64,000 nucleotides of DNA from an uncultured Clostridia bacterium (GTDB lineage Bacteria; Bacillota; Clostridia; Oscillospirales; Ruminococcaceae). Below the pieces are notes generated by a model that saw only the letters and a list, made by a program, of their open reading frames with translations, was not told where the DNA came from and searched no databases. A program made the position numbers and the translations under genes. Positions within the stretch are counted from its first letter, which is position 1. Every line of letters begins with the position of its first letter. Shown piece after piece: positions 1 through 64,000 of the stretch. The stretch is taken from contig CANRAS010000007.1 in NCBI GenBank assembly GCA_947628655.1, positions 1 through 64,000 of the forward strand. The letters are read 5' to 3'.

Positions 1-99
1 TATTCTTTTGGTGCAAAGTCCAGTTGCTTGTTCGCATTGTTATGCGGGTTTTTAAGTATTTTTACATTTTACCGCCGCAGGCGGGGAGAACGCGTGTTG

Positions 100-205
100 T
101 TTAATTGCCCTACGGCGGGGCGCATTAACTCGCAGACAATCTAATCCGCGCCCGCAAGGACGCACATTATACTGTGTACTCTTAATTATAAACTGTTACC
201 CCCCC
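100..205. repeat. dispersed intergenic element copy (GC hairpins + cgcAGACAATCTaatccgcgc + ..cacattatactgtgtactcttaattataaactg)
   Basis: Same modules as at 63700-63830, 8845-8945 and 61840-61875; see findings. Confidence 0.6.
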
Positions 206-207
206 AC

Positions 208-236
208 TTGACATTATCAACGTAATAAGTTATAAT
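208..236 (+). promoter_or_regulatory. sigma-A type promoter (TTGACA-17-TATAAT) upstream of the C11 peptidase gene
   Basis: Perfect -35 TTGACA and -10 TATAAT with a 17 nt spacer, about 40 nt upstream of the ATG at 275; an RBS AAGAGG precedes the start. Confidence 0.6.
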
Positions 237-274
237 ATAAATATAAACCACAATTAACAATAAGAGGTCAAATT

Positions 275-2362
275 ATGTTTTGGAAAAAATTATTCGCGGC
301 GGTTTCGGCTGTCGCTCTGGGGTTATCAATGTGCGGGTGCAGGAAAACACCGACGTTCTCCGAACCCGATACAGAACCCGTGCTTACTCCGCTTAAAAGC
401 GTGTCGCGAGGGGCGGACGGCTCTGTTGATATAACAAGGCGCGATTTGGGGGATACCCCTATGGGCGAGGACGGAACGTGGACGGTGTTCGTCTATATCA
501 GCGGCTCTACTCTGGAGGAATGGCAAAGTTCCGCCTCCGCCGATTTAAATGAAATGCTGGAGGCGTCAACGGGCGAGAATATGCGGTTTATCGTGCAAAC
601 GGGCGGTTCGAGAAAGTGGAACAACGACTATGTGAACGCCGACTACATCGAACGCTTTGAAATCTCAAACGGGAAACGCACAAGACTAGCGCAGTTACCG
701 CTCGTTTCGCTTGCGGAGGGCGCGACCGTGCGCAATTTCTTAAAATGGGGCGTTGAAAACTACCCTGCCGCGAGAATGGGCGTTATATTCTGGGGTCACG
801 GAATGGGAACTGTCACAGGCGTTTGCAGGGACAGCCTGTTTAAAGGGGATTTCCTTTCGCTTTCGGAACTTAACAGCGCACTTTCCGAAGTGTCCGGGAT
901 AATGACGGACAAGTTCGAGTTTATCGGCTTTGACGCTTGCTATATGGCGACCGCCGAAACCGCCGACGTGGTGTGTTCCTATGCCGATTATATGATAGCG
1001 TCCGAAGATTTAGAGCCTTCCAGCGGTTGGGATTATACGCTTATAGGCAGTCTGTTCGGGGAAAATCCGAACGCCGATTGGAACACGATAGCCAAGACGT
1101 TCTGCGACGGGTTCATAGAACAGAGTTCGGATTCCAAACGCGCGGAACTTGTCACGCTGTCGGTCGTTGACCTGTCAAAATTCGACGAGGTTTCCAAGGC
1201 AATGGACAAAGTTTCGGGGGAATTATACGCCGCGATTAACACGGAGGACAATTATATCAGGCTCGAACAGGCTTTGTGGAATACGGGGCATTTCGGCGAG
1301 GACAACGCGTTTGAGGGCTACGGCAACATAGCCGACATAGGCGACTTTGCGAGAGCGGCGGGCAGTTTCACAAAAAGCGGGGCTGTTTTGCTTGACGCAA
1401 TGGACAAGGCGGTTATATGCAAGCGCGCAGGGAAATATCACGAGAACGCCGCGGGGCTTACCGTATACTATCCGTTCGAGCCTGCGGGACTTTCCGAACA
1501 GGCGACGTTTTCGCGCCTTTGCGTAAGCCCGAATTACCTCGCGTTTCTTGACAGACGTCTGCGCGCAAAGGCTCTCGCGCCCGATACTTCGGACAGGAGA
1601 GCGAGCATAACGGAGCATTGGCTTGACGATGTGAACAACGGCACGAAAACCCTTGAAGAGTACTACAGTTATTCGGAAAACACCGAGAAGAACGGCGACG
1701 CGTCCGAAGTAAGCGGCGCGGTGAAGTTCTCAGTAGAGCCGAATTTCAAGGACGGCGCGTATTCGCTGACGTTAGAGCCGAACTCTTTGGAGGAAATACG
1801 TCAAGTTGGACTGAACGTCTACTATGCTGAAAAGTTCAACAAATTTCAGTTTTTGGGAACGCGCACTTGCGAAAATGCGGATTTGGCGGCGGGAACGTTT
1901 TCGGACGAGTTCGACGGGAAGTGGTATCTCTTAGCCGACCGTCAGCCGATACAGATAAAGCGTCAAAGCGACGGGAATTTCCTGTCGCAAGTTACATTCG
2001 CGGAAACCGAGGCGGCGGTGATATTTTCGGCTGAAAACAATTCCGCGCGGATAATTTCAATGCAAAAGCCCGACGAGTACAACATTCCGTTCCTGCAATC
2101 GGCAAACGCGGGCGACGTTATCGCGCCGATACGCGAAATTTGCACGATAAAGGGCGACAAATTCAGCGCGGAGAACGGCGCGGAGTATACCTTGCAAAGC
2201 GGCGGTAACATCATCTATGACACGTTAAACGACGGGTATTATATTTGTATGCTTGTGATTGAAGACGTTTGGGGCGGGCGTTACGAAACGGAAATGGAGG
2301 AGTTCGCGATAATCGGAGGAGTTCTGGACTTTACACGAACAATTGACGATATTCGCGAGTAA
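275..2362 (+). CDS. secreted lipoprotein, clostripain-like (C11 family) cysteine peptidase with a C-terminal beta-rich extension
   Basis: Signal peptide plus lipobox (..LSMCGC). Has the His-Gly motif (VIFWGHGMG) and the catalytic Cys motif (IGFDACYMAT) spaced as in the C11 His/Cys dyad. Length 695 aa. Confidence 0.6.
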   Translation: MFWKKLFAAVSAVALGLSMCGCRKTPTFSEPDTEPVLTPLKSVSRGADGSVDITRRDLGDTPMGEDGTWTVFVYISGSTLEEWQSSASADLNEMLEASTGENMRFIVQTGGSRKWNNDYVNADYIERFEISNGKRTRLAQLPLVSLAEGATVRNFLKWGVENYPAARMGVIFWGHGMGTVTGVCRDSLFKGDFLSLSELNSALSEVSGIMTDKFEFIGFDACYMATAETADVVCSYADYMIASEDLEPSSGWDYTLIGSLFGENPNADWNTIAKTFCDGFIEQSSDSKRAELVTLSVVDLSKFDEVSKAMDKVSGELYAAINTEDNYIRLEQALWNTGHFGEDNAFEGYGNIADIGDFARAAGSFTKSGAVLLDAMDKAVICKRAGKYHENAAGLTVYYPFEPAGLSEQATFSRLCVSPNYLAFLDRRLRAKALAPDTSDRRASITEHWLDDVNNGTKTLEEYYSYSENTEKNGDASEVSGAVKFSVEPNFKDGAYSLTLEPNSLEEIRQVGLNVYYAEKFNKFQFLGTRTCENADLAAGTFSDEFDGKWYLLADRQPIQIKRQSDGNFLSQVTFAETEAAVIFSAENNSARIISMQKPDEYNIPFLQSANAGDVIAPIREICTIKGDKFSAENGAEYTLQSGGNIIYDTLNDGYYICMLVIEDVWGGRYETEMEEFAIIGGVLDFTRTIDDIRE

Positions 2363-2374
2363 ATTTTAACAGCA

Positions 2375-2404
2375 GAAGTGCGCGGGCGTTCGCCCGCGCA
2401 CTTC
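2375..2404. terminator. bidirectional GC-rich hairpin terminator between the convergent peptidase and fruK genes
   Basis: Hairpin gaagtgcgcgggcg-ttc-gcccgcgcacttc with a 14 bp stem sits exactly between two convergent stop codons. Confidence 0.55.
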
Positions 2405-2418
2405 TTACTTCTCACCTC

Positions 2419-3330
2419 TCACCTATCACACAACTTTCCCAACTCCAAAAGTATCTCCTCTCTGCTAGCAATCTCCTCGCTAAACGCTGTTGCTCCTCCC
2501 GCCGCGGTGGCTAGTTTTAAGGCGTACTCGTAATCGCCGTCCGAACTTCCCGCGATAAATCCCGCGACCATCGAGTCACCCGCGCCTACCGTGTTTTTCA
2601 CTTGTCCTTTGCACGCGCCGCGCTTGTGAACTTCGCCGTGTTCGTCAACGAGTACCGCGCCGTCGCCGCCCAGCGACACAAGCACGTTCACCGCTCCCAT
2701 TTCGCGCAGGCGTTTTGCACGCGCGATTATTTCCGCGTCGGTGGAAATTTCTTCGCCGAACAGTCTTTCAAGTTCTGATTTGTTCGGCTTTATAAGGAAC
2801 GGTTTGTATTTCAGAGTATTTAACAGCAAATCCTTTTCGGCGTCAACGACAATCTTAATACGCTTGTCTTGCAGGCGTTCGAGTATCTTAGCGTAAATAT
2901 CGCGCGGCAGAGTATCGGGAACGCTCCCCGCAAGCACTAGAAAATCGCCGTCCGTCAGCCCGTCAAGTTTCCGATACAGCTTTTCGAGCGCGTTTTGCGG
3001 TATTTCCGCGCCGCGCGCGTTAATTTCGGTTACGCCGCCGCTTTGCTTTAACTTCACGTTTATGCGCGAACAGCCGTTTTCAACGTGGATAAAATCCGCA
3101 TTTACGCCTAAATCGCGGGCTATCCGCTCAATTTCCAAGCCGACAAATCCCGCCGTAAAGCCGAGCGCGGCGGTGTTCGCGCCGAGCCTTGCGAGAACGA
3201 TTGAAACGTTTATCCCTTTCCCGCCGATAAATATTTTCTCCGCTTGTGAACGGTTAGTTTCCCCCGCCGTGAACTCGTTTAAGTTCATTACATAATCAAG
3301 CGCGGGATTGAATGTTACCGTGTAAACCAT
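2419..3330 (-). CDS. fruK: 1-phosphofructokinase (PfkB family sugar-phosphate kinase)
   Basis: N-terminus MVYTVTFNPALDYV resembles B. subtilis FruK (MIYTVTLNPS.DY). Has the GGKGINV motif and the C-terminal GAGDSMVAGF PfkB ATP-binding motif. Length 303 aa. Confidence 0.6.
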   Translation of the reverse strand: MVYTVTFNPALDYVMNLNEFTAGETNRSQAEKIFIGGKGINVSIVLARLGANTAALGFTAGFVGLEIERIARDLGVNADFIHVENGCSRINVKLKQSGGVTEINARGAEIPQNALEKLYRKLDGLTDGDFLVLAGSVPDTLPRDIYAKILERLQDKRIKIVVDAEKDLLLNTLKYKPFLIKPNKSELERLFGEEISTDAEIIARAKRLREMGAVNVLVSLGGDGAVLVDEHGEVHKRGACKGQVKNTVGAGDSMVAGFIAGSSDGDYEYALKLATAAGGATAFSEEIASREEILLELGKLCDR

Positions 3331-3375
3331 TTTATGCTCCTTATTTGTTGTTGAATTAAGCGCGGACGAACGCTG

Positions 3376-5436
3376 TCAGCAACTGACAATTTTCTGAATA
3401 TCCTCTCTATAATCCCCGACGAGTTCCCCGCACTCAATAACCACATCGCCCATAGCGGACAGGGAAAGCGTGTTTATTTCCTCGTATACAAGTTCGGCGA
3501 ATATGTGGCGTTCATCGCAGAAACTGCGGACGTTGCCCTCTAGGAGCGCTTTCAGCACCTGTATGTGCGTATCCGTCAGACTGTTCGCAAACTCCCGCCA
3601 TTCGCCCGACAGCCCGCTGAACGCGGGGTTTTCCCGCGCCTGTTCCTGAAACACCTGCGGAGCGGGGTCAAGCGGGGAAAGTTCGCGCTTGCAGTCCTCT
3701 ATCATATTGGAAAAATCGTCGTCGCTTATCTTGTCTGCCACGGCGTGGAAGTTCTCCGTTTGCTCGTCGTCGATTATCAGTTTCCGCGCGGTTTCGTCGG
3801 ATTTTGCGCGTATGTCGGCGAGTTTTGATACGTCAATTTCCACTTTCGGCGCGGTGTAAGCAACAGTTTCGTCAACGCCCGCCGTCCGCTTTGGAGCGCG
3901 CTTTATGCCGTTGGCAAGGCAGTATTCATCGACCGCTTTCGGTATGATTTCCAAAAATTCGGGAGCGGACACCGCGTCGGTTAGTTTCGTGCGGTTTTGA
4001 AAATCATTCAGCGCCATTTTCAGATTTGCGGATATTTTTCGGCTATAGCCCGTTTTTTGGCGCAGTCTTGCCTCTACGCTTTTTAAAAGATAGCCGTTAA
4101 AGCCCTTGCACGGCGCAAAGCTGAACAGTTCAAGCGCGGGTTCGCCGCGTTTTTGGCAGTAAATCTCGCCCGCGCTTATCTTTACGGGGTGAAATCCGTC
4201 GGCGGCGTCAAGGTTAATAACAAGGTGCTGAAACGGTTTCCAGGTGTAGTCTTTTTTCAGCTTGCCGAAGATGATTGACGAAAGTTCAATCCCGCGCTGT
4301 TTGAAGTAAACTTCAAGCCCCATAAGCGCGGCTTTGCACGCGCCCTCCAACATCGGGCGCGTCTTTTCACTGTAAAACGCGCTCGACTTTATCGGATAAA
4401 CGGAATTTTCCGCGAGAAAGTTGAACTCGTCCGAAAAACGCTTAAATTCCGTATCGGGGAACTTTTCAAGTTCCGCGCCGCCGTGTTCGGAAATAACCGC
4501 GTTTATGTCGGGAAATTCGTCCTCTATGTCATTGAACGCGTAGAAATCTTTCAGCCAGCGCGGCATATATTCATCGAGGTACGGCGCGAAATTCCGACAG
4601 CCGTCCCAAGTCGCCAGCAGTTTGCGAAACGCGTCCGCAGAGCCGTCCACGCCGATTTTGTGGATAAGTTCACCGCAGTAGAGCATTACATACGGCTTGT
4701 CCGTTTCGCGGAACACTTCGCGCCGAACATCGGTGCGCCATGTGAAATATGTGCGCAGCTGCGAACGCGATAAACTCGCGTAAGTGACCTGTCCTACCCC
4801 GCAGAACGCCCTGCGCGGGAAATCGTCCTCAACATTAGCCATAAACTCGCCCTGTTCGTATTGCGTTATTTCAAACGCGCGTTTATAAACGCCGTTTTCG
4901 CGGACGCACATTTCAAGTTCCCGCATTTTGCGGATTTTATTCACCATATATTCGTCCTGTTCGGACAAATGTTCGGGAAGTGATTCGGGCGGAAAACCCG
5001 TTCTCTGCATTTCGGACGCGCGGATATATTCGCGCGTAGTATATTTGCTGTCAGGAATTTTCTCCGATTTGTAATCTTCCGCAATCACACGAACGCCCCA
5101 TTGTTCGTGACGGCTCGCGTCCTCAACGAACCGCGCCATTTCGTCAAGCTCTGCGGACACCTTTTTCGCGCTGACTTTTTCCGCAGACGCTGTTTCAGAA
5201 GGCTTGCGGTCGGGGATTTTTTCGGCTTTGTACGAAACTTCGGCGGATTTTTTTCTCGCGTCGCGAACGCTTTGTTTAACCGATTTGCGGACGTCGTCGG
5301 GTACAAACTGCGTCATATCGTCAATCACGGTATCGACGATATTATCGACCGCGTTTCCGACCATATCGTTTATGGCTTTTTTTATCTCCTCAATGGATTT
5401 CCCTGTTGTTTTGATAAACTTTTTAAATTCTCCCAT
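3376..5436 (-). CDS. large uncharacterised protein (686 aa), charged/coiled N-terminus; tentatively a TerB-N/TerB-C-like architecture; defence-associated by context
   Basis: Long clean ORF with normal codon usage and no recognisable catalytic motif. The C-terminal segment (..VLKALLEGN..EEINTLSLSAMGDVVIE..) is reminiscent of TerB-C. It lies immediately downstream of, and co-oriented with, the Abi_2 gene. Confidence 0.45.
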   Translation of the reverse strand: MGEFKKFIKTTGKSIEEIKKAINDMVGNAVDNIVDTVIDDMTQFVPDDVRKSVKQSVRDARKKSAEVSYKAEKIPDRKPSETASAEKVSAKKVSAELDEMARFVEDASRHEQWGVRVIAEDYKSEKIPDSKYTTREYIRASEMQRTGFPPESLPEHLSEQDEYMVNKIRKMRELEMCVRENGVYKRAFEITQYEQGEFMANVEDDFPRRAFCGVGQVTYASLSRSQLRTYFTWRTDVRREVFRETDKPYVMLYCGELIHKIGVDGSADAFRKLLATWDGCRNFAPYLDEYMPRWLKDFYAFNDIEDEFPDINAVISEHGGAELEKFPDTEFKRFSDEFNFLAENSVYPIKSSAFYSEKTRPMLEGACKAALMGLEVYFKQRGIELSSIIFGKLKKDYTWKPFQHLVINLDAADGFHPVKISAGEIYCQKRGEPALELFSFAPCKGFNGYLLKSVEARLRQKTGYSRKISANLKMALNDFQNRTKLTDAVSAPEFLEIIPKAVDEYCLANGIKRAPKRTAGVDETVAYTAPKVEIDVSKLADIRAKSDETARKLIIDDEQTENFHAVADKISDDDFSNMIEDCKRELSPLDPAPQVFQEQARENPAFSGLSGEWREFANSLTDTHIQVLKALLEGNVRSFCDERHIFAELVYEEINTLSLSAMGDVVIECGELVGDYREDIQKIVSC

Positions 5437-5527
5437 ATGCGCTCCATTAATTTTCTGTTTTAAGTAAAACAGTAAAGCGATTTCCGTCAGCGCGGTAAAG
5501 AGTGCGCGTTCACGTTACTTCCCCGAT

Positions 5528-5557
5528 TTCTCCTCAACAAACGCGATTTTGGTTTCC
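5528..5557. repeat. 30 bp exact duplicate of the 3' end of the Abi_2 gene (remnant of an Abi C-terminus, ..ETKIAFVEEK)
   Basis: ttctcctcaacaaacgcgattttggtttcc occurs at about 5528-5557 and again at about 5634-5663, inside the Abi_2 coding 3' end. The downstream copy keeps the reading frame for ETKIAFVEEK and then diverges. Confidence 0.7.
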
Positions 5558-5623
5558 AATCTGCGGGAACTTTAACCGATAATCCGCGCGAACGCTCTCC
5601 CGCGCAGAATGTCCGTGTCGTTA

Positions 5624-6502
5624 CTATTCTTTCTTCTCCTCAACAAACGCGATTTTGGTTTCCCAACCGTCGGGGAAACCCAAATCAGACAGCCGCGCTG
5701 CGTCGGAATTTTTCCGCAAAAGCCTTGAAAGCGGTTTTACAACGCGCTCGTTCCAATTCGCTTTGTCAAGATAAAGCTGTTTTAAAACGATTATGTAGCC
5801 GAACGGGTCGTTTTTGAGTTCGGGTTCAAACCCGCGCGGCGTTCTCGGCATAACGGGGAACGTGTTGCCGTAAATGCGGTTATAGTGCGCGCAGAAGTTG
5901 CGAAGTTCATTCAGACAGAAAATCCAGTTGTCCATTTCGGACGGCGAACAGCCGTAAAAATCGTTCGCTAAGACTTTTTTGTCAACATTGTGCATTTCCT
6001 TATAGAAGAACGCAAGCGAGCCGAAACTGAACAGTTCCATAACCACCCATAGCGGGAATTTGCCGTCGTGCTGTCGGTTATAGTGCTTGACGAACTGCCT
6101 GTCGCTGTTCGCCTCGATCATATGGTCAAGCCGCGCGAGAAAGGTTTGGTGATTGTGCGAACGGTCGAACGACGACGGGTTAAGATAACCCATTGCGCCG
6201 TATTTCAGCGCGTGATAGTTTGAAACCGCCGCGCGCAGAGTTATCTCCACTTCCTCCAATGCCGCCAGCAGAATACTCCGCAGTTTGCGGTCCATTTCGT
6301 ATATCCGCAGTATCTTTTCAAACGTCGTTCCTTCTTCGTATTGGTGCTTGCTTATCGAAAAAGGCTCGAAGTAATTCGACAGCCGATAATAGTTGATATG
6401 TTTCAGAGTATCGCGGGCTAACTGCTCGTTCTCAATAATACACCCGCGCTGACGTAATTTTTTAATTTGCTCGTTAGGTGTAGAGGGTATTTTTTCGCTC
6501 AT
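5624..6502 (-). CDS. abortive-infection protein, Abi_2 family (AbiD/AbiF-like, HEPN superfamily)
   Basis: N-terminus ..QIKKLRQRGCIIENEQLARDTLKHINYYRLSNYF matches the Abi_2 family signature. An Rx4H HEPN motif is present in ..ELRNFCAHYNRI... Length 292 aa. Confidence 0.75.
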   Translation of the reverse strand: MSEKIPSTPNEQIKKLRQRGCIIENEQLARDTLKHINYYRLSNYFEPFSISKHQYEEGTTFEKILRIYEMDRKLRSILLAALEEVEITLRAAVSNYHALKYGAMGYLNPSSFDRSHNHQTFLARLDHMIEANSDRQFVKHYNRQHDGKFPLWVVMELFSFGSLAFFYKEMHNVDKKVLANDFYGCSPSEMDNWIFCLNELRNFCAHYNRIYGNTFPVMPRTPRGFEPELKNDPFGYIIVLKQLYLDKANWNERVVKPLSRLLRKNSDAARLSDLGFPDGWETKIAFVEEKKE

Positions 6503-6568
6503 AGAATTTGTTCCGCCTTTTATTAATTGCGTTAATTTAACGCATAATTCTTTCGGTAAAATTTGACG

Positions 6569-6900
6569 TTGACTGTTATCTCGCGTTTTATTCTTGCCGT
6601 TCCGCGGGGGCAGAACTCCTCAAAATGCCCTGTCAAATCAAAAGTTGCCTGTTATAGGTAAGAGGTCGGGCAATCCGCAACGCGAATTACTCAATTGCCC
6701 TATTGTTCCCAAACGGCGAACTTCGCCTGCTGTTCGGTAAGAGTAACACGGGATTATTGACCGCATTGGCTTGGAAATGCTTTTCCTGTCCGTTCGCCCC
6801 GCAGGGGCGAACGGACGAAACTCCTCAAAACGTTCTGTAAAATCAAGAGTTGACTGTTATCTCGTGTTTTATTCCTGCCGTCCCGCGGGGACGGCAGGAA
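6569..6900. repeat. two copies of an ~85 bp hairpin-containing direct repeat in the intergenic region upstream of Abi_2 and downstream of the AI-2E transporter gene
   Basis: Unit ..aactcctcaaaa(t/c)g..ctgt.aaatcaa.agttgactgttatctcg.gttttattc.tgccgt.ccgcgggg.. occurs at about 6569-6655 and again at about 6819-6900. The second copy carries an 11 bp stem hairpin, cctgccgtccc-gcg-gggacggcagg. Confidence 0.7.
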
Positions 6901-6914
6901 TAATTGTTTAAAAT

Positions 6915-8384
6915 TTATTTATCTTTCTTCCGCTTTCGCCTGGAACGCCCATTTTCGCTTATCGGTTCGGGCAGTTCGTTCGGGTCGGGAGCGCCGGGCT
7001 TTGGAACTTCGTGCTTTGTCGCGTCCTCAAACGAAATCGGCAGTTTTCCCGGTTCGGCGGCGTATTGCAGGTATACCTCCGAAAGCGTTTCGGCGTCCGC
7101 CTCGTAACTGTCCGTTTCGCCCGGCAAGTTCTTCTTGACGAGCCTGTTTTTGATAAACTCCGCAAACAGCATATAGAATACCGCGAATACAGGCGCGCCG
7201 AGCAACATTCCGGGTATGTTGAACATCGCGCCGCCCACTATGATTGACACAAGAACCCAAATCGCAGGCAATCCCATTGTTTCGCCGAACAGCAGGGGTT
7301 TTATTACATTTCCGTCAAGCTGTTGAATTACAAGAACAAAAATCGCGAACCAAATGACTTTAGCGGGGTCAACGAGCAGGATAAGGATACCGCACGGTAT
7401 TGCTCCCAAAAACGGACCGAAAAACGGCACGAGGTTCGTCACCGCGCACACCACGGAAATCAACATCTGATACGGCATTCTCATAGCGAACATTCCGATT
7501 ATCATAAAAACCAGAATGATAAGCGAGTCCAAAATGTTTGATATGATATATTTCTTAAAGATATTGTTGCTTTTCGCACAGCCTCCAAGGAAATTTTCGG
7601 CGTGAGCGGGTTTTAATAATGCACACGAGATTTTCTTTAACTGCGCCATCAGCCGTTCCTTGCTGAACAGCAGATAGATAGCGATGAAAAGACCGAGCAG
7701 GAAGTTCTTTATACCCGAAAGCAAACTACCCAAAAATCCCGAAACGTTGCCGATTATATCGCCCGCGTGAGGTCGTATCTGTTCCGCGATATTTGAAATA
7801 ATATCTTTAAGGCTCGTTACTCCCTCGAAAATCATATTCATAATTTCGGGCTGTTTTTCAAACGCGTTGTTTGTCCACTCCTCGATTTTATACACATATA
7901 CATCAATATTGTCGGCAAGCGAAATGATACTTGTCGCAACGCTCGGCACAATAGCTATGACAATTCCCGCGATTATTGCAAAGAAGATAACGAACGTCAG
8001 CAGAATAGACACGGCGCGGGAGATTATTTTTCGTCTGCGGACTTTTTTCGCAACAGTCGCAGAATGTTTTTCGAGCGTTTTCACAACAGCTTTATCGCCG
8101 ACAGAGGACTGCTGAAGTTTTCTTACGACAATATTCTGTTCTTTTGGACGCGTTTGCTTGAAATTTCTGAACAGCTTGTTTTCAATCCACGTCATCAGCG
8201 GGTTCAAAACATAAGCTATTGCGATACCGCAGATAATCGGCGCGGCAATTCGCCCGACCCACGAAAACGTTTCCAGAAAGCCGTCGAATTTGAATACAAA
8301 TACTATAAAAAGCACGGAAACCGCGATTACCAAAAGCGAATATACAGCAACTGTTGAATATTTTCTGTTCCAATTTATTTTCAT
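6915..8384 (-). CDS. AI-2E family transporter (UPF0118/YtvI-like permease) with a long charged C-terminal tail
   Basis: Multi-TM protein with a conserved C-terminal core (..GLPAIWVLVSIIVGGAMFNIPGMLLGAPVF..). The start is probably the internal Met (MKINWNRK); the ORF remains open upstream to 8459. Confidence 0.6.
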   Translation of the reverse strand: MKINWNRKYSTVAVYSLLVIAVSVLFIVFVFKFDGFLETFSWVGRIAAPIICGIAIAYVLNPLMTWIENKLFRNFKQTRPKEQNIVVRKLQQSSVGDKAVVKTLEKHSATVAKKVRRRKIISRAVSILLTFVIFFAIIAGIVIAIVPSVATSIISLADNIDVYVYKIEEWTNNAFEKQPEIMNMIFEGVTSLKDIISNIAEQIRPHAGDIIGNVSGFLGSLLSGIKNFLLGLFIAIYLLFSKERLMAQLKKISCALLKPAHAENFLGGCAKSNNIFKKYIISNILDSLIILVFMIIGMFAMRMPYQMLISVVCAVTNLVPFFGPFLGAIPCGILILLVDPAKVIWFAIFVLVIQQLDGNVIKPLLFGETMGLPAIWVLVSIIVGGAMFNIPGMLLGAPVFAVFYMLFAEFIKNRLVKKNLPGETDSYEADAETLSEVYLQYAAEPGKLPISFEDATKHEVPKPGAPDPNELPEPISENGRSRRKRKKDK

Positions 8385-8509
8385 AACAACACCCTTTCCG
8401 ACCCGCAGACAAACCCGCCCGCGCGTATTGTTTTCCGCTTTTAGATTATTATACCACATATTTCTTCGGTTGTCAATAATTGCACGGGACTAAAAGGCGG
8501 TGCTTTCGC

Positions 8510-8945
8510 AGTTTATAGTTAAGAGTGCACGCATTATCCGCTTCGCGGAAAACGCTGTGCATAGTATTAGGTGTCCGCCTACGGCGGACGGAAAGATTGT
8601 CTTTAAGTCAATACGCGCCTGCACTAGTGCATCTAGCCCGCGTTTTGCGCGGAGCGCAAAACAACGGCGCGTAAGCGCCGTTAATTCGCCGTCAGGCGAA
8701 TTGCGGGCGGTCGGGCAACGGCGCGTACACGGGCGGTGCAGGCGCGTTAATACGCAGGACGTTAAACTAACGCTTGATAAGGGAAAGGGGCGCTTGAATT
8801 GAGCCACGCCCCATACGCGCGATAATGCGAACAACGCTTTGACCCGCAGACAATCTAATAAGCGCCCGCTAGGGCGCAACTCTGTGCATACTATGCACAG
8901 CGTTTTCCGCGAAGCGGATAATGCGTGCACTCTTAACTGTAAACT
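8510..8945. repeat. pair of ~100 bp inverted repeats flanking ~235 bp (MITE-like, or head-to-head copies of the dispersed element)
   Basis: Left arm at about 8510-8610, gtttatagttaagagtgcacgcattatccgcttcgcggaaaacgctgtgcatagtat + hairpin gtccgcc-tac-ggcggac + ggaaagattgtcttt. Right arm at about 8845-8945 is its reverse complement, agacaatctaat + hairpin gcgccc-gcta-gggcgc + ..ctgtgcatactatgcacagcgttttccgcgaagcggataatgcgtgcactcttaactgtaaac. Confidence 0.65.
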
Positions 8946-9472
8946 GTTATTGAGCCACGCCAAACGCGCATTTAAAGCAGTAAGGCTATTTAGGACGGCG
9001 GGCGCGGGGTGGCTTTGGGTCACAGCGTTGCTCGTCGCGGTGGGCGTTTTCTCGCGCCCCTACTTCGCCCCGCAAGGGGCGAAGTCTGGGGCACTCGAAA
9101 ACGCGACGGTTTGCCGTCTGAAATTCGCTGTCGCGAATTTCCCCGCCTGTCGGCGGGCGTTTGGCTACGCCAAACAACGGCAAACCGTGAAGAGCCTGCT
9201 AAACCACTCTGGGTGGACACGGTGAGCGGACTGCCGCCGGCAGTCCGCTCACAATAACGTTGCATTAAACCAACCGTTCCGCGCACTTCGTGCGCTCCAC
9301 TAGGCGCAAGGGGAAAGCCCGCTATCCTTCTAGTAGCTAGAGATTAGAAGCTAGTTGCTAGAGTGTGGATTAGCACTTAAACCTTATCTTCTCTTACTTC
9401 TTACCTCTAACCTCTTACCTCTATAAGTACTAACTACTAACAACTATTCTCTAAATATTCTCTAAAAACTAC

Positions 9473-9501
9473 TTGACAACTCCGACCAAATGTAGTATAA
9501 T
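9473..9501 (+). promoter_or_regulatory. sigma-A promoter (TTGACA-17-TATAAT) for the TetR/ABC operon
   Basis: Perfect consensus hexamers with a 17 nt spacer about 55 nt upstream of the TetR start. Confidence 0.6.
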
Positions 9502-9559
9502 ATGATAAGTAACATAAGTTACGCAATGTTTGTTGCTTATTGAGAAAGGAGTGTCAAAA

Positions 9560-10111
9560 TTGCCCCCAAAATTCAAATTCACCCGCGATGAAATCACAAG
9601 CGCCGCCGTGAACGTCACTCGAAAAAAGGGACCGGACGGGCTGACCGCGCGGGCTTTGGCTGAAGAATTGGGCTGTTCCGTGAAACCGATTTTCGGACTG
9701 TTCAAGAATATGGAGGAGGTGCAAAGCGCGGTTATGAACGCGGCGCAGGATATTTACGAAAGCTATCTTGCCGAAGATATGACATCGGGGAAATATCCGC
9801 TCTATAAGGCGAGCGGAATGGCGTATATTCGTTTTGCGAAAGAGGAACGGGAGTTGTTTAAACTGCTGTTTATGCGCGACCGCGGCGGTGAACCGCTTGA
9901 ACCTACACGAGAGGTTGACGCGATAATCCCGATTATTATGAAAACCACGGGGCTTTCGCGGGAGCAGGCGGAGCGGTTTCATCTGGAGATGTGGGTGGTA
10001 GTTCACGGTATCGCGTCGATGATTGCCACTTCGTACCTTATATGGAACGAGGAGCAAATCAGCGGAGTGATGACTGATTTCTATACGGGGTTGAGAACAG
10101 TTTACAAGTAG
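9560..10111 (+). CDS. TetR/AcrR family transcriptional regulator
   Basis: N-terminal HTH (..ITSAAVNVTRKKGPDGLTARALAEELGCSVKPIFGLFKNMEE..). The likely start is the TTG after the AAAGGAG RBS (MPPKFKF..); the ORF track starts 30 nt earlier. Confidence 0.7.
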   Translation: MPPKFKFTRDEITSAAVNVTRKKGPDGLTARALAEELGCSVKPIFGLFKNMEEVQSAVMNAAQDIYESYLAEDMTSGKYPLYKASGMAYIRFAKEERELFKLLFMRDRGGEPLEPTREVDAIIPIIMKTTGLSREQAERFHLEMWVVVHGIASMIATSYLIWNEEQISGVMTDFYTGLRTVYK

Positions 10112-10168
10112 TTGCTGGTTGCGGACTTTCGCCCGCTTAAATATTGTATTTGAAAAGGAAGTGATAAA

Positions 10169-10897
10169 ATGGACGCTATCAAAACGGTTGGTCTTACAAA
10201 AAAGTATAAGGATTTGACCGCTGTAGACGGTTTGGAATTGTGTGTTCCGCAAGGTGAGCTTTTCGCACTGCTCGGTGTAAACGGCGCGGGAAAAACCACT
10301 ACTATCAAAATGCTGACGGGGCTTTGTGTGCCTACGTCGGGCGACGCTTTTTTAAACGGCAAAAGTATTGTTACCGAAAGCGCGTCGGTAAAGCAGATGA
10401 TAGCCGTGTCACCGCAGGAAACGGCGGTTGCGCCGAATTTAACGGTGGGGGAAAATCTGTTCTTGCTTGCGGGAGTTCACGGATTTCCCAAAGGAAAATC
10501 CGCCGAAAAGGTCGAACGGTTATGTGCGCAGTTCAACCTAGGGGATATATTTGACAAAAAAGCCAAGAAACTTTCGGGCGGCAGACAGCGCAGTCTGAGC
10601 ATTGCCATGGCGCTTATCAGCGAACCGCAGATACTTTTTCTGGACGAGCCGACGCTCGGACTTGATGTTTTCGCGCGAAGTGATTTGTGGGATATAATAC
10701 GCGGTCTTAAAGGAAAAACCACCGTGGTATTGACTACGCACTACATGGAGGAAGCGGAGGAACTTTCCGACCGTGTCGGGATAATGGTAAGCGGACGGCT
10801 TGTTGCCGTGGGTACTCCCGATGAACTGAAACAAAAAGCGGGCGCAGAGAAATTCGAGGACGCTTTCGTCAGCATTGTAAAGGGGGCGAGAAAATGA
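10169..10897 (+). CDS. ABC transporter ATP-binding protein
   Basis: Walker A GVNGAGKTT, ABC signature LSGGRQRSLSIAMAL, Walker B ILFLDEPTLGLD. An RBS GGAAGTGA is present. Confidence 0.85.
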   Translation: MDAIKTVGLTKKYKDLTAVDGLELCVPQGELFALLGVNGAGKTTTIKMLTGLCVPTSGDAFLNGKSIVTESASVKQMIAVSPQETAVAPNLTVGENLFLLAGVHGFPKGKSAEKVERLCAQFNLGDIFDKKAKKLSGGRQRSLSIAMALISEPQILFLDEPTLGLDVFARSDLWDIIRGLKGKTTVVLTTHYMEEAEELSDRVGIMVSGRLVAVGTPDELKQKAGAEKFEDAFVSIVKGARK

Positions 10898-11625
10898 AAA
10901 TGTTTGCGTTTACCGTGCGCAACGTCAAGGAAATATTGCGCGACCCGCTGAATATTATGTTCGGTTTGGGATTTCCGATAGTTGTGCTGTTGATTTTATC
11001 CGCGATACAGGCGAATATTCCCGTGGATTTATTCAAAATAGAAACGCTTTCTCCCGGAATAGTCGTGTTCGGCTTGTCGTTTATGACGCTGTTTTCGGCA
11101 ATGCTTATTTCAAAGGACAGAGGGAGTTCTTTTCTGCAAAGGTTGTACACCACGCCTTTAACGTCAACGGATTTTATTTTAGGGTATTTTCTTCCGCTGT
11201 TGCCGATATGTATAGCGCAGTCGGCGGTATGCTTTGGTGCGGCAATGATTTTGGGACTTACACCTACAATACATATTGCCTCGGCGATAGGGTTCACCCT
11301 GCTTGTCGCGTGGCTGTTCGTGTCGCTGGGACTGTTGTTCGGAAGTATTCTGAACGACAAGCAGGTGGGCGGAATATGCGGCGCATTGCTGACCAATCTG
11401 TCGGCGTGGCTTTCGGGGATTTGGTTTGATTTGAATTTAGTCGGCGGTACGTTCAAAAAAATAGCGGATTGTCTGCCGTTCGTCCACGCCGTGGAATTGG
11501 AACGCGCGGTTCTGCGCGGCGATTACGCGGGAGTATTCCCGCACGTCTGGTGGGTGGCAGGTTATGCGTCTGTTGTTTCTGTCGGCGCGGTAGGCGCGTT
11601 TATACTACAGCGTAAAAGGGGGTAA
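10894..11625 (+). CDS. ABC-2 family transporter permease
   Basis: Overlaps the ATPase stop by 4 bp (ATGA). Six predicted TM helices, 243 aa. Confidence 0.7.
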   Translation: MKMFAFTVRNVKEILRDPLNIMFGLGFPIVVLLILSAIQANIPVDLFKIETLSPGIVVFGLSFMTLFSAMLISKDRGSSFLQRLYTTPLTSTDFILGYFLPLLPICIAQSAVCFGAAMILGLTPTIHIASAIGFTLLVAWLFVSLGLLFGSILNDKQVGGICGALLTNLSAWLSGIWFDLNLVGGTFKKIADCLPFVHAVELERAVLRGDYAGVFPHVWWVAGYASVVSVGAVGAFILQRKRG

Positions 11626-11719
11626 AGTTTTTAGAGAATAATCCGCTTTGCGGATTATTCAGTTAGCGGGCAATCTGCAAAGCGGATTGCCCGCTAACTG
11701 CTATTCTCCAAAAAACTAC

Positions 11720-11748
11720 TTGACTTTCCCTCCCCAATATGCTATAAT
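11720..11748 (+). promoter_or_regulatory. sigma-A promoter (TTGACT-17-TATAAT) for the Y-family polymerase operon
   Basis: Near-consensus hexamers 25 nt upstream of the start. No LexA-type GAAC-N4-GTTC box was seen nearby. Confidence 0.5.
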
Positions 11749-11772
11749 AAACTAAGTACATACGGTGGTGAT

Positions 11773-13266
11773 TTGATGAACAATAGAACTTTTGTCGCAA
11801 TCGACTTGAAATCGTTCTACGCGTCCGTTGAGTGCGTCGAGCGCGGGCTTGACCCACTTGACGCTAACCTCGTTGTCGCGGACGCGGAACGTACCGAAAA
11901 AACTATCTGCCTTGCCGTGTCAAGCGCTCTCAAAACGTTCGGCGTAGGCAGCCGACCGCGCTTGTTCGAGGTCGTGGAGCGGGTACGGCAGGTAAACAAT
12001 ATCCGTAAGCGAAACACGCCCGGCAAGATGTTTTCGGGAAAGTCCGTTTCGTTGTCGGAACTTAACAACAACCGCTTTCTTGAAGTCGGCTATATCGTCG
12101 CGCCGCCGCGAATGGCGCTCTATATTCGCTATAGTACCGAAATTTACAATATTTACCTGCGCTACTTTTCCCCCGATGATATTCATGTGTATTCAATAGA
12201 TGAAGTATTTATTGACGTGACAAATTATCTCGAACTGTACAAAACGACCGCACATCAGCTTACAATCAAGATTATTCGTGAAGTGCTGTCGGAAACGGGA
12301 ATTACCGCGACGGCGGGCATCGGCACGAATTTGTACTTGTGCAAAATAGCAATGGATATAGTGGCAAAGCACATTCCCGCCGATAAGGACGGCGTTCGCA
12401 TTGCCGAACTTGACGAGGAAAGTTACAAGGAACAGTTGTGGTCGCACACTCCGATAACCGATTTCTGGAGAACGGGCGCGGGTACGGCAAAACGGCTGGA
12501 AAAACTCGGTATTTACACAATGGGCGATATTGCTCGGCATTCCCTTGACCGCCGTCTTATCGGGAGAATTTACGCCGCACTCGGCAAAAACGCGGAACTT
12601 TTGATTGACCACGCATGGGGCATAGAACCCGTTACAATCGCTGATATAAAAGCCTATAAGCCGAGTTCCAACAGCGTAAGTACGGGGCAAGTGCTGTCGC
12701 GTCCGTATTCCTATGGCGAGGCGCGTTTGATAGTCAAGGAAATGGCGGATAATTTGTCGCTGGACTTGGCTGAAAAAAATCTCGTGACAAGTAAAATCAC
12801 GCTGACAATCGGCTATGACTGCGAAAGCCTGAACGTCTGTCCTTACTATTCGGGAGAAGTCACCACCGACCATTATGGGCGGATTATCCCGAAACACGCG
12901 CACGGCACGGAAAATCTCGCGCGTCAAACGTTTTCCTCCCGAAAAATCAGAGAATTGGCGGTTAGCTTGTTTGAACGTATTGTAAACCCAAATCTTCTTG
13001 TTCGGCGAATTAACATCTGCGCTTGTGAAGTTGCCAAAAAGGACGAGAACGCCGACGATTACATCGGCGAACAGCTTGACTTGTTCACCGATTACGAAAA
13101 ACGGGAGCAAAACGCCGCCCGTGAGCGGCGCGAGGAGGACATTCAGCTTGCCGTCTTGAAAATCAAGCGGAAATTCGGCAAGAACGCGATTTTAAAGGGA
13201 ATGAACTTTGAGCCGAGCGCGACAACGCAAGACCGCAATCGGCAGATAGGCGGGCATAAGGCGTAG
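11773..13266 (+). CDS. Y-family DNA polymerase (UmuC/YqjW/UvrX-like translesion polymerase)
   Basis: N-terminus FVAIDLKSFYASVECVER matches the Y-family palm motif (IDxxxFYAS.E). 497 aa. Followed by a YolD-like small gene. Confidence 0.75.
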   Translation: MMNNRTFVAIDLKSFYASVECVERGLDPLDANLVVADAERTEKTICLAVSSALKTFGVGSRPRLFEVVERVRQVNNIRKRNTPGKMFSGKSVSLSELNNNRFLEVGYIVAPPRMALYIRYSTEIYNIYLRYFSPDDIHVYSIDEVFIDVTNYLELYKTTAHQLTIKIIREVLSETGITATAGIGTNLYLCKIAMDIVAKHIPADKDGVRIAELDEESYKEQLWSHTPITDFWRTGAGTAKRLEKLGIYTMGDIARHSLDRRLIGRIYAALGKNAELLIDHAWGIEPVTIADIKAYKPSSNSVSTGQVLSRPYSYGEARLIVKEMADNLSLDLAEKNLVTSKITLTIGYDCESLNVCPYYSGEVTTDHYGRIIPKHAHGTENLARQTFSSRKIRELAVSLFERIVNPNLLVRRINICACEVAKKDENADDYIGEQLDLFTDYEKREQNAARERREEDIQLAVLKIKRKFGKNAILKGMNFEPSATTQDRNRQIGGHKA

Positions 13267-13287
13267 CATAAATTAAGGAGGAAAGTT

Positions 13288-13476
13288 ATGGAGCGTAATT
13301 ACGATGATATAAAGCAACTCTCGCGACCGCAGTATGACGACTTGCCGCCGATGTCGATAAGCGACCGCGCGGCACAGTTTTCGGCGTTCGCGGCACTCAC
13401 GGGATACGAGGACGCGATTGAAGAAACGGCGAAACGCGTTGAGCAGGTAACAGCTAACAGCGCGGAGGGGTTTTAG
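13288..13476 (+). CDS. YolD-like small protein (UmuD-like accessory of Firmicute Y-family polymerases)
   Basis: Strong RBS AAGGAGG. The motif DRAAQFSAFAALTGYEDAIEE resembles the YolD family core (R..QF.PFAAL.G). It sits 21 nt downstream of the polymerase gene. Confidence 0.5.
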   Translation: MERNYDDIKQLSRPQYDDLPPMSISDRAAQFSAFAALTGYEDAIEETAKRVEQVTANSAEGF

Positions 13477-13552
13477 GGAATAGATGTTAGAAGTAAGAAG
13501 TAAGAGGTAAGCGGGCAATCCGCTTTGCGTATTGCCCGCTAACTACTAATAA

Positions 13553-14965
13553 CTATTCTCTAATCACTACACGCGCCTCGCCTAGCTCCCTATACGTCCT
13601 CGCAATTAAGCACACGGCGATTAGGAACGTCAGAATATCCGACGCGGGCATTGAGTACAGCACGCCGTCAAGTCCGAAGAATTTCGGAAGTATAAGTGCA
13701 AAACCTACGCCGAACACTATTTCCCTTATCATCGAAAGCAGAGTTGACGACAGCGCCTTGCCCATGGCTTGAAGAAAAATAAAGCACGCCTTGTTTACAC
13801 AAGCGAAAATTATCATACAAAGATAAACGCGGAACGCTCTCACGGCGAAGTCCGTGTAGTATGCGCTTTCGTTCGCCGCGCCGAATATGTTTATAAGCCC
13901 GTGCGGGAAAAATTCCGCTATAACAAGCGCTATCGCGCCTACAATTGCCTCTGCCGCAAGAAGTTTTGTGAACAGTTCCTTTACGCGGTTTCTCTTTTCA
14001 GCGCCCATATTAAAGCCGACTATCGGAATACAGCCCGCCGCCATTCCTACTACTATTGAAATTACTATTTGGAAGAATTTCATCACTATGCCGACTACCG
14101 CCATAGGAATTTGCGCGTACTGTTCCTGTCCGAAAATGTTGTCCAAAGCGCCGTATTTCCTTATCATATTGTTTATCGCCGCCATAGCCGCAACGAGAGA
14201 TATTTGCGATAAAAAACTTGTTATTCCCAAAGCGAGAGTTTTACGGCAGATTTCCGCGCTTAGTTTAAAGTCCTCCGCGCGCGGCTTTACAAGTTTCATG
14301 TGAACAATATACCGCACGGCGAGCGCGGCGGTCACTATCTGTCCCAAAACGGTCGCGACAGCGGCGCCCATCATTCCCCATTTGAAAGCAAATATAAACA
14401 AGGGGTCGAGTATAATATTGACCACCGCGCCTGCAAGCGTTGACGCCATAGCAAATTTCGGACTGCCGTCCGCGCGGATAATCGGGTTCAGCGCCTGACC
14501 GAACATATAAAACGGTATTCCTATAGTGATATAAAAGAAATATTCACGCGACAGTCTGTAGGTTTCTTCGTTTACCGTGCCGCCAAACATTGAGATTATT
14601 TGGTTAGAAAAAATAAGATAAACAGCGCAAAGCACAAGACCGCCGATTATCACGATAACAACGGAATTTCCAACGCTTTTTCGCGCCTTCTCGGGGCTGT
14701 TTTTCCCCAAATTAATGCTGATAAACGCGCAAGCCCCGTCGCCTATCATCACGGCAACCGCAAGCGCTATTACAGTCAGCGGGAACACAACGGTGTTCGC
14801 GGCGTTCCCGTAAGAGCCGAGATACGACGCGTTAGCTATGAAAATCTGGTCAACGATATTGTAAAGCGCGCCTACAAGCAACGATACAATGCACGGCAGA
14901 GCGTATTTTTTCATAAGCCTGCCAATGCGTTCTTCCCCCAAAAAACTGTTTGCTGTATTTTCCAT
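13553..14965 (-). CDS. MATE family efflux transporter
   Basis: N-terminus ..RIGRLMKKYALPCIVSLLVGALYNIVDQIFIAN is typical of MATE/NorM; 12 TM helices. The start is probably the internal Met (MENTANS). Confidence 0.8.
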   Translation of the reverse strand: MENTANSFLGEERIGRLMKKYALPCIVSLLVGALYNIVDQIFIANASYLGSYGNAANTVVFPLTVIALAVAVMIGDGACAFISINLGKNSPEKARKSVGNSVVIVIIGGLVLCAVYLIFSNQIISMFGGTVNEETYRLSREYFFYITIGIPFYMFGQALNPIIRADGSPKFAMASTLAGAVVNIILDPLFIFAFKWGMMGAAVATVLGQIVTAALAVRYIVHMKLVKPRAEDFKLSAEICRKTLALGITSFLSQISLVAAMAAINNMIRKYGALDNIFGQEQYAQIPMAVVGIVMKFFQIVISIVVGMAAGCIPIVGFNMGAEKRNRVKELFTKLLAAEAIVGAIALVIAEFFPHGLINIFGAANESAYYTDFAVRAFRVYLCMIIFACVNKACFIFLQAMGKALSSTLLSMIREIVFGVGFALILPKFFGLDGVLYSMPASDILTFLIAVCLIARTYRELGEARVVIRE

Positions 14966-15354
14966 ATCAATCTGTCCTTTCAAATGAATTTTTGCACAAA
15001 AAAATAAACGTGTGTCGTCCAACCGGATTTACGCAGTTGAACGCCACACGTTGTAATTATATTATACGCAAATTTTGCCGAAAATGCAACGGGCATTTTT
15101 TACAATTTTGAGATTAATTTCAAACGCCCGCCGTGCGCAAAATGCACAATCAGCGGGGTATTGTCAAGCGGAAACACACGGACAACCGCTCCTACCGCCA
15201 ACGGCGGGAAACGGTTACTCACTTCAGCGCAAAATATGTCACACGTTTATTGCTTGACATTTTCGGCTTGTTGTGATATGATGTAATTACAAGAAGTCGG
15301 TCGGGTATTAAGGATTACTGACAAATCGGAATTTACAAAAGCAGGTGAAAGCAG

Positions 15355-15813
15355 ATGTTAACAAAATCTTTTGAACCAATTGAGTACCATAAAGAATATG
15401 AACCTCTCTTGATTTCTTTTTTAGAAAACTGTTTGCCTGAATCTCACAGGTGCTTGGATATAAACGGTCGGCATAGTTATTATTTGAGTATTGAAGAACA
15501 CTTCAAGGGTTTTTGGTGTATGTTTGACGGAAACAGAATAATCGGTACAGTTGCGATTGCTGAATTAGACAGCATAAGCTGCGAATTGAAATCATTATAT
15601 CTGTCAGAAAAGTATCACGGTATGGGATACGGAAAAAAGTTGCTAATGCATGCAGTAAACAAAGCAAAAAATTATGAATATCAAAAAATGTATCTTGATT
15701 CCCTATCAACAAGTACAAAAGCAGTTGCCTTATATCGCAGAGTTGGATTTATTGATACCGAAAAATATAATTCAAGTGTATATTCAGATGTGTTCATGAT
15801 TTTGGAATTATAA
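15355..15813 (+). CDS. GNAT family N-acetyltransferase
   Basis: Acetyl-CoA binding motif region (..YHGMGYGKKLLMHAVNKAK..). 152 aa, RBS AGGTGA. Its codon usage is markedly AT-rich compared with its neighbours. Confidence 0.7.
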   Translation: MLTKSFEPIEYHKEYEPLLISFLENCLPESHRCLDINGRHSYYLSIEEHFKGFWCMFDGNRIIGTVAIAELDSISCELKSLYLSEKYHGMGYGKKLLMHAVNKAKNYEYQKMYLDSLSTSTKAVALYRRVGFIDTEKYNSSVYSDVFMILEL

Positions 15814-15910
15814 ATCTCCGTTTATCAAGTAGATAATAACTTAATAACCATATGAGAAGGATCGCATCATATCAGTTTACAGCGCAAAGTTAAGAGTAAA
15901 TAGTATACAA

Positions 15911-15948
15911 CCGCTCCCTCGCCGTAGGTGGGGGGAGCGGTTTTGTGT
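15911..15948 (+). terminator. rho-independent terminator after the GNAT gene
   Basis: Stem ccgctccc...gggagcgg followed by ttttgtgtt. Confidence 0.5.
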
Positions 15949-16127
15949 TAAAACAGCTTTGACTTCTATATCTTACCTCTTACAGGGTTATCCGCAAAAC
16001 GGATAACTTGCTAACCTCTAATAGCGCTACTCTATTCATACTATTTACTCAACACTATTACCTGTAAACTGATGACGGCGGGGAGGGCGCTTGAAAATTG
16101 TTTTTGCGGAATATTTTTAAAAAGCGG

Positions 16128-16156
16128 TTGACAAAGCGGAAATAATATGATATTAT
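16128..16156 (+). promoter_or_regulatory. promoter (TTGACA-17-TATTAT) of the type III toxin-antitoxin locus
   Basis: Consensus -35 and a near-consensus -10 immediately upstream of the repeat array. Confidence 0.55.
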
Positions 16157-16170
16157 ATAAACATAGGAGT

Positions 16171-16330
16171 AATGTATAAACTCTTATGGCGGTTTCCTCG
16201 CCGTGCTAAAATGGGAATTATAAGAGATGCAGCCCTAGCAGGATAAATAATTGGGAGCGATAAAAGACGGGAGCCCTACCGGTATAAACAAATGGGAGCG
16301 ATTAAAGTCGGGATGCCCTACCGTGCAAAG
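16171..16330 (+). ncRNA. type III antitoxin RNA (ToxI-like): ~3.5 imperfect tandem repeats of 40-41 nt
   Basis: Repeats aatgggaattataagagatgcagccctagcaggataaat, aattgggagcgataaaagacgggagccctaccggtataaac and aaatgggagcgattaaagtcgggatgccctaccgtgcaaagc, plus a degenerate leading copy. They lie between a promoter and a terminator immediately upstream of toxN, which is the canonical type III arrangement. Confidence 0.65.
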
Positions 16331-16339
16331 CAGGATACA

Positions 16340-16367
16340 AAGGCTGTGTTCGTCACAGCCTTTTTTA
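16340..16367 (+). terminator. rho-independent terminator between the antitoxin repeats and toxN
   Basis: aaggctgtg-ttcg-tcacagcctt followed by TTTTTT. This is the classic attenuating terminator of type III TA loci. Confidence 0.8.
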
Positions 16368-16394
16368 TTAAAGAAAGATAGGTAATGACAGGAT

Positions 16395-16943
16395 ATGAAA
16401 CGCCCATTATTAGATTTATATTATGTAGATATGAAATATGTCCGGGAACTGCATAACGCCGATGACAATGTAATGTCGGTTTCTCCGCAGACAGGAAAAG
16501 CGGCACGCCCGTTTTTGGGATTGGTTATTGTTATGGAAACAAAGAAATATTGTATACCTTTGACTTCACCCAAAAAAGACAAGTTTAAAAGCAAGTCAAG
16601 AGTTGACTTTATCAAAATTCCCGACCCAAAAAGAAAAGATGAACACGGGGCGGCTTTAACTATCGGAATACTAAACTTAAACAATATGATACCCGTGTCG
16701 GAAAACGTCATTCAAAAAATAGATTTATCCAAATCAACAACTTTTAATAGGGATTTGTTGATAAACGAGTTAAAATGGTGCAGAGATAATTTTGATGTTA
16801 TATCAAACAGGGCGAATAAGCTGTACACCAAAATCACGCTGTTCCCCGACAAAGACCGAAATTTAACCCGCCGCTGCTGTAATTTCAAGAAACTTGAACA
16901 AGTTCTTGAAAAATATCTTAATAAAATGGCGATACATACTTAA
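16395..16943 (+). CDS. toxN: type III toxin-antitoxin system endoribonuclease toxin, ToxN/AbiQ family
   Basis: Aligns to Pectobacterium ToxN. FLGLVIVMETKKYCIPLTSPKK matches FIGIVLEIQGHKYLAPLTSPKK, GILNLNNMIPV matches GLINLKFMIPI, and the C-terminal ..CNFKKLEQVLEKY.. matches ..CDFSLLEEKY... 182 aa. Confidence 0.9.
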   Translation: MKRPLLDLYYVDMKYVRELHNADDNVMSVSPQTGKAARPFLGLVIVMETKKYCIPLTSPKKDKFKSKSRVDFIKIPDPKRKDEHGAALTIGILNLNNMIPVSENVIQKIDLSKSTTFNRDLLINELKWCRDNFDVISNRANKLYTKITLFPDKDRNLTRRCCNFKKLEQVLEKYLNKMAIHT

Positions 16944-17160
16944 AGTATCAATAGCCGTTTTCCCCGCCTGTTATCAGTTTACAGGGCTCAGTGCAAAGTA
17001 TTAAACCCTCTCCCCGCCGTGAGCGGGGAGAGGGCGCGCTTTTTAGCGTGTCAACGCAACGACCCGCAGGTCTTACCTCGAAAGTTGCGCCACAAAGGCT
17101 AGTGTGGATAGAGGCATTTGTTAAGCATGTGGCGCAACTTTGACTTCTTACTTCTTACTC

Positions 17161-18510
17161 CTATTCATCTTCCTTGGGCAATCTTCGATATAAACTAAAA
17201 TACATCGTAACAAAGCACGCCAGACCGCCTAAAACGTTGGAAATGGGTTCGGCGGTGAATACCCCGTCCGCGCCCATACCTACGCGCGGGAGAATTAACG
17301 TCAGGGGAACGACTATTATCGCTTTCCTCAAAAGCGAGAAGAATATCGCGCGCTTTGTACAGCCAAGCGCCGTAAAGGACGACTGCCCCGTAAACTGGAG
17401 CGCCATAAAGCAAAATCCGAAGAAATATATTCCCAGCGCGTGCGACGCCGCCTCTATCATCTCTTTGTCCGATGTGAATACCGACACGATAACGTGCGGG
17501 AACGCGAGTACCAAAAGCCACGCCGCGACGGTATAGATAATTCCTACGCAAGCCATAAAGAATATTCCGCGGCGCACGCGCGTAAATTTTTTCGCTCCGT
17601 AATTGTAGCTTATTACGGGCTGTGAACCTCCCGTAAGCGACTGAATGGGCAGTGTGAAAATATCGCGGACGGAATTAAGCACGGTCATTATTCCGACATA
17701 CAAATCCCCGCCAAATTCGCGTAATGTTGACGTGCAGGCGACTTGCACCATACAGTTCGTTCCCTGCACGATAAATCCCGAAAGTCCGAGCGAGGTTATC
17801 TTTCCGATTGTCGCACCGTCAGGGATAAGATTTGATTTTCTGATATGATAAAGCGTTTTCTTCCCAAAGAAAAACGACACAGCCCACGCGGCGGACACCG
17901 CTTGACTTATGACGGTCGCGAGCGCGGCGCCCTCAATCCCTAAACCGAACACAAATATAAATATCGGGTCGAGAATTAAATTCATAGCCGCGCCGATAAA
18001 TATTGTCAGCATTCCCGTCCGCGGGAAACCCTGCGCGTTAATAAAGCCGTTAAGTCCCGTTGAGAGCATTGAAAACGTCGTGCCGAGCAGGTAGATTTTA
18101 AGATAACTGTCGGCGTAGAAATACGATGTGTCGCTTGCTCCGAACAGATACAGTACAGGTTTTCTGAAAATAAGGCACACCGCGCAAATCAGCACGGAAC
18201 TCACAGTCAGCAGCATAAACGACTGCCCCAAAATATGTTCGGCTTTCTTTTCGTTCTTAGCGCCTCTTGCAATTGAAAACAACGGTGTACCGCCCTGTCC
18301 GAACAGATTAGTAAACGCCGCGACAAGGCTTGTAAGCGGGAACGCGAGACCTATTCCCGTAAGCGCAATACTTCCTATATCGGGCAAATGACCGATATAA
18401 ATTCTGTCAACGACGTTATAAAGGAGTTGTACAAGCTGAGCGAACAGCAGCGGTACAGACTGCGCGACGATATTCTTCCACACAGCCCCCTGTGAGAAGT
18501 CGTTTTTCAT
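17161..18510 (-). CDS. MATE family efflux transporter
   Basis: N-terminus ..WKNIVAQSVPLLFAQLVQLLYNVVDRIYIGHL is typical of MATE. The likely start is MKNDF after RBS AAGGTGA; the ORF track starts 9 nt earlier at a GTG. Confidence 0.8.
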   Translation of the reverse strand: MKNDFSQGAVWKNIVAQSVPLLFAQLVQLLYNVVDRIYIGHLPDIGSIALTGIGLAFPLTSLVAAFTNLFGQGGTPLFSIARGAKNEKKAEHILGQSFMLLTVSSVLICAVCLIFRKPVLYLFGASDTSYFYADSYLKIYLLGTTFSMLSTGLNGFINAQGFPRTGMLTIFIGAAMNLILDPIFIFVFGLGIEGAALATVISQAVSAAWAVSFFFGKKTLYHIRKSNLIPDGATIGKITSLGLSGFIVQGTNCMVQVACTSTLREFGGDLYVGIMTVLNSVRDIFTLPIQSLTGGSQPVISYNYGAKKFTRVRRGIFFMACVGIIYTVAAWLLVLAFPHVIVSVFTSDKEMIEAASHALGIYFFGFCFMALQFTGQSSFTALGCTKRAIFFSLLRKAIIVVPLTLILPRVGMGADGVFTAEPISNVLGGLACFVTMYFSLYRRLPKEDE

Positions 18511-18589
18511 GGCTGTCACCTTGGTTTTATTGGATTTATTAAGTTAATTATAGCATATTTTGAGAGTGTTGTCAATGCAGTTGCTAGAG

Positions 18590-18740
18590 AATAGTAGCTA
18601 GTAGCTAGTTTTGGGCACGGAAAGATTGTCTTTGAGTTAAGAGGTTGATTTTCTAGGGAAAAGCGTTCCCCCGCTCGTACGGCGGGGAGGGCGCGTGTTT
18701 ATTTTACCTGCGACGGTTGAAACTCTTACCTCTTACATCT
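18590..18740. repeat. dispersed intergenic element copy (..tagttttgggcacggaaAGATTGTCTttgagttaagagg.. + hairpin cccccgctcgtacggcgggg + cttacctcttac motifs)
   Basis: Shares the AGATTGTCT core and the ccccgcNNNNNgcgggg hairpin with other copies. Confidence 0.6.
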
Positions 18741-20101
18741 TACTTCTTGCCTCTGTTAGCAAGCCCCGTAACTCCATACTCCACCCGTATATTATCCCCT
18801 GTATACAATCGGTTGAAGTCGTTGATGACACGCTCGGCTACCATATCGCCGTTTACGGAGTTCGCATCCATAAGTATAACTATCATCTGGCGGTTGGAAT
18901 AGCGCGTTGAGATGTCTGAACGGCGCAGGGACGAAACTATCGACTGTTCGAGAAGTTTCATAGCCTGCTCCGCCTCCGCGGGGTCGGGGTTCGCGTTCGG
19001 GTTCTCGCTTATCGTGAACAGCACCGTCTGAACGTCGCGCCCGCTCCGCTCCACAAAACGCTGAATAAAGTTATATACGTTGTTAAATCCCTCAAAATCA
19101 AGCTGATACGCGCCTTTGCCCTTGTCCGCGCTGTTCATAAGTTCGTTTAAATGCTCTAGGTCAACCGCCTTGCGCGCAGGCTCTGCGGAGTTTTTACTGC
19201 TGAAGAAGTGACACGCGTCTTTGCCGTTCTGCTTTACATAGTAAAGAGCCTTGTCCGCCGCGTTTACGAGTTTTGAAAACTCACTGCCGTCCTCAGGCAC
19301 GGTCGCTATGCCGATTGATACGGTCGCGGTAAACTTGCCCTCGCCCGCTTTCGCCTTAATGCCGTCAAGAATTGCGTTCGCCTTGTCGCGAAGTTCGGAT
19401 TTGTCCGTCTTGTCCTTTATGAACATCACAAACTCGTCGCCGCCTATTCTGCACAAAACATCGCCGTCTGCGGAGTTTTCGCGCATAACGTCCGCCGCTG
19501 TTTTCAGCGTCTTGTCGCCCTCTATATGCCCGAACTCGTCGTTTATTCTCTTGAAATTGTCAATGTCAATCATCAACAGCGAACCCAAAAGTCCGAGTTT
19601 CAGCATCGAGTTTACGGCGTTTTCGGTGTAATCCCTGTTCCACAAGCCCGTCAGCAAATCGCGGTGTATCTTGCTCTTTGTATCCGAAACCTCGCGCACT
19701 TTCTGTTCGAGCCTGTCGGCTAATTTTTTGCGCAGTTCGGAAAGTTCAAGCACCCGTGCTATGCGCGACAGCATAACGGCGGGAACGAACGGTCTGCCGA
19801 TAAAATCCACTGCGCCCTCGTCAAAACAGCGCGTTTCCGTGTCGGAATTATTGTCGCCTGTTAAGAAAATCACGGGCGTCTGACGGTGCTTTTTTATCTG
19901 CCGAATACGACGCAAAAGTTCAAACCCGTCTATATCGGGCATATTTACATCAAGCAGTATAACGTCGCAGTCGCCGTTTTCGAGATAAGACAGCGCCTGC
20001 GTTCCCTTTTTCACAGGAATGACCTTATATTTTTCACTCAAAATCCCCCGCAAAGTCGAGAGGTTCACATTATCGTCATCTACCGCCAATATAGTATTCA
20101 T
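18740..20101 (-). CDS. response regulator with a GGDEF diguanylate cyclase domain (REC-GGDEF plus a ~150 aa C-terminal region of unknown function)
   Basis: REC motifs (ILAVDDDNVNL.., DVILLDVNMPDIDGFELL). GGDEF domain with RDLLTGLWNR, FKRINDEFGH and an intact GGDEF site (CRIGGDEFVMF). Confidence 0.85.
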   Translation of the reverse strand: MNTILAVDDDNVNLSTLRGILSEKYKVIPVKKGTQALSYLENGDCDVILLDVNMPDIDGFELLRRIRQIKKHRQTPVIFLTGDNNSDTETRCFDEGAVDFIGRPFVPAVMLSRIARVLELSELRKKLADRLEQKVREVSDTKSKIHRDLLTGLWNRDYTENAVNSMLKLGLLGSLLMIDIDNFKRINDEFGHIEGDKTLKTAADVMRENSADGDVLCRIGGDEFVMFIKDKTDKSELRDKANAILDGIKAKAGEGKFTATVSIGIATVPEDGSEFSKLVNAADKALYYVKQNGKDACHFFSSKNSAEPARKAVDLEHLNELMNSADKGKGAYQLDFEGFNNVYNFIQRFVERSGRDVQTVLFTISENPNANPDPAEAEQAMKLLEQSIVSSLRRSDISTRYSNRQMIVILMDANSVNGDMVAERVINDFNRLYTGDNIRVEYGVTGLANRGKK

Positions 20102-20261
20102 ATATATTCGCTCCTTATAGTCGCTAGAGATTAGTTATTAGTTTTTAGTTTTGGGTCAAAACGCAAACACTCCGCAATAGCACACAACAAGAACGTCAGC
20201 GCAATAACTCAAAGGTCTTACATCTTACTTCTTATAGCTTACCTCTAACTTCTTATTTGTT

Positions 20262-21053
20262 TTACAATATCGCGCCTTCAATTCCGTATTCTTTCGCTAT
20301 CTCGCCCATTTCGCCGTTTTCAGCCATTTCTTTAAGGAAATCATTCGCTTTCGCGGTAAGGTCAGAGCCTTTTCTGAAACCTATGCCGATTTCTTCCTCG
20401 TTCAACGGCAGAGCGTACGCAAGTTCCGAAAAATCACCGCCGTCCGCCGTGAAATATCCCGCCATAATTATATCTATAACCGCGCAGTCGGAAGAGCCTT
20501 TGACTACGCTGTCAAGAGCGTCCTTTTGCGTGTCGAACGTCGTGTAGCGGTACTTTTTCTCGGTCAGTATCTCCTCGCCCGCCGAACCGTCCTCAACGGC
20601 GAACAGCAGGTGCTGACAGTCCTCGACGGTCTTGTAATCGCCTATCTTGTCGCTTTTCATAACAATCACCTGCGAATTTGACAAATACGCCGACGTGCAT
20701 TCTATGTCTTTCTTTAATTCGTCGGTAAGCGTCATACCGTTCCATACCGTATCAATCGTGCCGTCGGCGAGCAAATCGGTTTTCTTGTCCCAATCTATTT
20801 CGACAAATTCGGGGGTAACGTCGAGTTCCTCCGCGAATTTCACGGCGAGTTTCGCGTCAAAGCCGTCCCAATTTTCGCCGTCGGGGAAGTCCATCGGCGC
20901 GTAGTCCGTAACGCCGATTTTAAACGTTCCCTTGCCTTGGATGTATTCAATATCCGACTGTCCGTCTTTCAGAACGCCCGCGCTCTCCTTTTTCGCGCAG
21001 CCCGACAGCATTAACACCGCCGCGGCGAGTATCGCAGATAATACTTTCTTCAT
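20262..21053 (-). CDS. lipoprotein, periplasmic solute-binding protein family 3 (amino-acid-binding-like)
   Basis: MKKVLSAILAAAVLMLSGC lipobox, RBS AGGAGAATAAC. SBP_bac_3-like core (..FKIGVTDYAPMDF.., ..DTVWNGMTLTDE..). The ORF track extends upstream to 21167 but the RBS-supported start is at 21053. Confidence 0.7.
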   Translation of the reverse strand: MKKVLSAILAAAVLMLSGCAKKESAGVLKDGQSDIEYIQGKGTFKIGVTDYAPMDFPDGENWDGFDAKLAVKFAEELDVTPEFVEIDWDKKTDLLADGTIDTVWNGMTLTDELKKDIECTSAYLSNSQVIVMKSDKIGDYKTVEDCQHLLFAVEDGSAGEEILTEKKYRYTTFDTQKDALDSVVKGSSDCAVIDIIMAGYFTADGGDFSELAYALPLNEEEIGIGFRKGSDLTAKANDFLKEMAENGEMGEIAKEYGIEGAIL

Positions 21054-21078
21054 AGTTATTCTCCTTTTTTGTTCTGTT

Positions 21079-23742
21079 TTATTTCTCCATAAACAGCAGA
21101 CCGAAACTTTCGGGACCGCAGTTAATTGAAATCGCGGGCGAGGCTTTTTGGTAGATGACCTGTTCAAACTTTATCCGTTTCTCCACCATCTGCGTTATTT
21201 CCTCCAGCGTCTCGGGGCGCATACCCGCGTGCGTGATGAACAGCAGTTTATTGTCTATCCTCGCGGGCTTTTTCAGCGTGCGCCTGATGTATTTGCGGGC
21301 GACTGTCGGCTTGTTTCCCATTTTTATTGAACCTACGCCCATACTGCTCTTTTTAAGCACAAGCACGGGACGGAGCATAAACGTTTCGCAAAAACTGCTG
21401 ATTTTCGGAGAAAGCCTGCCCGACCTTGCAAGGAATGTCGTACTCCCCACAACGAAACTCGTTCTTGTGCGCTCTTTGTAGCGTTTGATTTCGTCGAGGA
21501 TAACGTCGGGTTCGTTGCCCTTTTGAGCAAGTTTCGCGGCGCGCAGGACGATAAGTCCCATTCCGCTTGAAAGATGTCCCGAATCGACGACCGTTACATT
21601 GTCGAAAACGCTCGCCGCCTCCTCCGCTTTTTCGTAGCCTTTGCTGACGTTCTTCGCCATTGCTATGTGAATAATGTGCTGTGCTTTCGTAAGCTGTTCC
21701 GCGAAAAACGCCTCGTAGTCCGCAACGGAGGGTTCCTGCGAGTGGACTGTCTTATCGCTCGACGTAAGATAAGCGAGAACGCCCTCCGTTTCTATCTCCT
21801 CGCCGTCCTTGAAGTCGCCGCCCTCGGTCATAATATGATACGGCAAAACGGCTATCCTGTACTTCTTCGCAAGGTCTGCGGGAATGTCGCTTACGCTGTC
21901 GGTCGTTATCATAACAAGCTGTTTTCTTCTGTGACCCAATGTCGGACCTACAACCTCGTCACCCACACCCTCCGTCATCTTGACTATCTCGCGCGGCAGG
22001 TGCTTTAACATTTCCTCTTCAAGCTGCGCACCGCTTACGGGTTTCAGCAGATACCCGTCGAAACCTGCGCGCTTGTACATCTCCTGATTTTCACTTCCCG
22101 CGTTTGCCGTCAGTATAACGACAGGCGTTTCGACGTTCAGCCCGCTGTTATCGGAACGCAAATGCCCTAAACACTCTATGCCGTCCATAACGGGCATAAG
22201 GTGGTCCATAAAGATAACGTCATAACGCTTGTTCTGCGCTTTCTTTAAGCACTCCTCGCCGCTCGCCGCGGTGTCGCAGTTTACCTTTGTATCGGTCAGC
22301 AGTTTCACCGCGACCATAAGGTTCGTTTCGTTGTCGTCAACGATAAGAACATTCGCATTAGGAGCCTCGAACATCGCCTTGTAATGCTCGCGCGTTCTCG
22401 TTATACGGCGCTTTTCAAGGTCAAGTTCGCCGATTTTCTCCGCGCCTGCCGTCTGCTGAGGTATAGTCACCGTAAACGTCGAGCCTTTAGTGTAGACGCT
22501 GTTTACTTCAATATCCCCGCCCATAAGAGTTACAAGCTGTTTTACTATAGACAGTCCTAACCCCGTACCCTCTATAAAGCGGTTTTTCTCCTCGTCAACG
22601 CGCTGGAACGCGTCGAACAGGTGCGGGATACTCTCCTTTTTAACGCCCATTCCCGTATCGGTAACGGAATACGCGATACTTACATAATCGCCCTGTATCT
22701 GCCGGCGTTCTATCGACAGCGATACAGAACCCTCTTTCGTGTACTTCACGGCGTTGTTCAGAAGATTGATAAGAATTTGCTTTATCCGCACCTCGTCGCC
22801 GTGGAGCATAGCGGGAATTGTCGGCTCTACATTTATGTGAAACTCCAGACCCTTGTCTTTCGCTTTCACCCATATCATATTGACAATATCCGACAGCATT
22901 GCGCCGACGTCATACGTCACCGTGACAATATCCATTTTGCCCGATTCTATCTTCGACATATCGAGAATGTCGTTGATAAGCGACAACAGCATTTTGCTGG
23001 CGCTTTGAATGTTCATCGCGTCCTCCGCGACTTCATCGGAAACGTCCTCGCGGAGTATCATTTCATTAAGCCCTATTATCGTGTTTATCGGCGTACGGAT
23101 CTCGTGGCTCATACTCGAAAAGAAACGGTTCTGCGCGCGGTTAAGTTCTTCTATCTGCTTTTTCTGGCGCGTCGCCGTTTCGTTCTCGTCCTTGTAAACG
23201 GCGTTTTGGAATAACAGCATACCGCACGTTACGCCCGCAACTAACGTCAGCGTTGCGAGGGAATCTATAAACGCCATTGAAAGAGTATGCTGTCCTATTA
23301 AATCGGGGTGGTAGTACGCTATGTAATAGCACACGAGGAATATCAGATACCCTCCGCCGAGCAGAAAATACTTCACCTTGCCCGCGACAACAATCGTAGT
23401 AAGCACGAACCCCAAAATAAACCAGATAGGTCCTCCGCCGTAAATTCCTCCCGCCGTTATGAAATTGAACGGCAGAACGACATACATCGCAAGCGCGGAA
23501 ACGATAATCGCGCCCGCTTGTATTCTGCGCTTTTTCTTCGCGAAGTGAACGACGGTTTCGAGTACTATTATAGATACGACATTCGCAACTATATTAATAA
23601 CGCTCTCGCCTGAAATAATTCCGATAACCGAACCTAAAGCAAGCCCGATAAGTCCTAAAAGCGTCACGAGCCGAAACAGGCGTTCCTGCAATGTATAATC
23701 GCCGCCGCCTATAAGTTTCATCACGAACTTTTTGAGTTTCAC
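21079..23742 (-). CDS. hybrid sensor histidine kinase / response regulator with a C-terminal DegV (fatty-acid-binding, EDD-fold) domain
   Basis: N-terminal ~190 aa with 5-6 TM helices. HisKA H-box MSHEIRTPINTIIGL, HATPase_c G-boxes (GTGLGLSIVKQLV). REC (NVLIVDDNETNL.., DVIFMDHLMPVMDG). C-terminal ~280 aa matches DegV family proteins (ITTDSVSDIP.., ..SQEPS.., ..VVDSGHLSSGMGLIVLRAA.., ..FVVGSTTFLARSGRLS.., ..INCGPESFGL..). GTG start overlaps the stop of the upstream HK. Confidence 0.8.
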   Translation of the reverse strand: MKLKKFVMKLIGGGDYTLQERLFRLVTLLGLIGLALGSVIGIISGESVINIVANVVSIIVLETVVHFAKKKRRIQAGAIIVSALAMYVVLPFNFITAGGIYGGGPIWFILGFVLTTIVVAGKVKYFLLGGGYLIFLVCYYIAYYHPDLIGQHTLSMAFIDSLATLTLVAGVTCGMLLFQNAVYKDENETATRQKKQIEELNRAQNRFFSSMSHEIRTPINTIIGLNEMILREDVSDEVAEDAMNIQSASKMLLSLINDILDMSKIESGKMDIVTVTYDVGAMLSDIVNMIWVKAKDKGLEFHINVEPTIPAMLHGDEVRIKQILINLLNNAVKYTKEGSVSLSIERRQIQGDYVSIAYSVTDTGMGVKKESIPHLFDAFQRVDEEKNRFIEGTGLGLSIVKQLVTLMGGDIEVNSVYTKGSTFTVTIPQQTAGAEKIGELDLEKRRITRTREHYKAMFEAPNANVLIVDDNETNLMVAVKLLTDTKVNCDTAASGEECLKKAQNKRYDVIFMDHLMPVMDGIECLGHLRSDNSGLNVETPVVILTANAGSENQEMYKRAGFDGYLLKPVSGAQLEEEMLKHLPREIVKMTEGVGDEVVGPTLGHRRKQLVMITTDSVSDIPADLAKKYRIAVLPYHIMTEGGDFKDGEEIETEGVLAYLTSSDKTVHSQEPSVADYEAFFAEQLTKAQHIIHIAMAKNVSKGYEKAEEAASVFDNVTVVDSGHLSSGMGLIVLRAAKLAQKGNEPDVILDEIKRYKERTRTSFVVGSTTFLARSGRLSPKISSFCETFMLRPVLVLKKSSMGVGSIKMGNKPTVARKYIRRTLKKPARIDNKLLFITHAGMRPETLEEITQMVEKRIKFEQVIYQKASPAISINCGPESFGLLFMEK

Positions 23743-26501
23743 TTTCCGACACCGCCTTTCACGCGTTCAATCAGCGCGGAAGTTTTTTCGGACGCCGCCT
23801 CGTACTCAAATTCCTCGACGTCGCGCTCTATATCTTTCAGCAGTTTCTTCACGGGTTTGCCGTCAAATACCGCCCGCGCAAGTTCCTTGATAAGCGCCTG
23901 CGACTTGTCAGCCTCGTATGTTTCAAAGCTGGATTTAAGTTCGGAAAGATACTCGCAAAACTCCTCTGCGGAAATCTCCGTACCCGTGACTTCCTCTTCT
24001 TCGGCGGGTGTTTCCTCCGTTTGGGCAATGCCGATTGCCGAACCCATAAGTTTAACGGTCTGCGAATACATTTCCATAAGTTTCTCGTGGTTTTCCTTGA
24101 TATATTCGGCGTTGTTGTCCTTGGACGCGGTTTCCATATCCTTTGCGAACTGCGACAGCGCGTCCGCGCCCATCATCTTCGACGAACTTTTAAGCGAGTG
24201 TACTTGTATGCGGTAATTAGCGTAGTCCTCGCCCGCGAGGAATTTGTCAAGGTCGCTTTGCTTGCGTTCGCGGTCGCTGATGAACTTCTGCAAAAGCTGT
24301 ATGTAAAAGCCCTTGTCGCCTCGGCAGTACTCCATAGCCTCGGCGGTGTTGATACCGCCCGCCTGCAAAATTGAGAGTTCGTCCTGCGCTGCTCCCGCGT
24401 CCTCGCGTTCCTCGGCGCTGTCCTGCACGGGCGCGGGTTTCGGAATGTCTTTTTCATCGACAAACTTAATCCGAGTTTTCGGCAATACTTTCTTTAATAC
24501 GCGCTCAAGTTCGTTCGCCTCGACGGGCTTTGAGAGGAAGTCGTCAAAGCCCTCGCGCAGGAACATTTCCCGCGCCCCGCTGACGGCGTTCGCGGTGAAC
24601 GCAATAGCGGAGAAATTCTGCGCGCTCTCGGTGTTAAGCTGTCTTAGCTTTTTCAGCGTTTCCACACCGTCCATTTCGGGCATCATATGGTCGATAAACA
24701 GCAGGTCGAAGTCCTCCTGACCGCACATCTCGATAGCCTCCAGACCGCTGCCCGCGGTCTTTACGGACATTTGATAATCCCGCAGGATACCCTCCGCTAC
24801 CATTCGGTTCATCGGCTCGTCGTCCACGACAAGCACTTTCACATCGGGGCAAATCATTCGATTTCCCTGCGCGGCGGGACTTACCTCGGAATTCAGCAGA
24901 TTTACGACGGGGAAACAATGGAACGGCTTTCTGAGTACTTTAACGCGGCTGTTTTTCCGCATACGGTAGGTTTTGCCCGCAACGAGAATTACCTGCGTCT
25001 GCGGGTCGCAGTTCTCGAAGTAATCCGCGTCCTTTTCGTATTCCTCGTCCGCTAAGAGCAGGTGCGTAATTTCGTAAGCGGACATCAGCTTTTTCAAATC
25101 CCCTAAGCTGAATACCCTATGCACGGGAACGTCAAGCCCCGTCGCGAGGTTCAGTATCATTGTGTCATAGAACTGCCGTACTTCGGGGACTTTATACTTT
25201 TCGGGCATAAGATAGCACGCTATGCACAAGCTGTCGGGCTTTTCGACTTTCATTCCCGGCGCGGGGTCGACTATCTTCTGCGGAATACTTACCGTAACGC
25301 ACGTTCCCTCGCCCGGCTTGCTGTCAACGTGGATAAACCCGTCCATTGACCTTACCATACCGAACACAATAGGCAGTCCCAATCCCAGACCGCCCGCGCG
25401 GCGTTCGCGCCCGCTGCTCGACTGGTAGAAACGCTCGGTTACTCTTGAAAGGCTCTGCGCGTCCATTCCTATGCCCGTGTCGGTCACCTGTATTATCAGA
25501 TTTATCCCGTAGGACTTAGGAATATCGTATATTCTCACATAAACGCCGCCCGCGTCCGTGAATTTCAAGCCGTTATCGACAAGGTGCTTTATAATCTTCT
25601 TTATCTTCTTGCTGTCGCCGATAAGCATTGCGGGTATTTTCGGCTCAACGTCAAAGATAAGTTCCAGATTGTCCTTGCTGTCGGTCATACTCCGCTCGGT
25701 AATTATATCGTTCACAAGCGAGGACAGCATATACTGTTCGCTGCTCGCGGTCATTTTGTTTGTGTCGATTTCGGTGTAGTCAAGAATATCTTCTATCTGC
25801 CCGAACAGCCTGTACCCCGCCTTTTGTATCGAAAACAGATTGTCGCGCTTTGCGCTGTCGCTCTCGTTTTTCAGCATAACGGACGTAAGCCCCGTCACGG
25901 CGTTTATCGGCGTGCGGAGTTCGTGGGAAACGTTCGTCAGAAAATCCTCGGTTCGGCGGTTTTCATCTTCCAGTTTGTCGATTATCTCCTGATTTAACCG
26001 TTCGTTTTCCGCGCGGCGTTCTTTCAGTTTCTTTGCGAAATACATCGTGACAAGAATAAACGCGCACTGAATAACGATAAGCGCGATAACGCCCGGCGAA
26101 AAGTCCATTTCGCCGCCCGACACGAACAGCAGATTTCCCGCCAGCGTAAGGAAATACACAGCGGCGGTCAAATTCACAAACGCGTAATATTCCACCGCGA
26201 GATACAGTGCGCAAAGTCCGAGCGTCACAAACGCCAGCGGGCTGATATTTGCGGGTTCGAGTCCGAACGTGACAAGCGAATGCATTGTGAAAAGGTAACC
26301 TATCCATTTCTCCGCGCGCTCAGACACCTGCGGGAGCAGGCGCATTACCCAGCACACGACGAGCTTTGCGACTATCGAAATAATCGAAGTCACATGCTGA
26401 CCGTTGGACATTCTATACACTACGAATGCAGCCGCAAGGAATGTATAAAACATCAGAACCATCGTCAGATAGCTTGAATACCTTTTAGATTTTCGATCCA
26501 T
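23739..26501 (-). CDS. hybrid sensor histidine kinase (membrane sensor - HisKA - HATPase - REC - HPt)
   Basis: N-terminal polytopic membrane region. H-box VSHELRTPINAVTGL, G-box GGLGLGLPIVFGM. REC (VLVVDDEPMNRM.., DLLFIDHMMPEMDG). C-terminal HPt motif (VHSLKSSSKMMGADALS). 920 aa, RBS AAAGGGGA. Confidence 0.85.
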   Translation of the reverse strand: MDRKSKRYSSYLTMVLMFYTFLAAAFVVYRMSNGQHVTSIISIVAKLVVCWVMRLLPQVSERAEKWIGYLFTMHSLVTFGLEPANISPLAFVTLGLCALYLAVEYYAFVNLTAAVYFLTLAGNLLFVSGGEMDFSPGVIALIVIQCAFILVTMYFAKKLKERRAENERLNQEIIDKLEDENRRTEDFLTNVSHELRTPINAVTGLTSVMLKNESDSAKRDNLFSIQKAGYRLFGQIEDILDYTEIDTNKMTASSEQYMLSSLVNDIITERSMTDSKDNLELIFDVEPKIPAMLIGDSKKIKKIIKHLVDNGLKFTDAGGVYVRIYDIPKSYGINLIIQVTDTGIGMDAQSLSRVTERFYQSSSGRERRAGGLGLGLPIVFGMVRSMDGFIHVDSKPGEGTCVTVSIPQKIVDPAPGMKVEKPDSLCIACYLMPEKYKVPEVRQFYDTMILNLATGLDVPVHRVFSLGDLKKLMSAYEITHLLLADEEYEKDADYFENCDPQTQVILVAGKTYRMRKNSRVKVLRKPFHCFPVVNLLNSEVSPAAQGNRMICPDVKVLVVDDEPMNRMVAEGILRDYQMSVKTAGSGLEAIEMCGQEDFDLLFIDHMMPEMDGVETLKKLRQLNTESAQNFSAIAFTANAVSGAREMFLREGFDDFLSKPVEANELERVLKKVLPKTRIKFVDEKDIPKPAPVQDSAEEREDAGAAQDELSILQAGGINTAEAMEYCRGDKGFYIQLLQKFISDRERKQSDLDKFLAGEDYANYRIQVHSLKSSSKMMGADALSQFAKDMETASKDNNAEYIKENHEKLMEMYSQTVKLMGSAIGIAQTEETPAEEEEVTGTEISAEEFCEYLSELKSSFETYEADKSQALIKELARAVFDGKPVKKLLKDIERDVEEFEYEAASEKTSALIERVKGGVGK

Positions 26502-26599
26502 AAGAATTAATCCCCTTTATTAGAGAATAGAGGTCGAGCAATCCGCTGCGCGGATTGCCCTCAAACAGCGGGCGTTGCCCGCTGTTTGGTGAAATGCAG

Positions 26600-26795
26600 G
26601 AGGTAAGATGTAAAAGGTAAGAAGTTGAACAGTCCGCGTTGCCTATTCGCCCTGCAAGTTAATAGAGGTAAGAAGTTGAGCAACTGCGTTGCCTATTACC
26701 CCGTAAGTTACGAGAAGTAAGATGTAAGAGGTAAGAAATTGATTGATTTGCGTTGCCTGTTCGCCCTGTAAGTTCACAGAAGTAAGAAGTAAGAC
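26600..26795. repeat. intergenic tandem array of three 50-65 bp repeats (aggtaagaaGTTGA..gcgttgcct.tt.ccc.g.aagtt..ag)
   Basis: Units at about 26615-26665, 26666-26714 and 26715-26779 are roughly 80 percent identical. Two dispersed-family hairpins lie at 26540-26590. Confidence 0.7.
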
Positions 26796-26807
26796 CTGCG
26801 GAGCGGG

Positions 26808-27833
26808 TTACTTCTCTCGCATATCATAATCCGTGTCCGCGTCTATCATCGCGAGCATAATATCCGCGAAAACGGGGTCGAACTGCGTGCCTTTGCCTTT
26901 TTCGACCTCCGCGCGCACCTGCTCCTGCGGGATTACCCCGCGGTAGGCGCGCTTTGAACTCATCGCGTCATACGCGTCCGCTACGGCGATTATCCGCGCC
27001 TCAACGGGAATATCGTCGCCCGAAAGCCCTTCGGGGTAGCCCTTGCCGTCGTAACGCTCGTGATGATACTTCGCGCCCAGCACGAGCCTCGGGAACTCCT
27101 CGATTTTCTTCAGTATATTCTCACCCAAGACAGGGTGGTTTTTGATAATCGCGTACTCCTCGTCGTTCAGCCGCGACGGTTTATTGATAATCGCGTCGGG
27201 TATTCCTATTTTCCCGACATCGTGAAGTAACCCGATAAGGTAAATATCGTCCTGTTCCTGTTTGGAAAATCCTGCCAGCGCCGCCATTCTGCGCGAATAC
27301 TCGGCTACTCTTGCCGAATGACCGTTTGTGTATGTATCTTTTGCGTCCACCGCGCCCGACAGCGCCATTACTATCTGCACGGTCATTTTCTCGACTTTTT
27401 TCTGCTGAGCGATAACCTCGCGCGTCTTAACGCCGACTTCGTGAGCCAAATCGTTTTGCAGGCGCGTAAGTTCTACGATGTGGTTAATTCTAAGCAACAG
27501 CACTTCGGTAATAAACGGCTTTGTGATAAAATCGACCGCGCCCGCTTTCAAACAGCGAGTTTCGGTTTCGTTGTCGTTATCGGCGGTAAGGAATATCACG
27601 GGAATATCGGCGGCAGTCGCGCTGGCTTGAATATGTTTCAGCGTTTCAAAGCCGTCCATTTCGGGCATATGTACGTCCAAGAGAATTATATCGGGCTTAT
27701 TTGTTGTCAAGAATTTCAGCGCGGAACTCCCTGACTTTACGCAGGAAACGCGCATACCCTCAGAGCTTAATATACTGTTAGCGACCGTAAGGTTCGCCGT
27801 GTCGTCGTCGACTACAAGTATCCAGTAATCCAA
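26808..27833 (-). CDS. response regulator with an HD-GYP c-di-GMP phosphodiesterase domain
   Basis: REC (ILVVDDDTANL.., DIILLDVHMPEMDGFE). HD-GYP motifs (..GLLHDVGKIGIPD.., ..HHERYDGKGYPEGL). The likely start is the TTG after RBS GGGGTGA. A TTGACA-17-TATAAT promoter lies at about 27865-27895 on the minus strand. Confidence 0.8.
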   Translation of the reverse strand: MDYWILVVDDDTANLTVANSILSSEGMRVSCVKSGSSALKFLTTNKPDIILLDVHMPEMDGFETLKHIQASATAADIPVIFLTADNDNETETRCLKAGAVDFITKPFITEVLLLRINHIVELTRLQNDLAHEVGVKTREVIAQQKKVEKMTVQIVMALSGAVDAKDTYTNGHSARVAEYSRRMAALAGFSKQEQDDIYLIGLLHDVGKIGIPDAIINKPSRLNDEEYAIIKNHPVLGENILKKIEEFPRLVLGAKYHHERYDGKGYPEGLSGDDIPVEARIIAVADAYDAMSSKRAYRGVIPQEQVRAEVEKGKGTQFDPVFADIMLAMIDADTDYDMREK

Positions 27834-28158
27834 TTCACTCACCCCGTTTGCAAGATACAACTATACAGATTAATTATAGCAAAAAGATAGGATTTTGTCA
27901 AGGTGTAATAAGGAAAAAATTACAGGAAAAGCGGAAGAAGTAAGATTTTCCCCGCCGTTTAACGGTTTACCGTGTTGACTACGCATTTCCCGCTGAGCGG
28001 GAACGCTGTGAACAGTAAGAGCGCCCTCCCCGACTACGGCGGGAGGGCGCGTGTTTTAATTATGCTGCCTCTCCGCCAAAGGCGGGGGCGTTTTTACTTC
28101 TTGACTCTTATCAAACAGCAGGCTTCGCCTGCTGTTTGAGAGTAATCCGCTTCGCGGA

Positions 28159-30285
28159 TTACTCGTTCTCTTTCGCTTTCCTCTTAGCCTCAATATCCGC
28201 GAGCGCGTCTTTTCTGGAGAGGTTAATTCTGCCTTGGCTGTCGATTTCCATAACCTTGACGATTATCTCGTCGCCGATTGAAACCACGTCCTCAACCTTG
28301 TCAACACGGTGATTTTCCAGCTTGGAAATATGCACCATACCGTCCTTGCCGGGAGCGATTTCCACAAACGCACCGAAGTTCATTATGCGAACAACCTTGC
28401 CCTTGTAAATTGCGCCAATCTCAGGCGGGTTTACTATTGTGCTGATGACCTGTACACAAGCATTCGCCTTGTCAAGATCGGTACCGCAAATAAATACGTT
28501 TCCGTCCTCGTCCACGTCAATCTTGCACTCAAAGTCAGCGCAGAGTTTCTGGATAACCTTTCCGCCCTTGCCGATAACGTCGCTGATTTTATCAACGGGA
28601 ACTTTCGTCGTGAGCATCTTCGGCGCATACTTGCCGACCGTTTCACGCGGCGCGGGAATTGCTTTGAGCATTATTTCGTCAATGATATAGTCGCGCGCTT
28701 TGTGAGTTTTCTCAAACGCGCTCTTGATTATTTCGGGAGTAAGTCCGTCTATTTTCAAGTCCATTTGAATAGCCGTGATACCCTCGTGCGTACCCGCGAC
28801 TTTAAAGTCCATATCGCCGAAGAAGTCCTCGACGCCCTGTATATCGACCATTGTCATCCAGCGTTCGCCTTCGGTGATAAGACCGCACGAAATACCCGCA
28901 ACGGGCTTTCTGATCGGTACGCCCGCGTCCATAAGCGCAAGCGTAGAACCGCATACCGAACCCTGCGATGTGGAGCCGTTCGAGGACAGCACTTCCGACA
29001 CCAGACGTATCGCATACGGGAACTCCTCAATCGAGGGAATTACAGGCACAAGTGCGCGTTCAGCGAGCGCACCGTGTCCGATTTCACGTCTGCCGGGACC
29101 GCGCGACGCCTTTGTTTCACCGACGGAGTACGACGGGAAGTTGTAGTGGTGAATATAACGCTTGCTTTCCTCCTCGTCAAGTCCCTCCAGCTTTTGAGCG
29201 TCAGACACGGGACCTAACGTGCAAATCGTCATAACCTGCGTCTGTCCGCGCGTGAATATACCCGAACCGTGTACTCTCGGCAGAACGCCGACCTCGGCAG
29301 CCAGCGGGCGCATTTGGTCGAGCGCACGTCCGTCAACGCGCTTGCCGTCGTCAAGCAGCCAACGGCGCACGATGAACTTTTGAAGTTTGTACATACATTC
29401 ATCTATCATCGCCGTCTGTTCGGGATACTGTTCGTCAAACTTTTCGTGAACTTCCGCGTAAATGGGCTGTAAACGTTCCTCGCGGATATTCTTGTCGTCC
29501 GTATCCATAGCGTAGCGCACTTTTTCGATAGCAAATTCGCTTATCGCGTCATACATATCGTGGTCAACTTCCATACTCTCAAACGAGAACTTCGGCTTGC
29601 CTATCTGCGCTTGAATATCTTTGATAAACGGAATAATCGAGTTTACAATCTCGTTGTGACCCGCCATAATAGCGTCAAACATCACGTCGTCCGTTACCTC
29701 GTTAGCGCCCGCCTCTATCATAACGACTTTCTTTTCAGACGAAGCGACCGTCAGATTGAGGTCGGATTTCGCACGCTGTTCGGCGTTCGGCATAAGGACG
29801 ATTTCGCCGTCAACAAGTCCGACGGAAATTCCGCCGATAGGACCGTTCCACGGAACATCGGAGATAGAAACCGCGATAGACGCGCCTATCATTCCCATTA
29901 TTTCGGGAGAGCAATCTGGGTCAACGGACAGCACCGTCATTGTAATCGCCACATCGTTGCGCATATCCTTCGGGAACAGCGGGCGCATCGGGCGGTCTAC
30001 AACGCGCGAAGTGAGAATAGCCTTTTCGGAGGGCTTACCCTCACGTCGCAGAAAGCCTCCGGGAATTTTGCCGACGGAGTAGAGTTTTTCTTCATAGTCA
30101 ACAGAAAGCGGGAAGAAGTCTACGCCGTCGCGCGGTTTCGGTGACGCGGTAACGTTCACCATAACCACGGTTTCGCCGTATCTTACCCAACACGAACCGT
30201 TCGCCAGACCGCACAGCTTGCCTGTTTCAACGGTAAGTTCACGCCCCGCGAACATGGTTTTGAATACCTTGTAATTTTCAAACAT
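28159..30285 (-). CDS. pnp: polynucleotide phosphorylase (PNPase)
   Basis: 708 aa with two RNase PH domains, KH and S1 (..GRINLSRKD..). N-terminus MFENYKVFKTMFAGRELTVETGK. Conserved position downstream of rpsO. Confidence 0.95.
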   Translation of the reverse strand: MFENYKVFKTMFAGRELTVETGKLCGLANGSCWVRYGETVVMVNVTASPKPRDGVDFFPLSVDYEEKLYSVGKIPGGFLRREGKPSEKAILTSRVVDRPMRPLFPKDMRNDVAITMTVLSVDPDCSPEIMGMIGASIAVSISDVPWNGPIGGISVGLVDGEIVLMPNAEQRAKSDLNLTVASSEKKVVMIEAGANEVTDDVMFDAIMAGHNEIVNSIIPFIKDIQAQIGKPKFSFESMEVDHDMYDAISEFAIEKVRYAMDTDDKNIREERLQPIYAEVHEKFDEQYPEQTAMIDECMYKLQKFIVRRWLLDDGKRVDGRALDQMRPLAAEVGVLPRVHGSGIFTRGQTQVMTICTLGPVSDAQKLEGLDEEESKRYIHHYNFPSYSVGETKASRGPGRREIGHGALAERALVPVIPSIEEFPYAIRLVSEVLSSNGSTSQGSVCGSTLALMDAGVPIRKPVAGISCGLITEGERWMTMVDIQGVEDFFGDMDFKVAGTHEGITAIQMDLKIDGLTPEIIKSAFEKTHKARDYIIDEIMLKAIPAPRETVGKYAPKMLTTKVPVDKISDVIGKGGKVIQKLCADFECKIDVDEDGNVFICGTDLDKANACVQVISTIVNPPEIGAIYKGKVVRIMNFGAFVEIAPGKDGMVHISKLENHRVDKVEDVVSIGDEIIVKVMEIDSQGRINLSRKDALADIEAKRKAKENE

Positions 30286-30315
30286 ATTTTAATATCCTTT
30301 CAATTGGACGAAATA

Positions 30316-30352
30316 CTCGCAAAAGGGCAGTAAACAAGCTGTTTTTCTGCCC
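30316..30352 (-). terminator. rpsO terminator / pnp leader hairpin
   Basis: On the minus strand: gggcagaaaaacagcttgtttactgccc followed by UUUUGCGAG, between rpsO and pnp. This is the classical RNase III-processed pnp leader position. Confidence 0.55.
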
Positions 30353-30371
30353 TGTAAATCTTCTTAGGCGA

Positions 30372-30638
30372 TTACTTTCTCAAGCCTAATTTAGCAACGA
30401 TAGCACGATAGCGTTCAATATCCTTTTTCTGGAGATAGTTCAGCAGATTTCTTCTGCGACCTACCATTTTAAGCAGACCGCGCGTTGAGTGATGGTCTTT
30501 CTTGTGAACCTTGATATGCTCGGTGAGTTCGTTTATCCTCTTAGTAAGGATAGCGATTTGCACTTCGGGCGAACCCGTATCTTTTTCGTGCTTGCGGTTA
30601 GCCTCGATAACAGCCGTTTTTTCTTCTTTTCTTAACAT
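30372..30638 (-). CDS. rpsO: 30S ribosomal protein S15
   Basis: 88 aa, ..[48 protein letters not shown].. is canonical S15. Confidence 0.95.
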
Positions 30639-30762
30639 AATAACACCTCATAAAATATAGTCCGCGTCACAGCAAAGGGGCGATGGTGCGTCTCCGATAC
30701 GGAGCAAAACCCGCGATCCGTGGAGCGGTAGTTTCCCGTGCGTACTCCAATCAGTACACAAC
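30639..30762 (-). promoter_or_regulatory. rpsO 5' leader (~125 nt, structured; candidate S15 autoregulatory element)
   Basis: Transcribed from the minus-strand promoter at 30769-30797. Contains the hairpin gtact-gattgga-gtac and a GC-rich helix upstream of RBS GAGGTG. Confidence 0.4.
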
Positions 30763-30768
30763 AATAAT

Positions 30769-30797
30769 ATTATAACACAAATAAAACGATTTGTAAA
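30769..30797 (-). promoter_or_regulatory. rpsO promoter (TTTACA-17-TATAAT)
   Basis: Reverse strand reads ctttacaaatcgttttatttgtgttataat. Confidence 0.55.
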
Positions 30798-30828
30798 GGG
30801 GGATTTTGAAAAAAATTTAATTATTTTG

Positions 30829-30857
30829 TTGACAAACAAATATATTTGTGTTATAAT
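30829..30857 (+). promoter_or_regulatory. divergent promoter (TTGACA-17-TATAAT) driving a ~470 nt leader toward the SPFH gene
   Basis: ttgacaaacaaatatatttgtgttataat. It shares the ATTTGTGTTATAAT -10 region sequence with the back-to-back rpsO promoter. Confidence 0.55.
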
Positions 30858-30863
30858 ATTCCC

Positions 30864-31339
30864 ACACCGCGATGTTTTCTGCGGGCGCTTTGCGCTTTGC
30901 GGGGCATTGGGCTGCGCGCCGTTTCGGTTTTGCGTATTGCCGGGTGTGACAAGCGCTTGACGCTTTATTGGCAGCATTGGGAAACTCGGTTTTTCAATGC
31001 ATTTGGGTTCGACTCCCGCCTGTATATGGGATACAGATCGTACTGTCCATACGATAAGGAAAATTGTTCCGTTTCTCGCCGAATGAAACTCGTTTCGTTC
31101 GACAGCGTTTTTCAGACCTTGTCGGACAGAGGATACCGCACGATAACGCTTTTCGCCGCTTTGCGGGAAGTTCTCCGCAGACCCGCGTTCAGTGAAACCG
31201 CGCTCAATTTGTCCGCCGTCTGAACGGCGTTGAAACGGAGCATACGAACACATGCGCTTATGCGCTTTTTATATATTAAAAACAGCTAAACCGCGCGGTT
31301 TAAATGCGCGGGTTGTTTTCGGAAACGGAGGAATATAAT
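30864..31339 (+). promoter_or_regulatory. long structured 5' leader or independent ncRNA (unclassified) ending in weak terminator-like hairpins before the SPFH start
   Basis: No credible ORF. GC-rich helices, a tRNA T-arm-like GGGTTCGACTCCC at about 31004, and hairpins accgcgcggt / gcgcttatgcgcttttt at about 31250-31300. The overlapping 201 aa and 125 aa ORFs look spurious. Confidence 0.3.
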
Positions 31340-32452
31340 ATGAAAGTAATAATCAACAGCAACGAAAAGGGACTTCTGTTTAAAAACGGTATATTAAGCG
31401 ATATTTTGAGCGCGGGGAAATACCGTTCGAGCCGTTCTAAGTTTATAGAAGTGCTTAACATCGGCGAAGAAATAAATTCACAAAAGGCGACGGCGGCGCA
31501 GATACTTGCAAAAGCGGAGAGCCGAGGAAAGTCTGCGGAGATAAGCGGGATTACCGTAAAAAACGGCGAGGTCGCTTTGCATTACATAAACGGAGTATTT
31601 GACGGTGCGCTGACCGCAGGCGAGCATTTGTTCTGGAACGAGGACGGACAGCACGAGTTTCAGACTTACTCCGCAAAAGAACCCAAAATAACCGACATTC
31701 CCGCGAATATCGCAATGAATTTGGGCGCGGGAATTGTCACGGAAATAAACGTCCCCGCCGAGTGCAGGACGGTAGTTTACTATGACGGAAAACCCGCTGA
31801 GTATCTCGATCCGGGGCGGTATTTCTACTGGAACGGCGCTGTTAAAGTGACTTTTCAGTCTTTCGGTATGCGGATAACCGCGCTTAATATCAACGGGCAG
31901 GAGATACTCACAAAAGATAAAGTCGGCGTGCGTGTGAACTTTACGGCGAACTGGCGCATTGCGGACTTCAAGAAACTTTCGGAGAATTATCAGTCCGCAG
32001 AACTCGCGCTTTATTCTGCCGCTCAGCTTGTACTGCGTGATTATCTGAGTTCTAAAACAGTTGATGAACTGTTGTCCGACAGGGGCAGTATAGGCGGGGA
32101 AGTCCTCGCGGAACTAAAAAAACGCGCCGAGGAAATGTACATTGAAGTGCTTTCGGCGGGCATAAAGGACATTATTCTGCCGGGCGAAATCAGCGCGATA
32201 ATGAATTCCGTTCTCGCGGCTGAAAAGCGTGCGCAGGCGAATGTGATAACGCGCCGCGAGGAGGTAGCGTCAACGCGTTCGCTGTTGAACACGGCGAAAC
32301 TTATGGACGAAAACGCGACTTTGCGCAGGCTTAAAGAACTTGAGTACATCGAGAAAATCTGCGAGAACGTCGGCGAGATAACCGTGGACGCAAGGAGCAG
32401 TTTGCTGACGCAGTTGGGGGAGATAATTGGAGGGAAGACTGATAGAAGTTAG
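31340..32452 (+). CDS. SPFH/band-7 domain protein (stomatin/prohibitin-like)
   Basis: RBS GGAGG. SPFH core (..GVRVNFTANWRIADF.., ..IEVLSAGIKDIILPGEISAIMNSVLAAEKRAQANVI..). The ORF track start at 31304 precedes the RBS. Confidence 0.7.
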   Translation: MKVIINSNEKGLLFKNGILSDILSAGKYRSSRSKFIEVLNIGEEINSQKATAAQILAKAESRGKSAEISGITVKNGEVALHYINGVFDGALTAGEHLFWNEDGQHEFQTYSAKEPKITDIPANIAMNLGAGIVTEINVPAECRTVVYYDGKPAEYLDPGRYFYWNGAVKVTFQSFGMRITALNINGQEILTKDKVGVRVNFTANWRIADFKKLSENYQSAELALYSAAQLVLRDYLSSKTVDELLSDRGSIGGEVLAELKKRAEEMYIEVLSAGIKDIILPGEISAIMNSVLAAEKRAQANVITRREEVASTRSLLNTAKLMDENATLRRLKELEYIEKICENVGEITVDARSSLLTQLGEIIGGKTDRS

Positions 32453-32527
32453 AGGTAAAATTGCCCCCGCCAACGGCGGGGGCGTTTTCTTATCTCTTAC
32501 AAGGCAATCCGCTTGGCGTATTACCCA

Positions 32528-34966
32528 CTACTTCCCTTTCTTCCGCACATTCGGGTTATCGTTGGGTTCGCGCATAATTACGTCATACAAACGGCGCGTT
32601 TTGTTGGACTTATTATTCTTCTTGGATTTTAGCATATCAAGTTCCGACGGTTCGGGAGGTTCGGGCGCGGCGGGTTCGGGGTAGGGTTCGCGCTCCTCTG
32701 TCCAGAAACCCTGCGGCGCGTTTTCGGGAGTAATAGGCTCTGCCGAACGCACATCGCCGTTCTCGGACTGCTCCAACACGTCAAATATACTGCCGATGTC
32801 CTTGAACGGTTCGAGTTCGGGCGGGTTTTCATCGGAATAAAACAGCGGGTTTTCCTCCCTCGGCAGGAGTATGTCCGCCTGCGGCGCGGTAAGCACGGGT
32901 GCGCCCGCCGCCTTGCCGTATGCGCTGATAGCCGCCGCGTTCTTCTTTATCACCTTGGGTTTGGGCGGCTGAATTTCGGGCGGTTTTTTCTCCGCGGTTT
33001 TCCGCTCGGACTGTTGTGTTTCGGGCGGTTTCTTTTCCGACGGTTTTTTCTGCGTTTGTTTCTTTTCGGGTAACTGAATTTCGGGCGCTTTTTTCTCGCC
33101 TTGCCTGCGCTCGGACTTCGTGCGTTTATTTTTCCGCATTTCCTCGGGAACTTCGTCGTATATCGGGAACGGAGGTTCTTTGGGTTCGGCAGAGATTGCC
33201 TGTGCCTGCTCGTCAACCGTTATGCGCGGGAACTCCTCGGCGAAAAACGGCAGGGGTTTTTCAATCGCGCTCGCCTTGTTCCTGCGCGCCTCTTCCTCCT
33301 CGTCAAGTTCCCTGCGGCGGGCTATTTCGGCAGCTTTCTCGCGTTTTATGCGCTTTTCTTCTTCAAGACGAAGTTCAAGTGCTTGCAAGTTCTCGCGCGG
33401 AGTGGGGCGTGGTTCTTCGGATTTACTCGGCGAACTGCTCGGCTGCGCGCCGAACGGCTGAAATCCCGCGGGGTCGGGTCTAGGGTCGTAAGTTTCGCGC
33501 CCTAGGCTCTCGCCGTTGCGGATAACGTGGGAGATATGCGGCGGGTCGTTCTTCCTGCGCTGTTTGGTCGGCGAAGTAAAGAAACCCTCTTTAAACACGC
33601 GCTCCTCTTCGGGGTCGGGCGGAGTTGGCTCGACAGGCTGAGGGATTGCGCTGCGGCTTATTCTTTCGGGCATAAACGGCTTTACTACGCGTTCTTTCGG
33701 CTGTTGAGGAATTTCCTGTTCCTTTTTGGGAACTTCCACTATCGGCGTACTTTTGGATATGTCGACGTTCAGCGAATAGTCGAGGAAATTATCGAGTTCC
33801 TCTGCGGAGATTTCGCCGTTTTTAACCTTTTGTTTCATTGCCTCAAGATAACTGCGCCAATATTCATACTCCTTGACGCTCATATTCTTATCCACGCGCG
33901 CGTACATCTTATCGGTGACTTCGCGCGATTTCTTTTCTAGAGCGTCCGTAATAGTCGGCTTTGGGTGTTCCGCCTGCCAGATTTCAAGGCAGGTTTTGCC
34001 GTTCGGGACAATTCGCGAGCAGTATTCTTCGAGGTGGTCTTTATCCTGTAGGAAATAACGTCCGCACCGTTTGCATTTCGCAAGCCACTCGCCGTTTTCT
34101 ATCATTGCGTCTATTTCGAGGTCAATCGCGGCTTTCAGACTGCACGGCATATAGATTTTTTCAACATAACCGTCCATTTTACCGCGGACAACTCCGTAAT
34201 TCGCCAAATCCTGCGGCAGACCCGCTTTCATTTTGGAAAACGCGTCCATCGCTATTTTATCGGAAATTTCGTTATAATCGCCTACGTCGGAATAATCCTC
34301 GCTATAGTCAAAATCGAACAGCACGTTGCGCACGATGTCCTTTGAAACTGTCGGGAAAAGAAACGGCGCTGTCGGCACTCTGCCGACGGAGAACACTTTA
34401 ACAACGCCCAAATCCTCTATACGACAGCCCATTTCACGAGCAGTAACGCTGAATGTTAAGTCAAAGTAATTTCGCCTGGCGACAGCCTCGTCCACGGTTT
34501 TTATGCCGTTTACGAAGATGAAATCCGTTTTACTGCGCGCATAATCCTGCACACGGACAATGTTCTGCCACTCGTTTATCGCGCGGTTATAGCGGAAATC
34601 ACATAACCGCGAGAAAACGGCTTTGTCAAAGTCGGTCTTACAACGGATAAATCTGTTCCACAAAACGCCGACGCCGATATTGTCGCGCCTGCAAACGTAG
34701 TCTATCCAACAATCCAACACAAGTTTTTCATATGTCGTTCTTATATTATGCTCGATATAGCAGTGCGCCGACTGCACGTCACGGCGAAGTTCCGCCATAC
34801 GGTCAAGGTCGGGAGTACCTGTTTTTAACGATTCATTGCAAACGGCAATAGAATGTTTAGCGAAGTATGAAAAATCATACTCGCAAAAATCCAGCAAGCT
34901 CGCAGGATAACGCAATGTGAATATCTCGTTGGAGGTTTTCCCCACGAGTTTAAGCGTTCTTGCCAT
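32528..34966 (-). CDS. uncharacterised 812 aa protein: ~400 aa N-terminal domain with a CxxC..C zinc-ribbon, plus ~400 aa Pro/Glu/Lys-rich disordered tail with internal repeats
   Basis: Clean ORF. CKRCGRYF..C..C motif. DNA-level repeats at about 32960-33110 encode KKPPE(I/T)Q units. No recognisable catalytic motif. Confidence 0.5.
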   Translation of the reverse strand: MARTLKLVGKTSNEIFTLRYPASLLDFCEYDFSYFAKHSIAVCNESLKTGTPDLDRMAELRRDVQSAHCYIEHNIRTTYEKLVLDCWIDYVCRRDNIGVGVLWNRFIRCKTDFDKAVFSRLCDFRYNRAINEWQNIVRVQDYARSKTDFIFVNGIKTVDEAVARRNYFDLTFSVTAREMGCRIEDLGVVKVFSVGRVPTAPFLFPTVSKDIVRNVLFDFDYSEDYSDVGDYNEISDKIAMDAFSKMKAGLPQDLANYGVVRGKMDGYVEKIYMPCSLKAAIDLEIDAMIENGEWLAKCKRCGRYFLQDKDHLEEYCSRIVPNGKTCLEIWQAEHPKPTITDALEKKSREVTDKMYARVDKNMSVKEYEYWRSYLEAMKQKVKNGEISAEELDNFLDYSLNVDISKSTPIVEVPKKEQEIPQQPKERVVKPFMPERISRSAIPQPVEPTPPDPEEERVFKEGFFTSPTKQRRKNDPPHISHVIRNGESLGRETYDPRPDPAGFQPFGAQPSSSPSKSEEPRPTPRENLQALELRLEEEKRIKREKAAEIARRRELDEEEEARRNKASAIEKPLPFFAEEFPRITVDEQAQAISAEPKEPPFPIYDEVPEEMRKNKRTKSERRQGEKKAPEIQLPEKKQTQKKPSEKKPPETQQSERKTAEKKPPEIQPPKPKVIKKNAAAISAYGKAAGAPVLTAPQADILLPREENPLFYSDENPPELEPFKDIGSIFDVLEQSENGDVRSAEPITPENAPQGFWTEEREPYPEPAAPEPPEPSELDMLKSKKNNKSNKTRRLYDVIMREPNDNPNVRKKGK

Positions 34967-34995
34967 ACTGCCACTCCCTTTCTTTTAAACTAAAT

Positions 34996-35853
34996 CTATT
35001 CTTCGACCGAAGTTGAACTTGAAGTACTTGAAATACTTGATGTACTCGATGTACTTGACTTCTTTGACGAAGATTCCGTCGAACTGATTTGCTCTACGAG
35101 ATACGGGTTTTCGCGGACGTTTTTGCCGTCAACATAGAGTATCTCAACGTCCTTGCCGTTTCGCTTTACCTTGCCCCACGTCACGAAATTCTGGCTTAAA
35201 TCCGTATACGCCGCCGTGTGGACGGGCATACAGCCGTATACTTTCTTTGCAATTCCCTTTGGAAGTTTAACATCATCGCCCGTATACTCCACATAATACG
35301 CCATTGTTTTGCGGGCGGGCGTTATGTCGAGATAGCGCACAATGCGGTATTCGCCCGATTCGGACAATTCTTCAAAACTCTCGTCGCGCTCTGTAAGGTC
35401 GGGTCCTACAAAGCTGATATTGCCCATAAATCTCTCAAATCCGATATGCCCCGCCGCGCCGATTACGAACAGCAAAAGATACATCGTACCCAACACGGTT
35501 TTCAGCGTTTCATTCGACGTATTCACAAAGAACAGCACAAGCATTACAACAACGGGCGGGATTATGATGTACCAGTTTCCAAAGCCGAAAAACATTATCA
35601 TAAACACGATAGGCGGCAGGATATATGAATTTATCTGCGTCATTACCTGCTTTCTTGACAAAATCATCAAGCCCATAGCCGCGACGTTTATAAACAAATA
35701 CAACACGAACACGGGCGTTGGGTTCTCGAACTGGAAATAATACCCAAAGCACAGCCACGCCATAAACGCCATAAACGCCGTATATCCCCAGCAAATGACC
35801 GATATTACCCGCCGAAACCAGACGTTCTTAAAAAAAGCCAACAGCTTATCCAT
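34996..35853 (-). CDS. hypothetical membrane protein with a C-terminal Ser/Thr-rich tail
   Basis: Four predicted TM helices at the N-terminus. The C-terminal ..SSTESSSKKSSTSSTSSISSTSSSTS is low complexity. Confidence 0.45.
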   Translation of the reverse strand: MDKLLAFFKNVWFRRVISVICWGYTAFMAFMAWLCFGYYFQFENPTPVFVLYLFINVAAMGLMILSRKQVMTQINSYILPPIVFMIMFFGFGNWYIIIPPVVVMLVLFFVNTSNETLKTVLGTMYLLLFVIGAAGHIGFERFMGNISFVGPDLTERDESFEELSESGEYRIVRYLDITPARKTMAYYVEYTGDDVKLPKGIAKKVYGCMPVHTAAYTDLSQNFVTWGKVKRNGKDVEILYVDGKNVRENPYLVEQISSTESSSKKSSTSSTSSISSTSSSTSVEE

Positions 35854-36148
35854 TTTTAGTCCTCTCTTAAACGAAGTTTATTTTCAAAGCGCTAAATTTA
35901 TAAAAACAATACTACATATTATATTGTATAACAAAATCGGAAAAAATGCAAGTAGTTTTCGGCATTTTGGAGAAAAAAATTAGCGAGAAGATAAATGCCC
36001 CTCCGCCGTTATCAGTTTATAGTGTTGAGTTAAAAGTGCATAGTAACAAGCGTTTCCCCGCCATCGACGGTGAGTACGCTTGTAAATTAAATTGCCGTTC
36101 CCCCGCCGCAGGCGGGGGAACGGCTTACTACGCACTATTCCCTAACTA

Positions 36149-37318
36149 CTAATTATCTTTCCCTTGATTGAACTTTCTAAGCAGAGTATCTATATCCTGC
36201 GAATCGCTGAAACCGTCCGCGAACGGCGCGCTCCCGCGTTCTTCGTCAAACCCGTCGGGAGTGGGTCCCTCAACGGGAATGTTCGGCGAGGATTTCCCTG
36301 TAAGTACATTCGGCATCGGGTCGTCCGCGAAGTCGGTTGCCACGACAATAAGCGATATTTCATCGTCCGCGAGGTCTTCATCAAATACTATTCCGCACTT
36401 GAACTTCGCGTCCGCATTGAACTTCTCGGATATTTCCTTGGAAAGTCCGTCAAACTCGTCAAGCGGGAAACTTGACGGTATGCTGACGTTCAGAAGTCCG
36501 CGGCGCGCGCCCTGTATCGAGGTTTCGAGCAGAGGACTGTTCAGCACCTCGTTCAGCGCGTCGTCAATCTTGTTGTCGCCCTTGCCCTTGCCTATCGCGA
36601 TGTGAGCAATTCCGCTTTCACGCAATGCCATTGTAATATCGGCAAAGTCAACGTTTATGTATCCGTCGCCCTGTAACAGCTTTATCATACCCGTTACGGC
36701 TTTGCACAAAATATCGTCAACTTCGCCGAACGCCTCTTTAAGAGAAACCTTTGGCTTTGAGGATTTAAGCTCGCGCACGCGGTCGTTCGGTATGATGATA
36801 AGCGCGTCCACATACTTCTTCATCTCGGAAACGCCGCCTATCGCCATTTGCATTTTAGCGGCGCCCTCCCAATCAAATGGCTTTGTGACTACGCCCACGG
36901 TAAGTATTCCCTTTTCCTTAGCGACAGCCGCCACAACGGGCGCTGCGCCCGTACCCGTGCCGCCGCCCATTCCTGCCGCGACAAACAGCATTGAAACGCC
37001 GTCGAGAGCCTGCGCTATATCGTCGCGGTTTTCCTCGGCGGAGGCTTGTCCCTTGGACGGGTCGTTGCCCGCGCCCTGTCCGCGCGTTGTCTTGCGACCT
37101 ATCTGGATACGTTTCATCTTGCTTGCGTCCTTTTTTCTGAGCGCGGCAACATCGGTATTCGCTATCACATACTCCACGTCAAGCACACCGCTGTCCACCA
37201 TATGCGCGGCGGCGTTTCCGCCCGCGCCTCCGACGCCGAACACCATTATTTTGGTGTTCATCTGAAAATCGTCGGAAAGTTCAAATCCATCGTCAATATC
37301 ATCAATCGTAAAAGCCAT
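36149..37318 (-). CDS. ftsZ: cell division protein FtsZ
   Basis: Tubulin signature IMVFGVGGAGGNAAAHM plus the T7 loop region; 389 aa. Last gene of the dcw cluster. Confidence 0.9.
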   Translation of the reverse strand: MAFTIDDIDDGFELSDDFQMNTKIMVFGVGGAGGNAAAHMVDSGVLDVEYVIANTDVAALRKKDASKMKRIQIGRKTTRGQGAGNDPSKGQASAEENRDDIAQALDGVSMLFVAAGMGGGTGTGAAPVVAAVAKEKGILTVGVVTKPFDWEGAAKMQMAIGGVSEMKKYVDALIIIPNDRVRELKSSKPKVSLKEAFGEVDDILCKAVTGMIKLLQGDGYINVDFADITMALRESGIAHIAIGKGKGDNKIDDALNEVLNSPLLETSIQGARRGLLNVSIPSSFPLDEFDGLSKEISEKFNADAKFKCGIVFDEDLADDEISLIVVATDFADDPMPNVLTGKSSPNIPVEGPTPDGFDEERGSAPFADGFSDSQDIDTLLRKFNQGKDN

Positions 37319-37484
37319 AACTTTTAATTCTCCTCCTGCTTTTTACGTCTATATACAGTAGTACTTATTTTATTATAACACATTAAACAGGAAATTGCAA
37401 CCCATTTTTCAAATTATTTTATAATTATTGGCAGGTATTTTATGACAATAATTACCAAAAGCCCACACATACGCTGTTAAAGCG

Positions 37485-38813
37485 CTATTCTTCGGGGTCG
37501 GTTGGTTCGTCGATTGGTTCTTCGGGGTCGGCGGGTTCGTCAATCGGCTCTTCGGGGTCGGTTGGTTCTTCAATCGGCTCTTCGGGGTCGGTAGGTTCTT
37601 CTATCGGCTCTTCGGGGTCGGTTGGTTCTTCTATCGGCTCTTCGGGGTCGGTTGGTTCTTCCGTCGGTTCTTCGGAAACCGTGGGTTCTGATGTCGTTTG
37701 CGTTGATGTTGACGTGGAGGCGGGAGTTTTGTGAGGCAGAGAATTGTTGTGTACGGGGACTTTTTCGGGGTTCGTGAGTTTCAGCGTGACATATTCTTCC
37801 TTGCCGATTTCGTTATTGATAAGTTCCGCCGCCACGAGCAGTTTGCTCTGAACATCCTCTATTGAGCCGAGTTCGAGGATAATTCTGTCCTCGACGGTGA
37901 TTTTAACGTCGAATTTATCGGTCATATCAACGACGGTGATGTCCTTTAATTTCGCCGCGTCCGCCGCCTCGAAAATCATTGACGGAATATCGCTTTTGCC
38001 CTCTGTTTTGGAACTGAGCCATTGTCCGACTTCAATCGTCTGCGGGTCGTAGCCTTTTACTATGGGAAGTTCGCCCGCCGTGCATTTTTCGATAATCTTC
38101 CCCTTGCGGGAAATCGCAACGGTTGTACCGCTTTCTGTAATGCAAAACTGCCTTACAGCCTCGGTAACGTTTATTGTAATTTTCGTCGGGAACGATTTCT
38201 TCACTTGAACATCGTCAACATATGCAAGCGATGAAAGTATATTCTCCCGCGCCGCCGCGGGTTTTATGTGCAGAAGATTATCGCCTGTGTTAATTCCCGA
38301 ACGTTCGATTATTTCTTCGGGGGAATACTTCCCCTCACCCGTCACTTCGATTGTCGCGCACTTGAACAAAACCGTGTTCGCAAGCACGATAAACACGACT
38401 ATAAGCACAATCGCTCCTAAAACGTAATACAGCGCGTAATTGCCCCCGCGGAATTTCCTGCGCTTAGGCTGTGCGGTCTTTTGAGCGAATGCGTTTTTCG
38501 GGTTGTTCGCCTGCGGTAATCTTTGATTTTTAGGCTGATTTTTCGGAATACTCCTCTGCGGGCGCTGATTTGGAGCGGGCGCTTGAGCCTGCGGTGGACG
38601 TTGCGCCTGCGGAGGTCTTTGCGCCTGCGGAGGTCTTTGCGCCTGCGGAGAGCGTTGCGCCTGCGGTGGGCGCTGTGCGGGCGGTTTCGCGGTCTTGGGA
38701 CGGTTTGGCGCGGTATTCGCCGTATTGTTCATAGAATTTCGCGTATTTTGATTATTGGGCAATGCCTTTTGGTCTTTCTTTTTCCTGTTAAATTTCAGCG
38801 CCAATGTTTTCAC
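37485..38813 (-). CDS. ftsQ: cell division protein FtsQ/DivIB (POTRA) with an N-terminal PQAQR repeat region and C-terminal acidic PEEPIEEPTD x6 repeats
   Basis: Single TM then POTRA/FtsQ core (..FKCATIEVTGEGKYSPEEIIERSGINTGDNLL..). Five tandem 15 bp repeats at about 38585-38675 and six 30 bp repeats at 37490-37680 lie within the CDS. Confidence 0.7.
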   Translation of the reverse strand: MKTLALKFNRKKKDQKALPNNQNTRNSMNNTANTAPNRPKTAKPPAQRPPQAQRSPQAQRPPQAQRPPQAQRPPQAQAPAPNQRPQRSIPKNQPKNQRLPQANNPKNAFAQKTAQPKRRKFRGGNYALYYVLGAIVLIVVFIVLANTVLFKCATIEVTGEGKYSPEEIIERSGINTGDNLLHIKPAAARENILSSLAYVDDVQVKKSFPTKITINVTEAVRQFCITESGTTVAISRKGKIIEKCTAGELPIVKGYDPQTIEVGQWLSSKTEGKSDIPSMIFEAADAAKLKDITVVDMTDKFDVKITVEDRIILELGSIEDVQSKLLVAAELINNEIGKEEYVTLKLTNPEKVPVHNNSLPHKTPASTSTSTQTTSEPTVSEEPTEEPTDPEEPIEEPTDPEEPIEEPTDPEEPIEEPTDPEEPIDEPADPEEPIDEPTDPEE

Positions 38814-38836
38814 CGTCCTTTCCGCTTTTTATTTTC

Positions 38837-40102
38837 CTAAACTCTTTTAATATCCGCGCCTACGGAGCGCAGGGTGCTTTCTAAACTTTCATATCCTCTG
38901 TCTATGTAAGTAAGCCCGCTTATCTCGCTTGTTCCCTCCGCCGCGAGAGCCGCCGTGACGAGCGCCGCGCCGCCGCGCAGGTCAGCGGCGCATACCTTTG
39001 CGCCCGAAAGCCTCGGCACTCCCTCGACAACGCAAACTCTGCCCTCTGTCTTGATATTCGCGCCCAAACGCATAAGTTCCGACACATGACGAAAACGGTT
39101 TTCAAATATCGTTTCCACAAATACGCTCGTACCCTCCGCTGTCGTGCAAAGCGCGGTGAACGGGGCTTGTATGTCCGTCGGAAAGCCGGGGTAAGGCATT
39201 GTTCTTATAGTCGGCGGGGCGGTTAGGCGCTTTTTGCCCGTGATGTAGAGTTTACCGCCGCCGTAGGTGTAAATTCTCGCGCCCATAGTTTCCATCGTCT
39301 GCAAAAAACCGTTCATATGCTCCGTGCGGCAGTTCGTGAGTATCATTTCGCCATGGGTTATCATCGCCGCGCAGAGATATGTGCCTGCCTCTATTCGGTC
39401 GGGGATAACGCTGTGTTCGCAGGGAGAAAGGCGCTCCACTCCCTCGATGATGATAACGCCGTCGCCCGCGCCGCGAATTTTCGCACCGCATTTTATCAGG
39501 TATTCGGCAAGGTCTACGATTTCGGGTTCTCTTGCCGCGTTGTGGATTTCGGTTTCGCCTTTAGCGGTGCATGCTGCCAGCAGAATGTTTTCGGTAGCCC
39601 CGACGGACGGGAACGACAGAACTATCTTCGCTCCGTGAAGTCCCTTGCCCGCCGTGCAGTCGAGAAAACCGTGTTCCTCGTCGATTTTCGCGCCCATTTG
39701 CCGCAGAGCGGAAATGTGCAGGTCAATAGGACGCGAACCGAGTTCGCACCCGCCTGGGAACGACAGCCGACATCTGCCCATTCTCCCCAAAAGCGCGCCT
39801 AAGAATATGATAGACGAGCGCATCTGGCGCATAAGGTTGTCGGGAATTTCACTTCCGAACACATTTGACGCGTCCACCGTAACGGTGTCCCCGTCGCGTC
39901 GGCACTTACAGCCGATATGCGTAAGTATTCTGCAAGCCGCGTCAACGTCTGTAAGCGCGGGGCAATTGTGAAGTACGGTTTCACCGTGAGGGAGGACGGC
40001 GGCGGACAGCAGCGGCAGCGCGCTGTTTTTCGCCCCGTGAACGCGGACTTCACCCTCCAGCTTGCGCCCGCCGTTTACAATCAGCTTTTGGCGAAAGTTC
40101 AT
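38837..40102 (-). CDS. murA: UDP-N-acetylglucosamine 1-carboxyvinyltransferase
   Basis: N-terminus ..LIVNGGRKLEGEVRVHGAKNSALPLLSAAVL.. and the active-site Cys region are typical of MurA; 421 aa. Confidence 0.85.
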   Translation of the reverse strand: MNFRQKLIVNGGRKLEGEVRVHGAKNSALPLLSAAVLPHGETVLHNCPALTDVDAACRILTHIGCKCRRDGDTVTVDASNVFGSEIPDNLMRQMRSSIIFLGALLGRMGRCRLSFPGGCELGSRPIDLHISALRQMGAKIDEEHGFLDCTAGKGLHGAKIVLSFPSVGATENILLAACTAKGETEIHNAAREPEIVDLAEYLIKCGAKIRGAGDGVIIIEGVERLSPCEHSVIPDRIEAGTYLCAAMITHGEMILTNCRTEHMNGFLQTMETMGARIYTYGGGKLYITGKKRLTAPPTIRTMPYPGFPTDIQAPFTALCTTAEGTSVFVETIFENRFRHVSELMRLGANIKTEGRVCVVEGVPRLSGAKVCAADLRGGAALVTAALAAEGTSEISGLTYIDRGYESLESTLRSVGADIKRV

Positions 40103-40160
40103 ATTATCACCCTTTCAACAAATCTAGTGCATAATATGTTGAAAGGGGAAATTGCGTGAA

Positions 40161-41297
40161 TTAACCTGCGAATTTATCTTCGCCGACCAAATCTATTATT
40201 TCTTTCAAAATAATATCGGCGGCGTTGGGTTTGCGCATTTTCGCGGCGTTCTGCTCCATAAGATGAAGGCGCGCCGTATCCTGATACAGTTTTGAAACCT
40301 CCTCGACAAGCCTTGCTTTCGTGAGGTTTTTGTCCTCGATAAGCACCGCCGCGTTCTCGTTTACGAGCGTCAAAGCGTTGTAGTATTGGTGATTTTCGGC
40401 GGCGGCGGGGTACGGCACGAGAACGGACGGTCGTCCGATTTCGGTAAGCTCCGTTATCGTCATTGCGCCAGCGCGGGAAATAATTAAATCGGCGGCGCAC
40501 ATACAGGTATACATATTGTCGATGTATTCCCTGAACATCTGGTGACGCTTGTCCTCACGGACATTAGCCGATTTCAGCGCGTTCTGGAACAGTTCCTTGT
40601 TCTTTCCGCCATAGGAGTGAATGTGATTTATCTCGCCCGTTTTCTGCTCCCACGCAATAAGTTCCGCGACCGCCTCGGTTATCTTATTTGCGCCCAGACT
40701 CCCGCCGAACGACAGGACGGTAAAGCAATCGGGAAGTCCTAAACGTTCCCGCGCCGCGCCGCGCTCCTCTATCGGGATATTTGTGCGCAGAGGGTTGCCT
40801 GTGACGATACAGCGCGACGGGTCTTTGAGGTACTTTACGGCGTCCTCTGTTGCCAAAAGCACCTTGTCCGCTTTGTCGGATAAAAGTTTTGTCGCCGCGC
40901 CGGGATAGGAATTGCTCTCGTGGGTTACGGTTTTAATGCCCAGAGAAACCGCCGACCTTAACACCGTTCCCGTGACGTAACCGCCCGTGCCGACCGCCAA
41001 ATCGGGTTTAAATTCCTTTAAAATCTTTCGGACGGCTCTTTTAGCGGAAACGAGATAGCAATACGCCGCTTTGACGTTCCGCACAACGGAGCGCGGCGAG
41101 AAATCGCGCTGAAAGCCCGACATCTCCACACCCCTAAAGTCATATCCCGCCTTAGCGACAAGACGGCTTTCCATACCGTCGGGCGTTCCTATGAACAGAA
41201 TTTCCGTATCGGGGAACACCGACTTTATTTTATCGGCAATGGCAAGCGCGGGATTGATGTGTCCCGCCGTGCCGCCCGCCGCGAATACTACACGCAT
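40161..41297 (-). CDS. murG: undecaprenyldiphospho-muramoylpentapeptide beta-N-acetylglucosaminyltransferase
   Basis: MRVVFAAGGTAGHINPALAIADK N-terminus and the C-terminal glycosyltransferase-28 domain. Confidence 0.9.
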   Translation of the reverse strand: MRVVFAAGGTAGHINPALAIADKIKSVFPDTEILFIGTPDGMESRLVAKAGYDFRGVEMSGFQRDFSPRSVVRNVKAAYCYLVSAKRAVRKILKEFKPDLAVGTGGYVTGTVLRSAVSLGIKTVTHESNSYPGAATKLLSDKADKVLLATEDAVKYLKDPSRCIVTGNPLRTNIPIEERGAARERLGLPDCFTVLSFGGSLGANKITEAVAELIAWEQKTGEINHIHSYGGKNKELFQNALKSANVREDKRHQMFREYIDNMYTCMCAADLIISRAGAMTITELTEIGRPSVLVPYPAAAENHQYYNALTLVNENAAVLIEDKNLTKARLVEEVSKLYQDTARLHLMEQNAAKMRKPNAADIILKEIIDLVGEDKFAG

Positions 41298-41312
41298 ATT
41301 TTAAGCCTCCGT

Positions 41313-42743
41313 TTATTTTACCCTCGCGCGTTTGCTGACCGACAGCACAAGTCCCATTTCCCACAACTGCAAAACGAGAGCCGTACCGCCGTAGCTGAAA
41401 AACGGCAGGGAAATTCCCGTATTCGGAACGCAGCAAAGATTTACCGCAATATTAAGCAATGCCTGCAAGCCGATTTGAATTGTAATGCCCGTTACCATAA
41501 GACAGCCGAATTTGTCCTCGGCGCGTCTTGCGATGTACAGTCCGCGCATTACGAATATTATAAACAGCAGAATGACGAATACGCCGCCGACAAGCCCAAA
41601 TTCCTCAACGAGAATGGCGAACACGAAGTCGTTCTGCGCAAACGGCAGATAGCCGTATTTCTGGCTTGAATTGCCGAAACCTTTGCCCCATATTCCCCCC
41701 GAACCTATCGCCAAAGCGGACTGATAGTTCTGGAACGACCTGTCGCCGGGGTCGGAAAGCGGGTCCATATACTCGATACGCTCTTGGAAATATCCGACTT
41801 TAACGACGCTTACAAGCAGGAACACCGCAAGCACCGCAAAAATCGCTATTGGGAGCGCCTCTTTTACGTTTACCCCGCCGACGAACAGCATTACGGCAAA
41901 CAGCATAAAGATGATAAGCAGGCACGACAAGTGCGTCTGCACGACGATTGACGCGGCTACGGGTATCATTATAAGAATGGGCTTTACAAGTCCGCCGTAG
42001 AGCGTGCGCATAATATCGCTGTTTTTGTGAATGTAGTATGCTAAGAAAATCACGACCGCGACTTTTAGGAAGTCCGACGGCTGAAACTGTCCGAACAGCG
42101 GTAACTGTAACCAGCGTTTCTGACCGCCCTCCGCCTCAATGCCGATTATCGGGCATAAGAAGTTCATCAGAACGCATATTATTAGAACGATATGCGCCGC
42201 CGTGATGTGGCGCTTTTTGCTTTCACGGCGAAGAAAACGATAGTCGAAGAGAGTAAGCATAGCCATACCCGCCAGACCTATGACCGCCGCCGTCATCTGC
42301 CGTCTTACATAAGCGTAGCTGTCGCCGTTGTTGTCGCGGTAGGAATACGCGATACTCGCGGAAAACATCATCGTTATGCCGATAGCAAGCAGTACGAGCG
42401 TTATTATCAGCATCGGTATGTCTACCCTGCCCTCCGTGCTTAAAAACCTTACGCGGTTCGGGTCTTTTTCCTGCTTTTTCTTTTTCGGCTTTACGCTCTC
42501 CGCGGGGAGTTTCCGCTTGGCGTTTCCGTTTTGCGCGGGCGCGGGCTTTTGCGGATTTTTCCGAGCGGGCGCGGGCGCAGGACGCGCGGGGCGTACCGCC
42601 GCGCTTTGCGCGTTATTATTCCCGCCGTTCGGGCGCACGGGCGCGGGGCGGGGATTATTTCCCCTGACGCGCGCCGTTCCCGTTTGCGAGTTTCCGTGCG
42701 GCGCGGGTCTTGCGTTTTGAGAACCCTTAATTTGTCGCTGCAT
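41313..42743 (-). CDS. ftsW: FtsW/RodA/SpoVE family peptidoglycan glycosyltransferase with a ~115 aa disordered basic/Pro-rich N-terminal extension
   Basis: SEDS core (..FQPSDFLKVAVVIFLAYYI.., ..GGTALVLQLWEMGLVLSVS..). The start is supported by RBS GGGAGGA 9 nt upstream of the ATG. Confidence 0.8.
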   Translation of the reverse strand: MQRQIKGSQNARPAPHGNSQTGTARVRGNNPRPAPVRPNGGNNNAQSAAVRPARPAPAPARKNPQKPAPAQNGNAKRKLPAESVKPKKKKQEKDPNRVRFLSTEGRVDIPMLIITLVLLAIGITMMFSASIAYSYRDNNGDSYAYVRRQMTAAVIGLAGMAMLTLFDYRFLRRESKKRHITAAHIVLIICVLMNFLCPIIGIEAEGGQKRWLQLPLFGQFQPSDFLKVAVVIFLAYYIHKNSDIMRTLYGGLVKPILIMIPVAASIVVQTHLSCLLIIFMLFAVMLFVGGVNVKEALPIAIFAVLAVFLLVSVVKVGYFQERIEYMDPLSDPGDRSFQNYQSALAIGSGGIWGKGFGNSSQKYGYLPFAQNDFVFAILVEEFGLVGGVFVILLFIIFVMRGLYIARRAEDKFGCLMVTGITIQIGLQALLNIAVNLCCVPNTGISLPFFSYGGTALVLQLWEMGLVLSVSKRARVK

Positions 42744-42761
42744 TTATTTCTAATCCTCCCA

Positions 42762-43805
42762 TTAAACGCTGAACATCGTTTTTGCAAAGAAAATCGCAAG
42801 TGCGCCGAACAGAAGTCCGACTACCGAAAAAACGCTGTCTATCTTTATCTCGCTCCAGTTTGAAAGCTCGAAGTGGTGATGAATAGGCGTCATTTTAAAT
42901 AAACGCTTGCCCTCTTTTGTGTGGTTTAACTTCCTCGTTATCTTGAATACTGTCGATTGAATAACCACGGACAGCGCCTCAAGAACATACACCATACCCG
43001 CTGTTACCATCAGAAATTCGGCGTTGCAGCCAAGTCCGAGAGCGCACACCATACCGCCTAAGAACATCGAACCCGTATCGCCCATAAATACCTTTGCGGG
43101 CGGAGCGTTCCACGTCAGAAAGCCGATACAGCCGCCTGCCGCGCAGTATGCCATAAGTTTAAGACCGAACATTCCGCAAAACGCGACGATAACGGAAAAC
43201 GCAATCATATAAACCGTTGTTACGCTGCTGCAAAGCCCGTCTATACCGTCCGTAAGGTTTACCGCGTTTACCATATAGAGTATCAGTACGCCTACAAGCG
43301 GATAGTAAAACAGTCCCAAATCCCACTGCGCTCCCCACGGGAACGTAATGACCGTGCGGGAAATTCCGCTGATGTAAAGCGTAGTGAAATACGCGGCTAT
43401 AATAAGCACCTGTATTATCACTTTTTGTATCCAAGTAAGACCCTCGTTGTGCTTTTTCTTTATCTTGATAAAGTCGTCGAGAAAGCCCATTGCTCCGAAC
43501 AGCAGAGCCATTATCATACCCGACACGGCGCGGATAAATTCCGCCTTGTCCGCGCCCGCGAAGTCTACACCCGTTTTCCCGAAGATAATCATTCCCGCGG
43601 TAAAGCACACGGTAACGGCGATTATAAACGAAATTCCGCCCATCGTCGGAGTTCCCTCTTTTTTCTCCTTGTGCCACTTGGGACCGATGTCAAGTATCGT
43701 CTGTCCGTATTTCAGCTTGTGCAAAAGCGGGATAAGCCAAAACCCAGCGAGCCACGTCAGCGCGAACGCCGCCAAAAACGAACCGAAATATATCCACACA
43801 TTCAT
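42762..43805 (-). CDS. mraY: phospho-N-acetylmuramoyl-pentapeptide transferase
   Basis: ..VFMGDTGSMFLGG.. and ..NAVNLTDGIDGL.. are MraY signatures. Confidence 0.9.
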   Translation of the reverse strand: MNVWIYFGSFLAAFALTWLAGFWLIPLLHKLKYGQTILDIGPKWHKEKKEGTPTMGGISFIIAVTVCFTAGMIIFGKTGVDFAGADKAEFIRAVSGMIMALLFGAMGFLDDFIKIKKKHNEGLTWIQKVIIQVLIIAAYFTTLYISGISRTVITFPWGAQWDLGLFYYPLVGVLILYMVNAVNLTDGIDGLCSSVTTVYMIAFSVIVAFCGMFGLKLMAYCAAGGCIGFLTWNAPPAKVFMGDTGSMFLGGMVCALGLGCNAEFLMVTAGMVYVLEALSVVIQSTVFKITRKLNHTKEGKRLFKMTPIHHHFELSNWSEIKIDSVFSVVGLLFGALAIFFAKTMFSV

Positions 43806-45148
43806 TCCATGTCACCTATTTTTTCAGCAATTTCTTCCATTCTCATACCGCGGGAGCCTTTGAACAGCACGATGTCGCCGTCTTTGATATGCTCCGACAA
43901 TGCTTTTGTCAAAGCCTGTTTATCCTCGCTGTGCGTTACCGAAACGCCCTTTTCCGTGAGTTTTTCCGCGAGGGCGGTCATTTCTTTGCCCAATAAGAAA
44001 AATTCGTCTGCGTCGTCCGATAAATCCGCGAGTTCCGCGTGCAGACGCTTTGACTGTTCGCCGAGTTCGAGCATATCGCCGAGCACCGCTATTCTGCGCC
44101 CGCTCATCGCCGAAAGCACGCCCAAAGCGGATTTCATTGACGTTGGAGAGGCGTTATAGCAATCGAGAATTACGGTAATACCTCCGCGCTTTTCTATCCG
44201 CTGGCGCATACCCGACGGTTCATAGCGCATAAACGCGGGTATTATCCCGCTTGCCGTCATACCGAACTCTATCCCGACAGCGAACGCCGCGAGCGCGTTC
44301 AGGACGTGGTGTTCTCCCGTTTCGGGAACGCAGGCGGGGTATTCCGCGCCGTTATAAATCAGCGTAAAATCCTCGCCGCGCGGTTTGTGAGTGATATTCT
44401 CCGCGCGAACGTCGTTTCCCGCGCCAAAGCCGTATTTTATCACACGGCGCGCGCCCGTTTGCTCTTTCGTGAGTTTTCCCAAAAACTCGTCGTCGCCGCA
44501 CACGATAAGCGGGGCGGTGCTTTCCATTCCGTCGAGTATCTCCAATTTTGCCCTTAGAATATTTTCGCGCGTTTTCAGTTGTTCTATATGACACCAACCG
44601 ATGTTCGTTATCACGGCGCAGTCGGGGTGTGCCGCCTTTGACAGCGCGGAAATCTCGCCGAGGTCGCTCATTCCCATTTCGATAACTGCCGCGCCGTATT
44701 CGCCGTTCAAGCGAAACAGCGTTTTCGGAAGTCCTATATCGTTATTGAAATTTCCCTCTGTTTTGAGCGTGTTATATTTCGCGGACAACACCGCGTAAAT
44801 CATATCCTTTGTCGAGGTTTTCCCGACAGAACCCGTGACCCCGCATAGTTTTGCGGTGAATTTGTCGCGGTAATGCCTTGCGAGTTTAAGCTGTGCCGTC
44901 CTCGCGTTTTCTACTAAAATTGTAGGAATATCCGCGTTTTCGCAGACGCGTTCGGAAAGTACTGCCGACGCTCCGCTTTTCATCGCCTGCTCTATGTAGT
45001 CCGCGCCGTCAAAGCGTTCGCCTTTGACCGCGACAAACAGCGCGCCTTTTTCAATCGTCCGCGTATCCGTGGAAACGCCGTTTACGCGAACGTCCGCGCC
45101 GATAAGTTCGCCGCCCGTCGCTTTTGCAATTTCTGTCGAAGTAAACAT
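43802..45148 (-). CDS. murF: UDP-N-acetylmuramoyl-tripeptide--D-alanyl-D-alanine ligase
   Basis: P-loop GVTGSVGKTSTK in the Mur ligase middle domain. Its position is between murE and mraY. Confidence 0.85.
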   Translation of the reverse strand: MFTSTEIAKATGGELIGADVRVNGVSTDTRTIEKGALFVAVKGERFDGADYIEQAMKSGASAVLSERVCENADIPTILVENARTAQLKLARHYRDKFTAKLCGVTGSVGKTSTKDMIYAVLSAKYNTLKTEGNFNNDIGLPKTLFRLNGEYGAAVIEMGMSDLGEISALSKAAHPDCAVITNIGWCHIEQLKTRENILRAKLEILDGMESTAPLIVCGDDEFLGKLTKEQTGARRVIKYGFGAGNDVRAENITHKPRGEDFTLIYNGAEYPACVPETGEHHVLNALAAFAVGIEFGMTASGIIPAFMRYEPSGMRQRIEKRGGITVILDCYNASPTSMKSALGVLSAMSGRRIAVLGDMLELGEQSKRLHAELADLSDDADEFFLLGKEMTALAEKLTEKGVSVTHSEDKQALTKALSEHIKDGDIVLFKGSRGMRMEEIAEKIGDME

Positions 45149-45163
45149 AAATAAATTACCAAC

Positions 45164-46627
45164 CTAATTTTTTTTATTCGCAAAATACTCCTCCACTATC
45201 TCGCGTTCGTCAAAGTGGAAATAAGTATCGCCTATCGCCTGATAATCCTCGTGACCCTTTCCGCAGAGCGCTATTATATCGCCTTTTTCTGCGATGTCAA
45301 GCGCGCGGAAAATCGCCGCTTTTCTGTCCGTAAACTCCTCGTGCGGAACGTTTTGCGGTATTCCTTTCACAACATCGTCTATCGTAGTTTGCGGGTTCTC
45401 GTGGCGCGGGCTGTCGGTCGTGACTATCAGAATATCCGAAAACCGCGCCGCCGCCTCTCCCATATCGGGGCGCTTGCCCGCGTCGCGCTCTCCTGCCGCG
45501 CCGAAAAGCGTAATAAGCCTGCCGCTCGTCAGCGGTTTGAGTGCGGAAAGCAGTTTACAAAGTCCGTCTGCGGTATGCGCGTAATCGCGTATTACGGTAA
45601 ATTCGCCTTTATAAAGCGTTTCAAGCCGTCCCGATACGCCGTTTATTTTTGCGAGCGCGGCGACGATTTCATCGAGAGGCATTCCCATAAGCGACACCGC
45701 GGTCACCGCTGAAACAGCGTTCATAACGTTGTATTTCCCCGTAAGCGCGAACTTTACGGGATAGCTTTTTTGCGCCGCGCTGTCGGTCAGTATAAACTCG
45801 CTCCCGTCGGGACGAAGATTTACAAACTCCGTATAGAAATCCGCTATGCCGTCAACGGACACGGTTTTGAGCGGTACGCCTTTTTCACGGCAATATTCGG
45901 CGATTTTAACGCCGTATTCGTCGTCAATATTCACGACGGCACATTCGCACATATCGAAAAGTCTGCGCTTTGCCTCGAAATAGTTCTCCATCGTCTTGTG
46001 ATAATCGAGGTGGTCGCGGGTCAGATTAGTGAAAATCCCTACGCGAAAGCCGTCCTCGGCAAAGCGATATTGCGAAAGCGCCTGCGAACTTGCCTCGACA
46101 AAGCAATATTCGGTGTTTTCGTTTACCATTTGCGCGAAAAGCTGATAGAGCCTGCGCGGTTCGGGGGTCGTGGGCGGTCCGTCGTGCGAATAGGAAAGTC
46201 CTCCGCCCGTGTCAACTCCCAAAGTGCCGATAGTTCCCGTGCGGTGACCCAAACCCCGCGTAATTTTAGCGCAAAGGTCGGTTATCGTCGTCTTGCCGTT
46301 CGTTCCCGTTACGGCGCATATTTTAAGTTTACGCGCGGGGTGTCCGTAAAACGCCGACAGAAGTTCGGGGTATATCCTGCGGGAATTTGAAACGCAGATT
46401 TCGCGTGCAAGTCCGAGGGGCGTTTGCGTTACGACCGCCGACGCGCCTTTTTCCAAAGCGGTTTTCGCCATCGTGTGACCGTCAAAGTTCCCGCCTTTTA
46501 TGCAGACGAACACAAAGTCCGTTTCAACCTCTCGGCTGTCGGAAGTTACGCCCGCCACGGAAAGCCGTGAAATTTCCTGCGGTATGTCACATATCCCCTC
46601 GAAAAGTTCCCCGCAATTCACAAGCAC
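45164..46627 (-). CDS. murE: UDP-N-acetylmuramoyl-L-alanyl-D-glutamate--2,6-diaminopimelate ligase
   Basis: P-loop AVTGTNGKTT and the TDSR region; 487 aa. Confidence 0.85.
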   Translation of the reverse strand: MLVNCGELFEGICDIPQEISRLSVAGVTSDSREVETDFVFVCIKGGNFDGHTMAKTALEKGASAVVTQTPLGLAREICVSNSRRIYPELLSAFYGHPARKLKICAVTGTNGKTTITDLCAKITRGLGHRTGTIGTLGVDTGGGLSYSHDGPPTTPEPRRLYQLFAQMVNENTEYCFVEASSQALSQYRFAEDGFRVGIFTNLTRDHLDYHKTMENYFEAKRRLFDMCECAVVNIDDEYGVKIAEYCREKGVPLKTVSVDGIADFYTEFVNLRPDGSEFILTDSAAQKSYPVKFALTGKYNVMNAVSAVTAVSLMGMPLDEIVAALAKINGVSGRLETLYKGEFTVIRDYAHTADGLCKLLSALKPLTSGRLITLFGAAGERDAGKRPDMGEAAARFSDILIVTTDSPRHENPQTTIDDVVKGIPQNVPHEEFTDRKAAIFRALDIAEKGDIIALCGKGHEDYQAIGDTYFHFDEREIVEEYFANKKN

Positions 46628-46639
46628 ACCACCTTACCG

Positions 46640-46800
46640 CGCAACGTAATAACTAAAAGACAATCTTTCCGCGCACGAAGTGCGCACCTTAGGGTAATCC
46701 GCAAAGCGGATTACTCGCTAACTACTAACTACTATTCTCTAGCTACTGCGCGACCACGCGCTCTTACCTCTTACCTCTAACATCTTACCTCTTACAGCCT
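46640..46800. repeat. dispersed intergenic element copy (aaAGACAATCTttccgcgcac-gaag-tgcgcac, aatccgcaaagcggatt hairpin, ctaactactaa / ctattctctag / cttacctcttacc motifs)
   Basis: Lies between the murE start and the PBP stop. Confidence 0.6.
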
Positions 46801-46801
46801 G

Positions 46802-49240
46802 TCAATCCCCGAAACTCGATGCTTGGAAATCCACCTCAATAACCGTCCCCTTGGGTAACTCCATTCCCTCGGCATAGCTTTGCGTTTTCGCGGTCGCGTC
46901 GGCGTTTGCCGCCGCTCCGCCCGTCAGCTTGATATTAAAGCCCGCGTTCGTGATTATCTCGTTCGCCTCCGCGGCGCTCTTGCCGATAACGTTCGGCACA
47001 ATGCCGTATTCAAGTTCCGTATCGCCGACATATACGACGACTGTCGAGCCTTTCGGTATCGTAGCGCCCGAAAACGGTATCGTATTCGTAACCTGCGCGT
47101 CGCCCGAAGTATCGCCGACAAATCTTGCCTTTAACCCGTCCGCCGCGAGAACGCTTTCCGCGTACATCGAAAGATCTCCGATAACCCACGGCACAACGGT
47201 GTCCATTTTCGCCTGTTCTTCTGCGGTGTATGTCGGATAAATCCCCATATGCTCCAGACCCTCTTTAAATACCGCCGAAACCACGGGGCAGGCAACCGCC
47301 GAGCCGTAATATTCGGGACCTGTCGGCGTGTCCGCAAGCACGAGCATAACTATCTGCGGGTCGTCCATCGGAACTGCCGCCGCGAAAGTCGAGATATACG
47401 TCATTTTTTGTTCGCCTGTTTCGGCGTAGAGTTTGTTAAACTCGTCGATTTTCTCCGCCGTTCCCGACTTCCCGCCTATGCGGTAGCCCGCTATGTACGC
47501 GTTGTGACCGCCGTTTTCGGTAACTATCGTTTCTAACATTCCGCGCATTTGCTTTGAAGTTTCTTCGGAAATTACCTGACGCTTTATTTCGGTTTCTTTC
47601 GTTTCAACGATATTTCCGTTGCTGTCTATTACCTTATCGACAAGGTGCGGAGTGACGAGATAGCCGCCGTTTACGATAGCGCAAAACGCCGTACACATCT
47701 GAATGGGCGTTATCTTGTTCGTCTGACCGAACGCGGAGGACGCGAGTTCTACGGGACCCATTCTCGAATAGGGAACGTAAATGCTCTGCTCCTCGCCGGG
47801 GAGGTCTATGCCCGTGGGTTCGGTAAACCCGAACGCCTCAAAATATTTCGAAAACTTCTCCGAACCCAATGCAAGCCCGACTTGAATAAAGAACGGGTTG
47901 CAGGACTTTGTAAGTCCCTGCTGAAGGTCAAGCGTGCCGTGTCCTCCGGGACTCCAGCATCGGATATTCGTGCCTGCTACGTCATACGCGCCGACGCAGG
48001 TGAACTGCGTTTCGGGGGAGATAACCTCTTCTTCGAGCGCGGCGGACGTAGTGACCGTCTTGAAAACCGAACCCGGATAATAAAGTTCGGACACCGCTTT
48101 GTTCTTCCATTGTCCCTCGCGGAGTATCCGCTCTTCCTCGTCTATTTCCTCCTCGCTTTTGCCGTCCTCCTCCATTTGTTTGAGGATATTTTTGTCGTAA
48201 TCACTGTATATCATCGACGGGTTGTTGAGGTCATATGACGGCGTTGTCGCCATTGCTATTACCCCGCCCGTCTTGCAGTTCATAATAATACCGCACGCGC
48301 GGTTTATTACCGAATGCTGTGAAACGCACTGCTCCAGATTTTTTTCAAGATAATGCTGCATTACCTCGTCGAGCGTAAGCACAAGGCTGTAGCCGTCCAC
48401 CGCGCCGAAATAACGGTCGTCCTCGTATTCAACGCCTTTGCCCGCGCCGTCCTTGCGATAGAACGCGCGTCCGTCCGTGCCTCTGAGATAATCGTCATAG
48501 TAAGCCTCAAGACCGTAAACGCCCGTACCCGTATAATCCGTAAAGCCGATTACGTTCGACGCGAGAGCGCCGTTCGGATAATAACGCTTGCTCGACTGCT
48601 CCGTATAGACGCAATCCGAACTTATGCCGTTTTCCGCTAGGAAATTGTTTATCATCGTCACCTGCGGTTTTTCCACTTCTTTTTTGACGATATAGTAATT
48701 ATGCGCCTGGTCGTTGTCATAGGCGTTTCGCATACCGTCTTTTGATATGCCCAAAATCTCCGAAAGACCGTCTATTATCGTATCGGAAAGTTCTTTAAAC
48801 GGTGCTAACGGTTCTTTGTTCGGGTCGTTGTTGTTTACCCACTCTTTTTGTTTGCGGTCATAGTCCGCTTTCCAGTCCGCGCTTTGCTTTTGAACCGTGT
48901 TCTGCGCGAAGATAACGTTCCACACCGCCGAACTCTGTGCTAACACCGTGCCGTTCGCATCGTAGATAGTGCCGCGGTTCGCCTTTATTACGCTCTGCCC
49001 CGACTGTTGGGAATTTGCGCGCTCCCGCCACATATCGCCGTCTATTACCGTGAATTTCAGCAAATGATACCCGACGAACACCGAAAAGCCGAGTATTCCC
49101 GCGAGAATAATCAGCTGTCTGCCGCAGACGCCGAACGTCGGCTTTTTTTGAACTTCCTTTTCATCGACCCGCTTTACGAACGCCTTTATTTTCTGCCACA
49201 TTGTTTCGGGCTGAGTGTTGTTATTATGCTGTTCGTTCAC
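46802..49240 (-). CDS. penicillin-binding protein (class B transpeptidase, FtsI/SpoVD-like) with a C-terminal PASTA domain
   Basis: N-terminal TM, dimerisation domain, transpeptidase motifs (..SVFK.., ..KSG..), C-terminal PASTA (..GIVPNVIGKSAAEANEIITNAGFNI..). GTG start with RBS GAGGAGATGA. Confidence 0.85.
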   Translation of the reverse strand: MNEQHNNNTQPETMWQKIKAFVKRVDEKEVQKKPTFGVCGRQLIILAGILGFSVFVGYHLLKFTVIDGDMWRERANSQQSGQSVIKANRGTIYDANGTVLAQSSAVWNVIFAQNTVQKQSADWKADYDRKQKEWVNNNDPNKEPLAPFKELSDTIIDGLSEILGISKDGMRNAYDNDQAHNYYIVKKEVEKPQVTMINNFLAENGISSDCVYTEQSSKRYYPNGALASNVIGFTDYTGTGVYGLEAYYDDYLRGTDGRAFYRKDGAGKGVEYEDDRYFGAVDGYSLVLTLDEVMQHYLEKNLEQCVSQHSVINRACGIIMNCKTGGVIAMATTPSYDLNNPSMIYSDYDKNILKQMEEDGKSEEEIDEEERILREGQWKNKAVSELYYPGSVFKTVTTSAALEEEVISPETQFTCVGAYDVAGTNIRCWSPGGHGTLDLQQGLTKSCNPFFIQVGLALGSEKFSKYFEAFGFTEPTGIDLPGEEQSIYVPYSRMGPVELASSAFGQTNKITPIQMCTAFCAIVNGGYLVTPHLVDKVIDSNGNIVETKETEIKRQVISEETSKQMRGMLETIVTENGGHNAYIAGYRIGGKSGTAEKIDEFNKLYAETGEQKMTYISTFAAAVPMDDPQIVMLVLADTPTGPEYYGSAVACPVVSAVFKEGLEHMGIYPTYTAEEQAKMDTVVPWVIGDLSMYAESVLAADGLKARFVGDTSGDAQVTNTIPFSGATIPKGSTVVVYVGDTELEYGIVPNVIGKSAAEANEIITNAGFNIKLTGGAAANADATAKTQSYAEGMELPKGTVIEVDFQASSFGD

Positions 49241-49366
49241 CTTATCATCTCCTCAAAAAACAAAGCCGACGCACCAGCTTTGCGCTTGTGCCGCCGACCT
49301 TGCTTTATATTCGCGTATATTCAATCGGACGGCAACAGGGGGCTTGTTCACCCATATACTATGCCG

Positions 49367-49870
49367 TCAAAATCCGATGTATTCCAAAAACGACTTAAAT
49401 CCCTTTTTGATTTCTCCCAAAAAGCCCTGCGAATCGTCCTTTTCCGTTTCGATAAGGCTTTCCGTGTTTACGCTGATATATTTCTTTTGTGAAGGTCCTA
49501 CTTTGTTCATCTTCAGCTTTTCTTTGGCGTACTTTTCGATATAGCTTATATTCGCTTTGGAATCGAGTTTGCTCTGCAAAAGCGTGTTATCCTCTATCTC
49601 GGCGTTTAAAAGCGTTTCCTGCGCCTCAAGAGCCCTTATTGTGTCGTCGCGCTTTGCGTTGAACCACGTCACGGAAAAGAACGCCATAAACAGCGCCACT
49701 ATCGCCACGAAAGCCGTAAACTTCGTTCCGCTTTTCGCAAGCGACGCAGAATCCGCAAGGCGAATTTTCCGCGCCTGTTCTTCCTTTTTACGCTTTTCCT
49801 CACGATGTTCGCGTTCGGTATTATCGAACCGCGATAAGTCGTAAGCTAAATTGCTGTTGTCGATATACAT
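49367..49870 (-). CDS. ftsL: cell division protein FtsL / septum formation initiator-like
   Basis: Small bitopic protein with a coiled-coil between rsmH and the PBP gene; 167 aa. Confidence 0.6.
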   Translation of the reverse strand: MYIDNSNLAYDLSRFDNTEREHREEKRKKEEQARKIRLADSASLAKSGTKFTAFVAIVALFMAFFSVTWFNAKRDDTIRALEAQETLLNAEIEDNTLLQSKLDSKANISYIEKYAKEKLKMNKVGPSQKKYISVNTESLIETEKDDSQGFLGEIKKGFKSFLEYIGF

Positions 49871-49903
49871 TAAACATCACCTCGCCGCCGCTGTTTTTCA
49901 CAG

Positions 49904-50830
49904 CTAATCCGACACCTTTTTTATTATTCTGAGTTTCGCGCTGCGGCTGCGCGGATTTGCCGCGAGTTCAGCGCTTTGCGGAGTTATCGGTTTTTTCCCG
50001 ACTAACTCTCCGCGCGGTTTTTTACCGCATATACATACGGGAAATTCGGGCGGGCAGGTACAGCCCGTGCAAAATTCCCTAAAACTGTTCTTAACTATTC
50101 TGTCCTCCAGCGAATGAAACGTTATTACAGCCATTCGCCCGCCGATTTTAAGGCGGTTAAAGCCGTCTTGCAACGCCTTGGAAAGCGCGTCAAGTTCGCC
50201 GTTTACTTCAATGCGTATCGCCTGAAAACTCTTTCGGCACGGATTTTTCTCGCGTCTGTACGCCGCGGGAACGCTGTTTTTTATAATTTCCGCAAGTTCC
50301 CCCGTGCGCTCGATCGGCGCGGTTTCTCTCGCCGTGACAATCCCGTGCGCGATTTTCGGCGCGAATTTTTCTTCGCCGTATTCATAAAGAATACGCTTTA
50401 AATCTTCTTCGGAATATTCGTTCACAACGTCCTTTGCGGAAAGCCCCTCGCCGCTCATTCTCATATCGAGCGGCGCGTCGTTATGAAACGAAAACCCGCG
50501 CTCTGCGTCGTCAAGCTGATGTGACGAAACGCCCAAATCGGCGATTATACCATCGAGCTTGTCCACTCCCAACTCATCGAAAACCTCATCGAGTTCAATG
50601 AAGTTTCTGTTCACAAGCGTCACGGGATAACCCGAAAGCCGCGCCGCCGCGGCGTTTATTGCCTCCTTGTCCCTGTCGAACGCGATAACTCTCCCCCCGG
50701 AGAGCCTTTTTGCAAGTTCTAAGCTGTGACCGCCGCCGCCCGCCGTAAGGTCCGCATATATACCGTCCGCGTCCCCAAACACGGCGTTTACGGTTTCCTC
50801 AAGCAATACGGAAGTGTGAGAAAACTCCAT
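49904..50830 (-). CDS. rsmH: 16S rRNA (cytosine1402-N4)-methyltransferase
   Basis: MEFSHTSVLLEETV.. and ..DLGVSSHQLD.. are MraW/RsmH signatures. Confidence 0.9.
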   Translation of the reverse strand: MEFSHTSVLLEETVNAVFGDADGIYADLTAGGGGHSLELAKRLSGGRVIAFDRDKEAINAAAARLSGYPVTLVNRNFIELDEVFDELGVDKLDGIIADLGVSSHQLDDAERGFSFHNDAPLDMRMSGEGLSAKDVVNEYSEEDLKRILYEYGEEKFAPKIAHGIVTARETAPIERTGELAEIIKNSVPAAYRREKNPCRKSFQAIRIEVNGELDALSKALQDGFNRLKIGGRMAVITFHSLEDRIVKNSFREFCTGCTCPPEFPVCICGKKPRGELVGKKPITPQSAELAANPRSRSAKLRIIKKVSD

Positions 50831-51255
50831 TAAATGCCCAGCTCCTCTGCCAAACCTGAAATATCCTCAAGGGTGATTTTATTATTATACTCTTCCCAAG
50901 CGGCTTTATCCCAGATTTCCGCGCCGTCTACAAGTCCTACGACAACGACCTCGCCTGTGATATTCGCATAGGCGCGAAGTGCGCACGGAATAGCTATTCT
51001 CCCCTGCTTGTCCGGCTCAACTTCACTGCCGCCGCCTATCAGGAAACGCTCGATAGGCTTTGCGATTTTTGACGGCTTTCCGCGAAGCGACGCTTTCAGC
51101 GCCTCCCAGCTTTCAGCGGTGTAGACCGTCAGGCACTTTTCGTTCAAGCTCTTGCAGATATAGAAATGTTCGCCGAACTCCTCGCGCAGTTTTGCGGGGA
51201 AGTTCATACGTCCCTTTGCGTCAACGGTATGTTCATACTCGCCGTACATTTCCAT
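50830..51255 (-). CDS. mraZ: transcriptional regulator MraZ
   Basis: MYGEYEHTVDAKGRMNFPAKLR.. matches the duplicated MraZ/SpoVT-AbrB fold. The likely start is MEM.. after RBS AGGGGGTG; the ORF track extends 30 nt upstream. Confidence 0.85.
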   Translation of the reverse strand: MEMYGEYEHTVDAKGRMNFPAKLREEFGEHFYICKSLNEKCLTVYTAESWEALKASLRGKPSKIAKPIERFLIGGGSEVEPDKQGRIAIPCALRAYANITGEVVVVGLVDGAEIWDKAAWEEYNNKITLEDISGLAEELGI

Positions 51256-51729
51256 ATCCACCCCCTTTTTGAACGAAAAATGCAATTCCGTCCTCCTCAG
51301 ACGGATTTTTCGTAGATCTGAATATTTTCCCTTGTTCCCCGACGCCGTTTTGTGCGGTTTCCGTTTTCCGCACCGTTGTCGGGTTTTTTAAATCTTTTGG
51401 CTTATCGGGGATTATTTTATTAACTTTTCACCACTTTGGTGGTTTTTTACACCCCTTTTACCCACCTTTATTATAAACTATTTTTTCATCTTTTGCAAGA
51501 ACCTTTTAGATTATTTTGGGAAAAAATTGGAATAAACTTTTGACGGTGTTTTTGTGCAATTTCCACAAAAGAACACCCCAAAGCAACCGCTTTGAGGCGA
51601 AAAAATTGTGCAATTTTTACCATATGTTGATTAATTTCCTAAAATTCGACCTACATCTTGTGCCTTTGGAAATCAACTTCGCGTTACGAAAACCGTGTGA
51701 ACTTAAAGTTATAAACTAACAGAAATCAC

Positions 51730-52404
51730 TCACACGAGATTTTCAAGTGAAAGTTCTTTTGCACCCTTCAGGAAACTTTCGGAGCGCAGGAAAAAGAACC
51801 GCGCAAGTTCCCCGTCGCTGAACTCCGCCGCCATAAACGTGCGGTCCTGTTCGGAAAATCCTATCGAATACTCGCGGTGCAAATCGGGATTATTCTGTAT
51901 TTCGTCCAAGTCGAAGTGGTTTTCGCGGAGCAGGCGAGCTGCAAGTTCGGGTTCATCGGCGATAACAGCGCCGTTTGTCTTTACCATAAGCCCCGCGAAC
52001 ATCACCTTGAAAAGTTCCGACAGCGTGTCGTCGCTCGGCAGTAACTGCGCCTGTTCGGGGGTGTTCTTCATAAGGAATACCGTCGGGTCGTCGGCGGGTT
52101 CGTCGGCTGTCGTTATCTCGTACTCCCCGACTCTGCCGATTATCAGCAAAGGCAGTTCCTTTTCCTCGCCGTAGCGGAAAATACGCTTTGTCATAATGTT
52201 CGGGTGGATAAAGCGCGGACAGTCCGACTGCCTGTTGACGCTCATATAGGCGTATTCCAGCAGAAATCGGTGAAGTATCGTCGGCAAAACCACGCCGCGC
52301 GTTTTGAGGTTCGCCGAAAAATCCTCTTCGGGAAAGCCGTCCTTTTTGCCTTGATAGAATATCGTCAAGGCGTCAAACGGGTCAAGATTATGAAATACAG
52401 ACAT
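51730..52404 (-). CDS. hypothetical protein (224 aa)
   Basis: Clean ORF between mraZ and the polyamine genes; no recognised motif. Confidence 0.4.
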   Translation of the reverse strand: MSVFHNLDPFDALTIFYQGKKDGFPEEDFSANLKTRGVVLPTILHRFLLEYAYMSVNRQSDCPRFIHPNIMTKRIFRYGEEKELPLLIIGRVGEYEITTADEPADDPTVFLMKNTPEQAQLLPSDDTLSELFKVMFAGLMVKTNGAVIADEPELAARLLRENHFDLDEIQNNPDLHREYSIGFSEQDRTFMAAEFSDGELARFFFLRSESFLKGAKELSLENLV

Positions 52405-52414
52405 TTTTATCCCC

Positions 52415-53566
52415 CTAACTTAACCTCGATTTAAAATCGTCGTAACCGAATTTTTTCAGCAGAGAAACCTCGCCGTTCGTCTTTAGCAGATATATCGACG
52501 GCAAAGGCGTGCCGTTAAAAGTGTTGTTCTTGCACATCGAATAAATCGCCATATCCTCGAAAACCAAACGCGTTCCCTCTTTCAGTTCGCTGTCAAACGA
52601 ATAGTCGCCGATTATATCGCCCGCAAGACAGGTGTTCCCGCCCAAACGATAGGTAAACGGCTTTTCGTTCGGCAACCCTGCGCCGACTATATTCGGGCGG
52701 TACGGCATTTCGAGGACGTCGGGCATATGACATTCGGCACTCGCGTCCGTTATCGCGGTTTTTACGCCGTTTTCTGCAATATCAAGAACAGTTGTCACGA
52801 GATACCCCGCGTTCAGCGCGACAGCCTCGCCCGGCTCTAAATACACTTCCAAACCGTATTTTTCGCGGAAATCTTTGATTGTCCTGATCAGCAGTTCGCG
52901 GTCATAGTCCGCTCTTGTGATGTGATGACCTCCGCCGAAATTTACCCACGTTATTTTGTCAAACATAAAACCGAATTTTTCCTCAAAATGCGGGAGCGTC
53001 CTCGCTAAGACGTCGGCGTTTTGTTCACACATTGTATGAAAATGAAGTCCGTCAATGCCGTCCGCGAGCGAAATATCCTCGGTGAATTTCTCGGCGGTAA
53101 CGCCTAAGCGCGAACCCGCAGAGCACGGGTTGTAAATATCGGTTTCTATCTCGCTGTATTCGGGGTTTACCCGTATCCCCGCGTGAATATAATTTTCGCG
53201 CGCGCGGATTTTACCGCGGTATTTTGCCCATTGCGCGGGGGAGTTGAACACAATATGGTCGCAGTAATTTAAAATCTCGTCAAAATCCCGTTCGGGGTAG
53301 GCGGGCGAAAAGACGTGGTTTTCCCGTCTGAACGGCTTTGCCATTTCCTCGTAGCCGAGTTTAGCCTCGAACAGTCCGCTTGCGGTGCATCCGTCGAGAT
53401 ATTCGGCTATCAGCGGGTAAGTCGCGAACGCGGAATACGCTTTCTGCGCGAGCAGGATTTTACAGCCCGCGCTGTCTTTTACGCTCTTTAAAATCTCCAG
53501 ATTTTCCGTCAGTTTCTTCTCGTCAATGACGTAACACGGCGTTTCGACTTCGGTTATAAAGTTCAT
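52415..53566 (-). CDS. nspC: carboxynorspermidine/carboxyspermidine decarboxylase
   Basis: N-terminus ..TPCYVIDEKKLTENLEILK.. resembles Vibrio NspC. A PLP-dependent decarboxylase adjacent to the CASDH gene. Confidence 0.75.
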   Translation of the reverse strand: MNFITEVETPCYVIDEKKLTENLEILKSVKDSAGCKILLAQKAYSAFATYPLIAEYLDGCTASGLFEAKLGYEEMAKPFRRENHVFSPAYPERDFDEILNYCDHIVFNSPAQWAKYRGKIRARENYIHAGIRVNPEYSEIETDIYNPCSAGSRLGVTAEKFTEDISLADGIDGLHFHTMCEQNADVLARTLPHFEEKFGFMFDKITWVNFGGGHHITRADYDRELLIRTIKDFREKYGLEVYLEPGEAVALNAGYLVTTVLDIAENGVKTAITDASAECHMPDVLEMPYRPNIVGAGLPNEKPFTYRLGGNTCLAGDIIGDYSFDSELKEGTRLVFEDMAIYSMCKNNTFNGTPLPSIYLLKTNGEVSLLKKFGYDDFKSRLS

Positions 53567-53574
53567 TTATGCTC

Positions 53575-53898
53575 CTATTTCTTTTTGTTCAGCCTTATCG
53601 TTGACACGATAACGAAAGCAAGCGTCGCCGCGACTGTAGGGATAAGCAGGAAAAACACGGTGGTATTTTTAAGCAGACACCCCACGGCGTTTACGGAAAA
53701 AATCGCGCCTATCAGCAGAAAAACCACGCCCGACTGCCGAAACAGCGGTTTTAAGTTCATATTCCTGCGCTCTAGTTCGCTTGCATAGAGGTACTCGTTG
53801 TTCAACGGCTTTCCTACGCAAAAAAGCTGAGTAATGCCCAAAACCACGCACCCGAAAGCGATTGCACCGCAGACAATGCCTGTTATAATCCCTCCCAT
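53575..53898 (-). CDS. small membrane protein (107 aa)
   Basis: Three TM helices; sits between nspC and the CASDH gene. Confidence 0.4.
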   Translation of the reverse strand: MGGIITGIVCGAIAFGCVVLGITQLFCVGKPLNNEYLYASELERRNMNLKPLFRQSGVVFLLIGAIFSVNAVGCLLKNTTVFFLLIPTVAATLAFVIVSTIRLNKKK

Positions 53899-53931
53899 AG
53901 CTTAACGCTCCTTTCTGTTTATAAAGGCTTT

Positions 53932-55134
53932 TCAGTCCACCAAAACGGGGTTTCTGTCCTCTTCCCACGGCAAGCCCCACTTATTAAGCGCGTCCATAAA
54001 CGGGTCGGGGTCGAACTGCTCGACGTTCCACACGCCCGCTTTTTTCCACTTGCCCGTCAGAACCATCATCGCGCCTATCATCGCGGGAACGCCCGTTGTG
54101 TACGATATAGCCTGCGAACCGACTTCCCTGTAACATTCCTGGTGGTCGCATATATTATATAGGTAATAATTCTTGTCCTTGCCGTCCTTTTTGCCCGTGA
54201 AGATACAGCCGATGTTCGTCTTGCCGACGGTTCTCGCGCCCAATGACGCGGGGTCGGGGAGAACGGCTTTCAAAAACTGCAACGGCACTATTTCTTTCCC
54301 CTCAAACATAATCGGCTCAATGCTCGTCATTCCTACGTTCTCCAAACACTTTAGGTGCGTCAGATAACTCTGCCCGAACGTCATAAAGAAACGTATTCTC
54401 TTTATTCCCTTGATATTAAGCGCAAGGCTTTCAAGTTCCTCGTGGTGAAGTAAATACATATCCTTTTCGCCGACGCCTTTAAAATTATAGACGCGCTTTA
54501 TTTCCATAGGCTCGGTTTCTACCCACTTGCCGTTTTCGATGTAACTTCCCTTTGCGGAAACCTCGCGGATATTTATTTCGGGATTGAAATTCGTCGCGAA
54601 CGGATAGCCGTGGTCGCCGCCGTTGCAGTCCAAGATGTCGATATAGTTTATCTCGTCAAACTCGTGCTTTTGCGCGTAAGCGGAGAATACGCCCGTAACT
54701 CCGGGGTCGAAACCGCACCCCAAAACGGCGGTTATTCCCGCTTTTTCAAAGCGTTCCTTATACGCCCACTGCCACGAATACTCGAATTTCGCGGTATCTT
54801 CGGGTTCATAATTCGCCGTGTCAAGATAATCCGCCTTACATTCAAGGCAAGCGTCCATAATGTGCAGATCCTGATACGGCAGAGCGATGTTCATTACAAT
54901 ATCGGGTTTGTAATCGTTTATCAGCTTTACAAGTTCGGGGACGTTATCGGCGTTCACCGCCGCCGTGGAAATCACGGTCTTTGTCTTGTCCTGCCATTTC
55001 TCTTTTAAAGCGTCGCACTTCGCTTTCGTCCGCGACGCTATCATTATCTCCGAAAAGACCTCGCTGTTTTGACAGCACTTCGCGACAACTACTGATGCAA
55101 CGCCGCCCGCGCCTATTATCAATGCTTTGCTCAT
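53932..55134 (-). CDS. carboxynorspermidine/carboxyspermidine dehydrogenase (saccharopine dehydrogenase family)
   Basis: Rossmann N-terminus KALIIGAGGVASVVVAKC; 400 aa; paired with nspC. Confidence 0.75.
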   Translation of the reverse strand: MSKALIIGAGGVASVVVAKCCQNSEVFSEIMIASRTKAKCDALKEKWQDKTKTVISTAAVNADNVPELVKLINDYKPDIVMNIALPYQDLHIMDACLECKADYLDTANYEPEDTAKFEYSWQWAYKERFEKAGITAVLGCGFDPGVTGVFSAYAQKHEFDEINYIDILDCNGGDHGYPFATNFNPEINIREVSAKGSYIENGKWVETEPMEIKRVYNFKGVGEKDMYLLHHEELESLALNIKGIKRIRFFMTFGQSYLTHLKCLENVGMTSIEPIMFEGKEIVPLQFLKAVLPDPASLGARTVGKTNIGCIFTGKKDGKDKNYYLYNICDHQECYREVGSQAISYTTGVPAMIGAMMVLTGKWKKAGVWNVEQFDPDPFMDALNKWGLPWEEDRNPVLVD

Positions 55135-55168
55135 TATAAAAACCTCCCTTTATTTTCACCTGTTATTT

Positions 55169-55816
55169 TCAGTCAATATACCCTACCAATATCACAACCA
55201 ACGCCATAGACAAGACAATCAGTCCGACGGCAAGAGCGTTTCCGCTCACTTTATTTAATACGCGCATTTTAAACAGTATGATAAGCCAGATTATCAGCAC
55301 CGCAATCGCGAGGACAAGCAAGCCCGCAACTATCTTCAGTTTGCCCGTCAATTTATAATTGCTGTCGGCGTAAAGTCCTTCGCTTACCGACATTTCAAGT
55401 TCGGCTAATTGTCTGTTCACTTCATACACGCGAAGTCCGCTTTTCGGCGCGGTTCGGCGAAGCAGCGCTTTTATATGCACGGGCGCTTTTGCCGAACCGT
55501 CCGAGGAGTTGAAGTTTTCGTTAAACCATTTTGGTTCAGCCTGCACTAAATACGGGGTAAGTCCGTCTTTGTCGAGCGTAATATAAAAATGTTCCGTCCT
55601 CACGGGGATTAAAGCGAACAGCTTGTGCGTTATCTCGTACACTTCCTTTGCGTAATAAGCGTCATACTCGATAACATCGCCCTTGCCCGCCGTTTCAACG
55701 GGCGCGGTCGGGGCTGTCTGGTCCTGTATTCCCCCTATCAGCGACATTACAAGGAAAAGCACGCAGAATATCGAAACTATAACAATACTTACCTTGCTGT
55801 TTCTTGCTCCCGCCAT
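55169..55816 (-). CDS. hypothetical bitopic membrane protein (215 aa)
   Basis: N-terminal and C-terminal TM segments; no motif. Confidence 0.4.
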   Translation of the reverse strand: MAGARNSKVSIVIVSIFCVLFLVMSLIGGIQDQTAPTAPVETAGKGDVIEYDAYYAKEVYEITHKLFALIPVRTEHFYITLDKDGLTPYLVQAEPKWFNENFNSSDGSAKAPVHIKALLRRTAPKSGLRVYEVNRQLAELEMSVSEGLYADSNYKLTGKLKIVAGLLVLAIAVLIIWLIILFKMRVLNKVSGNALAVGLIVLSMALVVILVGYID

Positions 55817-55817
55817 T

Positions 55818-56675
55818 CTATTCTCCTTTCGTTTCCCTTAACACATCGCGCACGTTCTGCGGTAATGCGAAACAGCCGATATGCACAAAGCGGTTGTAAT
55901 AATACGTCCGAAGTCCTTGAGATAACCACCAGTCCGCGCTGAAATCATCTACGGGGTGGAATTTCTTTGACGCGAACCCGAACAGCCAATGCCCCGACGG
56001 ATAAGTCGGGATATGCGCCTGATAAACGAGCGCTATCGGGAAAAACGACTTTATGCGCGCGTGCGCACGTTTCATCGCCGAGGCGTATTCGTCATAGAAC
56101 GTGCTTTCATGCTGATTTACGAGTATTCCGTCCGCTGTCAGCGCCTTATAGCAATTCCCGTAAAATTCCTTTGTAAACAAGCCCTCGCCCGGTCCGAACG
56201 GGTCGGTGCTGTCAACTATTATCAAATCATACTCGTTTTCCGCGCCGCGAACGAATTTAAGACCGTCCTCGTAGTAAATATGAACGCGCGGGTCACCGAG
56301 CGAACACGTCGTCTGCGGAAGATACTCGGTGCAAATCTCGACGACGCGCCTGTCAATTTCTACCATATCTATATGTTCCACATTCTTAAAACGGCAAAGC
56401 TCGCGTATCGTCCCGCCGTCGCCCGCGCCGATAACGAGAACGCGCTTTATATTCGGGTTTACGCTTAAAGGAACGTGGGTTATCATCTCGTGATATATTT
56501 TCTCGTCCTTTTCGGTCAGCATAAGACAGCCGTCCAGCACGAGTATCCTGCCGAACTCGTAGCTTTCAAGAATATCAATCTGCTGAAACTCGCTTTGCTC
56601 GGATACCAAATGCTCCTTTATTTTAATAGAGAACTTCACACTTGAAGTGTGGTTTTCGGTGAACCATAGTTCCAC
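55818..56675 (-). CDS. speE: spermidine synthase (polyamine aminopropyltransferase)
   Basis: ..VLVIGAGDGGTIRE.. and ..DLIIVDSTDPFGP.. motifs. Confidence 0.9.
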   Translation of the reverse strand: MELWFTENHTSSVKFSIKIKEHLVSEQSEFQQIDILESYEFGRILVLDGCLMLTEKDEKIYHEMITHVPLSVNPNIKRVLVIGAGDGGTIRELCRFKNVEHIDMVEIDRRVVEICTEYLPQTTCSLGDPRVHIYYEDGLKFVRGAENEYDLIIVDSTDPFGPGEGLFTKEFYGNCYKALTADGILVNQHESTFYDEYASAMKRAHARIKSFFPIALVYQAHIPTYPSGHWLFGFASKKFHPVDDFSADWWLSQGLRTYYYNRFVHIGCFALPQNVRDVLRETKGE

Positions 56676-56739
56676 AATGATTTTCCTTTCGATTAAAGTA
56701 CAATTTAATTTAAGAAGTAAGAATTGTATATTCCCGCTG

Positions 56740-56970
56740 CGCGGGAATATACAGAGGTAAGAGGTAAGACATGGTGTCCGCCTACGGCGGACAGAAAGAT
56801 TGTCAGCGGACTAATGCGCCCCTGCACCGCGCAGGCGGTGCGCCTTTTGCCAAGAGCTTCAACGTAAAGACCCGCAGGTCTTACCTCTTACCTCTAAAGT
56901 TGCGCCCCCAAGGCTACTGTGGATAGGGGTATTTCCTGCGATAGGGGGCGCAACTTTAAACCTCTTACTT
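56740..56970. repeat. dispersed intergenic element copy (gtccgcc-tac-ggcggac + agaaAGATTGTCagcgg, plus 30 bp inverted repeat aaagttgcgcc....ggcgcaactt)
   Basis: Similar to 8570-8610 and 17040-17160. Confidence 0.6.
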
Positions 56971-56977
56971 CTTACCG

Positions 56978-58423
56978 CTACCTCACGACCTGCAAGCACC
57001 CCACTTGCATATCCCGACAGCCCGTTAAACTGCACCCTTTCTCCTTAGCGAACTTAATGTAATCGAGTATATCCCGCGTAATGCGTTCACCGGGGGCTAG
57101 AATGGGTATTCCCGGCGGGTAGCACATCACAAACTCACTGCATACTCTGCCCGTCGTCTGTTCAAGCGGTAACGTTTCCTGTTCGGCATAGAACGCCTGC
57201 TGAGGGGGCATATCGACCGTGGGGTTTATATACTCGTGGTCGAAAAGTCCCGCGGGAGAACGCCCGTACAGCCGCTTTATTTCCGACAGCGCGGACACTA
57301 ACCGCTCTATGTCAAGCGAACGGTCGCCGCCCGTGATTATCGCTAAAATATTCCCGATGTCGCCGAACTCTATTTGAATGTCGTACTCGTCGCGGAGCAG
57401 GTCGTACACCTCAATTCCCGCAAGACCCATTGCCCTTGTGTGAACGGAGAGTTTTGTCTTGTCGAACGCGAAAAACTCGCGCCCGTTGCAAAGTTCCTCG
57501 CCGAAAGCGTAATATCCGCCTATTGCGTTAATCTCACGGCGGGCGTATTCGGAAAACTCGACTGTCTTTGCGTAAAATTCCTTGCCGTGGAGCGCGAGGT
57601 TCTGCCGTGCGAGGTCAAGCGATACCATAAGAAGATAACTCGCCGACGTGGTTTGCGTGAGGTTCACTATCTGGCGGACGTAATCGGGAGCGACGGTATC
57701 AGCCATCAGCAAGACCGCGCTTTGCGTGAGCGAACCGCCCGTTTTGTGAACGGACACCGCCGACATATCCGCGCCCGCCGCCATTCCCGAAACGGGCAAT
57801 CCCTCGCCGAAATAAAAATGTGTGCCGTGCGCCTCGTCGCACAACACCAAAAGCCCGTGCTTATGCGCAATTTCCACGATTTTCTTTAAATCCGAACAAA
57901 TGCCGTAATACGTCGGGTTGTTTACAAGCACGGCTTTTGCGGTCGGGTTGCGGACAATCGCGAGTTCCACTTCTTCGGGGCGCATACCGAGCGGTATGCC
58001 GAGTTCCCCGTTCACTTCGGGGTTTACATACACCGGGACAGCTCCGCACACGACAAGCGCGTTAATCGCGCTCCTATGGACGTTTCGAGGCAGGATTATC
58101 TTGTCGCCCGATTTGCAGACGCTCATTATCATCGCCTGCACCGCGCCCGTCGCGCCGTTTACCGTAAACAGCGAATTTGCCGCGCCGAACGCGTCCGCGC
58201 AAAGTTCCTGCGCCCTCTTTATCACGGACACGGGGTGACATAGATTATCGAGCGGTTTCATCGAGTTCACGTCGTTTTTAAGACAGCTCTCCCCCAAAAA
58301 ATCGCTTAATATCCTGTTCCCGCGCCCGCCCTTATGTCCCGGCACGTCGAATTTCACAACGCGCTTTTGGCGGTACTCTTTCATTGCCTCGTACAAAGGG
58401 GCAAAATCTTGCTTTAATTTCAA
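56978..58423 (-). CDS. speA: arginine (Orn/Lys/Arg family) decarboxylase, B. subtilis SpeA type
   Basis: ..FDVPGHKGGRGN.. and ..AQELCADAFGA.. align to B. subtilis SpeA (HIPGHKKGAG.., AQDLAAEAFGA); 481 aa. Confidence 0.65.
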   Translation of the reverse strand: MKLKQDFAPLYEAMKEYRQKRVVKFDVPGHKGGRGNRILSDFLGESCLKNDVNSMKPLDNLCHPVSVIKRAQELCADAFGAANSLFTVNGATGAVQAMIMSVCKSGDKIILPRNVHRSAINALVVCGAVPVYVNPEVNGELGIPLGMRPEEVELAIVRNPTAKAVLVNNPTYYGICSDLKKIVEIAHKHGLLVLCDEAHGTHFYFGEGLPVSGMAAGADMSAVSVHKTGGSLTQSAVLLMADTVAPDYVRQIVNLTQTTSASYLLMVSLDLARQNLALHGKEFYAKTVEFSEYARREINAIGGYYAFGEELCNGREFFAFDKTKLSVHTRAMGLAGIEVYDLLRDEYDIQIEFGDIGNILAIITGGDRSLDIERLVSALSEIKRLYGRSPAGLFDHEYINPTVDMPPQQAFYAEQETLPLEQTTGRVCSEFVMCYPPGIPILAPGERITRDILDYIKFAKEKGCSLTGCRDMQVGCLQVVR

Positions 58424-58429
58424 GGTGCT

Positions 58430-58685
58430 TTAACTCCTATAGGTGGATTTAGTAGTAGTTAGAGAATAGTTGTTAGTAGTTAGTTTTGGTGCGCCCTACG
58501 GGCGCGATTAGATTGTCTTTTAGTCCAGAGGTTGACACACTAGGGTAAAAGCCACACCTCCTGCGAGGTGCAGGGGCGTATTAGTCCGCAGACAATCTTT
58601 CTTGTTCCCCCGCAGGGGGAACACCTAAACTAATAACTAACTACTATTCTCTAACTACTTATAAACTCCAACTTTCCTAACGAAT
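58430..58685. repeat. dispersed intergenic element copy with two AGATTGTCT/AGACAATCT cores
   Basis: gcgccc-tac-gggcgc + gATTAGATTGTCTttt at about 58495-58520, and ..tccgcAGACAATCTttc.. at about 58585-58600; tagttagagaatag motifs. Confidence 0.6.
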
Positions 58686-58686
58686 A

Positions 58687-59502
58687 TCAGTATATGTTCA
58701 TCCCGCTGAATATTTCAATCATCTCACTGCGCAGGCTGTTCGTAATCGCAAGGCGTTCCTGCGGGTGGACTTCATAAGCGTCCGTGTTGAACAGGTAGTT
58801 TTGAAGTTCTATTTCTTTGATAAGCATTTTTGTGTGGAATATATTTGACTGATACACGTTCACGTCCATAGCGTCGTATCTTGTAAGCGTTTCGGGGTCG
58901 ATAAATTCCTGTATTGAGCGCATAGGACTGTCCATAAAGCACTTTTTCCCCGTTACATCGCGCGTAAAACCGCGCACGCGATAATCTATTATGATAATAT
59001 CGGAATCGAAACTGCCGATAAGAAAATCCAGCGTTTTAAGCGGCGTTATCTCTCCGCACGTCGCAACGTCAATATCTACGCGGAATGTCGAGATCGCCTT
59101 ATCGGGGTGATATTCGGGGAAAGTGTGGACGGTGATGTGACTTTTATCCAAATGCGCATTAACGGAACAGCCCGCCGACTGATAGTATTCCAAACCCTTG
59201 TTGCAGGAACTGTCGATATGTTCGGGGTCGATACTTCCCTCGGCAAACAGCACGTTCACGGACGCGCCCTGCGGGTCATAATCCTGTTTTGATATGTTCA
59301 GTACGGTAGCGCCGATACGCTCCGTCACTCCGCACAAAATACCCGTCAGCCGTTCGGAATTATACTGCTCGTCAATATAAGCGATATAATCCTTTTGCTC
59401 CCTCTCACTTTTCGCGTAGCACACATCGTAAATGTTAAAGCTGAGCGTTTTTGTGAGGTTGTTAAAGCCATACAGCGACAGCTTTTTTTCCAACCCTAAC
59501 AT
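58687..59502 (-). CDS. speD: S-adenosylmethionine decarboxylase proenzyme (E. coli SpeD type)
   Basis: LSLYGFNNLTKTLSFNIYDVCYAKSEREQKDYIAYIDEQYN is closely similar to E. coli SpeD ([41 protein letters not shown]). Confidence 0.85.
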   Translation of the reverse strand: MLGLEKKLSLYGFNNLTKTLSFNIYDVCYAKSEREQKDYIAYIDEQYNSERLTGILCGVTERIGATVLNISKQDYDPQGASVNVLFAEGSIDPEHIDSSCNKGLEYYQSAGCSVNAHLDKSHITVHTFPEYHPDKAISTFRVDIDVATCGEITPLKTLDFLIGSFDSDIIIIDYRVRGFTRDVTGKKCFMDSPMRSIQEFIDPETLTRYDAMDVNVYQSNIFHTKMLIKEIELQNYLFNTDAYEVHPQERLAITNSLRSEMIEIFSGMNIY

Positions 59503-59777
59503 CACCCTTTCCTGAATAAAATTTTTAAAACTATTTTGTTTTCACACAAATTATATTTACAGTCAAAATGATTATAACATATTTTCAAAAAAATAGCAAT
59601 AGTTTTTTATTATTTTTTAAAGATAACGGCGCACGGATTTTTTGCCGTGCATAACACGGAAAGAATACTTGCAAAAAATATCCGCGCAATTCGTTTAAAC
59701 CTAAAAAATGCGCTTTGTTTATTGCATTTTAATAAATTCAATATAAAAAAATATACAATTTTATGAAATATTACTAT

Positions 59778-59805
59778 TGAATTTACCAATATGTTGTGTT
59801 ATAAT
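59778..59805 (+). promoter_or_regulatory. promoter (TTGAAT-16-TATAAT) with a ~275 nt leader upstream of the SCP2-domain gene
   Basis: Lies in an AT-rich block at 59520-59820. Confidence 0.4.
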
Positions 59806-60079
59806 GTAATTGCCTAAAATAATACCTTGTGTAGGGGAAGTAAAAGTACAAGCTGAAAATACAAAAATGCAGTTGTACCGTTCGCTGTCAGCAGGCGTTT
59901 ATTTTATGGCGAAGTTATTTACTGCGATGAAGAACTAAAGGAAAATATGCGTTATCGGCTTACATCAAAAACCGTTTCGCCGTGCGCAGAAAGCGTAAGA
60001 AAAAAACGGGTCAAAGCAGGGGTGCGTTTTTCGGTTTCAAAACAGGAAGATTTGCCCCGGCAATGCCAAGGAGGATTTT

Positions 60080-60703
60080 ATGGATAACAAAGAACTGTCT
60101 GCAAAGGTATGGAGCAACATTGAAAAAAGCAAGAGAAAAGCGGCGAAGTTTGAAGATAACGTTATCGTTTCTTTCTCGCTGATTTCCGAAAAGAATGACG
60201 ACGATCTTTATGTTGCGGTCATCAACGGCGAACTTTCCGTTATGCCGTATCGCTACAACGAGTACGGCTGCGAAATCGAGGCGTCGGCGGAAACCGTAAA
60301 CAAGCTGTTTTCGGGCGCGCTTTCATTCGATAAGGCTCTGAAAGACGGCATGGCTGTTGTTAAGGGCGGCGATGTTGCTAAGTTCAAGGCTCTGGAGTGC
60401 CTTGTTCCCGCGAAGAAAACTGCGGCTAAGAAGTCTGCTGCTAAGACTGCCGCAAAGAAAACCACGGCTAAAAAGTCAGCAACTAAGACTTCCGCAAAGT
60501 CTACCGCGAAAAAGACCGCAAAGCCCGCTGCGAAACCCGCTGTTAAAACTCCTGCGGCGAAACCTGCGGTTACTGAAAAGCCCGCTGCAACGGCTGCAAA
60601 GCCTGCTGCTCCCGCAGCTAAACCCGCAGCACCTGCAACAAAGCCTACTGCTACAACAACTAAGCCCGCAGCGCCCGCTGTTAAGCCGACTGTTAAGAAG
60701 TAA
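60080..60703 (+). CDS. SCP2 (sterol-carrier-protein-2-like) domain protein fused to a ~100 aa histone-H1-like AKK/KPAA repeat tail
   Basis: SCP2-like N-terminal domain (..YVAVINGELSVMPYR.., ..GMAVVKGGDVAKFKALE). C-terminus: PAKKTAAKKSAAKTAAKK..KPAAKPAVKTPAAKPA... RBS AAGGAGG. Confidence 0.6.
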   Translation: MDNKELSAKVWSNIEKSKRKAAKFEDNVIVSFSLISEKNDDDLYVAVINGELSVMPYRYNEYGCEIEASAETVNKLFSGALSFDKALKDGMAVVKGGDVAKFKALECLVPAKKTAAKKSAAKTAAKKTTAKKSATKTSAKSTAKKTAKPAAKPAVKTPAAKPAVTEKPAATAAKPAAPAAKPAAPATKPTATTTKPAAPAVKPTVKK

Positions 60704-60817
60704 TTTGCACATATTAAGAATAACAAGCCTGCCTTAATCGGCAGGCTTTTATTTTGCGGGAATATAATTTATTATTCAATAGTCGGTCTTAACTGTAAAC
60801 TGTTAAAAGCTGCTATC

Positions 60818-60846
60818 TTGACTTTATTTCAGAAATATGATATAAT
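60818..60846 (+). promoter_or_regulatory. promoter (TTGACT-17-TATAAT) of the DUF4160/DUF2442 pair
   Basis: Consensus hexamers about 40 nt upstream of the DUF4160 start. It is preceded by a copy of the cttaactgtaaactg motif. Confidence 0.55.
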
Positions 60847-60885
60847 AGCAATAGAATAAACTGCGCAGATTTAAGGAGAATAACA

Positions 60886-61146
60886 ATGCCGACTATATGT
60901 ATGTTCAGAGGAATTAAGGTTTGTATTTACTGGCAGGATCATATGCCACCGCATTTTCACGCGTTTTACGGCGGGGCTGAGGTTCTTGTATCAATTGAAG
61001 ATATTGAAGTAATGGACGGCAGTATGCCGCCAAAACAACTTAAAATGCTCCTTGGTTGGGCGGCGTTTCATCAGGAAGAACTTCGGGAAAATTGGGAACT
61101 CGCACGGCAAAAGCAAGAGTTGTTTTCTATAGAGCCATTGAAGTAA
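60886..61146 (+). CDS. DUF4160 domain protein
   Basis: MPTICMFRGIKVCIYWQDHMPPHFHAFYGG.. matches the DUF4160 signature (..DH.PPHFHa.Y). Confidence 0.75.
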   Translation: MPTICMFRGIKVCIYWQDHMPPHFHAFYGGAEVLVSIEDIEVMDGSMPPKQLKMLLGWAAFHQEELRENWELARQKQELFSIEPLK

Positions 61147-61168
61147 AGCGCTTGTGGAGGTGACCAAA

Positions 61169-61540
61169 ATGCCGCAGTCAGTTGAATACTATCAATCCAA
61201 AGGCTTTGACAGAAAAACCGCCGAGTATTTCGCGGCGGGCAGGAAGAAGATTATAAGCGTTTCGGCTAACGATGATTTTACGCTGTTTATAAATTTCGAC
61301 AACGGCGAAAAGCGGCTGTATGACGTTCGCCCGCTTTTGCAAAAAGGCACGGTATTTGAAAGAATAGCCGATATAAACACGTTTCGCCGCGCTTATGTCG
61401 ATGAACAGCATTGCATAGCTTGGGACATTGACCCCGATGTCAACAGCAACGAGGTTTGGAGCAACAAGATAGATTTGTGTTCGGACAGTTGTTATATAGA
61501 CAGCGTGCCTGTTGCTGACAACATACGAGGAAATTTGTAA
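61169..61540 (+). CDS. DUF2442 domain protein
   Basis: ..FTLFINFDNGEKRLYDVRPLL..IAWDIDPDVNSNEVW matches the DUF2442 pattern. Likely start MPQSV after RBS GGAGGTGA; the ORF track begins at a GTG 15 nt upstream. Confidence 0.7.
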   Translation: MPQSVEYYQSKGFDRKTAEYFAAGRKKIISVSANDDFTLFINFDNGEKRLYDVRPLLQKGTVFERIADINTFRRAYVDEQHCIAWDIDPDVNSNEVWSNKIDLCSDSCYIDSVPVADNIRGNL

Positions 61541-61690
61541 TGTACAGATACGAAATAATTTTATATTGGAGCGCGGAGGACGAGCGGTTTATCGCGGAAA
61601 ACTCACGTTCTCGTAAATACAGAAAAGTCTGCAAAGAACTTTAGGAAATTGATAATCGCTGTGAATATTAACAACTCTTGCCCCCGCCGT

Positions 61691-61760
61691 CGGCGGGGCA
61701 ATTTGTCTTTTTAACCCGTTCCCCGCCACAGGCGGGGAACCGCCTTTTTACTATTCCGGC
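61691..61760 (+). terminator. two tandem rho-independent terminators
   Basis: gcccccgccgtcggcggggc + aatttgtcttttt, then gttccccgcc-aca-ggcggggaac + cgccttttt. Confidence 0.75.
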
Positions 61761-61764
61761 GTTT

Positions 61765-61838
61765 TCCGCGTAGCGGATAATGAGCGTTTTCCGCGTAGCG
61801 GATAATGAGCGTTTTCCGCGTAGCGGATAATGCGTACA
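61765..61838. repeat. 3x tandem 25 bp repeat (gcgttttccgcgtagcggataatga), continuous with a dispersed-element arm
   Basis: Direct reading; the third copy runs into ..gcgtacactcttaactgtaaactgatgacggcgggg. Confidence 0.8.
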
Positions 61839-61955
61839 CTCTTAACTGTAAACTGATGACGGCGGGGAGAGGGGTTCTGCATATTTAGAAGTTTTACGCC
61901 CAAGCCCAAATTCTAAATTGTCCGACCCTCGCATAAAATCCTACGGGGTGATAAA

Positions 61956-62336
61956 ATGCGAAAGAAAAAACACGCCGACAAACTAAAGCCGTATCTGTTG
62001 GGAACGCTGTTCGGCTACTTTGCAATGCTGATTACGATTTTGCCCGCGTCATTGGTGCTTTCCTTGATGAAATCGGCGGCGGCGGGAGCGGGCGCGGCGG
62101 CGGTCGTCGCACTTACTATCGGCGGGTTCGTCTGCGGAAAAACAGCGGGGCTTATTCGACGCAGGGACGGGCTAAAAACGGGTCTGCTCTGCGGTGCGAT
62201 GTTCGCCGTGCCTATTGTTCTTATAGCGTTTATTACCTCAACCAAAACAAACGGATTTCTTCTTCTGAAGATAGCGTTATGTATGTCGTTCGCCGCTGTC
62301 GGCGGGGTGTCGGGCGTCAATTCGTCTGAGGAGTAG
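61956..62336 (+). CDS. small polytopic membrane protein (126 aa)
   Basis: Four TM helices; no motif. Confidence 0.45.
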   Translation: MRKKKHADKLKPYLLGTLFGYFAMLITILPASLVLSLMKSAAAGAGAAAVVALTIGGFVCGKTAGLIRRRDGLKTGLLCGAMFAVPIVLIAFITSTKTNGFLLLKIALCMSFAAVGGVSGVNSSEE

Positions 62337-62339
62337 TTT

Positions 62340-63368
62340 ATGAAAATTTTGTTGTCCGTTATCGCGGGTTTCTGCGCGGTGTTTCTGATGATAAATCCGA
62401 AAGTTGTTTCCGAAACGATACGCGTTTCTTCGGTAAGCTGCCTTGAAGTTATCGTGCCGAGCCTGTTCGCGTTTACCGTGCTTGCAATTTATCTGCAAAA
62501 AAGCGGACTGTATCGGTATGCTTTGAAACCATTGACTTTCCCTTTATCAAAAATCCTGCGAATGGACGAGGAACTCTGCGCGGTCTTTGTTCTGGCGAAC
62601 ATCGGCGGTTATCCCGTCGGCGCGAAACTGCTCTCGGAACTCGTGCGGCAGGAACGGCTTTCCGCAAATGACGCGGGAAGAATGATGTGCTTTTGCTTTG
62701 GGAGCGGTCCGGGCTTTATGATCGGAATAATCGGAATGAAGATTTTCGGCAGCGCGGCGGCGGGTATTACCCTGTTCGGCGTGAGTTTTGCCGTGTCGCT
62801 GCTTATTGCGGGATTTATGCGGACACGAGGAAATTACGAACTGAAACCCGCCGAAAACCGCTTTGAACTTACCACGGACAGTTTCATTTCATCGGTTGCT
62901 GACGCGGCGCGGGTAATGTTTACCGTATGCGCGATGATAGTCGGGTTTTCGGCAATCTCGGCAATTTTACGGGAAATCGGCGTTTACAGTCTGTTCAGCG
63001 AAATATTCGGCACGGGAGAAATTTTCCCCGCACTTCTCGAAGTTACGAGAGCCGCCGAAATTCCGCTTTCGGAACACTCTCTGCCGTTCTGCGCGGCATT
63101 GCTGGCGTTCGGCGGAGTGTGCGTTCTTATGCAGATAGCCGCGCTTGCTAAAAATATTCCGCTTAAAAGTTTTTTAATCTCACGAGTACCCGCGGCGTTT
63201 CTCTGCGCGGTAATCTCCACACCCCTTGCAAGCCGTTTCGAAACAATTCAGACGCTTTCGGGGAACGCAGTCGTAACGCCGTTCACAAAGAACGCCGCGC
63301 TGTCCTTGTGCGTTATCGCGATGAGCTGTTTGTTGCTTGTGGGGAAGAAAGAGAATTACACGAGGTAA
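62340..63368 (+). CDS. nucleoside-recognition/Gate-domain membrane protein, sporulation YlbJ-like
   Basis: Polytopic protein; the ..ELCAVFVLANIGGYPVGAKLL.. and ..MCFCFGSGPGFMIGIIG.. regions resemble YlbJ/spore-maturation Gate domains. Immediately follows the previous gene (4 nt gap). Confidence 0.45.
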   Translation: MKILLSVIAGFCAVFLMINPKVVSETIRVSSVSCLEVIVPSLFAFTVLAIYLQKSGLYRYALKPLTFPLSKILRMDEELCAVFVLANIGGYPVGAKLLSELVRQERLSANDAGRMMCFCFGSGPGFMIGIIGMKIFGSAAAGITLFGVSFAVSLLIAGFMRTRGNYELKPAENRFELTTDSFISSVADAARVMFTVCAMIVGFSAISAILREIGVYSLFSEIFGTGEIFPALLEVTRAAEIPLSEHSLPFCAALLAFGGVCVLMQIAALAKNIPLKSFLISRVPAAFLCAVISTPLASRFETIQTLSGNAVVTPFTKNAALSLCVIAMSCLLLVGKKENYTR

Positions 63369-63422
63369 GGGGCGAGGGGGCGCAGTAGCTAGAGAATAGA
63401 GGCTAGTAACTAGTAAATGTTT

Positions 63423-63690
63423 AGGGCAGGCGGGCAGGCTGCGGGCAGGCTGCGGGCAGGCTTTGGGGCAGGCAAATTTGGCTTAACACCGCCGTTTGGG
63501 CAGGCTTTTGTTGTTTTTTATATATTCTAAGAAGTTTTTTAATTACACACAAAACAAATGCAAATCTATGCACTAAAAAAGTATAAGGAATTTGGCAAAA
63601 TAGCCCGCCAGCCTGCCCAAACGGCATAACAATGCGGGTTCAAGCCTGCCCGCAAGCCTGCCCGCAGCCTGCCCAAAGCCTGCCCTTGAC
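63423..63690. repeat. ~270 bp imperfect palindrome: 6x GGGCAGGC direct iterons (9-11 bp period), then ~100 bp AT-rich core, then 6x GCCTGCCC iterons
   Basis: Left array gggcaggc x6 at about 63423-63506. Right array gcctgccc x6 at about 63605-63690, which is the reverse complement. The flanks gccgttt/aaacggc are also inverted. The core is ttttgttgttttttatatattctaagaagttttttaattacacacaaaacaaatgcaaatc... Confidence 0.8.
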
Positions 63691-63699
63691 CTGCACTCT

Positions 63700-63835
63700 T
63701 AACCCGCAAAAACACCCCGCCGTCGGCGGGGCGTATTAATTAAAAGACAATCTAATCCGCGCGCGGAGCGCGCACATTATACTGTGCACTGTGCACTGTT
63801 AACTGTAAACTGCGGAAGAATGCTCCGCGCCCTTA
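63700..63835. repeat. dispersed intergenic element copy (hairpin ccccgccgtcggcgggg + aaAGACAATCTaatccgcgcgcggagcgcgcacattatactgtgcactgtgcactgttaactgtaaactg)
   Basis: Read on the reverse strand it is TTTACA-N22-TATAAT, then a 15 bp hairpin, then GGATTAGATTGTCT, then a terminator-like hairpin with a U-run. Confidence 0.6.
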
Positions 63836-63846
63836 TCAAGCACCCT

Positions 63847-64000
63847 CTAAAACGTTTTGTTCCCTTTAGCCGCGGCGCGTATCTCCATAACGCCCGTTTC
63901 GGGGTAGAAAAATTGTGTGCGCCCGTAGTCAAGTCCGACATCTTCCGCGAGTATCGGGATACGGTTTTCGCGCAGGAACTTTCTTACCGCCTCTAAGTTG
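63847..64000 (-). CDS. 3' end of a minus-strand CDS running off the window (..ILAEDVGLDYGRTQFFYPETGVMEIRAAAKGNKTF*)
   Basis: Open frame to the window edge with plausible codon usage; product unknown. Confidence 0.3.
   Translation of the reverse strand, partial: NLEAVRKFLRENRIPILAEDVGLDYGRTQFFYPETGVMEIRAAAKGNKTF

Follow-up and report, generated by a model that had tools for sequence, protein, structure and literature searches.

Hairpin-core repeats resembling REP/BIME and MITE elements in the intergenic spacers of an uncultured gut Clostridia species

The lineage of one uncultured gut Clostridia (Oscillospiraceae-like) species has its own specific family of structured repeats, which has more in common with REP/BIME and MITE repeats than with small-RNA genes. 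We think that it is probably a lineage-specific non-coding DNA repeat system like REP/BIME or MITE that colonises intergenic spacers, with the hairpin-core unit as one module. A preliminary description of the 64-kb stretch of DNA analysed here (the window) had claimed elements that are structured, modular and dispersed, and our analysis supports all three properties.

The hairpin-core unit and its copies

The core AGATTGTCT occurs in eight exact copies in the 64-kb window against 0.18 expected, a number reached in 0 of 100 shuffles. These lie at 134 (-), 8594 (+), 8848 (-), 18623 (+), 46658 (-), 58510 (+), 58590 (-) and 63745 (-), and a copy with one mismatch, reading AGATTGTCA, lies at 56797 (+), confirming the nine sites of the dispersed family as first described. 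A degenerate 26-nt pattern covering core and tail gave six matches in the window where 0.00 were expected, and an nhmmer profile of the tail recovered the same nine sites at E <= 1.2e-5, its sole further match there being marginal (E = 0.68). All nine core copies are intergenic, as had been claimed (intergenic DNA makes up ~12% of the window), and gene-internal matches to GATTGTC had no adjoining GC hairpin of the family kind. A count of orientations (6 plus, 6 minus) gave no replication-strand bias, a point against the reading that we prefer, though inverted pairs would mask one.

The unit is ~45-50 nt long and consists of a (G/T)GT head, a GC-rich stem of variable sequence but preserved pairing, a 3-6 nt A/T-rich linker, and a conserved ~25-nt tail (AGATTGTCT-N3-RRTYMA-N2-CG). 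Seven of the nine copies have a perfect GC stem of 6-9 bp with a 3-4 nt loop, then a 3-5 nt linker, then the core; the stem at 134 includes one G.T pair, and at 18623 the 3' arm alone remains. The statement that the core always follows a hairpin holds for eight of nine copies and was slightly overstated for this half-hairpin. The elements had also been called much more structured than ordinary REPs, which is true in part; the conserved tail is indeed an extra feature, but the hairpin with its GT head is REP-like.

The stems of 14 copies comprise eleven different sequences; of their 84 pairs, 83 are Watson-Crick and the other is G.T. Stems were also perfect in five further copies from other strains. 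In alignment A5, 98.6% of cells were paired compared with 62.6% in shuffles (observed value reached in 0 of 500), slid controls gave 28-57% pairing, and six of seven pairs changed on both sides. Compensatory changes are therefore present, and the hairpin is maintained by structure, not sequence.

The units, modules and arrays of the window are the following.

121..166, minus strand: unit c1, with TGT head, hairpin GCGTCC-TTGC-GGGCGC (one G.T), linker GGATT, core AGATTGTCT and tail GCGAGTTAATGCG
167..195, minus strand: A module adjoining c1, CAGTTTATAATTAAGAGTACACAGTATAAT, a "promoter-like" string with a 15-nt spacer
8509..8946, unstranded: inverted-end composite, A-hairpin-core-H module (~210 nt)-core'-hairpin'-A', its flanking A-module arms 59 nt long and 98% complementary
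8570..8615, plus strand: unit c2, with hairpin GTCCGCC-TAC-GGCGGAC, linker GGAA, core and tail TTAAGTCAATACG
8633..8843, plus strand: H module, an internal segment rich in hairpins, with 85-90% identity to the L002 and L024 copies
8835..8880, minus strand: unit c3, with hairpin GCGCCC-TAGC-GGGCGC, linker TTATT, core and tail GCGGGTCAAAGCG
15873..16071, unstranded: A-module inverted pair (15873+ and 16071-), with no core in between
18613..18644, plus strand: unit c4, truncated, with 3' arm GGGCAC alone, linker GGAA, core and delta-type tail (..AGAGGTTGAT..CTAGGG)
46645..46688, minus strand: unit c5, with hairpin GCGCAC-TTC-GTGCGC, linker GGAA and core, within the PBP-murE spacer in sense orientation, ~25 nt upstream of the murE ribosome-binding site
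46711..46795, minus strand: F array (46711-46741) and E array (CTCTTAC x5, 46761-46795), after the PBP stop codon and upstream of c5
56773..56818, plus strand: unit c6, with hairpin TGTCCGCC-TAC-GGCGGACA, core variant AGATTGTCA and an alpha-type tail carrying hairpin GCACCGC-GCAG-GCGGTGC
58453..58483, plus strand: F array, stop codons TAG at a 7-nt period, just outside c7
58488..58625, unstranded: inverted pair of c7 (58488-58531, plus) and c8 (58577-58625, minus), 71 nt core to core
58630-58653: inverted partner of the preceding F array, just outside c8
63715..63731, minus strand: beta-type terminator-like hairpin, CCCCGCCGACGGCGGGG then TGTTTTTG, downstream of c9
63732..63776, minus strand: unit c9, with hairpin GCGCGC-TCC-GCGCGC, linker GGATT, core and tail TTTAATTAATACG
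63777..63812, minus strand: A module adjoining c9, TTTACA, 22-nt spacer, TATAAT

The accompanying hairpins and low-complexity tracts noted earlier (CAGTTTACAG..., CCCCGCC-N-GGCGGGG, AATCCGC-N3-GCGGATT and CTTACCT / CTAACTACTAA) were all found, repeated in the window. The coreless A-module pair at 15873..16071 shows that this module does not depend on the hairpin-core unit.

Promoter-like strings and the small-RNA reading

Two copies had been thought to begin with a promoter and to give a ~70 nt transcript ending at a terminator. TTTAYA...TATAAT strings are indeed present at copies 1 and 9, but their spacers are 15 and 22 nt and a consensus scan allowing 16-18 nt was blank there, while the same scan called real window promoters (TTGACA-17-TATAAT). 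Hexamer spacing differs by copy (15, 19, 22 or >45 nt), and the upstream promoter-like module accompanies only four of nine window copies. Only 2 nt separate the end of TATAAT from the stem, so transcription would begin inside the 5' arm. Moreover, in strain L030 (~98% identical) the TATAAT part of the A module beside c9 is replaced by two D units and other sequence, and the core of the orthologous site is also mutated. Copies are sense, antisense or paired relative to genes, with no pattern. The off-consensus spacers, the -10 at the stem, the box missing from L030 and the mixed orientation all argue against the proposed transcript.

A multi-copy small RNA or cis-acting RNA family, in which a hairpin, a single-stranded GGAWWAGAUUGUCU and a terminator would be produced from an own promoter or within mRNAs and recognised through base pairing or by an RNA-binding protein, is accordingly hard to reconcile with the spacing that the 16-18 nt scan leaves uncalled, with an RNA that would miss part of the 5' arm, with the loss of the -10 box and the core mutation in L030 at what is otherwise the best copy, with the four-of-nine occurrence of the module and with the patternless orientation. 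Relatives lack the family, and Rfam contained no match to it even at E = 1. The same reading would account for the strong hairpin covariation, for a G.T pair tolerable on the core strand only, for the TTTAYA...-10-like module upstream of c9, c1 and L002_85, and for the good CCCCGCC hairpin and T run downstream in c9 and L002_85. Fold z-scores point both ways, at -2.65 for c9 and -3.69 for L002_85 but -0.6 and -0.7 for single copies, which fold no better than shuffles. Overall, we regard an RNA family as very improbable.

Inverted ends, composites and turnover between strains

At least two larger composites are bounded on the outside by the conserved tail in inverted orientation, one around an interior of ~100 nt and the other around the ~210-nt H module, and in them the tail behaves like a terminal inverted repeat. 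All four H-module copies have the core at their right border, and three have it at the left border too; in the fourth, an F array intervenes on the left between H module and core. In L024, a third composite encloses an H module between two ends that each consist of unit plus terminator. Two inverted pairs share 89% identity in the segment between the hairpins, whereas the hairpins themselves are just 44-57% identical, and those within one inverted pair differ from each other.

These ends raise the alternative of an ordinary MITE moved by a cut-and-paste (DDE) transposase, with the conserved tail (~13-25 nt) as the true terminal inverted repeat and the GC hairpin lying outside the element as a preferred target, insertion taking place beside REP-like hairpins. 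In its favour, homology ends at linker plus core in two comparisons of paralogous composites (one of them W8848 vs L002_3967), with the hairpin diverged as flank, the same inverted ends enclose different interiors (the ~100-nt one and the H module), and coreless free GC hairpins are common in spacers. However, one subfamily runs A module, hairpin, core, beta terminator, and there the hairpin, with compensated changes and homologous segments on both sides, is internal to the unit; the hairpin is also included in a block replaced between strains, no target-site duplication was found, and single ends make up many copies. We therefore consider a DDE-type MITE unlikely.

Turnover takes place at the DNA level, by gain, loss and exchange of units. 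Between 97-98% identical strains, paralogous counterparts take the place of entire units, together with their hairpin and adjoining low-complexity tract, and of entire spacers. Within otherwise 100% identical DNA, one block of ~90 nt, from tail through core and hairpin to outer tract, is replaced, the variant being identical in three independent assemblies. In a comparison of strains 98% identical, the CheC-FlgG spacer is swapped entire for a paralog of the c6 composite. A 148-nt block (three D units, an A module and a CCCCGCC stretch) gives way to an unrelated 45 nt in four assemblies, D units go from three to two between strains, and assembly breaks coincide with these repeats. All differences in the strain comparisons were block replacements, with no target-site duplication, clean insertion or excision; recombination alone could produce them, which counts against the reading preferred here.

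Another explanation is that these DNA or mRNA structures serve the host and are kept by selection rather than selfish spread, for instance as places where a nucleoid, gyrase-like or regulatory protein binds, or as hairpins that punctuate operons and protect mRNA 3' ends. E. coli REP/BIME elements, which bind gyrase and IHF and stabilise mRNA, offer a precedent, and strictly intergenic placement, always-paired stems (83/84 Watson-Crick, one G.T) and frequent occurrence in operon spacers of essential clusters (PBP-murE, polyamine operon, flagellar operon) are consistent with such a role. Yet the same spacer holds different composites in 98% identical strains, close relatives do without any of these elements, and neither distance nor orientation to promoters or gene ends is fixed. 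Some tails carry a weak IHF-like TCAA-N4-TTG, but Firmicutes, to our knowledge, lack IHF, which leaves this string without an obvious reader. We find host service quite improbable as the reason for the family.

The MITE option of the preliminary description, taken as MITE/REP-like, fits the inverted pairs, the inverted-end composites, the restriction to one lineage and the strain turnover. In the repeat system that we favour, the hairpin and the adjacent conserved stretch may form the end that is recognised by an enzyme whose gene lies elsewhere in the genome, most likely a transposase reading single-stranded DNA hairpins (HUH/Y1 type, as in REP-RAYT and IS200/IS605). Recombination or gene conversion among dispersed copies would have shuffled them after spread, and any consequences for transcripts, for example additional hairpins between operon genes, would be by-products and would not explain why there is such a family. 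No transposase gene was found in the window or in ~16 kb of adjoining same-strain sequence; Group 1 RAYT genes are present in Clostridia (PMC5581495).

Lineage restriction and known repeat systems

The core and the A, D, E and F modules were not found in syntenic stretches from relatives with 90% and 80% protein identity, which hold generic CCCCGCC hairpins only, and the tail profile had 0 matches across 117 kb from relatives. A pattern scan of 185,579 species genomes returned one match, by chance, and scans of JGI metagenomes and IMG/VR returned none.

Published REPs have a GTAG, GTGG or GGTG head followed by a GC hairpin (PMC2817692). In common with REP/BIME, the family has extragenic GC-rich hairpins (15-21 nt) headed by a short conserved stretch that contains GT, compensated stem variation, both orientations, mosaics with other short motifs, and strain differences. 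Unlike the REP/BIME of enterobacteria and pseudomonads, it resides in a Clostridia species, has no sequence similarity to them, has a (G/T)GT(G) rather than GTAG head and a long conserved tail (~25 nt) 3' of the hairpin, and shows far more diverse stems inside a single family. That conserved 3' flank, far longer than the REP 5' GTAG head, speaks against our preferred reading. Perfect stems with fast-changing sequence could also reflect selection on RNA structure.

As in REPIN-RAYT systems (Pseudomonas, E. coli), inverted hairpin doublets ~70 nt apart recur at separate loci, here 58488-58625 and, just outside the window, L015 12680-12822 with the same c7/c8 architecture. In contrast to REPINs, the doublet hairpins differ and no single long hairpin runs through them, only the 9-13 nt cores pairing, and many copies are single units; this mismatch between paired hairpins, foreign to the classical REPIN, also counts against the reading that we prefer.

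Like BOX, RUP and SPRITE of Streptococcus pneumoniae and bcr1 of the Bacillus cereus group, these are modular, structured, non-coding intergenic repeats of Firmicutes with no linked transposase gene, but no sequence relationship was detected and Rfam has no matching family. We know of no hairpin plus conserved tail architecture, or period-7 stop-codon tracts, in those elements. The NIME/dRS3 and Correia elements of Neisseria are strain-variable short-module spacers bounded by small inverted repeats, with promoter- or terminator-like strings. The spacers described here likewise draw on a vocabulary of short modules with small inverted repeats at their borders, contain promoter- and terminator-like strings and vary between strains; they differ in sequence and phylum, and have neither a TA duplication nor the defined 26-nt Correia end. 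One dRS3-like ATTCCCGC-N3-GCGGGAAT is present at 56730-56748.

Placement and anatomy of the hairpin units

The nine core sites of the preliminary description were recovered as eight exact copies of AGATTGTCT and one variant (AGATTGTCA), and all nine are intergenic, even though intergenic DNA accounts for only ~7.9 kb of the 64 kb (12%).

Hairpin-core units in the window (core position, strand, core)
c1: 134, minus strand, exact core
c2: 8594, plus strand, exact core
c3: 8848, minus strand, exact core
c4: 18623, plus strand, exact core
c5: 46658, minus strand, exact core
c6: 56797, plus strand, variant core
c7: 58510, plus strand, exact core
c8: 58590, minus strand, exact core
c9: 63745, minus strand, exact core

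Shuffled sequences contain the exact core 0.18 times, and none of 100 shuffles reached eight. A 26-nt degenerate pattern that joins the core to its downstream tail gave 6 matches against 0.00 expected, and an nhmmer profile of the tail found the nine sites at E <= 1.2e-5, with one further marginal match at E = 0.68. A script seeking a perfect stem-loop just 5′ of the core detected a GC-rich stem of 6-9 bp with a loop of 3-4 nt, lying 3-5 nt before the core, in seven of the nine copies. The stem of c1 has one G.T pair and c4 retains the 3′ arm only, so on the core counts and the stem-loop scan the earlier observation is correct except for the claim that the core always follows a hairpin. The same script found no GC hairpin of the unit's kind adjoining the GATTGTC matches within coding sequence. 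Over the ~80 kb read, the density is ~1 unit per 5-7 kb.

The surrounding genes are ordinary chromosomal ones. A cell-division cluster encodes SpoVE, MurA, FtsZ, a penicillin-binding protein of the PASTA-domain type and a division protein with a POTRA domain; elsewhere there are a polyamine operon, the genes for PNPase and ToxN, two-component systems and the beginning of a flagellar region. The 64 kb contain no transposase gene, and no RAYT (Y1) gene was found there or in ~16 kb more of this genome. Homologs of the window's proteins are named in their sources as MAG proteins of Oscillospiraceae, Ruminococcaceae or Lachnospiraceae, and identical or near-identical DNA was found only in ENA and Logan metagenome assemblies.

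The anatomy of the unit was read from ~19 distinct copies in the window, in L002 (1-5720) and L015 (beyond 11661, just past the window), and in the strain contigs L024 and L030. The order is a (G/T)GT head, the stem-loop, a linker (GGAA, GGATT, GATT, AGAA, AATTC and others), AGATTGTCT, three variable bases (GCG/TTW), RRTYMA, two bases and CG. A GT stands at or just before the stem in 12 of 14 copies, mostly as GGTG or TGTG. Four types follow downstream: alpha (..CGCCCCTGCACC-hairpin-CTTTT), beta (a CCCCGCC hairpin that in some copies has a T run), gamma (GTCAAdrCGTTG, then an H module) and delta (AGAGGTTGAC..CTAGGG). On the upstream side the neighbor may be a D hairpin, an A module or a tract of type E or F. 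As the neighbors vary on both sides, the unit behaves as an independent module.

The further modules noted at first were borne out as a recurring vocabulary of hairpins and low-complexity tracts. The spacers are mosaics in which at least eight module types recur in changing order and orientation, and at a strict threshold at least 25% of the intergenic sequence has a counterpart in a different spacer of the window.

Modules accompanying the units
A module: CAGTTTACAG...GTGCAyAGTAT, 10 intergenic copies
CCCCGCC-N-GGCGGGG hairpins: recurring spacer module
D hairpin unit: 25 nt, ..TTATCCGC-N3-GCGGAAAA..
H module: ~210 nt, hairpin-rich
Long hairpin module: AAAGTTGCGCC...GGCGCAACTTT, window 17081-17141 and 56896-56957, again in L024 and L030
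Tract E: low complexity, GTAAGAG repeats
Tract F: low complexity, TAGAGAATAGTWGYTAG...

Several smaller repeats were seen among these modules. The loop region of the long hairpin module holds TGTGGATAG, one base off a DnaA box. A 25-nt hairpin unit, GCGTTTTCCGCGTAGCGGATAATGA, stands three times in perfect tandem at 61759-61832 and twice in the strain contig L036, and it is also inserted into two A modules (8509 and 8946) and at the c9 ortholog of L030. At 63430-63685, two inverted GGGCAGGC arrays with a period of 10-11 flank an AT-rich center of ~170 nt, and the central ~230 nt are missing in strain L030. A small inverted repeat at 56730-56748, ATTCCCGC-N3-GCGGGAAT, has a similar counterpart at L015 12636-12655 and presumably resembles the dRS3 repeat of the Neisseria mosaics.

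Hairpin covariation and the small-RNA reading

The conserved hairpin proposed at the outset shows compensatory change. Among 14 copies there are 11 stem sequences, with stems of 5-9 bp and loops of 3-4 nt that mostly read T-N-C, and 83 of the 84 stem pairs are Watson-Crick, the remaining one being G.T. Pair counts were taken only from alignment A5, which holds ten copies with 3-nt loops in a structurally consistent register; the MAFFT whole-unit alignments A1, A2 and A11 were left out because stems fell in inconsistent registers. In A5, whose sequences were trimmed around hairpins already identified so that the test is biased towards structure, 98.6% of cells are paired against 62.6% with partners shuffled, and 0 of 500 shuffles scored as high. 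Both sides vary in six of the seven pairs, the covariation score is 0.867 against 0.231, and pairing falls to 28-57% when the partner columns are slid. These ten copies are most of the family, and five more from other strains have perfect stems, new ones such as GCGCAA/TTGCGC and GCGCCT/AGGCGC included. Taken together, the A5 statistics and the further stems indicate that pairing is constrained, or is re-established in some way, and that the sequence can vary freely, which fits RNA or single-stranded DNA alike.

An RNA role would make use of such a hairpin and is possible, at a lower probability; against it, the family has no match in 117 kb of relatives and nothing in Rfam. Of the readings considered, that of a small-RNA gene family has the least support. 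The promoter-like strings on which it was based are present at c1 and c9, with spacers of 15 and 22 nt, but a consensus scan with 16-18 nt spacers did not call them, the same scan calling the window's true gene promoters as perfect TTGACA-17-TATAAT. The ~70-nt transcript from promoter to terminator was not supported either. In both copies TATAAT ends 2 nt 5′ of the first stem base, so that a start 5-9 nt downstream would fall within the 5′ arm and the RNA would lack the hairpin on which this reading depends. The distance from TTTAYA to the -10-like hexamer of the A module is 15, 19, 22 or >45 nt, depending on the copy, the A module itself stands at only four of the nine window copies, and the -10 box of c9 is replaced in strain L030.

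Orientation relative to neighboring genes is sense, antisense or paired, without a pattern, and one copy lies in the murE 5′ leader, within an operon. A good CCCCGCC hairpin with a T run follows c9 and the copies L002_85 and L024_4667 and is weak or absent elsewhere. Compared with shuffles, folding gave z = -2.65 and -3.69 for copies with a terminator and z from -3.1 to -4.5 for inverted pairs, and single units folded no better than shuffles (z = -0.6 and -0.7). The search for an Rfam family had no match at the gathering score and none to the units at E <= 1; the sole match of the window at E <= 1, a plant microRNA (MIR810) on the long GGGCAGGC hairpin, is far below threshold and was taken as spurious.

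Inverted ends, strain differences and distribution

Core and tail form inverted ends on composites with a ~100-nt interior and on composites of the H module. At 8509-8946, arms of 59 nt (8509-8567 and 8888-8946), 98% complementary, enclose the order A - hairpin - core - H - core′ - hairpin′ - A′. The inverted unit pair at 58488-58625 has 71 nt between its cores, an architecture repeated at L015 12680-12822, and at L024 4645-4950 a unit with a beta terminator flanks another H module on each side. When the two inverted pairs were compared, the segment from one hairpin to the other, which takes in both cores, was 89% identical, the hairpins 44% and 57%, and the outer flanks 38-40%. By these identities, the tail behaves like a terminal inverted repeat common to elements with different interiors, and the hairpin turns over much faster than the tail. 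The hairpin is not simply flank, because in the subfamily ordered A module-hairpin-core-beta terminator it is enclosed by two homologous segments, and the substitutions that distinguish its copies are compensated.

Inverted ends around a short non-coding element, such as the 98% complementary arms and the core-and-tail ends, are the likeness of a cut-and-paste MITE, for which the hairpin would be the target; the difference is that no target-site duplication was found at any composite or any strain difference inspected, and we regard this explanation as possible and less probable. The doublets are likewise REPIN-like in being inverted, but without two like hairpins: no like-stemmed REP doublet was found, and stems differ within the pairs 8594/8848, 58510/58590 and L015 12706/12785.

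For comparison between strains, which gave the most informative result, strain B (contigs L024-L026, from three separate assemblies) was found through the GGDEF-EAL protein of L002, of which it carries a variant 98% identical, and eight more contigs were found through the 126-residue DUF3792 protein, with DNA mostly ~98% identical and L032 at ~92% over part of its length. In the CarB-GGDEF spacer, strains A and B are 100% identical for 310 nt, then a ~90-nt block is replaced. It runs from the final 25 nt of the tail, which differ by three substitutions, through core, linker and hairpin to the outer tract, and identity resumes at the ribosome-binding site. The block has the hairpin TGTCCGCC and an E tract in strain A, and TGCGCCC and an F tract in strain B, where it is 88% identical to the window unit at 58453-58525. 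The CheC-FlgG spacer holds an inverted pair in the window strain and a paralog of the c6 composite in L030, with the hairpin GCGCCT/AGGCGC. Upstream of DUF3792, a 148-nt block (three D units, an A module and a CCCCGCC stretch) gives way to an unrelated 45 nt in four assemblies, and L036 has two D units against three in the window. At the c9 ortholog of L030, two D units and other sequence stand in place of AGTATAATGT, the core is mutated (AGATTGTAT), and linker and loop differ too. Strain B retains the inverted pair with five substitutions and its stems unchanged. Contigs of several assemblies begin or end exactly at the repeats.

These strains are 97-98% identical, and what distinguishes them is blocks that are replaced, or that one strain has and another lacks; none is a clean insertion at a vacant site. 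The differences are marks of exchanged and reshuffled repeated DNA, not of conserved genes or operator sites. A structural role serving the host is possible and less probable.

Other differences were seen alongside. L002 links the GGDEF-EAL gene to murE within an F tract (L002 5708-5749, window 46747), and in L024 and L025 of strain B the same gene leads into a repeat-rich spacer, L024 running onward to an MscS-like channel gene and dapB; the join in L002 stems either from chimeric assembly or from rearrangement at the repeat. In L032 (1330-1450, from Logan), 12 nt without repeats lie between the AdoMet decarboxylase stop and the next start codon, that of a decarboxylase sharing just 69% identity with the window's, which suggests recombinational replacement of the allele with a tight junction. 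The DUF4160 gene (window 60886-61146) is absent from the strain B contigs L031 and L033, whose flanking genes are 98-99% identical.

Syntenic DNA of a sister species (L005-L011; decarboxylase 90% identical) has no core and no A, D, E or F, and few intergenic repeats of any sort; a closer relative (L027 and L028; GGDEF-EAL protein 80% identical) also has no core, A, D, E or F. Generic CCCCGCC hairpins alone are present in the syntenic DNA of these relatives, and the tail profile gave 0 matches at E <= 1 in 117 kb of it. The pattern used to scan public collections, which recovers four of the nine window copies, had one match among 185,579 species-representative genomes, in a Chthoniobacteraceae, which we attribute to chance because it has no hairpin and no related context. 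The same pattern had no match in JGI metagenomes or in IMG/VR, blastn found none for the composite 8509-8946 among 72,556 plasmids or for 58440-58670 among 50,697 phage records, and searching the literature with sequence strings gave nothing but unrelated primers and siRNAs. The closest decarboxylase homolog, P0001 (91%), lies in a different context and is uninformative on the family. Within the sensitivity of these searches, the family occurs in a single species-level lineage. A Clostridia lineage is thus able to fill its spacers with such modules over a short evolutionary distance, as relatives at 80-90% protein identity are without them. The modules drive strain differences and break metagenome assemblies; they account for contig breaks, and for a join that is probably chimeric, in the assemblies of this species, and are potential strain markers.

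Proposed mobilization, known systems and stop-codon tracts

The units are DNA repeats of modular build, restricted to one lineage and variable among strains; the hairpin is constrained in structure, and the conserved tail forms inverted ends. We propose that an enzyme encoded elsewhere would read hairpin and tail and spread the units, and that the dispersed copies would then be shuffled by recombination among themselves. The ends of REP-RAYT and IS200/IS605 systems are constrained in shape and free in sequence, beside a conserved stretch. Published REPs have a GTAG, GTGG or GGTG head followed by a GC hairpin (PMC2817692), and group 1 RAYT genes are present in Clostridia (PMC5581495). Because of the shape-constrained layout of the ends, these published heads and the clostridial RAYT genes, we favor as the enzyme a transposase of the HUH/Y1 kind, which would recognize hairpins in single-stranded DNA. 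Against it stand the lack of a target duplication or clean insertion, the unlike hairpins within a pair, and a conserved flank that is 3′ and long. If the mobilizing enzyme is found, the units would be a natural set of sequence-variable, shape-constant hairpins for studying how structure is read.

As multicopy, short, GC-rich extragenic palindromes with stems of 5-9 bp and loops of 3-4 nt, the units are like REPs; their head, mostly GGTG or TGTG, is similar to the published ones, not identical. REP/BIME arrays and the Neisseria intergenic mosaics are closest in architecture, BIMEs and NIMEs being likewise extragenic mosaics of palindromic units and other short motifs, and we claim an analog by architecture alone, not membership. 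Most descriptions of dense REP/BIME-type mosaics come from Proteobacteria, and the host here is an uncultured, Oscillospiraceae-like gut species. We file this family as lineage-specific mosaic extragenic repeats in a Clostridia species.

Other identities were considered and dropped. A PyrR binding loop (AGUCCAGAGGUUGA) appears in a single delta tail and is not conserved, and GGATTGT is the only part in common with a BglG/SacY-type RAT antiterminator. TCAA-N4-TTG in some tails recalls an IHF site, but Firmicutes, the host phylum, are not known to have IHF. GCCGTCTGAA, the Neisseria DNA uptake sequence, occurs twice (9113 and, within a gene, 31215) by chance. The unit stem is followed by GGAAAGA and no T run, unlike an intrinsic terminator, and an 11-codon frame in a paired element is lost in the second copy. 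CRISPR, integron attC, tRNA and tmRNA identities were also rejected.

The more unusual loose end is the period-7 tracts that accompany the units. They carry a stop codon every 7 nt and close all three frames, E as a GTAAGAG repeat and F as TAGAGAATAGTWGYTAGTWRYTAG.

Period-7 stop tracts
2405-2428
13494-13510
18726-18742
20218-20241
46711-46795
58453-58483
58630-58653
63390-63413
Others, and the metagenome loci L019-L023

Arrays with at least three stops are intergenic in 23 of 25 cases, and 13 of the 25 are sense-oriented and within ~120 nt of a gene's stop codon, some overlapping or supplying that stop. Stop-codon usage of the genes is ordinary. The F pattern was not found in IMG/VR and is present in five JGI metagenome contigs (29-55% GC), where it lies at the ends of genes or immediately 5′ of a ribosome-binding site. 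The tracts, which directly follow stop codons in sense orientation, might be a functional three-frame stop element of gene ends and, as the F type recurs across that GC range, one common to several Firmicutes; that this holds and that the units are also the ends of an undescribed clostridial mobile-repeat system, RAYT/IS200-like, with single-stranded-DNA hairpins selected for shape alone, is a combination we think improbable.

Other loci of the window carry repeats of their own. The ToxN toxin gene (16395-16943) is preceded on its 5′ side by a 41-nt tandem repeat of 2.2 copies (16231-16322), so 16231-16943 matches the layout expected of a type III ToxIN locus with a putative repeat-encoded antitoxin RNA. 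Two tandem repeats lie in frame within genes: one of 30 nt x 6.2 (37489-37675) occupies the 3′ end of the gene for the POTRA-domain division protein, and one of 18 nt x 4.7 (38583-38666) stands just upstream, within the extended frame of this gene. At 3376-6502, a TerB_N/TerB_C-domain protein adjoins an Abi_2 (abortive infection) protein, possibly as a small defense island, and the spacer beside these genes (6503-6914) has its own 42-nt direct repeat, 205 nt apart.

Follow-up and report, generated by a model that had tools for sequence, protein, structure and literature searches.

A DegV domain fused to the receiver of a membrane-bound hybrid histidine kinase is a conserved core part of a phosphorelay predicted to control c-di-GMP in many gut and rumen Clostridia, and is most likely a regulatory module that, tethered to the membrane on its cytoplasmic side, senses lipids or fatty acids instead of acting as an output. 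The kinase (HK1) is encoded on the minus strand at 21079..23742 of the window (the whole 64,000-nucleotide stretch of DNA that was analysed) as one unbroken open reading frame of 887 amino acids plus stop, as seen in the ORF list and translation and supported by Pfam and by orthologues. To our knowledge, the only documented role of DegV/FakB proteins is that of soluble carriers of fatty acids for fatty-acid kinase, and no account exists of their being recruited into two-component signalling. A full-text literature search on DegV fused to a kinase, receiver or sensor found no paper on such a fusion, in keeping with the suggestion of an earlier, sequence-only reading of this DNA that the architecture appears uncharacterised.

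All domains of HK1 are given here on the minus strand. The protein begins with a membrane domain (residues 1–195; 23158..23742) delimited by hydropathy, the AF2 model and conservation. Hydropathy predicts six TM helices with hardly any extracytoplasmic loops, the AF2 model (pLDDT 84) likewise contains six helices, and the invariant motif of this domain is LPFNFxTxGGIYGGxPIWF at residues 90–108. The membrane domains of HK1 and its partner kinase HK2 have no family match in Pfam or NCBIfam. A Foldseek comparison of the HK1 six-TM domain to the PDB gave no significant fold match; the top match, the six-TM domain of the M. tuberculosis adenylyl cyclase Rv1625c (E 0.74, TM-score 0.54), was not significant and was set aside. 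The membrane domain is followed by a HisKA (DHp) domain (residues 203–268; 22939..23136; Pfam E 1.8e-18) with the phospho-acceptor His213 in SHEIRTP, a HATPase_c domain (residues 315–430; 22453..22800; Pfam E 2e-28) with N, G1 and G2 boxes visible in the translation, and a REC domain (residues 465–576; 22015..22350; Pfam Response_reg E 1e-23) that contains D469, D470, the phospho-acceptor D513, T545 and K567 and is modelled by AF2 as a well-folded (beta-alpha)5 domain. HK1 therefore has the H-box His, the complete HATPase_c and the fused receiver with DD...D...T...K that identify a hybrid HisKA kinase. A linker (residues 577–610; 21913..22014), defined by AF2 and conservation, includes a stretch of about 15 residues that is predicted to be disordered (591–605, corresponding to model residues 137–151; pLDDT <50), and leads into a full-length, EDD-fold, FakB-like DegV domain (residues 611–886; 21085..21912) assigned from Pfam, PDB sequence matches, Foldseek and residue mapping. 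The sequence-only reading had described this order in a single 887-aa frame without stating the strand, and the Pfam domains and the six predicted TM helices bear it out. Many hybrid kinases, though not all, have their own C-terminal Hpt domain; Pfam matched none within HK1, and an Hpt is found instead in the neighbouring HK2 and in relatives with the order REC-DegV-Hpt.

The same four domains are present in more than 120 orthologue clusters that share 60–99% identity with HK1 and are 876–907 aa in length, and at the 50% level REC-DegV occurs in proteins of about 890 aa in over 100 clusters. A genome scan using a single REC-DegV sequence as the query gave, in the best 80 species genomes, matches that are contiguous across the junction (45–77% identity), and the orthologous ORF in the cultured isolate Clostridium sp. 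AF37-5 encodes 893 aa. An apparent 145-aa insertion in three of the loci (L041, L042 and L044) resulted from tblastn having joined the downstream REC-GGDEF gene. The REC-DegV fusion is distributed among gut and rumen Clostridia, including Lachnospiraceae, Acetatifactor, Saccharofermentans and Eubacterium, and a Fibrobacter-like contig carries it with the domains rearranged. The side chains H213, D469, D470, D513, T545 and K567 are invariant in 121/121 sequences; conservation is 0.74–0.91 in the catalytic domains, 0.59 in DegV, 0.51 in the membrane sensor and 0.45 in the linker, the lowest value in the protein. Judged from these sequence comparisons, the HK1-DegV fusion is real and under selection.

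The assignment of the C-terminal region to the DegV family is well supported. The region matches Pfam PF02645 with an E-value of 1.1e-46 (159.9 bits, cut-off 27) over profile positions 3–279 of 280 and NCBIfam TIGR00762 with 174.9 bits (cut-off 99.7), and 2dt8 is among its PDB sequence matches (E 1e-25). The AF2 model (pLDDT 85.7) has the two-domain EDD fold seen in fatty-acid-bound structures, and a Foldseek search of the PDB with this model returned 45 DegV/FakB chains (E 1e-17 to 5e-25, rmsd 2.5–4.1 A) with target-normalised TM-scores of 0.79–0.86, those for fatty-acid-loaded FakB/DegV crystal structures being 0.83–0.86. The sequence blocks TTDSVSD at 613, SQEPS at 668, VVDSG at 718, RSGRLS at 773 and NCGPES at 874 are all present. 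The hallmark blocks quoted in the sequence-only reading, and the DegV profile match and EDD fold that it anticipated, were all recovered, with the refinement that the last block departs from the canonical H-x-G-P-G motif in that the His aligns with N874 and C875 comes next (HMMER alignments). Homology to characterised FakB/DegV proteins (S. aureus FakB1 and FakB2, S. pneumoniae FakB1–3, T. maritima TM841 and B. subtilis DegV) extends over the full length, with the same two-lobed fold and the common head-group motifs TDSxxD, S-x-x-P, xSGxY and GR(I/L)S. In contrast to FakB, which is a soluble, stand-alone protein of about 280 aa that serves FakA, the HK1 domain makes up residues 611–886 of an 887-aa membrane hybrid kinase.

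The roles of Thr61, Ser93, His266 and Arg170 (SaFakB2 numbering) in carboxylate binding by FakB have been described (PMC8892158, PMC10848957). The predicted head-group site of HK1 consists of S668, S700, S774, R776 and N874, wherein S668 (Thr to Ser), S700 and R776 are equivalent to T61, S93 and R170 and S774 is equivalent to S171 in FakB1. The Ser, Ser and Arg of the carboxylate network are thus kept, while an invariant Asn (NCGP) replaces the canonical His, a substitution that appears compatible with hydrogen bonding yet differs from the canonical residue. In the HK1 subfamily (at least 60% identity), S668, R776 and N874 show no or almost no variation and S700 is present in 117/121 sequences, suggestive of selection on the ligand site in that subfamily. 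The site is degenerate in more distant fused relatives, in which only 26 of 133 representatives have the complete head-group set, R776 is replaced by Y, K, Q or F, and S700 by G, so that the clade as a whole cannot share canonical carboxylate binding as its role. In the same relatives, the Gly, Ala and Phe positions that define the fold are more than 90% conserved. The clade-typical cysteines C785 and C875 were also considered as a thiol pair, and show no co-variation (Fisher p = 0.11). The side chains of L181 and R202 are involved in FakA docking (PMC10848957); their HK1 counterparts are A/T787 and either I/M808 or T810, with basic residues nearby at 807 and 811. By alignment the docking residues are not evidently kept, and loss of docking is not certain because of a gap in the loop around R202.

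HK1 is part of a five-gene operon encoding, in order, a REC-HD-GYP protein, HK2, HK1, a solute-binding lipoprotein and a REC-GGDEF protein, all on the minus strand. A promoter-like site (27873..27901), a pattern match only, lies just upstream of the first gene and scores 12/12 in a scan for the sigma-70 consensus (TTGACA-17-TATAAT, with TG). The REC-HD-GYP response regulator (26808..27860; Pfam HD_5 E 3e-36, REC E 2e-31) retains intact HD (at 213) and GYP (HHERYDGKGYP) motifs and is predicted from these to be a c-di-GMP phosphodiesterase. HK2 (23739..26501; 920 aa), identified from Pfam and sequence, is a hybrid kinase with the order membrane domain, HisKA, HATPase, an insert of about 130 aa without domain assignment, REC and Hpt (VHSLKSSSKMMG). 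HK1 is translationally coupled to it, as the GTG start codon of HK1 overlaps the TGA of HK2 by 4 nt (GTGA), an overlap also present in an orthologue. Downstream of HK1 is an SBP_bac_3 lipoprotein gene (20262..21053; Pfam E 5e-25) with a signal peptide and lipobox in its translation, the true start of which is likely at MKKVLS...LSGC, 26 nt past the stop codon of HK1; none of the five genes of the operon encodes an ABC permease or ATPase. The last gene (18740..20101), assigned from Pfam and motifs, encodes a REC-GGDEF response regulator with an intact GGDEF motif, no RxxD I-site and an extra C-terminal, degenerate GGDEF-like region (a second, weak GGDEF match, E 7e-4), and is a predicted diguanylate cyclase on the strength of its motif. 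Among the 80 loci, an Hpt-bearing kinase is directly upstream of the HK1 relative in 75, an HD-GYP domain (37–92% identity) is found upstream of HK2 in 56, at about 5 kb in most of these, a GGDEF domain is detected in 46, and the lipoprotein gene is downstream in 25. The link to an adjacent cyclase and phosphodiesterase drawn in the sequence-only reading is therefore backed by strong synteny.

The position of DegV among relatives is variable. DegV is C-terminal to REC in HK1 and in about 90 representative clusters, and the order dCache-HK-REC-DegV also occurs. The order REC-DegV-Hpt is found in at least seven relative clusters, and DegV-TM-HK-REC-Hpt, with DegV at the N-terminus of the partner kinase, in at least seven. 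Inspection of four gene neighbourhoods revealed one DegV per kinase pair, whichever polypeptide bears it, and one Hpt per pair where an Hpt was detected, with none recorded in L002. The HK1 domain belongs to a distinct DegV clade, nearly all representatives of which are fused to, or encoded beside, histidine kinases. Two candidate stand-alone members of this clade were rejected: P0190 stems from an operon that is otherwise identical but has an in-frame TAG within the linker, and P0230 lies on an uninformative 1.4-kb contig. A further protein, P0246, has the order HisKA-HATPase-DegV-Hpt without REC; it forms a singleton cluster whose order was not repeated by other candidates, and it may be an assembly or deletion artefact.

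These observations suggest that HK1 is an active hybrid kinase and that c-di-GMP levels are set by a phosphorelay of two kinases and one Hpt, gated by a lipid sensor tethered to the membrane; to this tentative proposal we assign a little less than an even chance. First, HK1 and the coupled HK2 would each autophosphorylate on His, and the phosphoryl group would pass to the receiver Asp of the same kinase. Next, the single Hpt, on HK2, would receive phosphoryl groups from both receivers and phosphorylate the REC-HD-GYP phosphodiesterase and the REC-GGDEF cyclase, thereby setting the level of c-di-GMP. The DegV domain, hanging by its flexible linker from the HK1 receiver close to the membrane, would load free fatty acid from the bilayer in a FakB-like manner, and its occupancy would either favour or prevent the passage of phosphoryl groups by way of the neighbouring REC to the Hpt. 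We infer the routing from HK1 to the HK2 Hpt from gene pairing, and the identity of the ligand and the direction of regulation are likewise inferred. The surface of the membrane is where FakB proteins exchange their fatty acid (PMC8892158), which makes the tethering of DegV to a membrane kinase mechanistically sensible. That relatives place DegV between REC and Hpt, or N-terminally in the partner kinase, speaks for a modulator or input and against an output controlled by the receiver. In favour of sensing, the conservation of DegV is nearer to that of the membrane sensor than to that of the catalytic domains, and the head-group site appears kept in the HK1 subfamily while the FakA-docking residues do not evidently appear so; the strong synteny with the Hpt kinase, HD-GYP and GGDEF genes is consistent with the relay. 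Counter to an input role, DegV remains constant while the N-terminal sensors vary (TM-only or dCache), which also fits a core mechanistic or scaffolding part.

This last point leads to an unlikely but not negligible explanation, in which DegV has been co-opted independently of ligand for structure or docking, joining HK1 to HK2 or positioning the Hpt or the response regulators, and in which fatty-acid binding is a remnant or has disappeared. The persistence of the module as sensors change, the single DegV per kinase pair in the four neighbourhoods, and the decay of the head group beside a well-conserved fold in most of the distant fused relatives would all be expected of such a scaffold. The near-invariance of S668, S700, R776 and N874 in the HK1 subfamily, however, points to selection on the ligand site, and apo-FakB proteins are reported to be unstable without fatty acid (PMC8892158), suggesting that lipid is probably at least a structural cofactor of the DegV domain.

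A slightly less probable explanation is the one offered by the sequence-only reading, that DegV is a receiver-gated output effector. Phosphorylation of the receiver would then determine whether DegV takes up, releases or hands on its fatty acid, with FakA, PlsX/PlsY or the membrane as examples of recipients, such that the kinase regulates lipid handling directly. DegV does sit where response-regulator outputs sit, C-terminal to REC, and all members of the close family have R776, an Arg thought to stabilise a carboxylate or acyl-phosphate. In HK1, however, REC serves as the relay receiver within a hybrid kinase and does not belong to a response regulator, and in relatives DegV precedes the kinase or separates REC from Hpt. 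The matches included no convincing response regulator of the stand-alone REC-DegV type; those of 380–460 aa are mostly N-terminally truncated fragments, and only P0158 starts with Met. Additionally, the FakA-docking residues are not evidently kept, and the Pfam-scanned ORFs of the window contain no fatty-acid metabolism genes (FakA, PlsX or similar); the scan excluded 45164..46627, 55169..55816 and 58687..59505, each an ORF of at least 150 aa on the main coding strand. For these reasons an output role is not favoured over lipid sensing.

Aspartyl-phosphates and acyl-phosphates belong to one chemical class, and REC domains can take small acyl-phosphates as donors. It is conceivable, albeit very improbable, that the carboxylate of a DegV-bound fatty acid joins the relay, either being phosphorylated from REC~P or His~P in a FakA-independent synthesis of acyl-phosphate or, as a bound acyl-phosphate, serving as donor to the REC Asp. 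The kinase would then produce acyl-phosphate with no need of FakA, or would sense the pool of acyl-phosphate, a phospholipid precursor, wiring membrane lipid synthesis directly into c-di-GMP control. The invariant Arg proposed to stabilise acyl-phosphate, the location of DegV between REC and Hpt in several relatives and the architecture of P0246 are compatible with such chemistry. The idea is nonetheless entirely speculative. P0246 is a single cluster and a possible artefact, many relatives no longer have the residues that bind the carboxylate, and the flexible 15-residue linker provides no fixed geometry. Finally, the fusion might be suspected of being an artefact in which a frameshift, or a mistake in sequencing or assembly, merged a distinct DegV gene with the kinase. 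One relative (L085) has an in-frame TAG inside the linker, and its HK-REC (591 aa) and its DegV (287 aa) are called as two genes. This concern can be dismissed, since the window shows a single open frame and the same uninterrupted fusion is carried by the 80 independent species genomes and the more than 120 clusters, cultured isolates included.

The proposed lipid-sensing relay resembles several known systems. In Xanthomonas, DSF provides a fatty-acid-related input to RpfC, which relays via an Hpt to RpfG, a c-di-GMP phosphodiesterase (PMC5391125). The logic of RpfC (HisKA-HATPase-REC-Hpt) and RpfG (REC-HD-GYP) is matched by the pairing of HK2 with the REC-HD-GYP gene, which is conserved in 56/80 loci. 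In contrast, RpfC senses DSF via a short N-terminal periplasmic/TM region and has no DegV, and the HK1 operon contains two kinases, DegV and an extra REC-GGDEF protein. Neither HK1 nor HK2 has a membrane domain with a family match that would indicate an RpfC-type DSF sensor, and no crotonase-family gene (RpfF-like synthase) is present among the Pfam-scanned ORFs of the window. The proposed relay is analogous to DSF signalling, without homology of the sensing parts. In Vibrio (LuxN/LuxQ/CqsS to LuxU) and in the Pseudomonas GacS network, several hybrid kinases without an Hpt of their own feed a shared Hpt. Similarly, HK1 lacks an Hpt and the coupled HK2 carries one; unlike in those relays, the Hpt is inside one of the kinases, the pair is translationally coupled and syntenic in many species, and the outputs are c-di-GMP enzymes. 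Precedents for a cytoplasmic ligand-binding domain behind the kinase core or receiver that controls activity, localisation or phosphotransfer without being an output include Caulobacter ShkA, in which a c-di-GMP-binding pseudo-receiver controls the hybrid kinase (PMC6969517), and Myxococcus SgmT, in which a C-terminal GGDEF acts as the c-di-GMP receptor of the kinase (PMC3509222). The ligand domains of ShkA and SgmT are nucleotide binders of the REC or GGDEF type, whereas that of HK1 is an EDD-fold domain of a lipid-binding family. In S. aureus, FakA/FakB influences the SaeRS two-component system (PMC5539427), which, like HK1, ties the free-fatty-acid pool handled by DegV-family proteins to histidine kinase activity; that link is indirect and involves separate proteins, whereas in HK1 DegV is within the kinase polypeptide.

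HK1-type fusions might illuminate the unexplained Fak-SaeRS link in S. aureus. If the DegV domain senses fatty acids, it would represent a new class of cytoplasmic sensor domain for histidine kinases and would make the relay functionally a Gram-positive counterpart to DSF signalling. Such sensing would also provide a direct, testable route by which dietary, host or membrane fatty acids could influence motility and biofilm decisions in major gut commensals.

The DegV kinase, HK1, is encoded by a single open frame of 887 codons with a GTG start, spanning exactly 21079..23742 on the minus strand. Pfam-A places HisKA at residues 203–268 (E 1.8e-18), HATPase_c at residues 315–430 (E 2e-28), Response_reg at residues 465–576 (E 1e-23) and a complete DegV domain at residues 611–886 (E 1.1e-46), the last covering profile positions 3–279 of 280 with a score of 160 bits versus a gathering score of 27. 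HK1 also scores above the cut-off of the NCBIfam DegV model, and all of the DegV motif blocks quoted in the sequence-only reading are found in the protein, confirming far beyond chance the architecture that was claimed there. Furthermore, none of the 121 aligned HK1 orthologues deviates at the phospho-acceptor His213 or at the receiver side chains D469, D470, D513, T545 and K567, and judging from these residues both the kinase and the relay receiver look functional.

Among 5.8 billion proteins searched, more than 120 clusters share 60–99% identity with HK1, and all of them are 820–907 aa in length with the same four Pfam domains (HisKA, HATPase_c, Response_reg and DegV). When 1.84 billion representatives were scanned exhaustively by HMMER with a REC-DegV query, 674 matched at E ≤ 1e-30. 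Of the best 150, more than 100 are about 890 aa long and have REC-DegV as their C-terminal part, and most of the short matches are fragments. With each GTDB species represented by a single genome, 544 stretches encode REC-DegV relatives. The REC-DegV junction is matched unbroken in all of the best 80 of these 544 (45–77% identity), whose hosts are gut and rumen Clostridia, including as cultured isolates Clostridium sp. AF37-5 (NZ_QUDR01000001.1, ORF 7636–10317, 893 aa) and the Ruminococcaceae strains FB2012 and AB4001. Rabbit-gut MAGs are the nearest genomes, and the window thus probably derives from a Lachnospiraceae-like bacterium of an animal gut. The unbroken junctions and the shared domain set refute the possibility that a separate DegV gene was joined to the kinase by a frameshift or sequencing error, and HK1 is a genuine fusion. 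One metagenomic relative (contig L085) has a lone in-frame TAG in the REC-DegV linker (5548–5550), which yields HK-REC (591 aa) and DegV (287 aa); a nonsense mutation, an error in sequencing or a natural division of the gene could each account for it, and it is seen on one contig only. P0190, a representative of the DegV clade that at first seemed to stand alone, is the product of this single TAG, its operon being identical in all other respects.

The AlphaFold2 model of HK1 residues 455–887 (mean pLDDT 85.7) contains a normal receiver, disorder at residues 591–605 and a well folded DegV domain. In Foldseek comparisons the DegV part matches all of the DegV/FakB crystal structures that contain a fatty acid (TM-score 0.79–0.86, normalised to the target), in agreement with the fold expected for the C-terminal region, and no PDB entry was found that combines REC and DegV. 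In FakB proteins the fatty acid carboxylate is held by Thr61/62, Ser93/95, Ser171, Arg170/173 and His264/266/270 (PMC8892158, PMC10848957), and these residues were mapped onto HK1 through HMMER alignments to 2dt8, 1pzx and 4x9x. The mapped side chains S668 and R776 are invariant across the 121 orthologues and S700 is present in 117 of 121, while S774 is another mapped head-group position. The canonical His position is occupied by N874 (120/121), and the canonical H-x-G-P-G motif becomes N-C-G-P-G/E in the HK1 family. Judged from these alignments, the fatty-acid head-group site appears to be kept in the HK1 subfamily with one systematic change, His to Asn. FakB has been shown to dock on FakA through L181 and R202 (PMC10848957); the aligned HK1 positions are A/T787 for L181 and I/M808 or T810 for R202, and neither residue is evidently retained, the alignment of this loop being uncertain. 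In the 121-orthologue alignment, the conservation of DegV (0.59) is similar to that of the membrane sensor (0.51), and the catalytic domains score higher (0.74–0.91).

The picture across the wider clade is more varied, as the full head-group set is present in only 26 of 133 representative DegV domains, with R776 frequently replaced by Y, K, Q or F, and S700 frequently by G. The top conserved positions in these 133 representatives are structural, suggesting that DegV in distant relatives may be a ligand-independent scaffold. For HK1, however, a scaffold of this kind is unlikely because its own subfamily keeps the head-group site.

Judging from the domain orders, DegV of this clade behaves as a module that has moved around within pairs of kinases. 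In addition to the TM-HK-REC-DegV order of HK1, relatives with dCache-HK-REC-DegV, HK-REC-DegV-Hpt (at least seven 50%-identity clusters) and DegV-TM-HK-REC-Hpt (at least seven clusters) are observed. The contig L003, which looks like Fibrobacter based on nearby Fib_succ_major and T2SS genes, carries the rearranged pair [HK-REC][DegV-HK-REC-Hpt] at 5959–11072 with genes overlapping by 1 nt, suggesting that the DegV-kinase module reaches beyond Firmicutes. Another contig reads [REC-GGDEF][HK-REC][HK-REC-DegV-Hpt][REC]. Each of the four inspected neighbourhoods has two hybrid kinases and one DegV, with one Hpt wherever an Hpt was detected; no Hpt match was recorded for the partner kinase of the related locus L002. 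These arrangements bear on the proposal of the sequence-only reading that DegV, lying behind the receiver in HK1, is a receiver-gated output. A true response-regulator output is expected to stay behind its receiver and to occur in stand-alone regulators. The HK1 receiver is instead an internal relay station, and DegV in relatives can precede the kinase or stand between REC and Hpt; the output model is consequently not favoured and appears improbable.

At the other end of HK1, residues 1–195 comprise six hydrophobic helices with loops nearly absent. The last transmembrane helix is continuous with the DHp stalk, and HAMP and PAS are both absent. The motif LPFNFxTxGGIYGGxPIWF (residues 90–108; window 23419–23475, minus strand) is almost invariant among 64 orthologues, in which Q19, E20, N50, Y139 and P146 are invariant too. 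Searches of this sensor against Pfam and NCBIfam gave no family match, and a Foldseek search of the PDB gave nothing significant, the top match being the 6-TM domain of adenylyl cyclase Rv1625c (E 0.74). Such conservation, as read from the alignment, is unusual in a loop-less transmembrane sensor without a known family.

HK1 is the third of five co-directional minus-strand genes. It is preceded by a REC-HD-GYP gene with intact HD and GYP motifs (26808..27860) and by HK2 (23739..26501), another polytopic hybrid kinase, which supplies the operon's single Hpt domain and whose TGA overlaps the HK1 GTG. It is followed by an SBP_bac_3 lipoprotein gene (20262–21053) and a REC-GGDEF gene with an intact GGDEF motif (18740..20101). 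By pattern matching, this signalling operon is flanked by two perfect (12/12) sigma-70 consensus matches with a TG extension, one upstream of REC-HD-GYP (27901–27873, minus strand) and one upstream of the next gene, a MatE transporter (18547–18575, minus strand).

Synteny was probed by tblastn with domain-specific queries in 80 related loci (the best 80 of 544). A kinase with Hpt lies directly upstream of the DegV kinase in 75 of the 80. HD-GYP is the best-conserved neighbour, as it is detected in 56/80 loci at 37–92% identity, mostly about 5 kb upstream. GGDEF is detected in 46/80, mostly right after HK1 or right before the HD-GYP gene, and an SBP gene lies downstream in 25/80. The same core is present in two orthologue contigs annotated with Pfam. 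The link to c-di-GMP regulators, first proposed from adjacency, is therefore supported by synteny.

The operon contains no ABC permease or ATPase gene for the amino-acid-type binding lipoprotein, and this orphan protein may assist the loop-less kinases as a co-sensor outside the cell. In HK2, HATPase_c and REC are separated by an insert of about 130 aa (residues about 420–550; window 24852–25244, minus strand). The insert is detectable in 73/80 related loci, matches no Pfam family even when E-values up to 1 are admitted, and may be a degenerate receiver or docking domain. The REC-GGDEF regulator continues for about 150 aa at its C-terminus (residues 300–453; window 18740–19201, minus strand), and this extra region, whose weak GGDEF similarity (E 7e-4) is below cut-off, may represent a second GGDEF that has degenerated. 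No RxxD I-site is present in the active GGDEF.

Elsewhere in the window, a 41-nt unit repeated 2.2 times in tandem (16231–16322, plus strand) lies ahead of a ToxN-family type III toxin gene (16395–16943, plus strand; Pfam E 3e-40) and looks like a ToxI-type antitoxin RNA array. A TerB_N/TerB_C protein (3376–5436, minus strand) adjoins an Abi_2 abortive-infection-like protein (5624–6502, minus strand), which together with ToxN suggests a small defence-gene neighbourhood. The regions 36149–50830 and 52415–58423 (minus strand) hold an ordinary cell-division/cell-wall cluster (FtsZ, FtsQ-like, MurA-like, MurG, FtsW, Mur ligase, PBP, MraW) and a polyamine cluster (spermidine synthase, saccharopine-dehydrogenase-like, two decarboxylases); no fatty-acid genes were seen among their Pfam-scanned ORFs.

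Tentatively, the most likely mechanism is that DegV serves as a lipid- or fatty-acid-sensing regulatory module. FakB proteins take up and release fatty acid at the membrane surface (PMC8892158), so anchoring DegV to a membrane kinase would give it ready access to the free fatty acid of the bilayer. The module would then gate phosphoryl flow from the HK1/HK2 pair into the single Hpt, which would pass it to the HD-GYP and GGDEF regulators. Since acyl-phosphate and aspartyl-phosphate share the same chemistry, a DegV-bound carboxylate might also swap phosphate with the relay, an idea that is speculative and very improbable. The proposed fatty-acid-sensing pathway functionally resembles DSF signalling, in which RpfC, a hybrid kinase activated by the fatty acid DSF, drives the REC-HD-GYP protein RpfG (PMC5391125), although the sensing device of HK1 is unrelated to that of RpfC. 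Precedents for a ligand-binding domain after the kinase core of a hybrid kinase are ShkA (PMC6969517) and SgmT (PMC3509222), and Fak-SaeRS (PMC5539427) is a looser precedent in which fatty-acid status acts on a kinase via DegV-family proteins.

No account of a fusion between DegV and a kinase was found by full-text literature search pairing DegV with kinase, receiver, sensor and hybrid terms, and relatives of HK1, where the source names them, are just 'DegV family protein', in keeping with the earlier impression that the architecture is uncharacterised. The HK1 system is a phosphorelay of hybrid histidine kinases in which the accessory domain is of a class not described before, and the DegV-kinase fusion is widespread, conserved and open to experiment in cultured isolates.

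What the first reader, a model, noticed from the sequence alone, without database searches (positions are those of the whole stretch)
63423..63690. Large palindromic iteron array (6x GGGCAGGC, AT-rich core, 6x GCCTGCCC) in a 3'-3' intergenic region
Six direct 8-9 bp iterons lie on each side in inverted orientation. Their 9-11 bp periodicity matches one helical turn. They flank a ~100 bp AT-rich core. This architecture is typical of plasmid or phage replication origins (iterons plus a DNA-unwinding element), or of dense regulator-binding arrays. It lies between convergent gene ends, so it is not a simple promoter. The G-runs (GGGCAGGCTGCGGGCAGGCTGCGGGCAGGC) could also form G-quadruplexes on opposite strands of the two arms.
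Basis: seen in the sequence. Interest (0 to 1): 0.6.

Follow-up and report, generated by a model that had tools for sequence, protein, structure and literature searches.

The report
Orphan origin-like palindromic repeat cassette
Between two converging operons on the chromosome of a gut Oscillospiraceae bacterium lies a strain-specific, non-coding cassette built like a phage or satellite replication origin (two opposed sets of GGGCAGGC sites around an AT-rich centre), but it has no initiator gene and is not the origin of any replicon.

Summary
The array is real. There are six exact GGGCAGGC on the + strand and five exact plus one 6/8 copy on the - strand. Spacing is mirrored (8/10, 11, 11, 12, 32/33 bp). 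The copies flank a 105-bp centre of 26.7% GC. The window holds 13 copies against 1.2 expected.

The genes on either side do converge: a 342-aa membrane protein gene and cheD, the last gene of a flagellar operon. The setting is core chromosome. No Rep, initiator or integrase gene lies within 62 kb upstream or 10 kb downstream, and GC skew does not switch. A sister species with the same gene pair has only a 49-bp terminator there. Another strain diverges 25 bp before the array. The cassette is therefore accessory DNA, and dispersed species-specific repeat modules lie on both sides of it.

Between the two arms the 8-mers are conserved (46/48 positions) but the spacers are not (19/36; p=3e-6). This points to sequence-specific protein recognition.

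In temperate gut phages the same 8-mer at the same 11-bp period, next to AT-rich DNA, lies inside a lambda-O-like initiator gene, where by analogy with lambda it would be the origin iterons. Shuffled-motif controls show that this match could be chance.

Best reading (about 0.35): an orphan, origin-like protein-docking cassette. Rivals are a MITE/mosaic repeat, a hairpin insulator and an invertible switch. The G-quadruplex idea is weak.

The parts
62340..63368 (+). Upstream flanking gene: a 342-aa multi-pass membrane protein with no Pfam hit. It follows a DUF3792 gene, and its stop codon is at 63366-63368.
63372..63414 (+). Module A: a CTAG-rich dispersed intergenic repeat (gcgcagtagctagagaatag...). 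Strain L271 stops matching at 63399, inside this module.
   Evidence: other copies at 9332, 13540, 18577, 46723, 58454, 58629
63424..63505 (+). Left arm: six exact GGGCAGGC units (starts 63424, 63432, 63443, 63454, 63466, 63498), 69.5% GC.
63491..63506 (+). Inner extended site GCCGTTTGGGCAGGCT. It is a perfect 16-nt inverted partner of 63610-63625.
   Evidence: I7
63506..63610 (.). AT-rich, non-symmetric centre: 105 bp at 26.7% GC. It holds one weak sigma-70-like match (TGGGCA-18-TATATT, 9/12). No convincing ORF and no Rfam family.
63610..63625 (-). Inner extended site on the right arm (AGCCTGCCCAAACGGC on the + strand).
   Evidence: I7
63611..63695 (-). Right arm: five exact GGGCAGGC units read on the - strand, plus a degenerate outer unit GTGCAGGT (63688-63695). 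64.7% GC.
63709..63737 (-). Canonical hairpin terminator (CCCCGCCG-n-CGGCGGGG). On the - strand the stem is followed by TGTTTTTG, so it most likely ends the flagellar/che operon just before the array.
   Evidence: (I16)
63738..63813 (+). Module B: a dispersed intergenic repeat (aagacaatctaatccgcgc...gcgcacattatactgtgcac...ttaactgtaaactg). It includes a 7-nt ACTGTGC tandem repeat.
   Evidence: 80% match to 113-196
63847..64000 (-). 3' end of cheD, the last gene of the fliP...flhA-sigD-flgG-cheC-cheD operon. The gene continues beyond the end of the window.

Best explanation
The array is an accessory, non-coding cassette of about 275 bp. It entered, or grew in, the short terminator spacer between two convergent chromosomal operons of one Oscillospiraceae lineage. 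Its working parts are the twelve GGGCAGGC units. I infer that they are recognition sites for a sequence-specific DNA-binding protein, probably of winged-helix type, that is encoded somewhere else. Candidates are a prophage, a satellite or the host itself. Because the units repeat every 11 bp, with the inner unit three turns away, the bound proteins would line one face of each arm. The two arms point towards each other, so the two protein arrays would converge on a 105-bp centre of 26.7% GC that is easy to bend or melt. This is the design of SaPI-type and phage O-type origins, so the cassette is best described as an orphan, origin-like docking site with no initiator gene of its own. Shown: the anatomy, the selective conservation of the 8-mers, the accessory status and the absence of an initiator nearby. 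Inferred: that a protein binds, which protein it is, and what follows from binding (firing, titration or silencing).
For: (1) Eleven exact copies lie in 262 bp against about 1.2 expected per 64 kb.
(2) Between the arms the 8-mer positions are 46/48 identical but the spacers only 19/36 (Fisher p=3e-6). Spacing is nevertheless mirrored: 8/10, 11, 11, 12, 32/33. Selection therefore appears to act on the motif and its phasing rather than on hairpin complementarity. Simple slippage would have copied the spacers as well.
(3) The centre is 26.7% GC and the arms are 65-70% GC.
(4) Published SaPI origins have 6-12 short iterons, an AT-rich centre, half the iterons on each side, and the two halves pointing in opposite directions (PMC9371898).
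(5) In about 30 temperate gut-phage contigs, GGGCAGGC repeated 4-7 times at exactly 11 bp and followed by AT-rich DNA lies inside a 161-172-aa HTH_36 protein. That protein is homologous to 'replisome organizer / DnaD-like loader / replication protein O', and its gene sits just upstream of a primase-helicase gene. L208 shows the same module, and L240 shows part of it, with its contig ending before any helicase gene.
(6) Homologues of that protein at 55% identity are encoded in Ruminococcus genomes, which NCBI places in the same family. They carry a different repeat in the equivalent linker, suggesting that iteron and binding domain co-vary.
(7) The cassette is accessory. A sister species has the same gene pair with only a 49-bp hairpin spacer, and another strain diverges at 63399.
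Against: No candidate binding protein was identified. No initiator, Rep or HTH_36 gene lies in the window or in the 10 kb beyond it. The shared 8-mer with phage origins may be coincidence: two shuffled 8-mers at the same spacing also hit viral contigs (5 and 1 loci), some of which look like iteron arrays. The GGGCAGGC phage has 44% GC and its host flank about 40%, against 50% for this chromosome, so it probably infects another species. Phage arrays are one-sided and coding, not palindromic. This genome carries other intergenic palindromes and short-period repeats, so a process that generates repeats without any function could explain much of the structure. All evidence for this exact cassette comes from one lineage.
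Confidence: 0.35

Rival explanations
1. The array is a non-autonomous mobile element or mosaic repeat (MITE- or BIME-like). The ~85-bp arms are terminal inverted repeats that carry multiple binding sites for a transposase or recombinase encoded elsewhere. The cassette has no function for the host and sits in a harmless 3'-3' spacer.
For: It is present in some genomes and absent in others. It is missing between the same two genes in a sister species, and no array lies in the 409 nt sequenced after the divergence point in strain L271. Dispersed species-specific repeat modules lie on both sides of it. The window holds three other small elements bounded by inverted repeats: 8509-8946 with a 59-nt repeat at 98%, 58448-58665, and 15871-16073. 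The right edge shares GTTAAGAGTGCA with the ends of that family. Multi-site ends are established for Tn7, Mu and Tn5053-type transposons (my own knowledge, not tested here).
Against: GGGCAGGC clusters occur only once in about 74 kb. No clear target-site duplication exists; the only candidate is a 4-bp TAAC (read from the sequence). No similar DNA was found in the phage or plasmid collections. No transposase is known. A 12-nt match to another module is about what chance gives in 64 kb.
Confidence: 0.25
2. The array is a structural element. As RNA or extruded DNA it folds into a very long hairpin that ends or processes the transcript of the 342-aa gene and insulates the two convergent operons from each other.
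For: The strand folds with dG -85 kcal/mol as DNA, z = -8.8 against shuffles. Its position is exactly where relatives have a bidirectional terminator hairpin. The 342-aa gene has no canonical terminator before the array. Unrelated genomes carry GGGCAGGC/GCCTGCCC hairpins with repeated arms that look like expanded terminator stems, namely L034, L042 and L150.
Against: The spacers between arms are not complementary (19/36) while the 8-mers are conserved; a stem under selection would show the opposite. The loop is 105 nt and no U-tract follows either arm. A separate canonical terminator already sits at 63709-63737.
Confidence: 0.15
3. The array is an invertible DNA switch (inverton). A recombinase encoded elsewhere flips the AT-rich centre between the perfect 16-bp inner inverted repeats. 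This redirects a promoter to run antisense into either the flagellar operon or the membrane-protein gene.
For: A perfect 16-nt inverted pair directly flanks a 103-bp segment (I7). That segment contains one sigma-70-like match.
Against: All four assemblies show one orientation. No recombinase gene lies within the roughly 72 kb examined. A 103-bp segment is very short for inversion (my own knowledge). The promoter match is weak (9/12) and no more frequent than in shuffles. This model leaves the ten outer units unexplained.
Confidence: 0.06
4. The array is a working replication origin of a plasmid, phage or island, or the chromosomal origin or terminus.
For: Iterons plus an AT-rich centre, and the analogy with SaPI and phage O-type origins.
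Against: The neighbours are core chromosomal genes. No initiator gene lies in cis. GC skew is negative on both sides. The array is absent from the sister species.
Confidence: 0.04

Closest known systems
SaPI / PICI replication origins (Staphylococcus aureus pathogenicity islands)
   Same: Six to twelve short iterons, an AT-rich region at the centre, half the iterons on each side, and the two halves pointing in opposite directions. The iterons are bound by the winged-helix domain of the initiator (PMC9371898). The array here has 6 + 6 units around a 105-bp centre of 26.7% GC.
   Different: The SaPI ori lies immediately downstream of its own pri-rep genes, on an excisable island. Here no rep gene, integrase or island is present. 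The units are 8 bp at an 11-bp period rather than 5-6 bp. The host is an Oscillospiraceae bacterium, not Staphylococcus.
Lambda-type origins inside the O / replisome-organizer gene, here in temperate gut phages (L141, L278-L281, L208, L240)
   Same: The same 8-mer GGGCAGGC, the same strict 11-bp period, 4-7 copies, and an AT-rich stretch directly following. The protein is homologous to lambda O and DnaD-like loaders and is followed by a primase-helicase gene. Homologues of the initiator occur in Ruminococcus genomes.
   Different: Phage arrays are one-sided, lie in coding sequence and sit next to their initiator. The chromosomal array is palindromic, non-coding and orphan. No sequence similarity extends beyond the repeat itself. 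Shuffled-motif controls show that sharing an 8-mer can happen by chance.
Plasmid R1 parC-type partition centromere
   Same: Two blocks of 11-bp-period repeats flank a short AT-rich core region, and a small DNA-binding protein coats the repeats (my own knowledge; not tested here).
   Different: All parC repeats are direct, they flank the parMR promoter, and they sit next to parM and parR. Here the blocks are inverted, no par genes are present, and the site lies between two gene ends.
MITEs and BIME/REP mosaic elements
   Same: Small, non-coding and bounded by inverted repeats. It is located in an intergenic spacer, varies between strains, and is surrounded by other dispersed repeat modules.
   Different: The array motif is single-copy in about 74 kb. 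No target duplication and no known transposase were found. The arms consist of a phased, perfectly conserved 8-mer.

Membership tests
Iteron-type replication origin (plasmid, phage or PICI) | Several phased copies of a short repeat (iterons) | tested here: met
   11 exact and 1 degenerate GGGCAGGC at an 11-bp period
Iteron-type replication origin (plasmid, phage or PICI) | An adjacent AT-rich unwinding region | tested here: met
   105 bp at 26.7% GC between the arms
Iteron-type replication origin (plasmid, phage or PICI) | A cognate initiator gene next to or overlapping the iterons | tested here: not met
   No Rep, O-like, DnaD-like or HTH_36 gene from 62 kb upstream to 10 kb downstream. tblastn with the phage initiator hits only the repeat.
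Iteron-type replication origin (plasmid, phage or PICI) | Carried on a plasmid, phage or excisable island | tested here: not met
   Neighbours are the dcw/ftsZ cluster, polyamine genes and a flagellar operon. No integrase was found. No match in the plasmid or phage collections.
Iteron-type replication origin (plasmid, phage or PICI) | Supports initiation of replication | not testable with these tools
   Needs marker-frequency analysis or a replication assay
Chromosomal oriC or terminus | A GC-skew switch, with dnaA/dnaN or Ter/dif features nearby | tested here: not met
   GC skew is negative on both sides. There is only a local blip where four genes lie on the + strand.
MITE / TIR transposon | Terminal inverted repeats | tested here: met
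   Arms of about 85 nt; 42 nt at 90% and 16 nt at 100% complementarity
MITE / TIR transposon | A target-site duplication at the ends | tested here: inconclusive
   Only a possible 4-bp TAAC near ill-defined ends (sequence). No empty site is available for comparison.
MITE / TIR transposon | Multiple dispersed copies in the genome | tested here: not met
   One cluster in the window plus 10 kb. The whole genome was not available.
Inverton (invertible promoter) | Both orientations present in the population, and a recombinase | tested here: not met
   Four assemblies share one orientation and no recombinase is nearby. Read-level data were not available.
Intrinsic (bidirectional) terminator | A GC-rich hairpin with a short loop, followed by a U-tract | tested here: not met
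   The loop is 105 nt and no T-run follows either arm. A separate canonical terminator lies at 63709-63737.
G-quadruplex motif | Four G3+ runs separated by loops of 1-7 nt | tested here: not met
   0 matches with loops up to 7 nt. With loops up to 8 nt there are 2 on the left arm and 0 on the right; with loops up to 12 nt there are 2 and 1. A G4-aware MFE fold picks hairpins.
Known RNA family (Rfam 15) | Reaches a family's gathering score | tested here: not met
   No family reaches its gathering score anywhere in the window. The only hits are sub-threshold matches to plant miRNA hairpin models.
parC-type partition centromere | Adjacent parMR or parAB genes and a promoter between the repeat blocks | tested here: not met
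   No par genes in the neighbourhood and only one weak promoter-like match

The most novel reading that the evidence does not exclude
The cassette is a chromosomal mimic of a phage origin. It would be a rep-less, double-sided array of the iterons used by lambda-O-type initiators of temperate Oscillospiraceae phages. When such a phage or a satellite expresses its initiator, the twelve chromosomal sites would either soak it up (a non-coding anti-phage decoy) or fire in place, amplifying the flanking chromosome for transduction. A laboratory precedent exists: plasmids carrying part of ori-lambda (iterons ITN3-4 are required) together with the oop gene exclude rep-lambda phages (PMC3349717). I know of no natural chromosomal element of this kind.
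Probability: 0.1. Interest if true: 0.8.

Novelty: new variant of a known kind. Interest (0 to 1): 0.4.

Why it matters
If a protein made elsewhere binds this cassette, it is a natural example of origin-like DNA separated from its initiator and parked in a core chromosome. That bears on how phages, satellites and hosts compete for replication initiators. It also bears on whether short non-coding DNA alone can act as a phage decoy or as a hijacked origin. If instead it is only a mosaic repeat, it is a useful warning: iterons plus an AT-rich centre, the signature that origin-finding programs look for, can occur in accessory chromosomal DNA with no replicon attached. In either case this genome carries an unusually rich, species-specific set of intergenic repeat modules that has not been described.

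Tried and rejected
(1) I scanned the species-representative genomes for three GGGCAGGC units with 0-4-nt gaps. A tighter pattern would have been better.

(2) A viral scan for the inner 16-mer GCCGTTTGGGCAGGCT gave 15 hits, all single chance occurrences inside genes.

(3) blastn of the 478-bp intergenic region against the phage and plasmid collections found no match.

(4) Rfam returned only sub-threshold plant miRNA hairpin hits, which reflect the long inverted repeat.

(5) ORFs inside the cassette (68 aa and 49 aa on the - strand) were rejected. They have no ribosome-binding site, they run through the repeats, and the gene callers did not call them in L001.

(6) Chi-like, uptake-sequence and REP-like readings were rejected because the 8-mer is not enriched elsewhere: 2 other exact copies, and 489 against 450 +/- 23 with up to 2 mismatches.

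(7) A simple inversion between strain L271 and the window was rejected. The shared module is only 74% identical while the adjacent gene is 98.5% identical, so these are paralogous repeat copies.

(8) A literature search for the motif returned only primers and unrelated sequences.

(9) I ran no further search on translations of the cassette, because the gene callers had ignored these ORFs.

Full report
**The observation**

GGGCAGGC occurs exactly six times on the + strand (63424, 63432, 63443, 63454, 63466, 63498). It occurs exactly five times on the - strand (63611, 63644, 63656, 63667, 63678). A sixth, outer right-arm unit is degenerate (GTGCAGGT, 63688-63695). The whole window has 13 exact copies against 1.18 expected, and no shuffle reached 13.

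Start-to-start spacing is 8, 11, 11, 12, 32 bp on the left and 10, 11, 11, 12, 33 bp on the right. The two arms therefore mirror each other, the period is 11 bp, and the innermost unit sits three helical turns from the rest. The innermost units belong to a perfect 16-nt inverted pair, GCCGTTTGGGCAGGCT. The centre (63506-63610) is 105 bp at 26.7% GC; the arms are 69.5% and 64.7% GC. The sequence is identical in four independent assemblies, so it is not an assembly artefact.

**The surroundings**

A contig of the same strain (L001) extends 10 kb past the end of the window. The array lies between the stop codon of a 342-aa membrane-protein gene (63368, + strand) and the stop of cheD (63847, - strand). 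cheD is the last gene of a fliP-fliQ-fliR-flhB-flhA-sigma-flgG-cheC-cheD operon. The rest of the window is core chromosome: mraZ to ftsZ, polyamine synthesis, sensor kinases and a ToxN toxin gene.

No replication initiator, relaxase, integrase or partition gene is present. GC skew is negative both before and after the array. The only positive stretch is where four small genes lie on the + strand. Named relatives of the flanking protein are Oscillospiraceae MAGs, and one is labelled Lachnospiraceae; the nearest other species is 72% identical.

**The cassette is accessory DNA**

In the 72%-identical sister species (L253) the same two genes converge with only 49 bp between them, and that spacer is a simple hairpin terminator. 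More distant relatives have other neighbours and no array.

A second strain of the same species (L271; 98.5% DNA identity across the flanking gene) matches the window up to 63399 and then diverges. What follows is a different arrangement of repeat modules and a different downstream gene, with no array in the 409 nt available.

The DNA on either side of the array belongs to dispersed repeat modules. Module A is CTAG-rich (63372-63414). Module B runs from 63738 to 63813 and adjoins the terminator hairpin at 63709-63737. Both recur at several other intergenic sites in the window. Neither was found in the sister-species loci.

The window also holds three other small intergenic elements bounded by long inverted repeats: 8509-8946, 58448-58665 and 15871-16073. 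It has several short-period tandem repeats as well. This genome clearly builds and tolerates intergenic palindromes.

**Evidence that the 8-mers are recognised as sequence**

I aligned the left arm against the reverse complement of the right arm, unit by unit. The 8-mer positions are 46/48 identical. The spacers are only 19/36 identical, yet the spacing is preserved (Fisher p = 3e-6). Recent slippage would have copied the spacers too. A stem kept for pairing would show complementary spacers. The pattern fits selection on the motif and its helical phasing, which is how arrays of protein-binding sites behave.

The strand can fold into a very stable hairpin (dG -85 kcal/mol as DNA, z = -8.8). That follows from any inverted repeat of this size.

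**What such arrays do elsewhere**

A scan of viral contigs for the motif found about 30 related temperate phage contigs of 43-45% GC. In them GGGCAGGC is repeated 4-7 times at exactly 11 bp and followed by AT-rich sequence. The repeat lies inside the 3' part of a 161-172-aa gene. That protein has an HTH_36 domain. It is homologous to proteins annotated as replisome organizer, DnaD-like helicase loader and lambda replication protein O. A primase-helicase gene comes next. The phages also carry an integrase, CI/Cro-like repressors and a terminase.

It is established knowledge that lambda's origin iterons lie inside the O gene. By that analogy these repeats are origin iterons. One more distant phage contig (L208) has the same order of ERCC4 nuclease, small protein with array, then helicase. 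Another (L240) has the nuclease, a small protein and the array, but its contig ends before any helicase gene.

Homologues at 55% identity are encoded in Ruminococcus genomes. They carry a different repeat in the same linker. Length variants differ by 11 aa, which equals three repeat units.

Separately, published SaPI origins have 6-12 short iterons, an AT-rich centre, half the iterons on each side, and the halves pointing in opposite directions (PMC9371898). That is the layout seen here.

**Limits of the phage link**

The search was for this very motif, so finding it is biased. Two shuffled 8-mers at the same spacing also hit viral contigs (5 and 1 loci), and some of those look like iteron arrays. 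Sharing an 8-mer with some phage origin is therefore not clearly beyond chance.

The GGGCAGGC phage and its host flank have 44% and about 40% GC, against 50% for this chromosome, so it probably infects another species. No similarity extends beyond the repeat itself. The phages show what this class of array does. They do not show that this cassette is their target.

**Conclusion and rivals**

My best reading (about 0.35) is an orphan, origin-like docking cassette. A protein encoded elsewhere would bind the phased 8-mers on both arms and converge on the easily melted centre. The consequence of binding is unknown.

- A MITE- or mosaic-repeat reading (about 0.25) is supported by the presence/absence pattern and the repeat-rich setting. 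It is weakened by single copy in about 74 kb and by the lack of a clear target duplication.
- A hairpin insulator or terminator (about 0.15) fits the position but not the spacer pattern. A canonical terminator already stands at 63709-63737.
- An inverton (about 0.06) would use the perfect inner repeats. However, all assemblies show one orientation, no recombinase is near, and the promoter match is weak.
- A working origin of a replicon (about 0.04) conflicts with the context.
- The G-quadruplex idea fails the canonical motif test, and a G4-aware fold does not favour it.

**Novelty**

Nothing here is a member of a described family. No Rfam family, plasmid or phage sequence matches. The defining feature of iteron origins, an initiator gene in cis, was tested and not met. 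It works like a known kind of element, an iteron origin, but lacks its partner gene, so I rate it a new variant of a known kind.

The most novel reading not excluded is a chromosomal mimic of a phage origin that titrates or is hijacked by a phage initiator. There is a laboratory precedent in lambda (PMC3349717). I put its probability at about 0.1.

Noticed in passing
window 9391-9422, 18723-18754, 46761-46795 (also about 13480-13510 and 17140-17170): (CTCTTAC)n 7-nt tandem arrays. Read on the strand of the neighbouring gene they are (GTAAGAG)n, placed right after that gene's stop codon. This puts TAA in all three frames and creates repeated GAGG motifs. They are species-specific, and their function is unknown.
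   Followed up: partly
window 9332-9361, 13540-13575, 18577-18609, 46723-46759, 58450-58484, 58629-58659, 63383-63415: A CTAG-rich module with a 7-nt period (tagctagagaatagtagctag), dispersed through intergenic regions. It often lies between a terminator and the next promoter. It was not found in the sister-species loci.
   Followed up: partly
window 8509-8946: A 59-nt inverted repeat at 98% complementarity flanks a 320-bp GC-rich, hairpin-rich centre. The arms end in CAGTTTATAGTTAAGAGTGCAC. Related single ends (..actcttaactgtaaactg) sit just upstream of promoters at about 190, 60800 and 61850. No Rfam match.
   Followed up: partly
window 58448-58665 and 15871-16073: Two more small intergenic elements bounded by inverted repeats (49 nt at 84%; 36 nt at 81%). 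One lies between speD and a lysine/ornithine decarboxylase-type gene. The other lies upstream of the ToxN locus.
   Followed up: no
window 16231-16322 and 16395-16943: A ToxN_toxin-family gene (PF13958) is preceded by a 41-nt tandem repeat of 2.2 copies. This is the layout of a type III toxin-antitoxin system (ToxIN/CptIN-like).
   Followed up: no
window 61759-61832: A perfect 25-nt x 3 tandem repeat (GCGTTTTCCGCGTAGCGGATAATGA), each unit holding a small hairpin. It lies in a 415-bp non-coding stretch upstream of the DUF3792 gene. Single copies of the unit occur at about 8530 and 8900.
   Followed up: no
window 60080-60703: A 207-aa protein with an SCP2-like N-terminal part and a Lys/Ala/Pro-rich tail like histone H1/HC2, encoded partly by 42-nt coding repeats. 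It is conserved in position in sister species.
   Followed up: no
L141 6096-6581; L278 6001-6519; proteins P0122, P0134, P0174, P0197: In the phage O-like initiators the iteron array is translated as the linker. Copy number changes in steps of three units (161 vs 172 aa; 4 vs 7 GGGCAGGC). Subfamilies with different N-terminal domains carry different repeats, suggesting that iteron and binding domain co-vary.
   Followed up: partly
L250, L251, L252 (sister species carrying P0010), at about 5039-5152: In many samples the contigs end within 26-114 nt after the orthologous gene's stop codon. At least two different sequences follow it. The junction downstream of this gene therefore looks like a strain-variable hotspot in that species too.
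   Followed up: no
L271 1292-1495 (- strand): In the strain that lacks the array at this junction, the downstream gene encodes a small protein with a hydrophobic N-terminus and a CxxC...CxxC zinc-ribbon motif. This gene is absent from the window and from L001.
   Followed up: partly
L034 1-90, L042 7225-7340, L150 7300-7620: Unrelated genomes (a Bacteroidales MAG, a Gemmatimonadales MAG and a high-GC viral contig) carry hairpins whose arms are tandem GGGCAGGC/GCCTGCCC units with short loops. They look like terminator stems expanded by slippage.
   Followed up: no
L245 about 5130-5456: A repeated intergenic unit of about 200 bp (..tttttcgacccgcctaagtcagcaac..ggctctctcaaaaatttcctgcgtctatattgtgttgctataac..) lies downstream of the 50%-identical homologue in another metagenome.
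   Followed up: no
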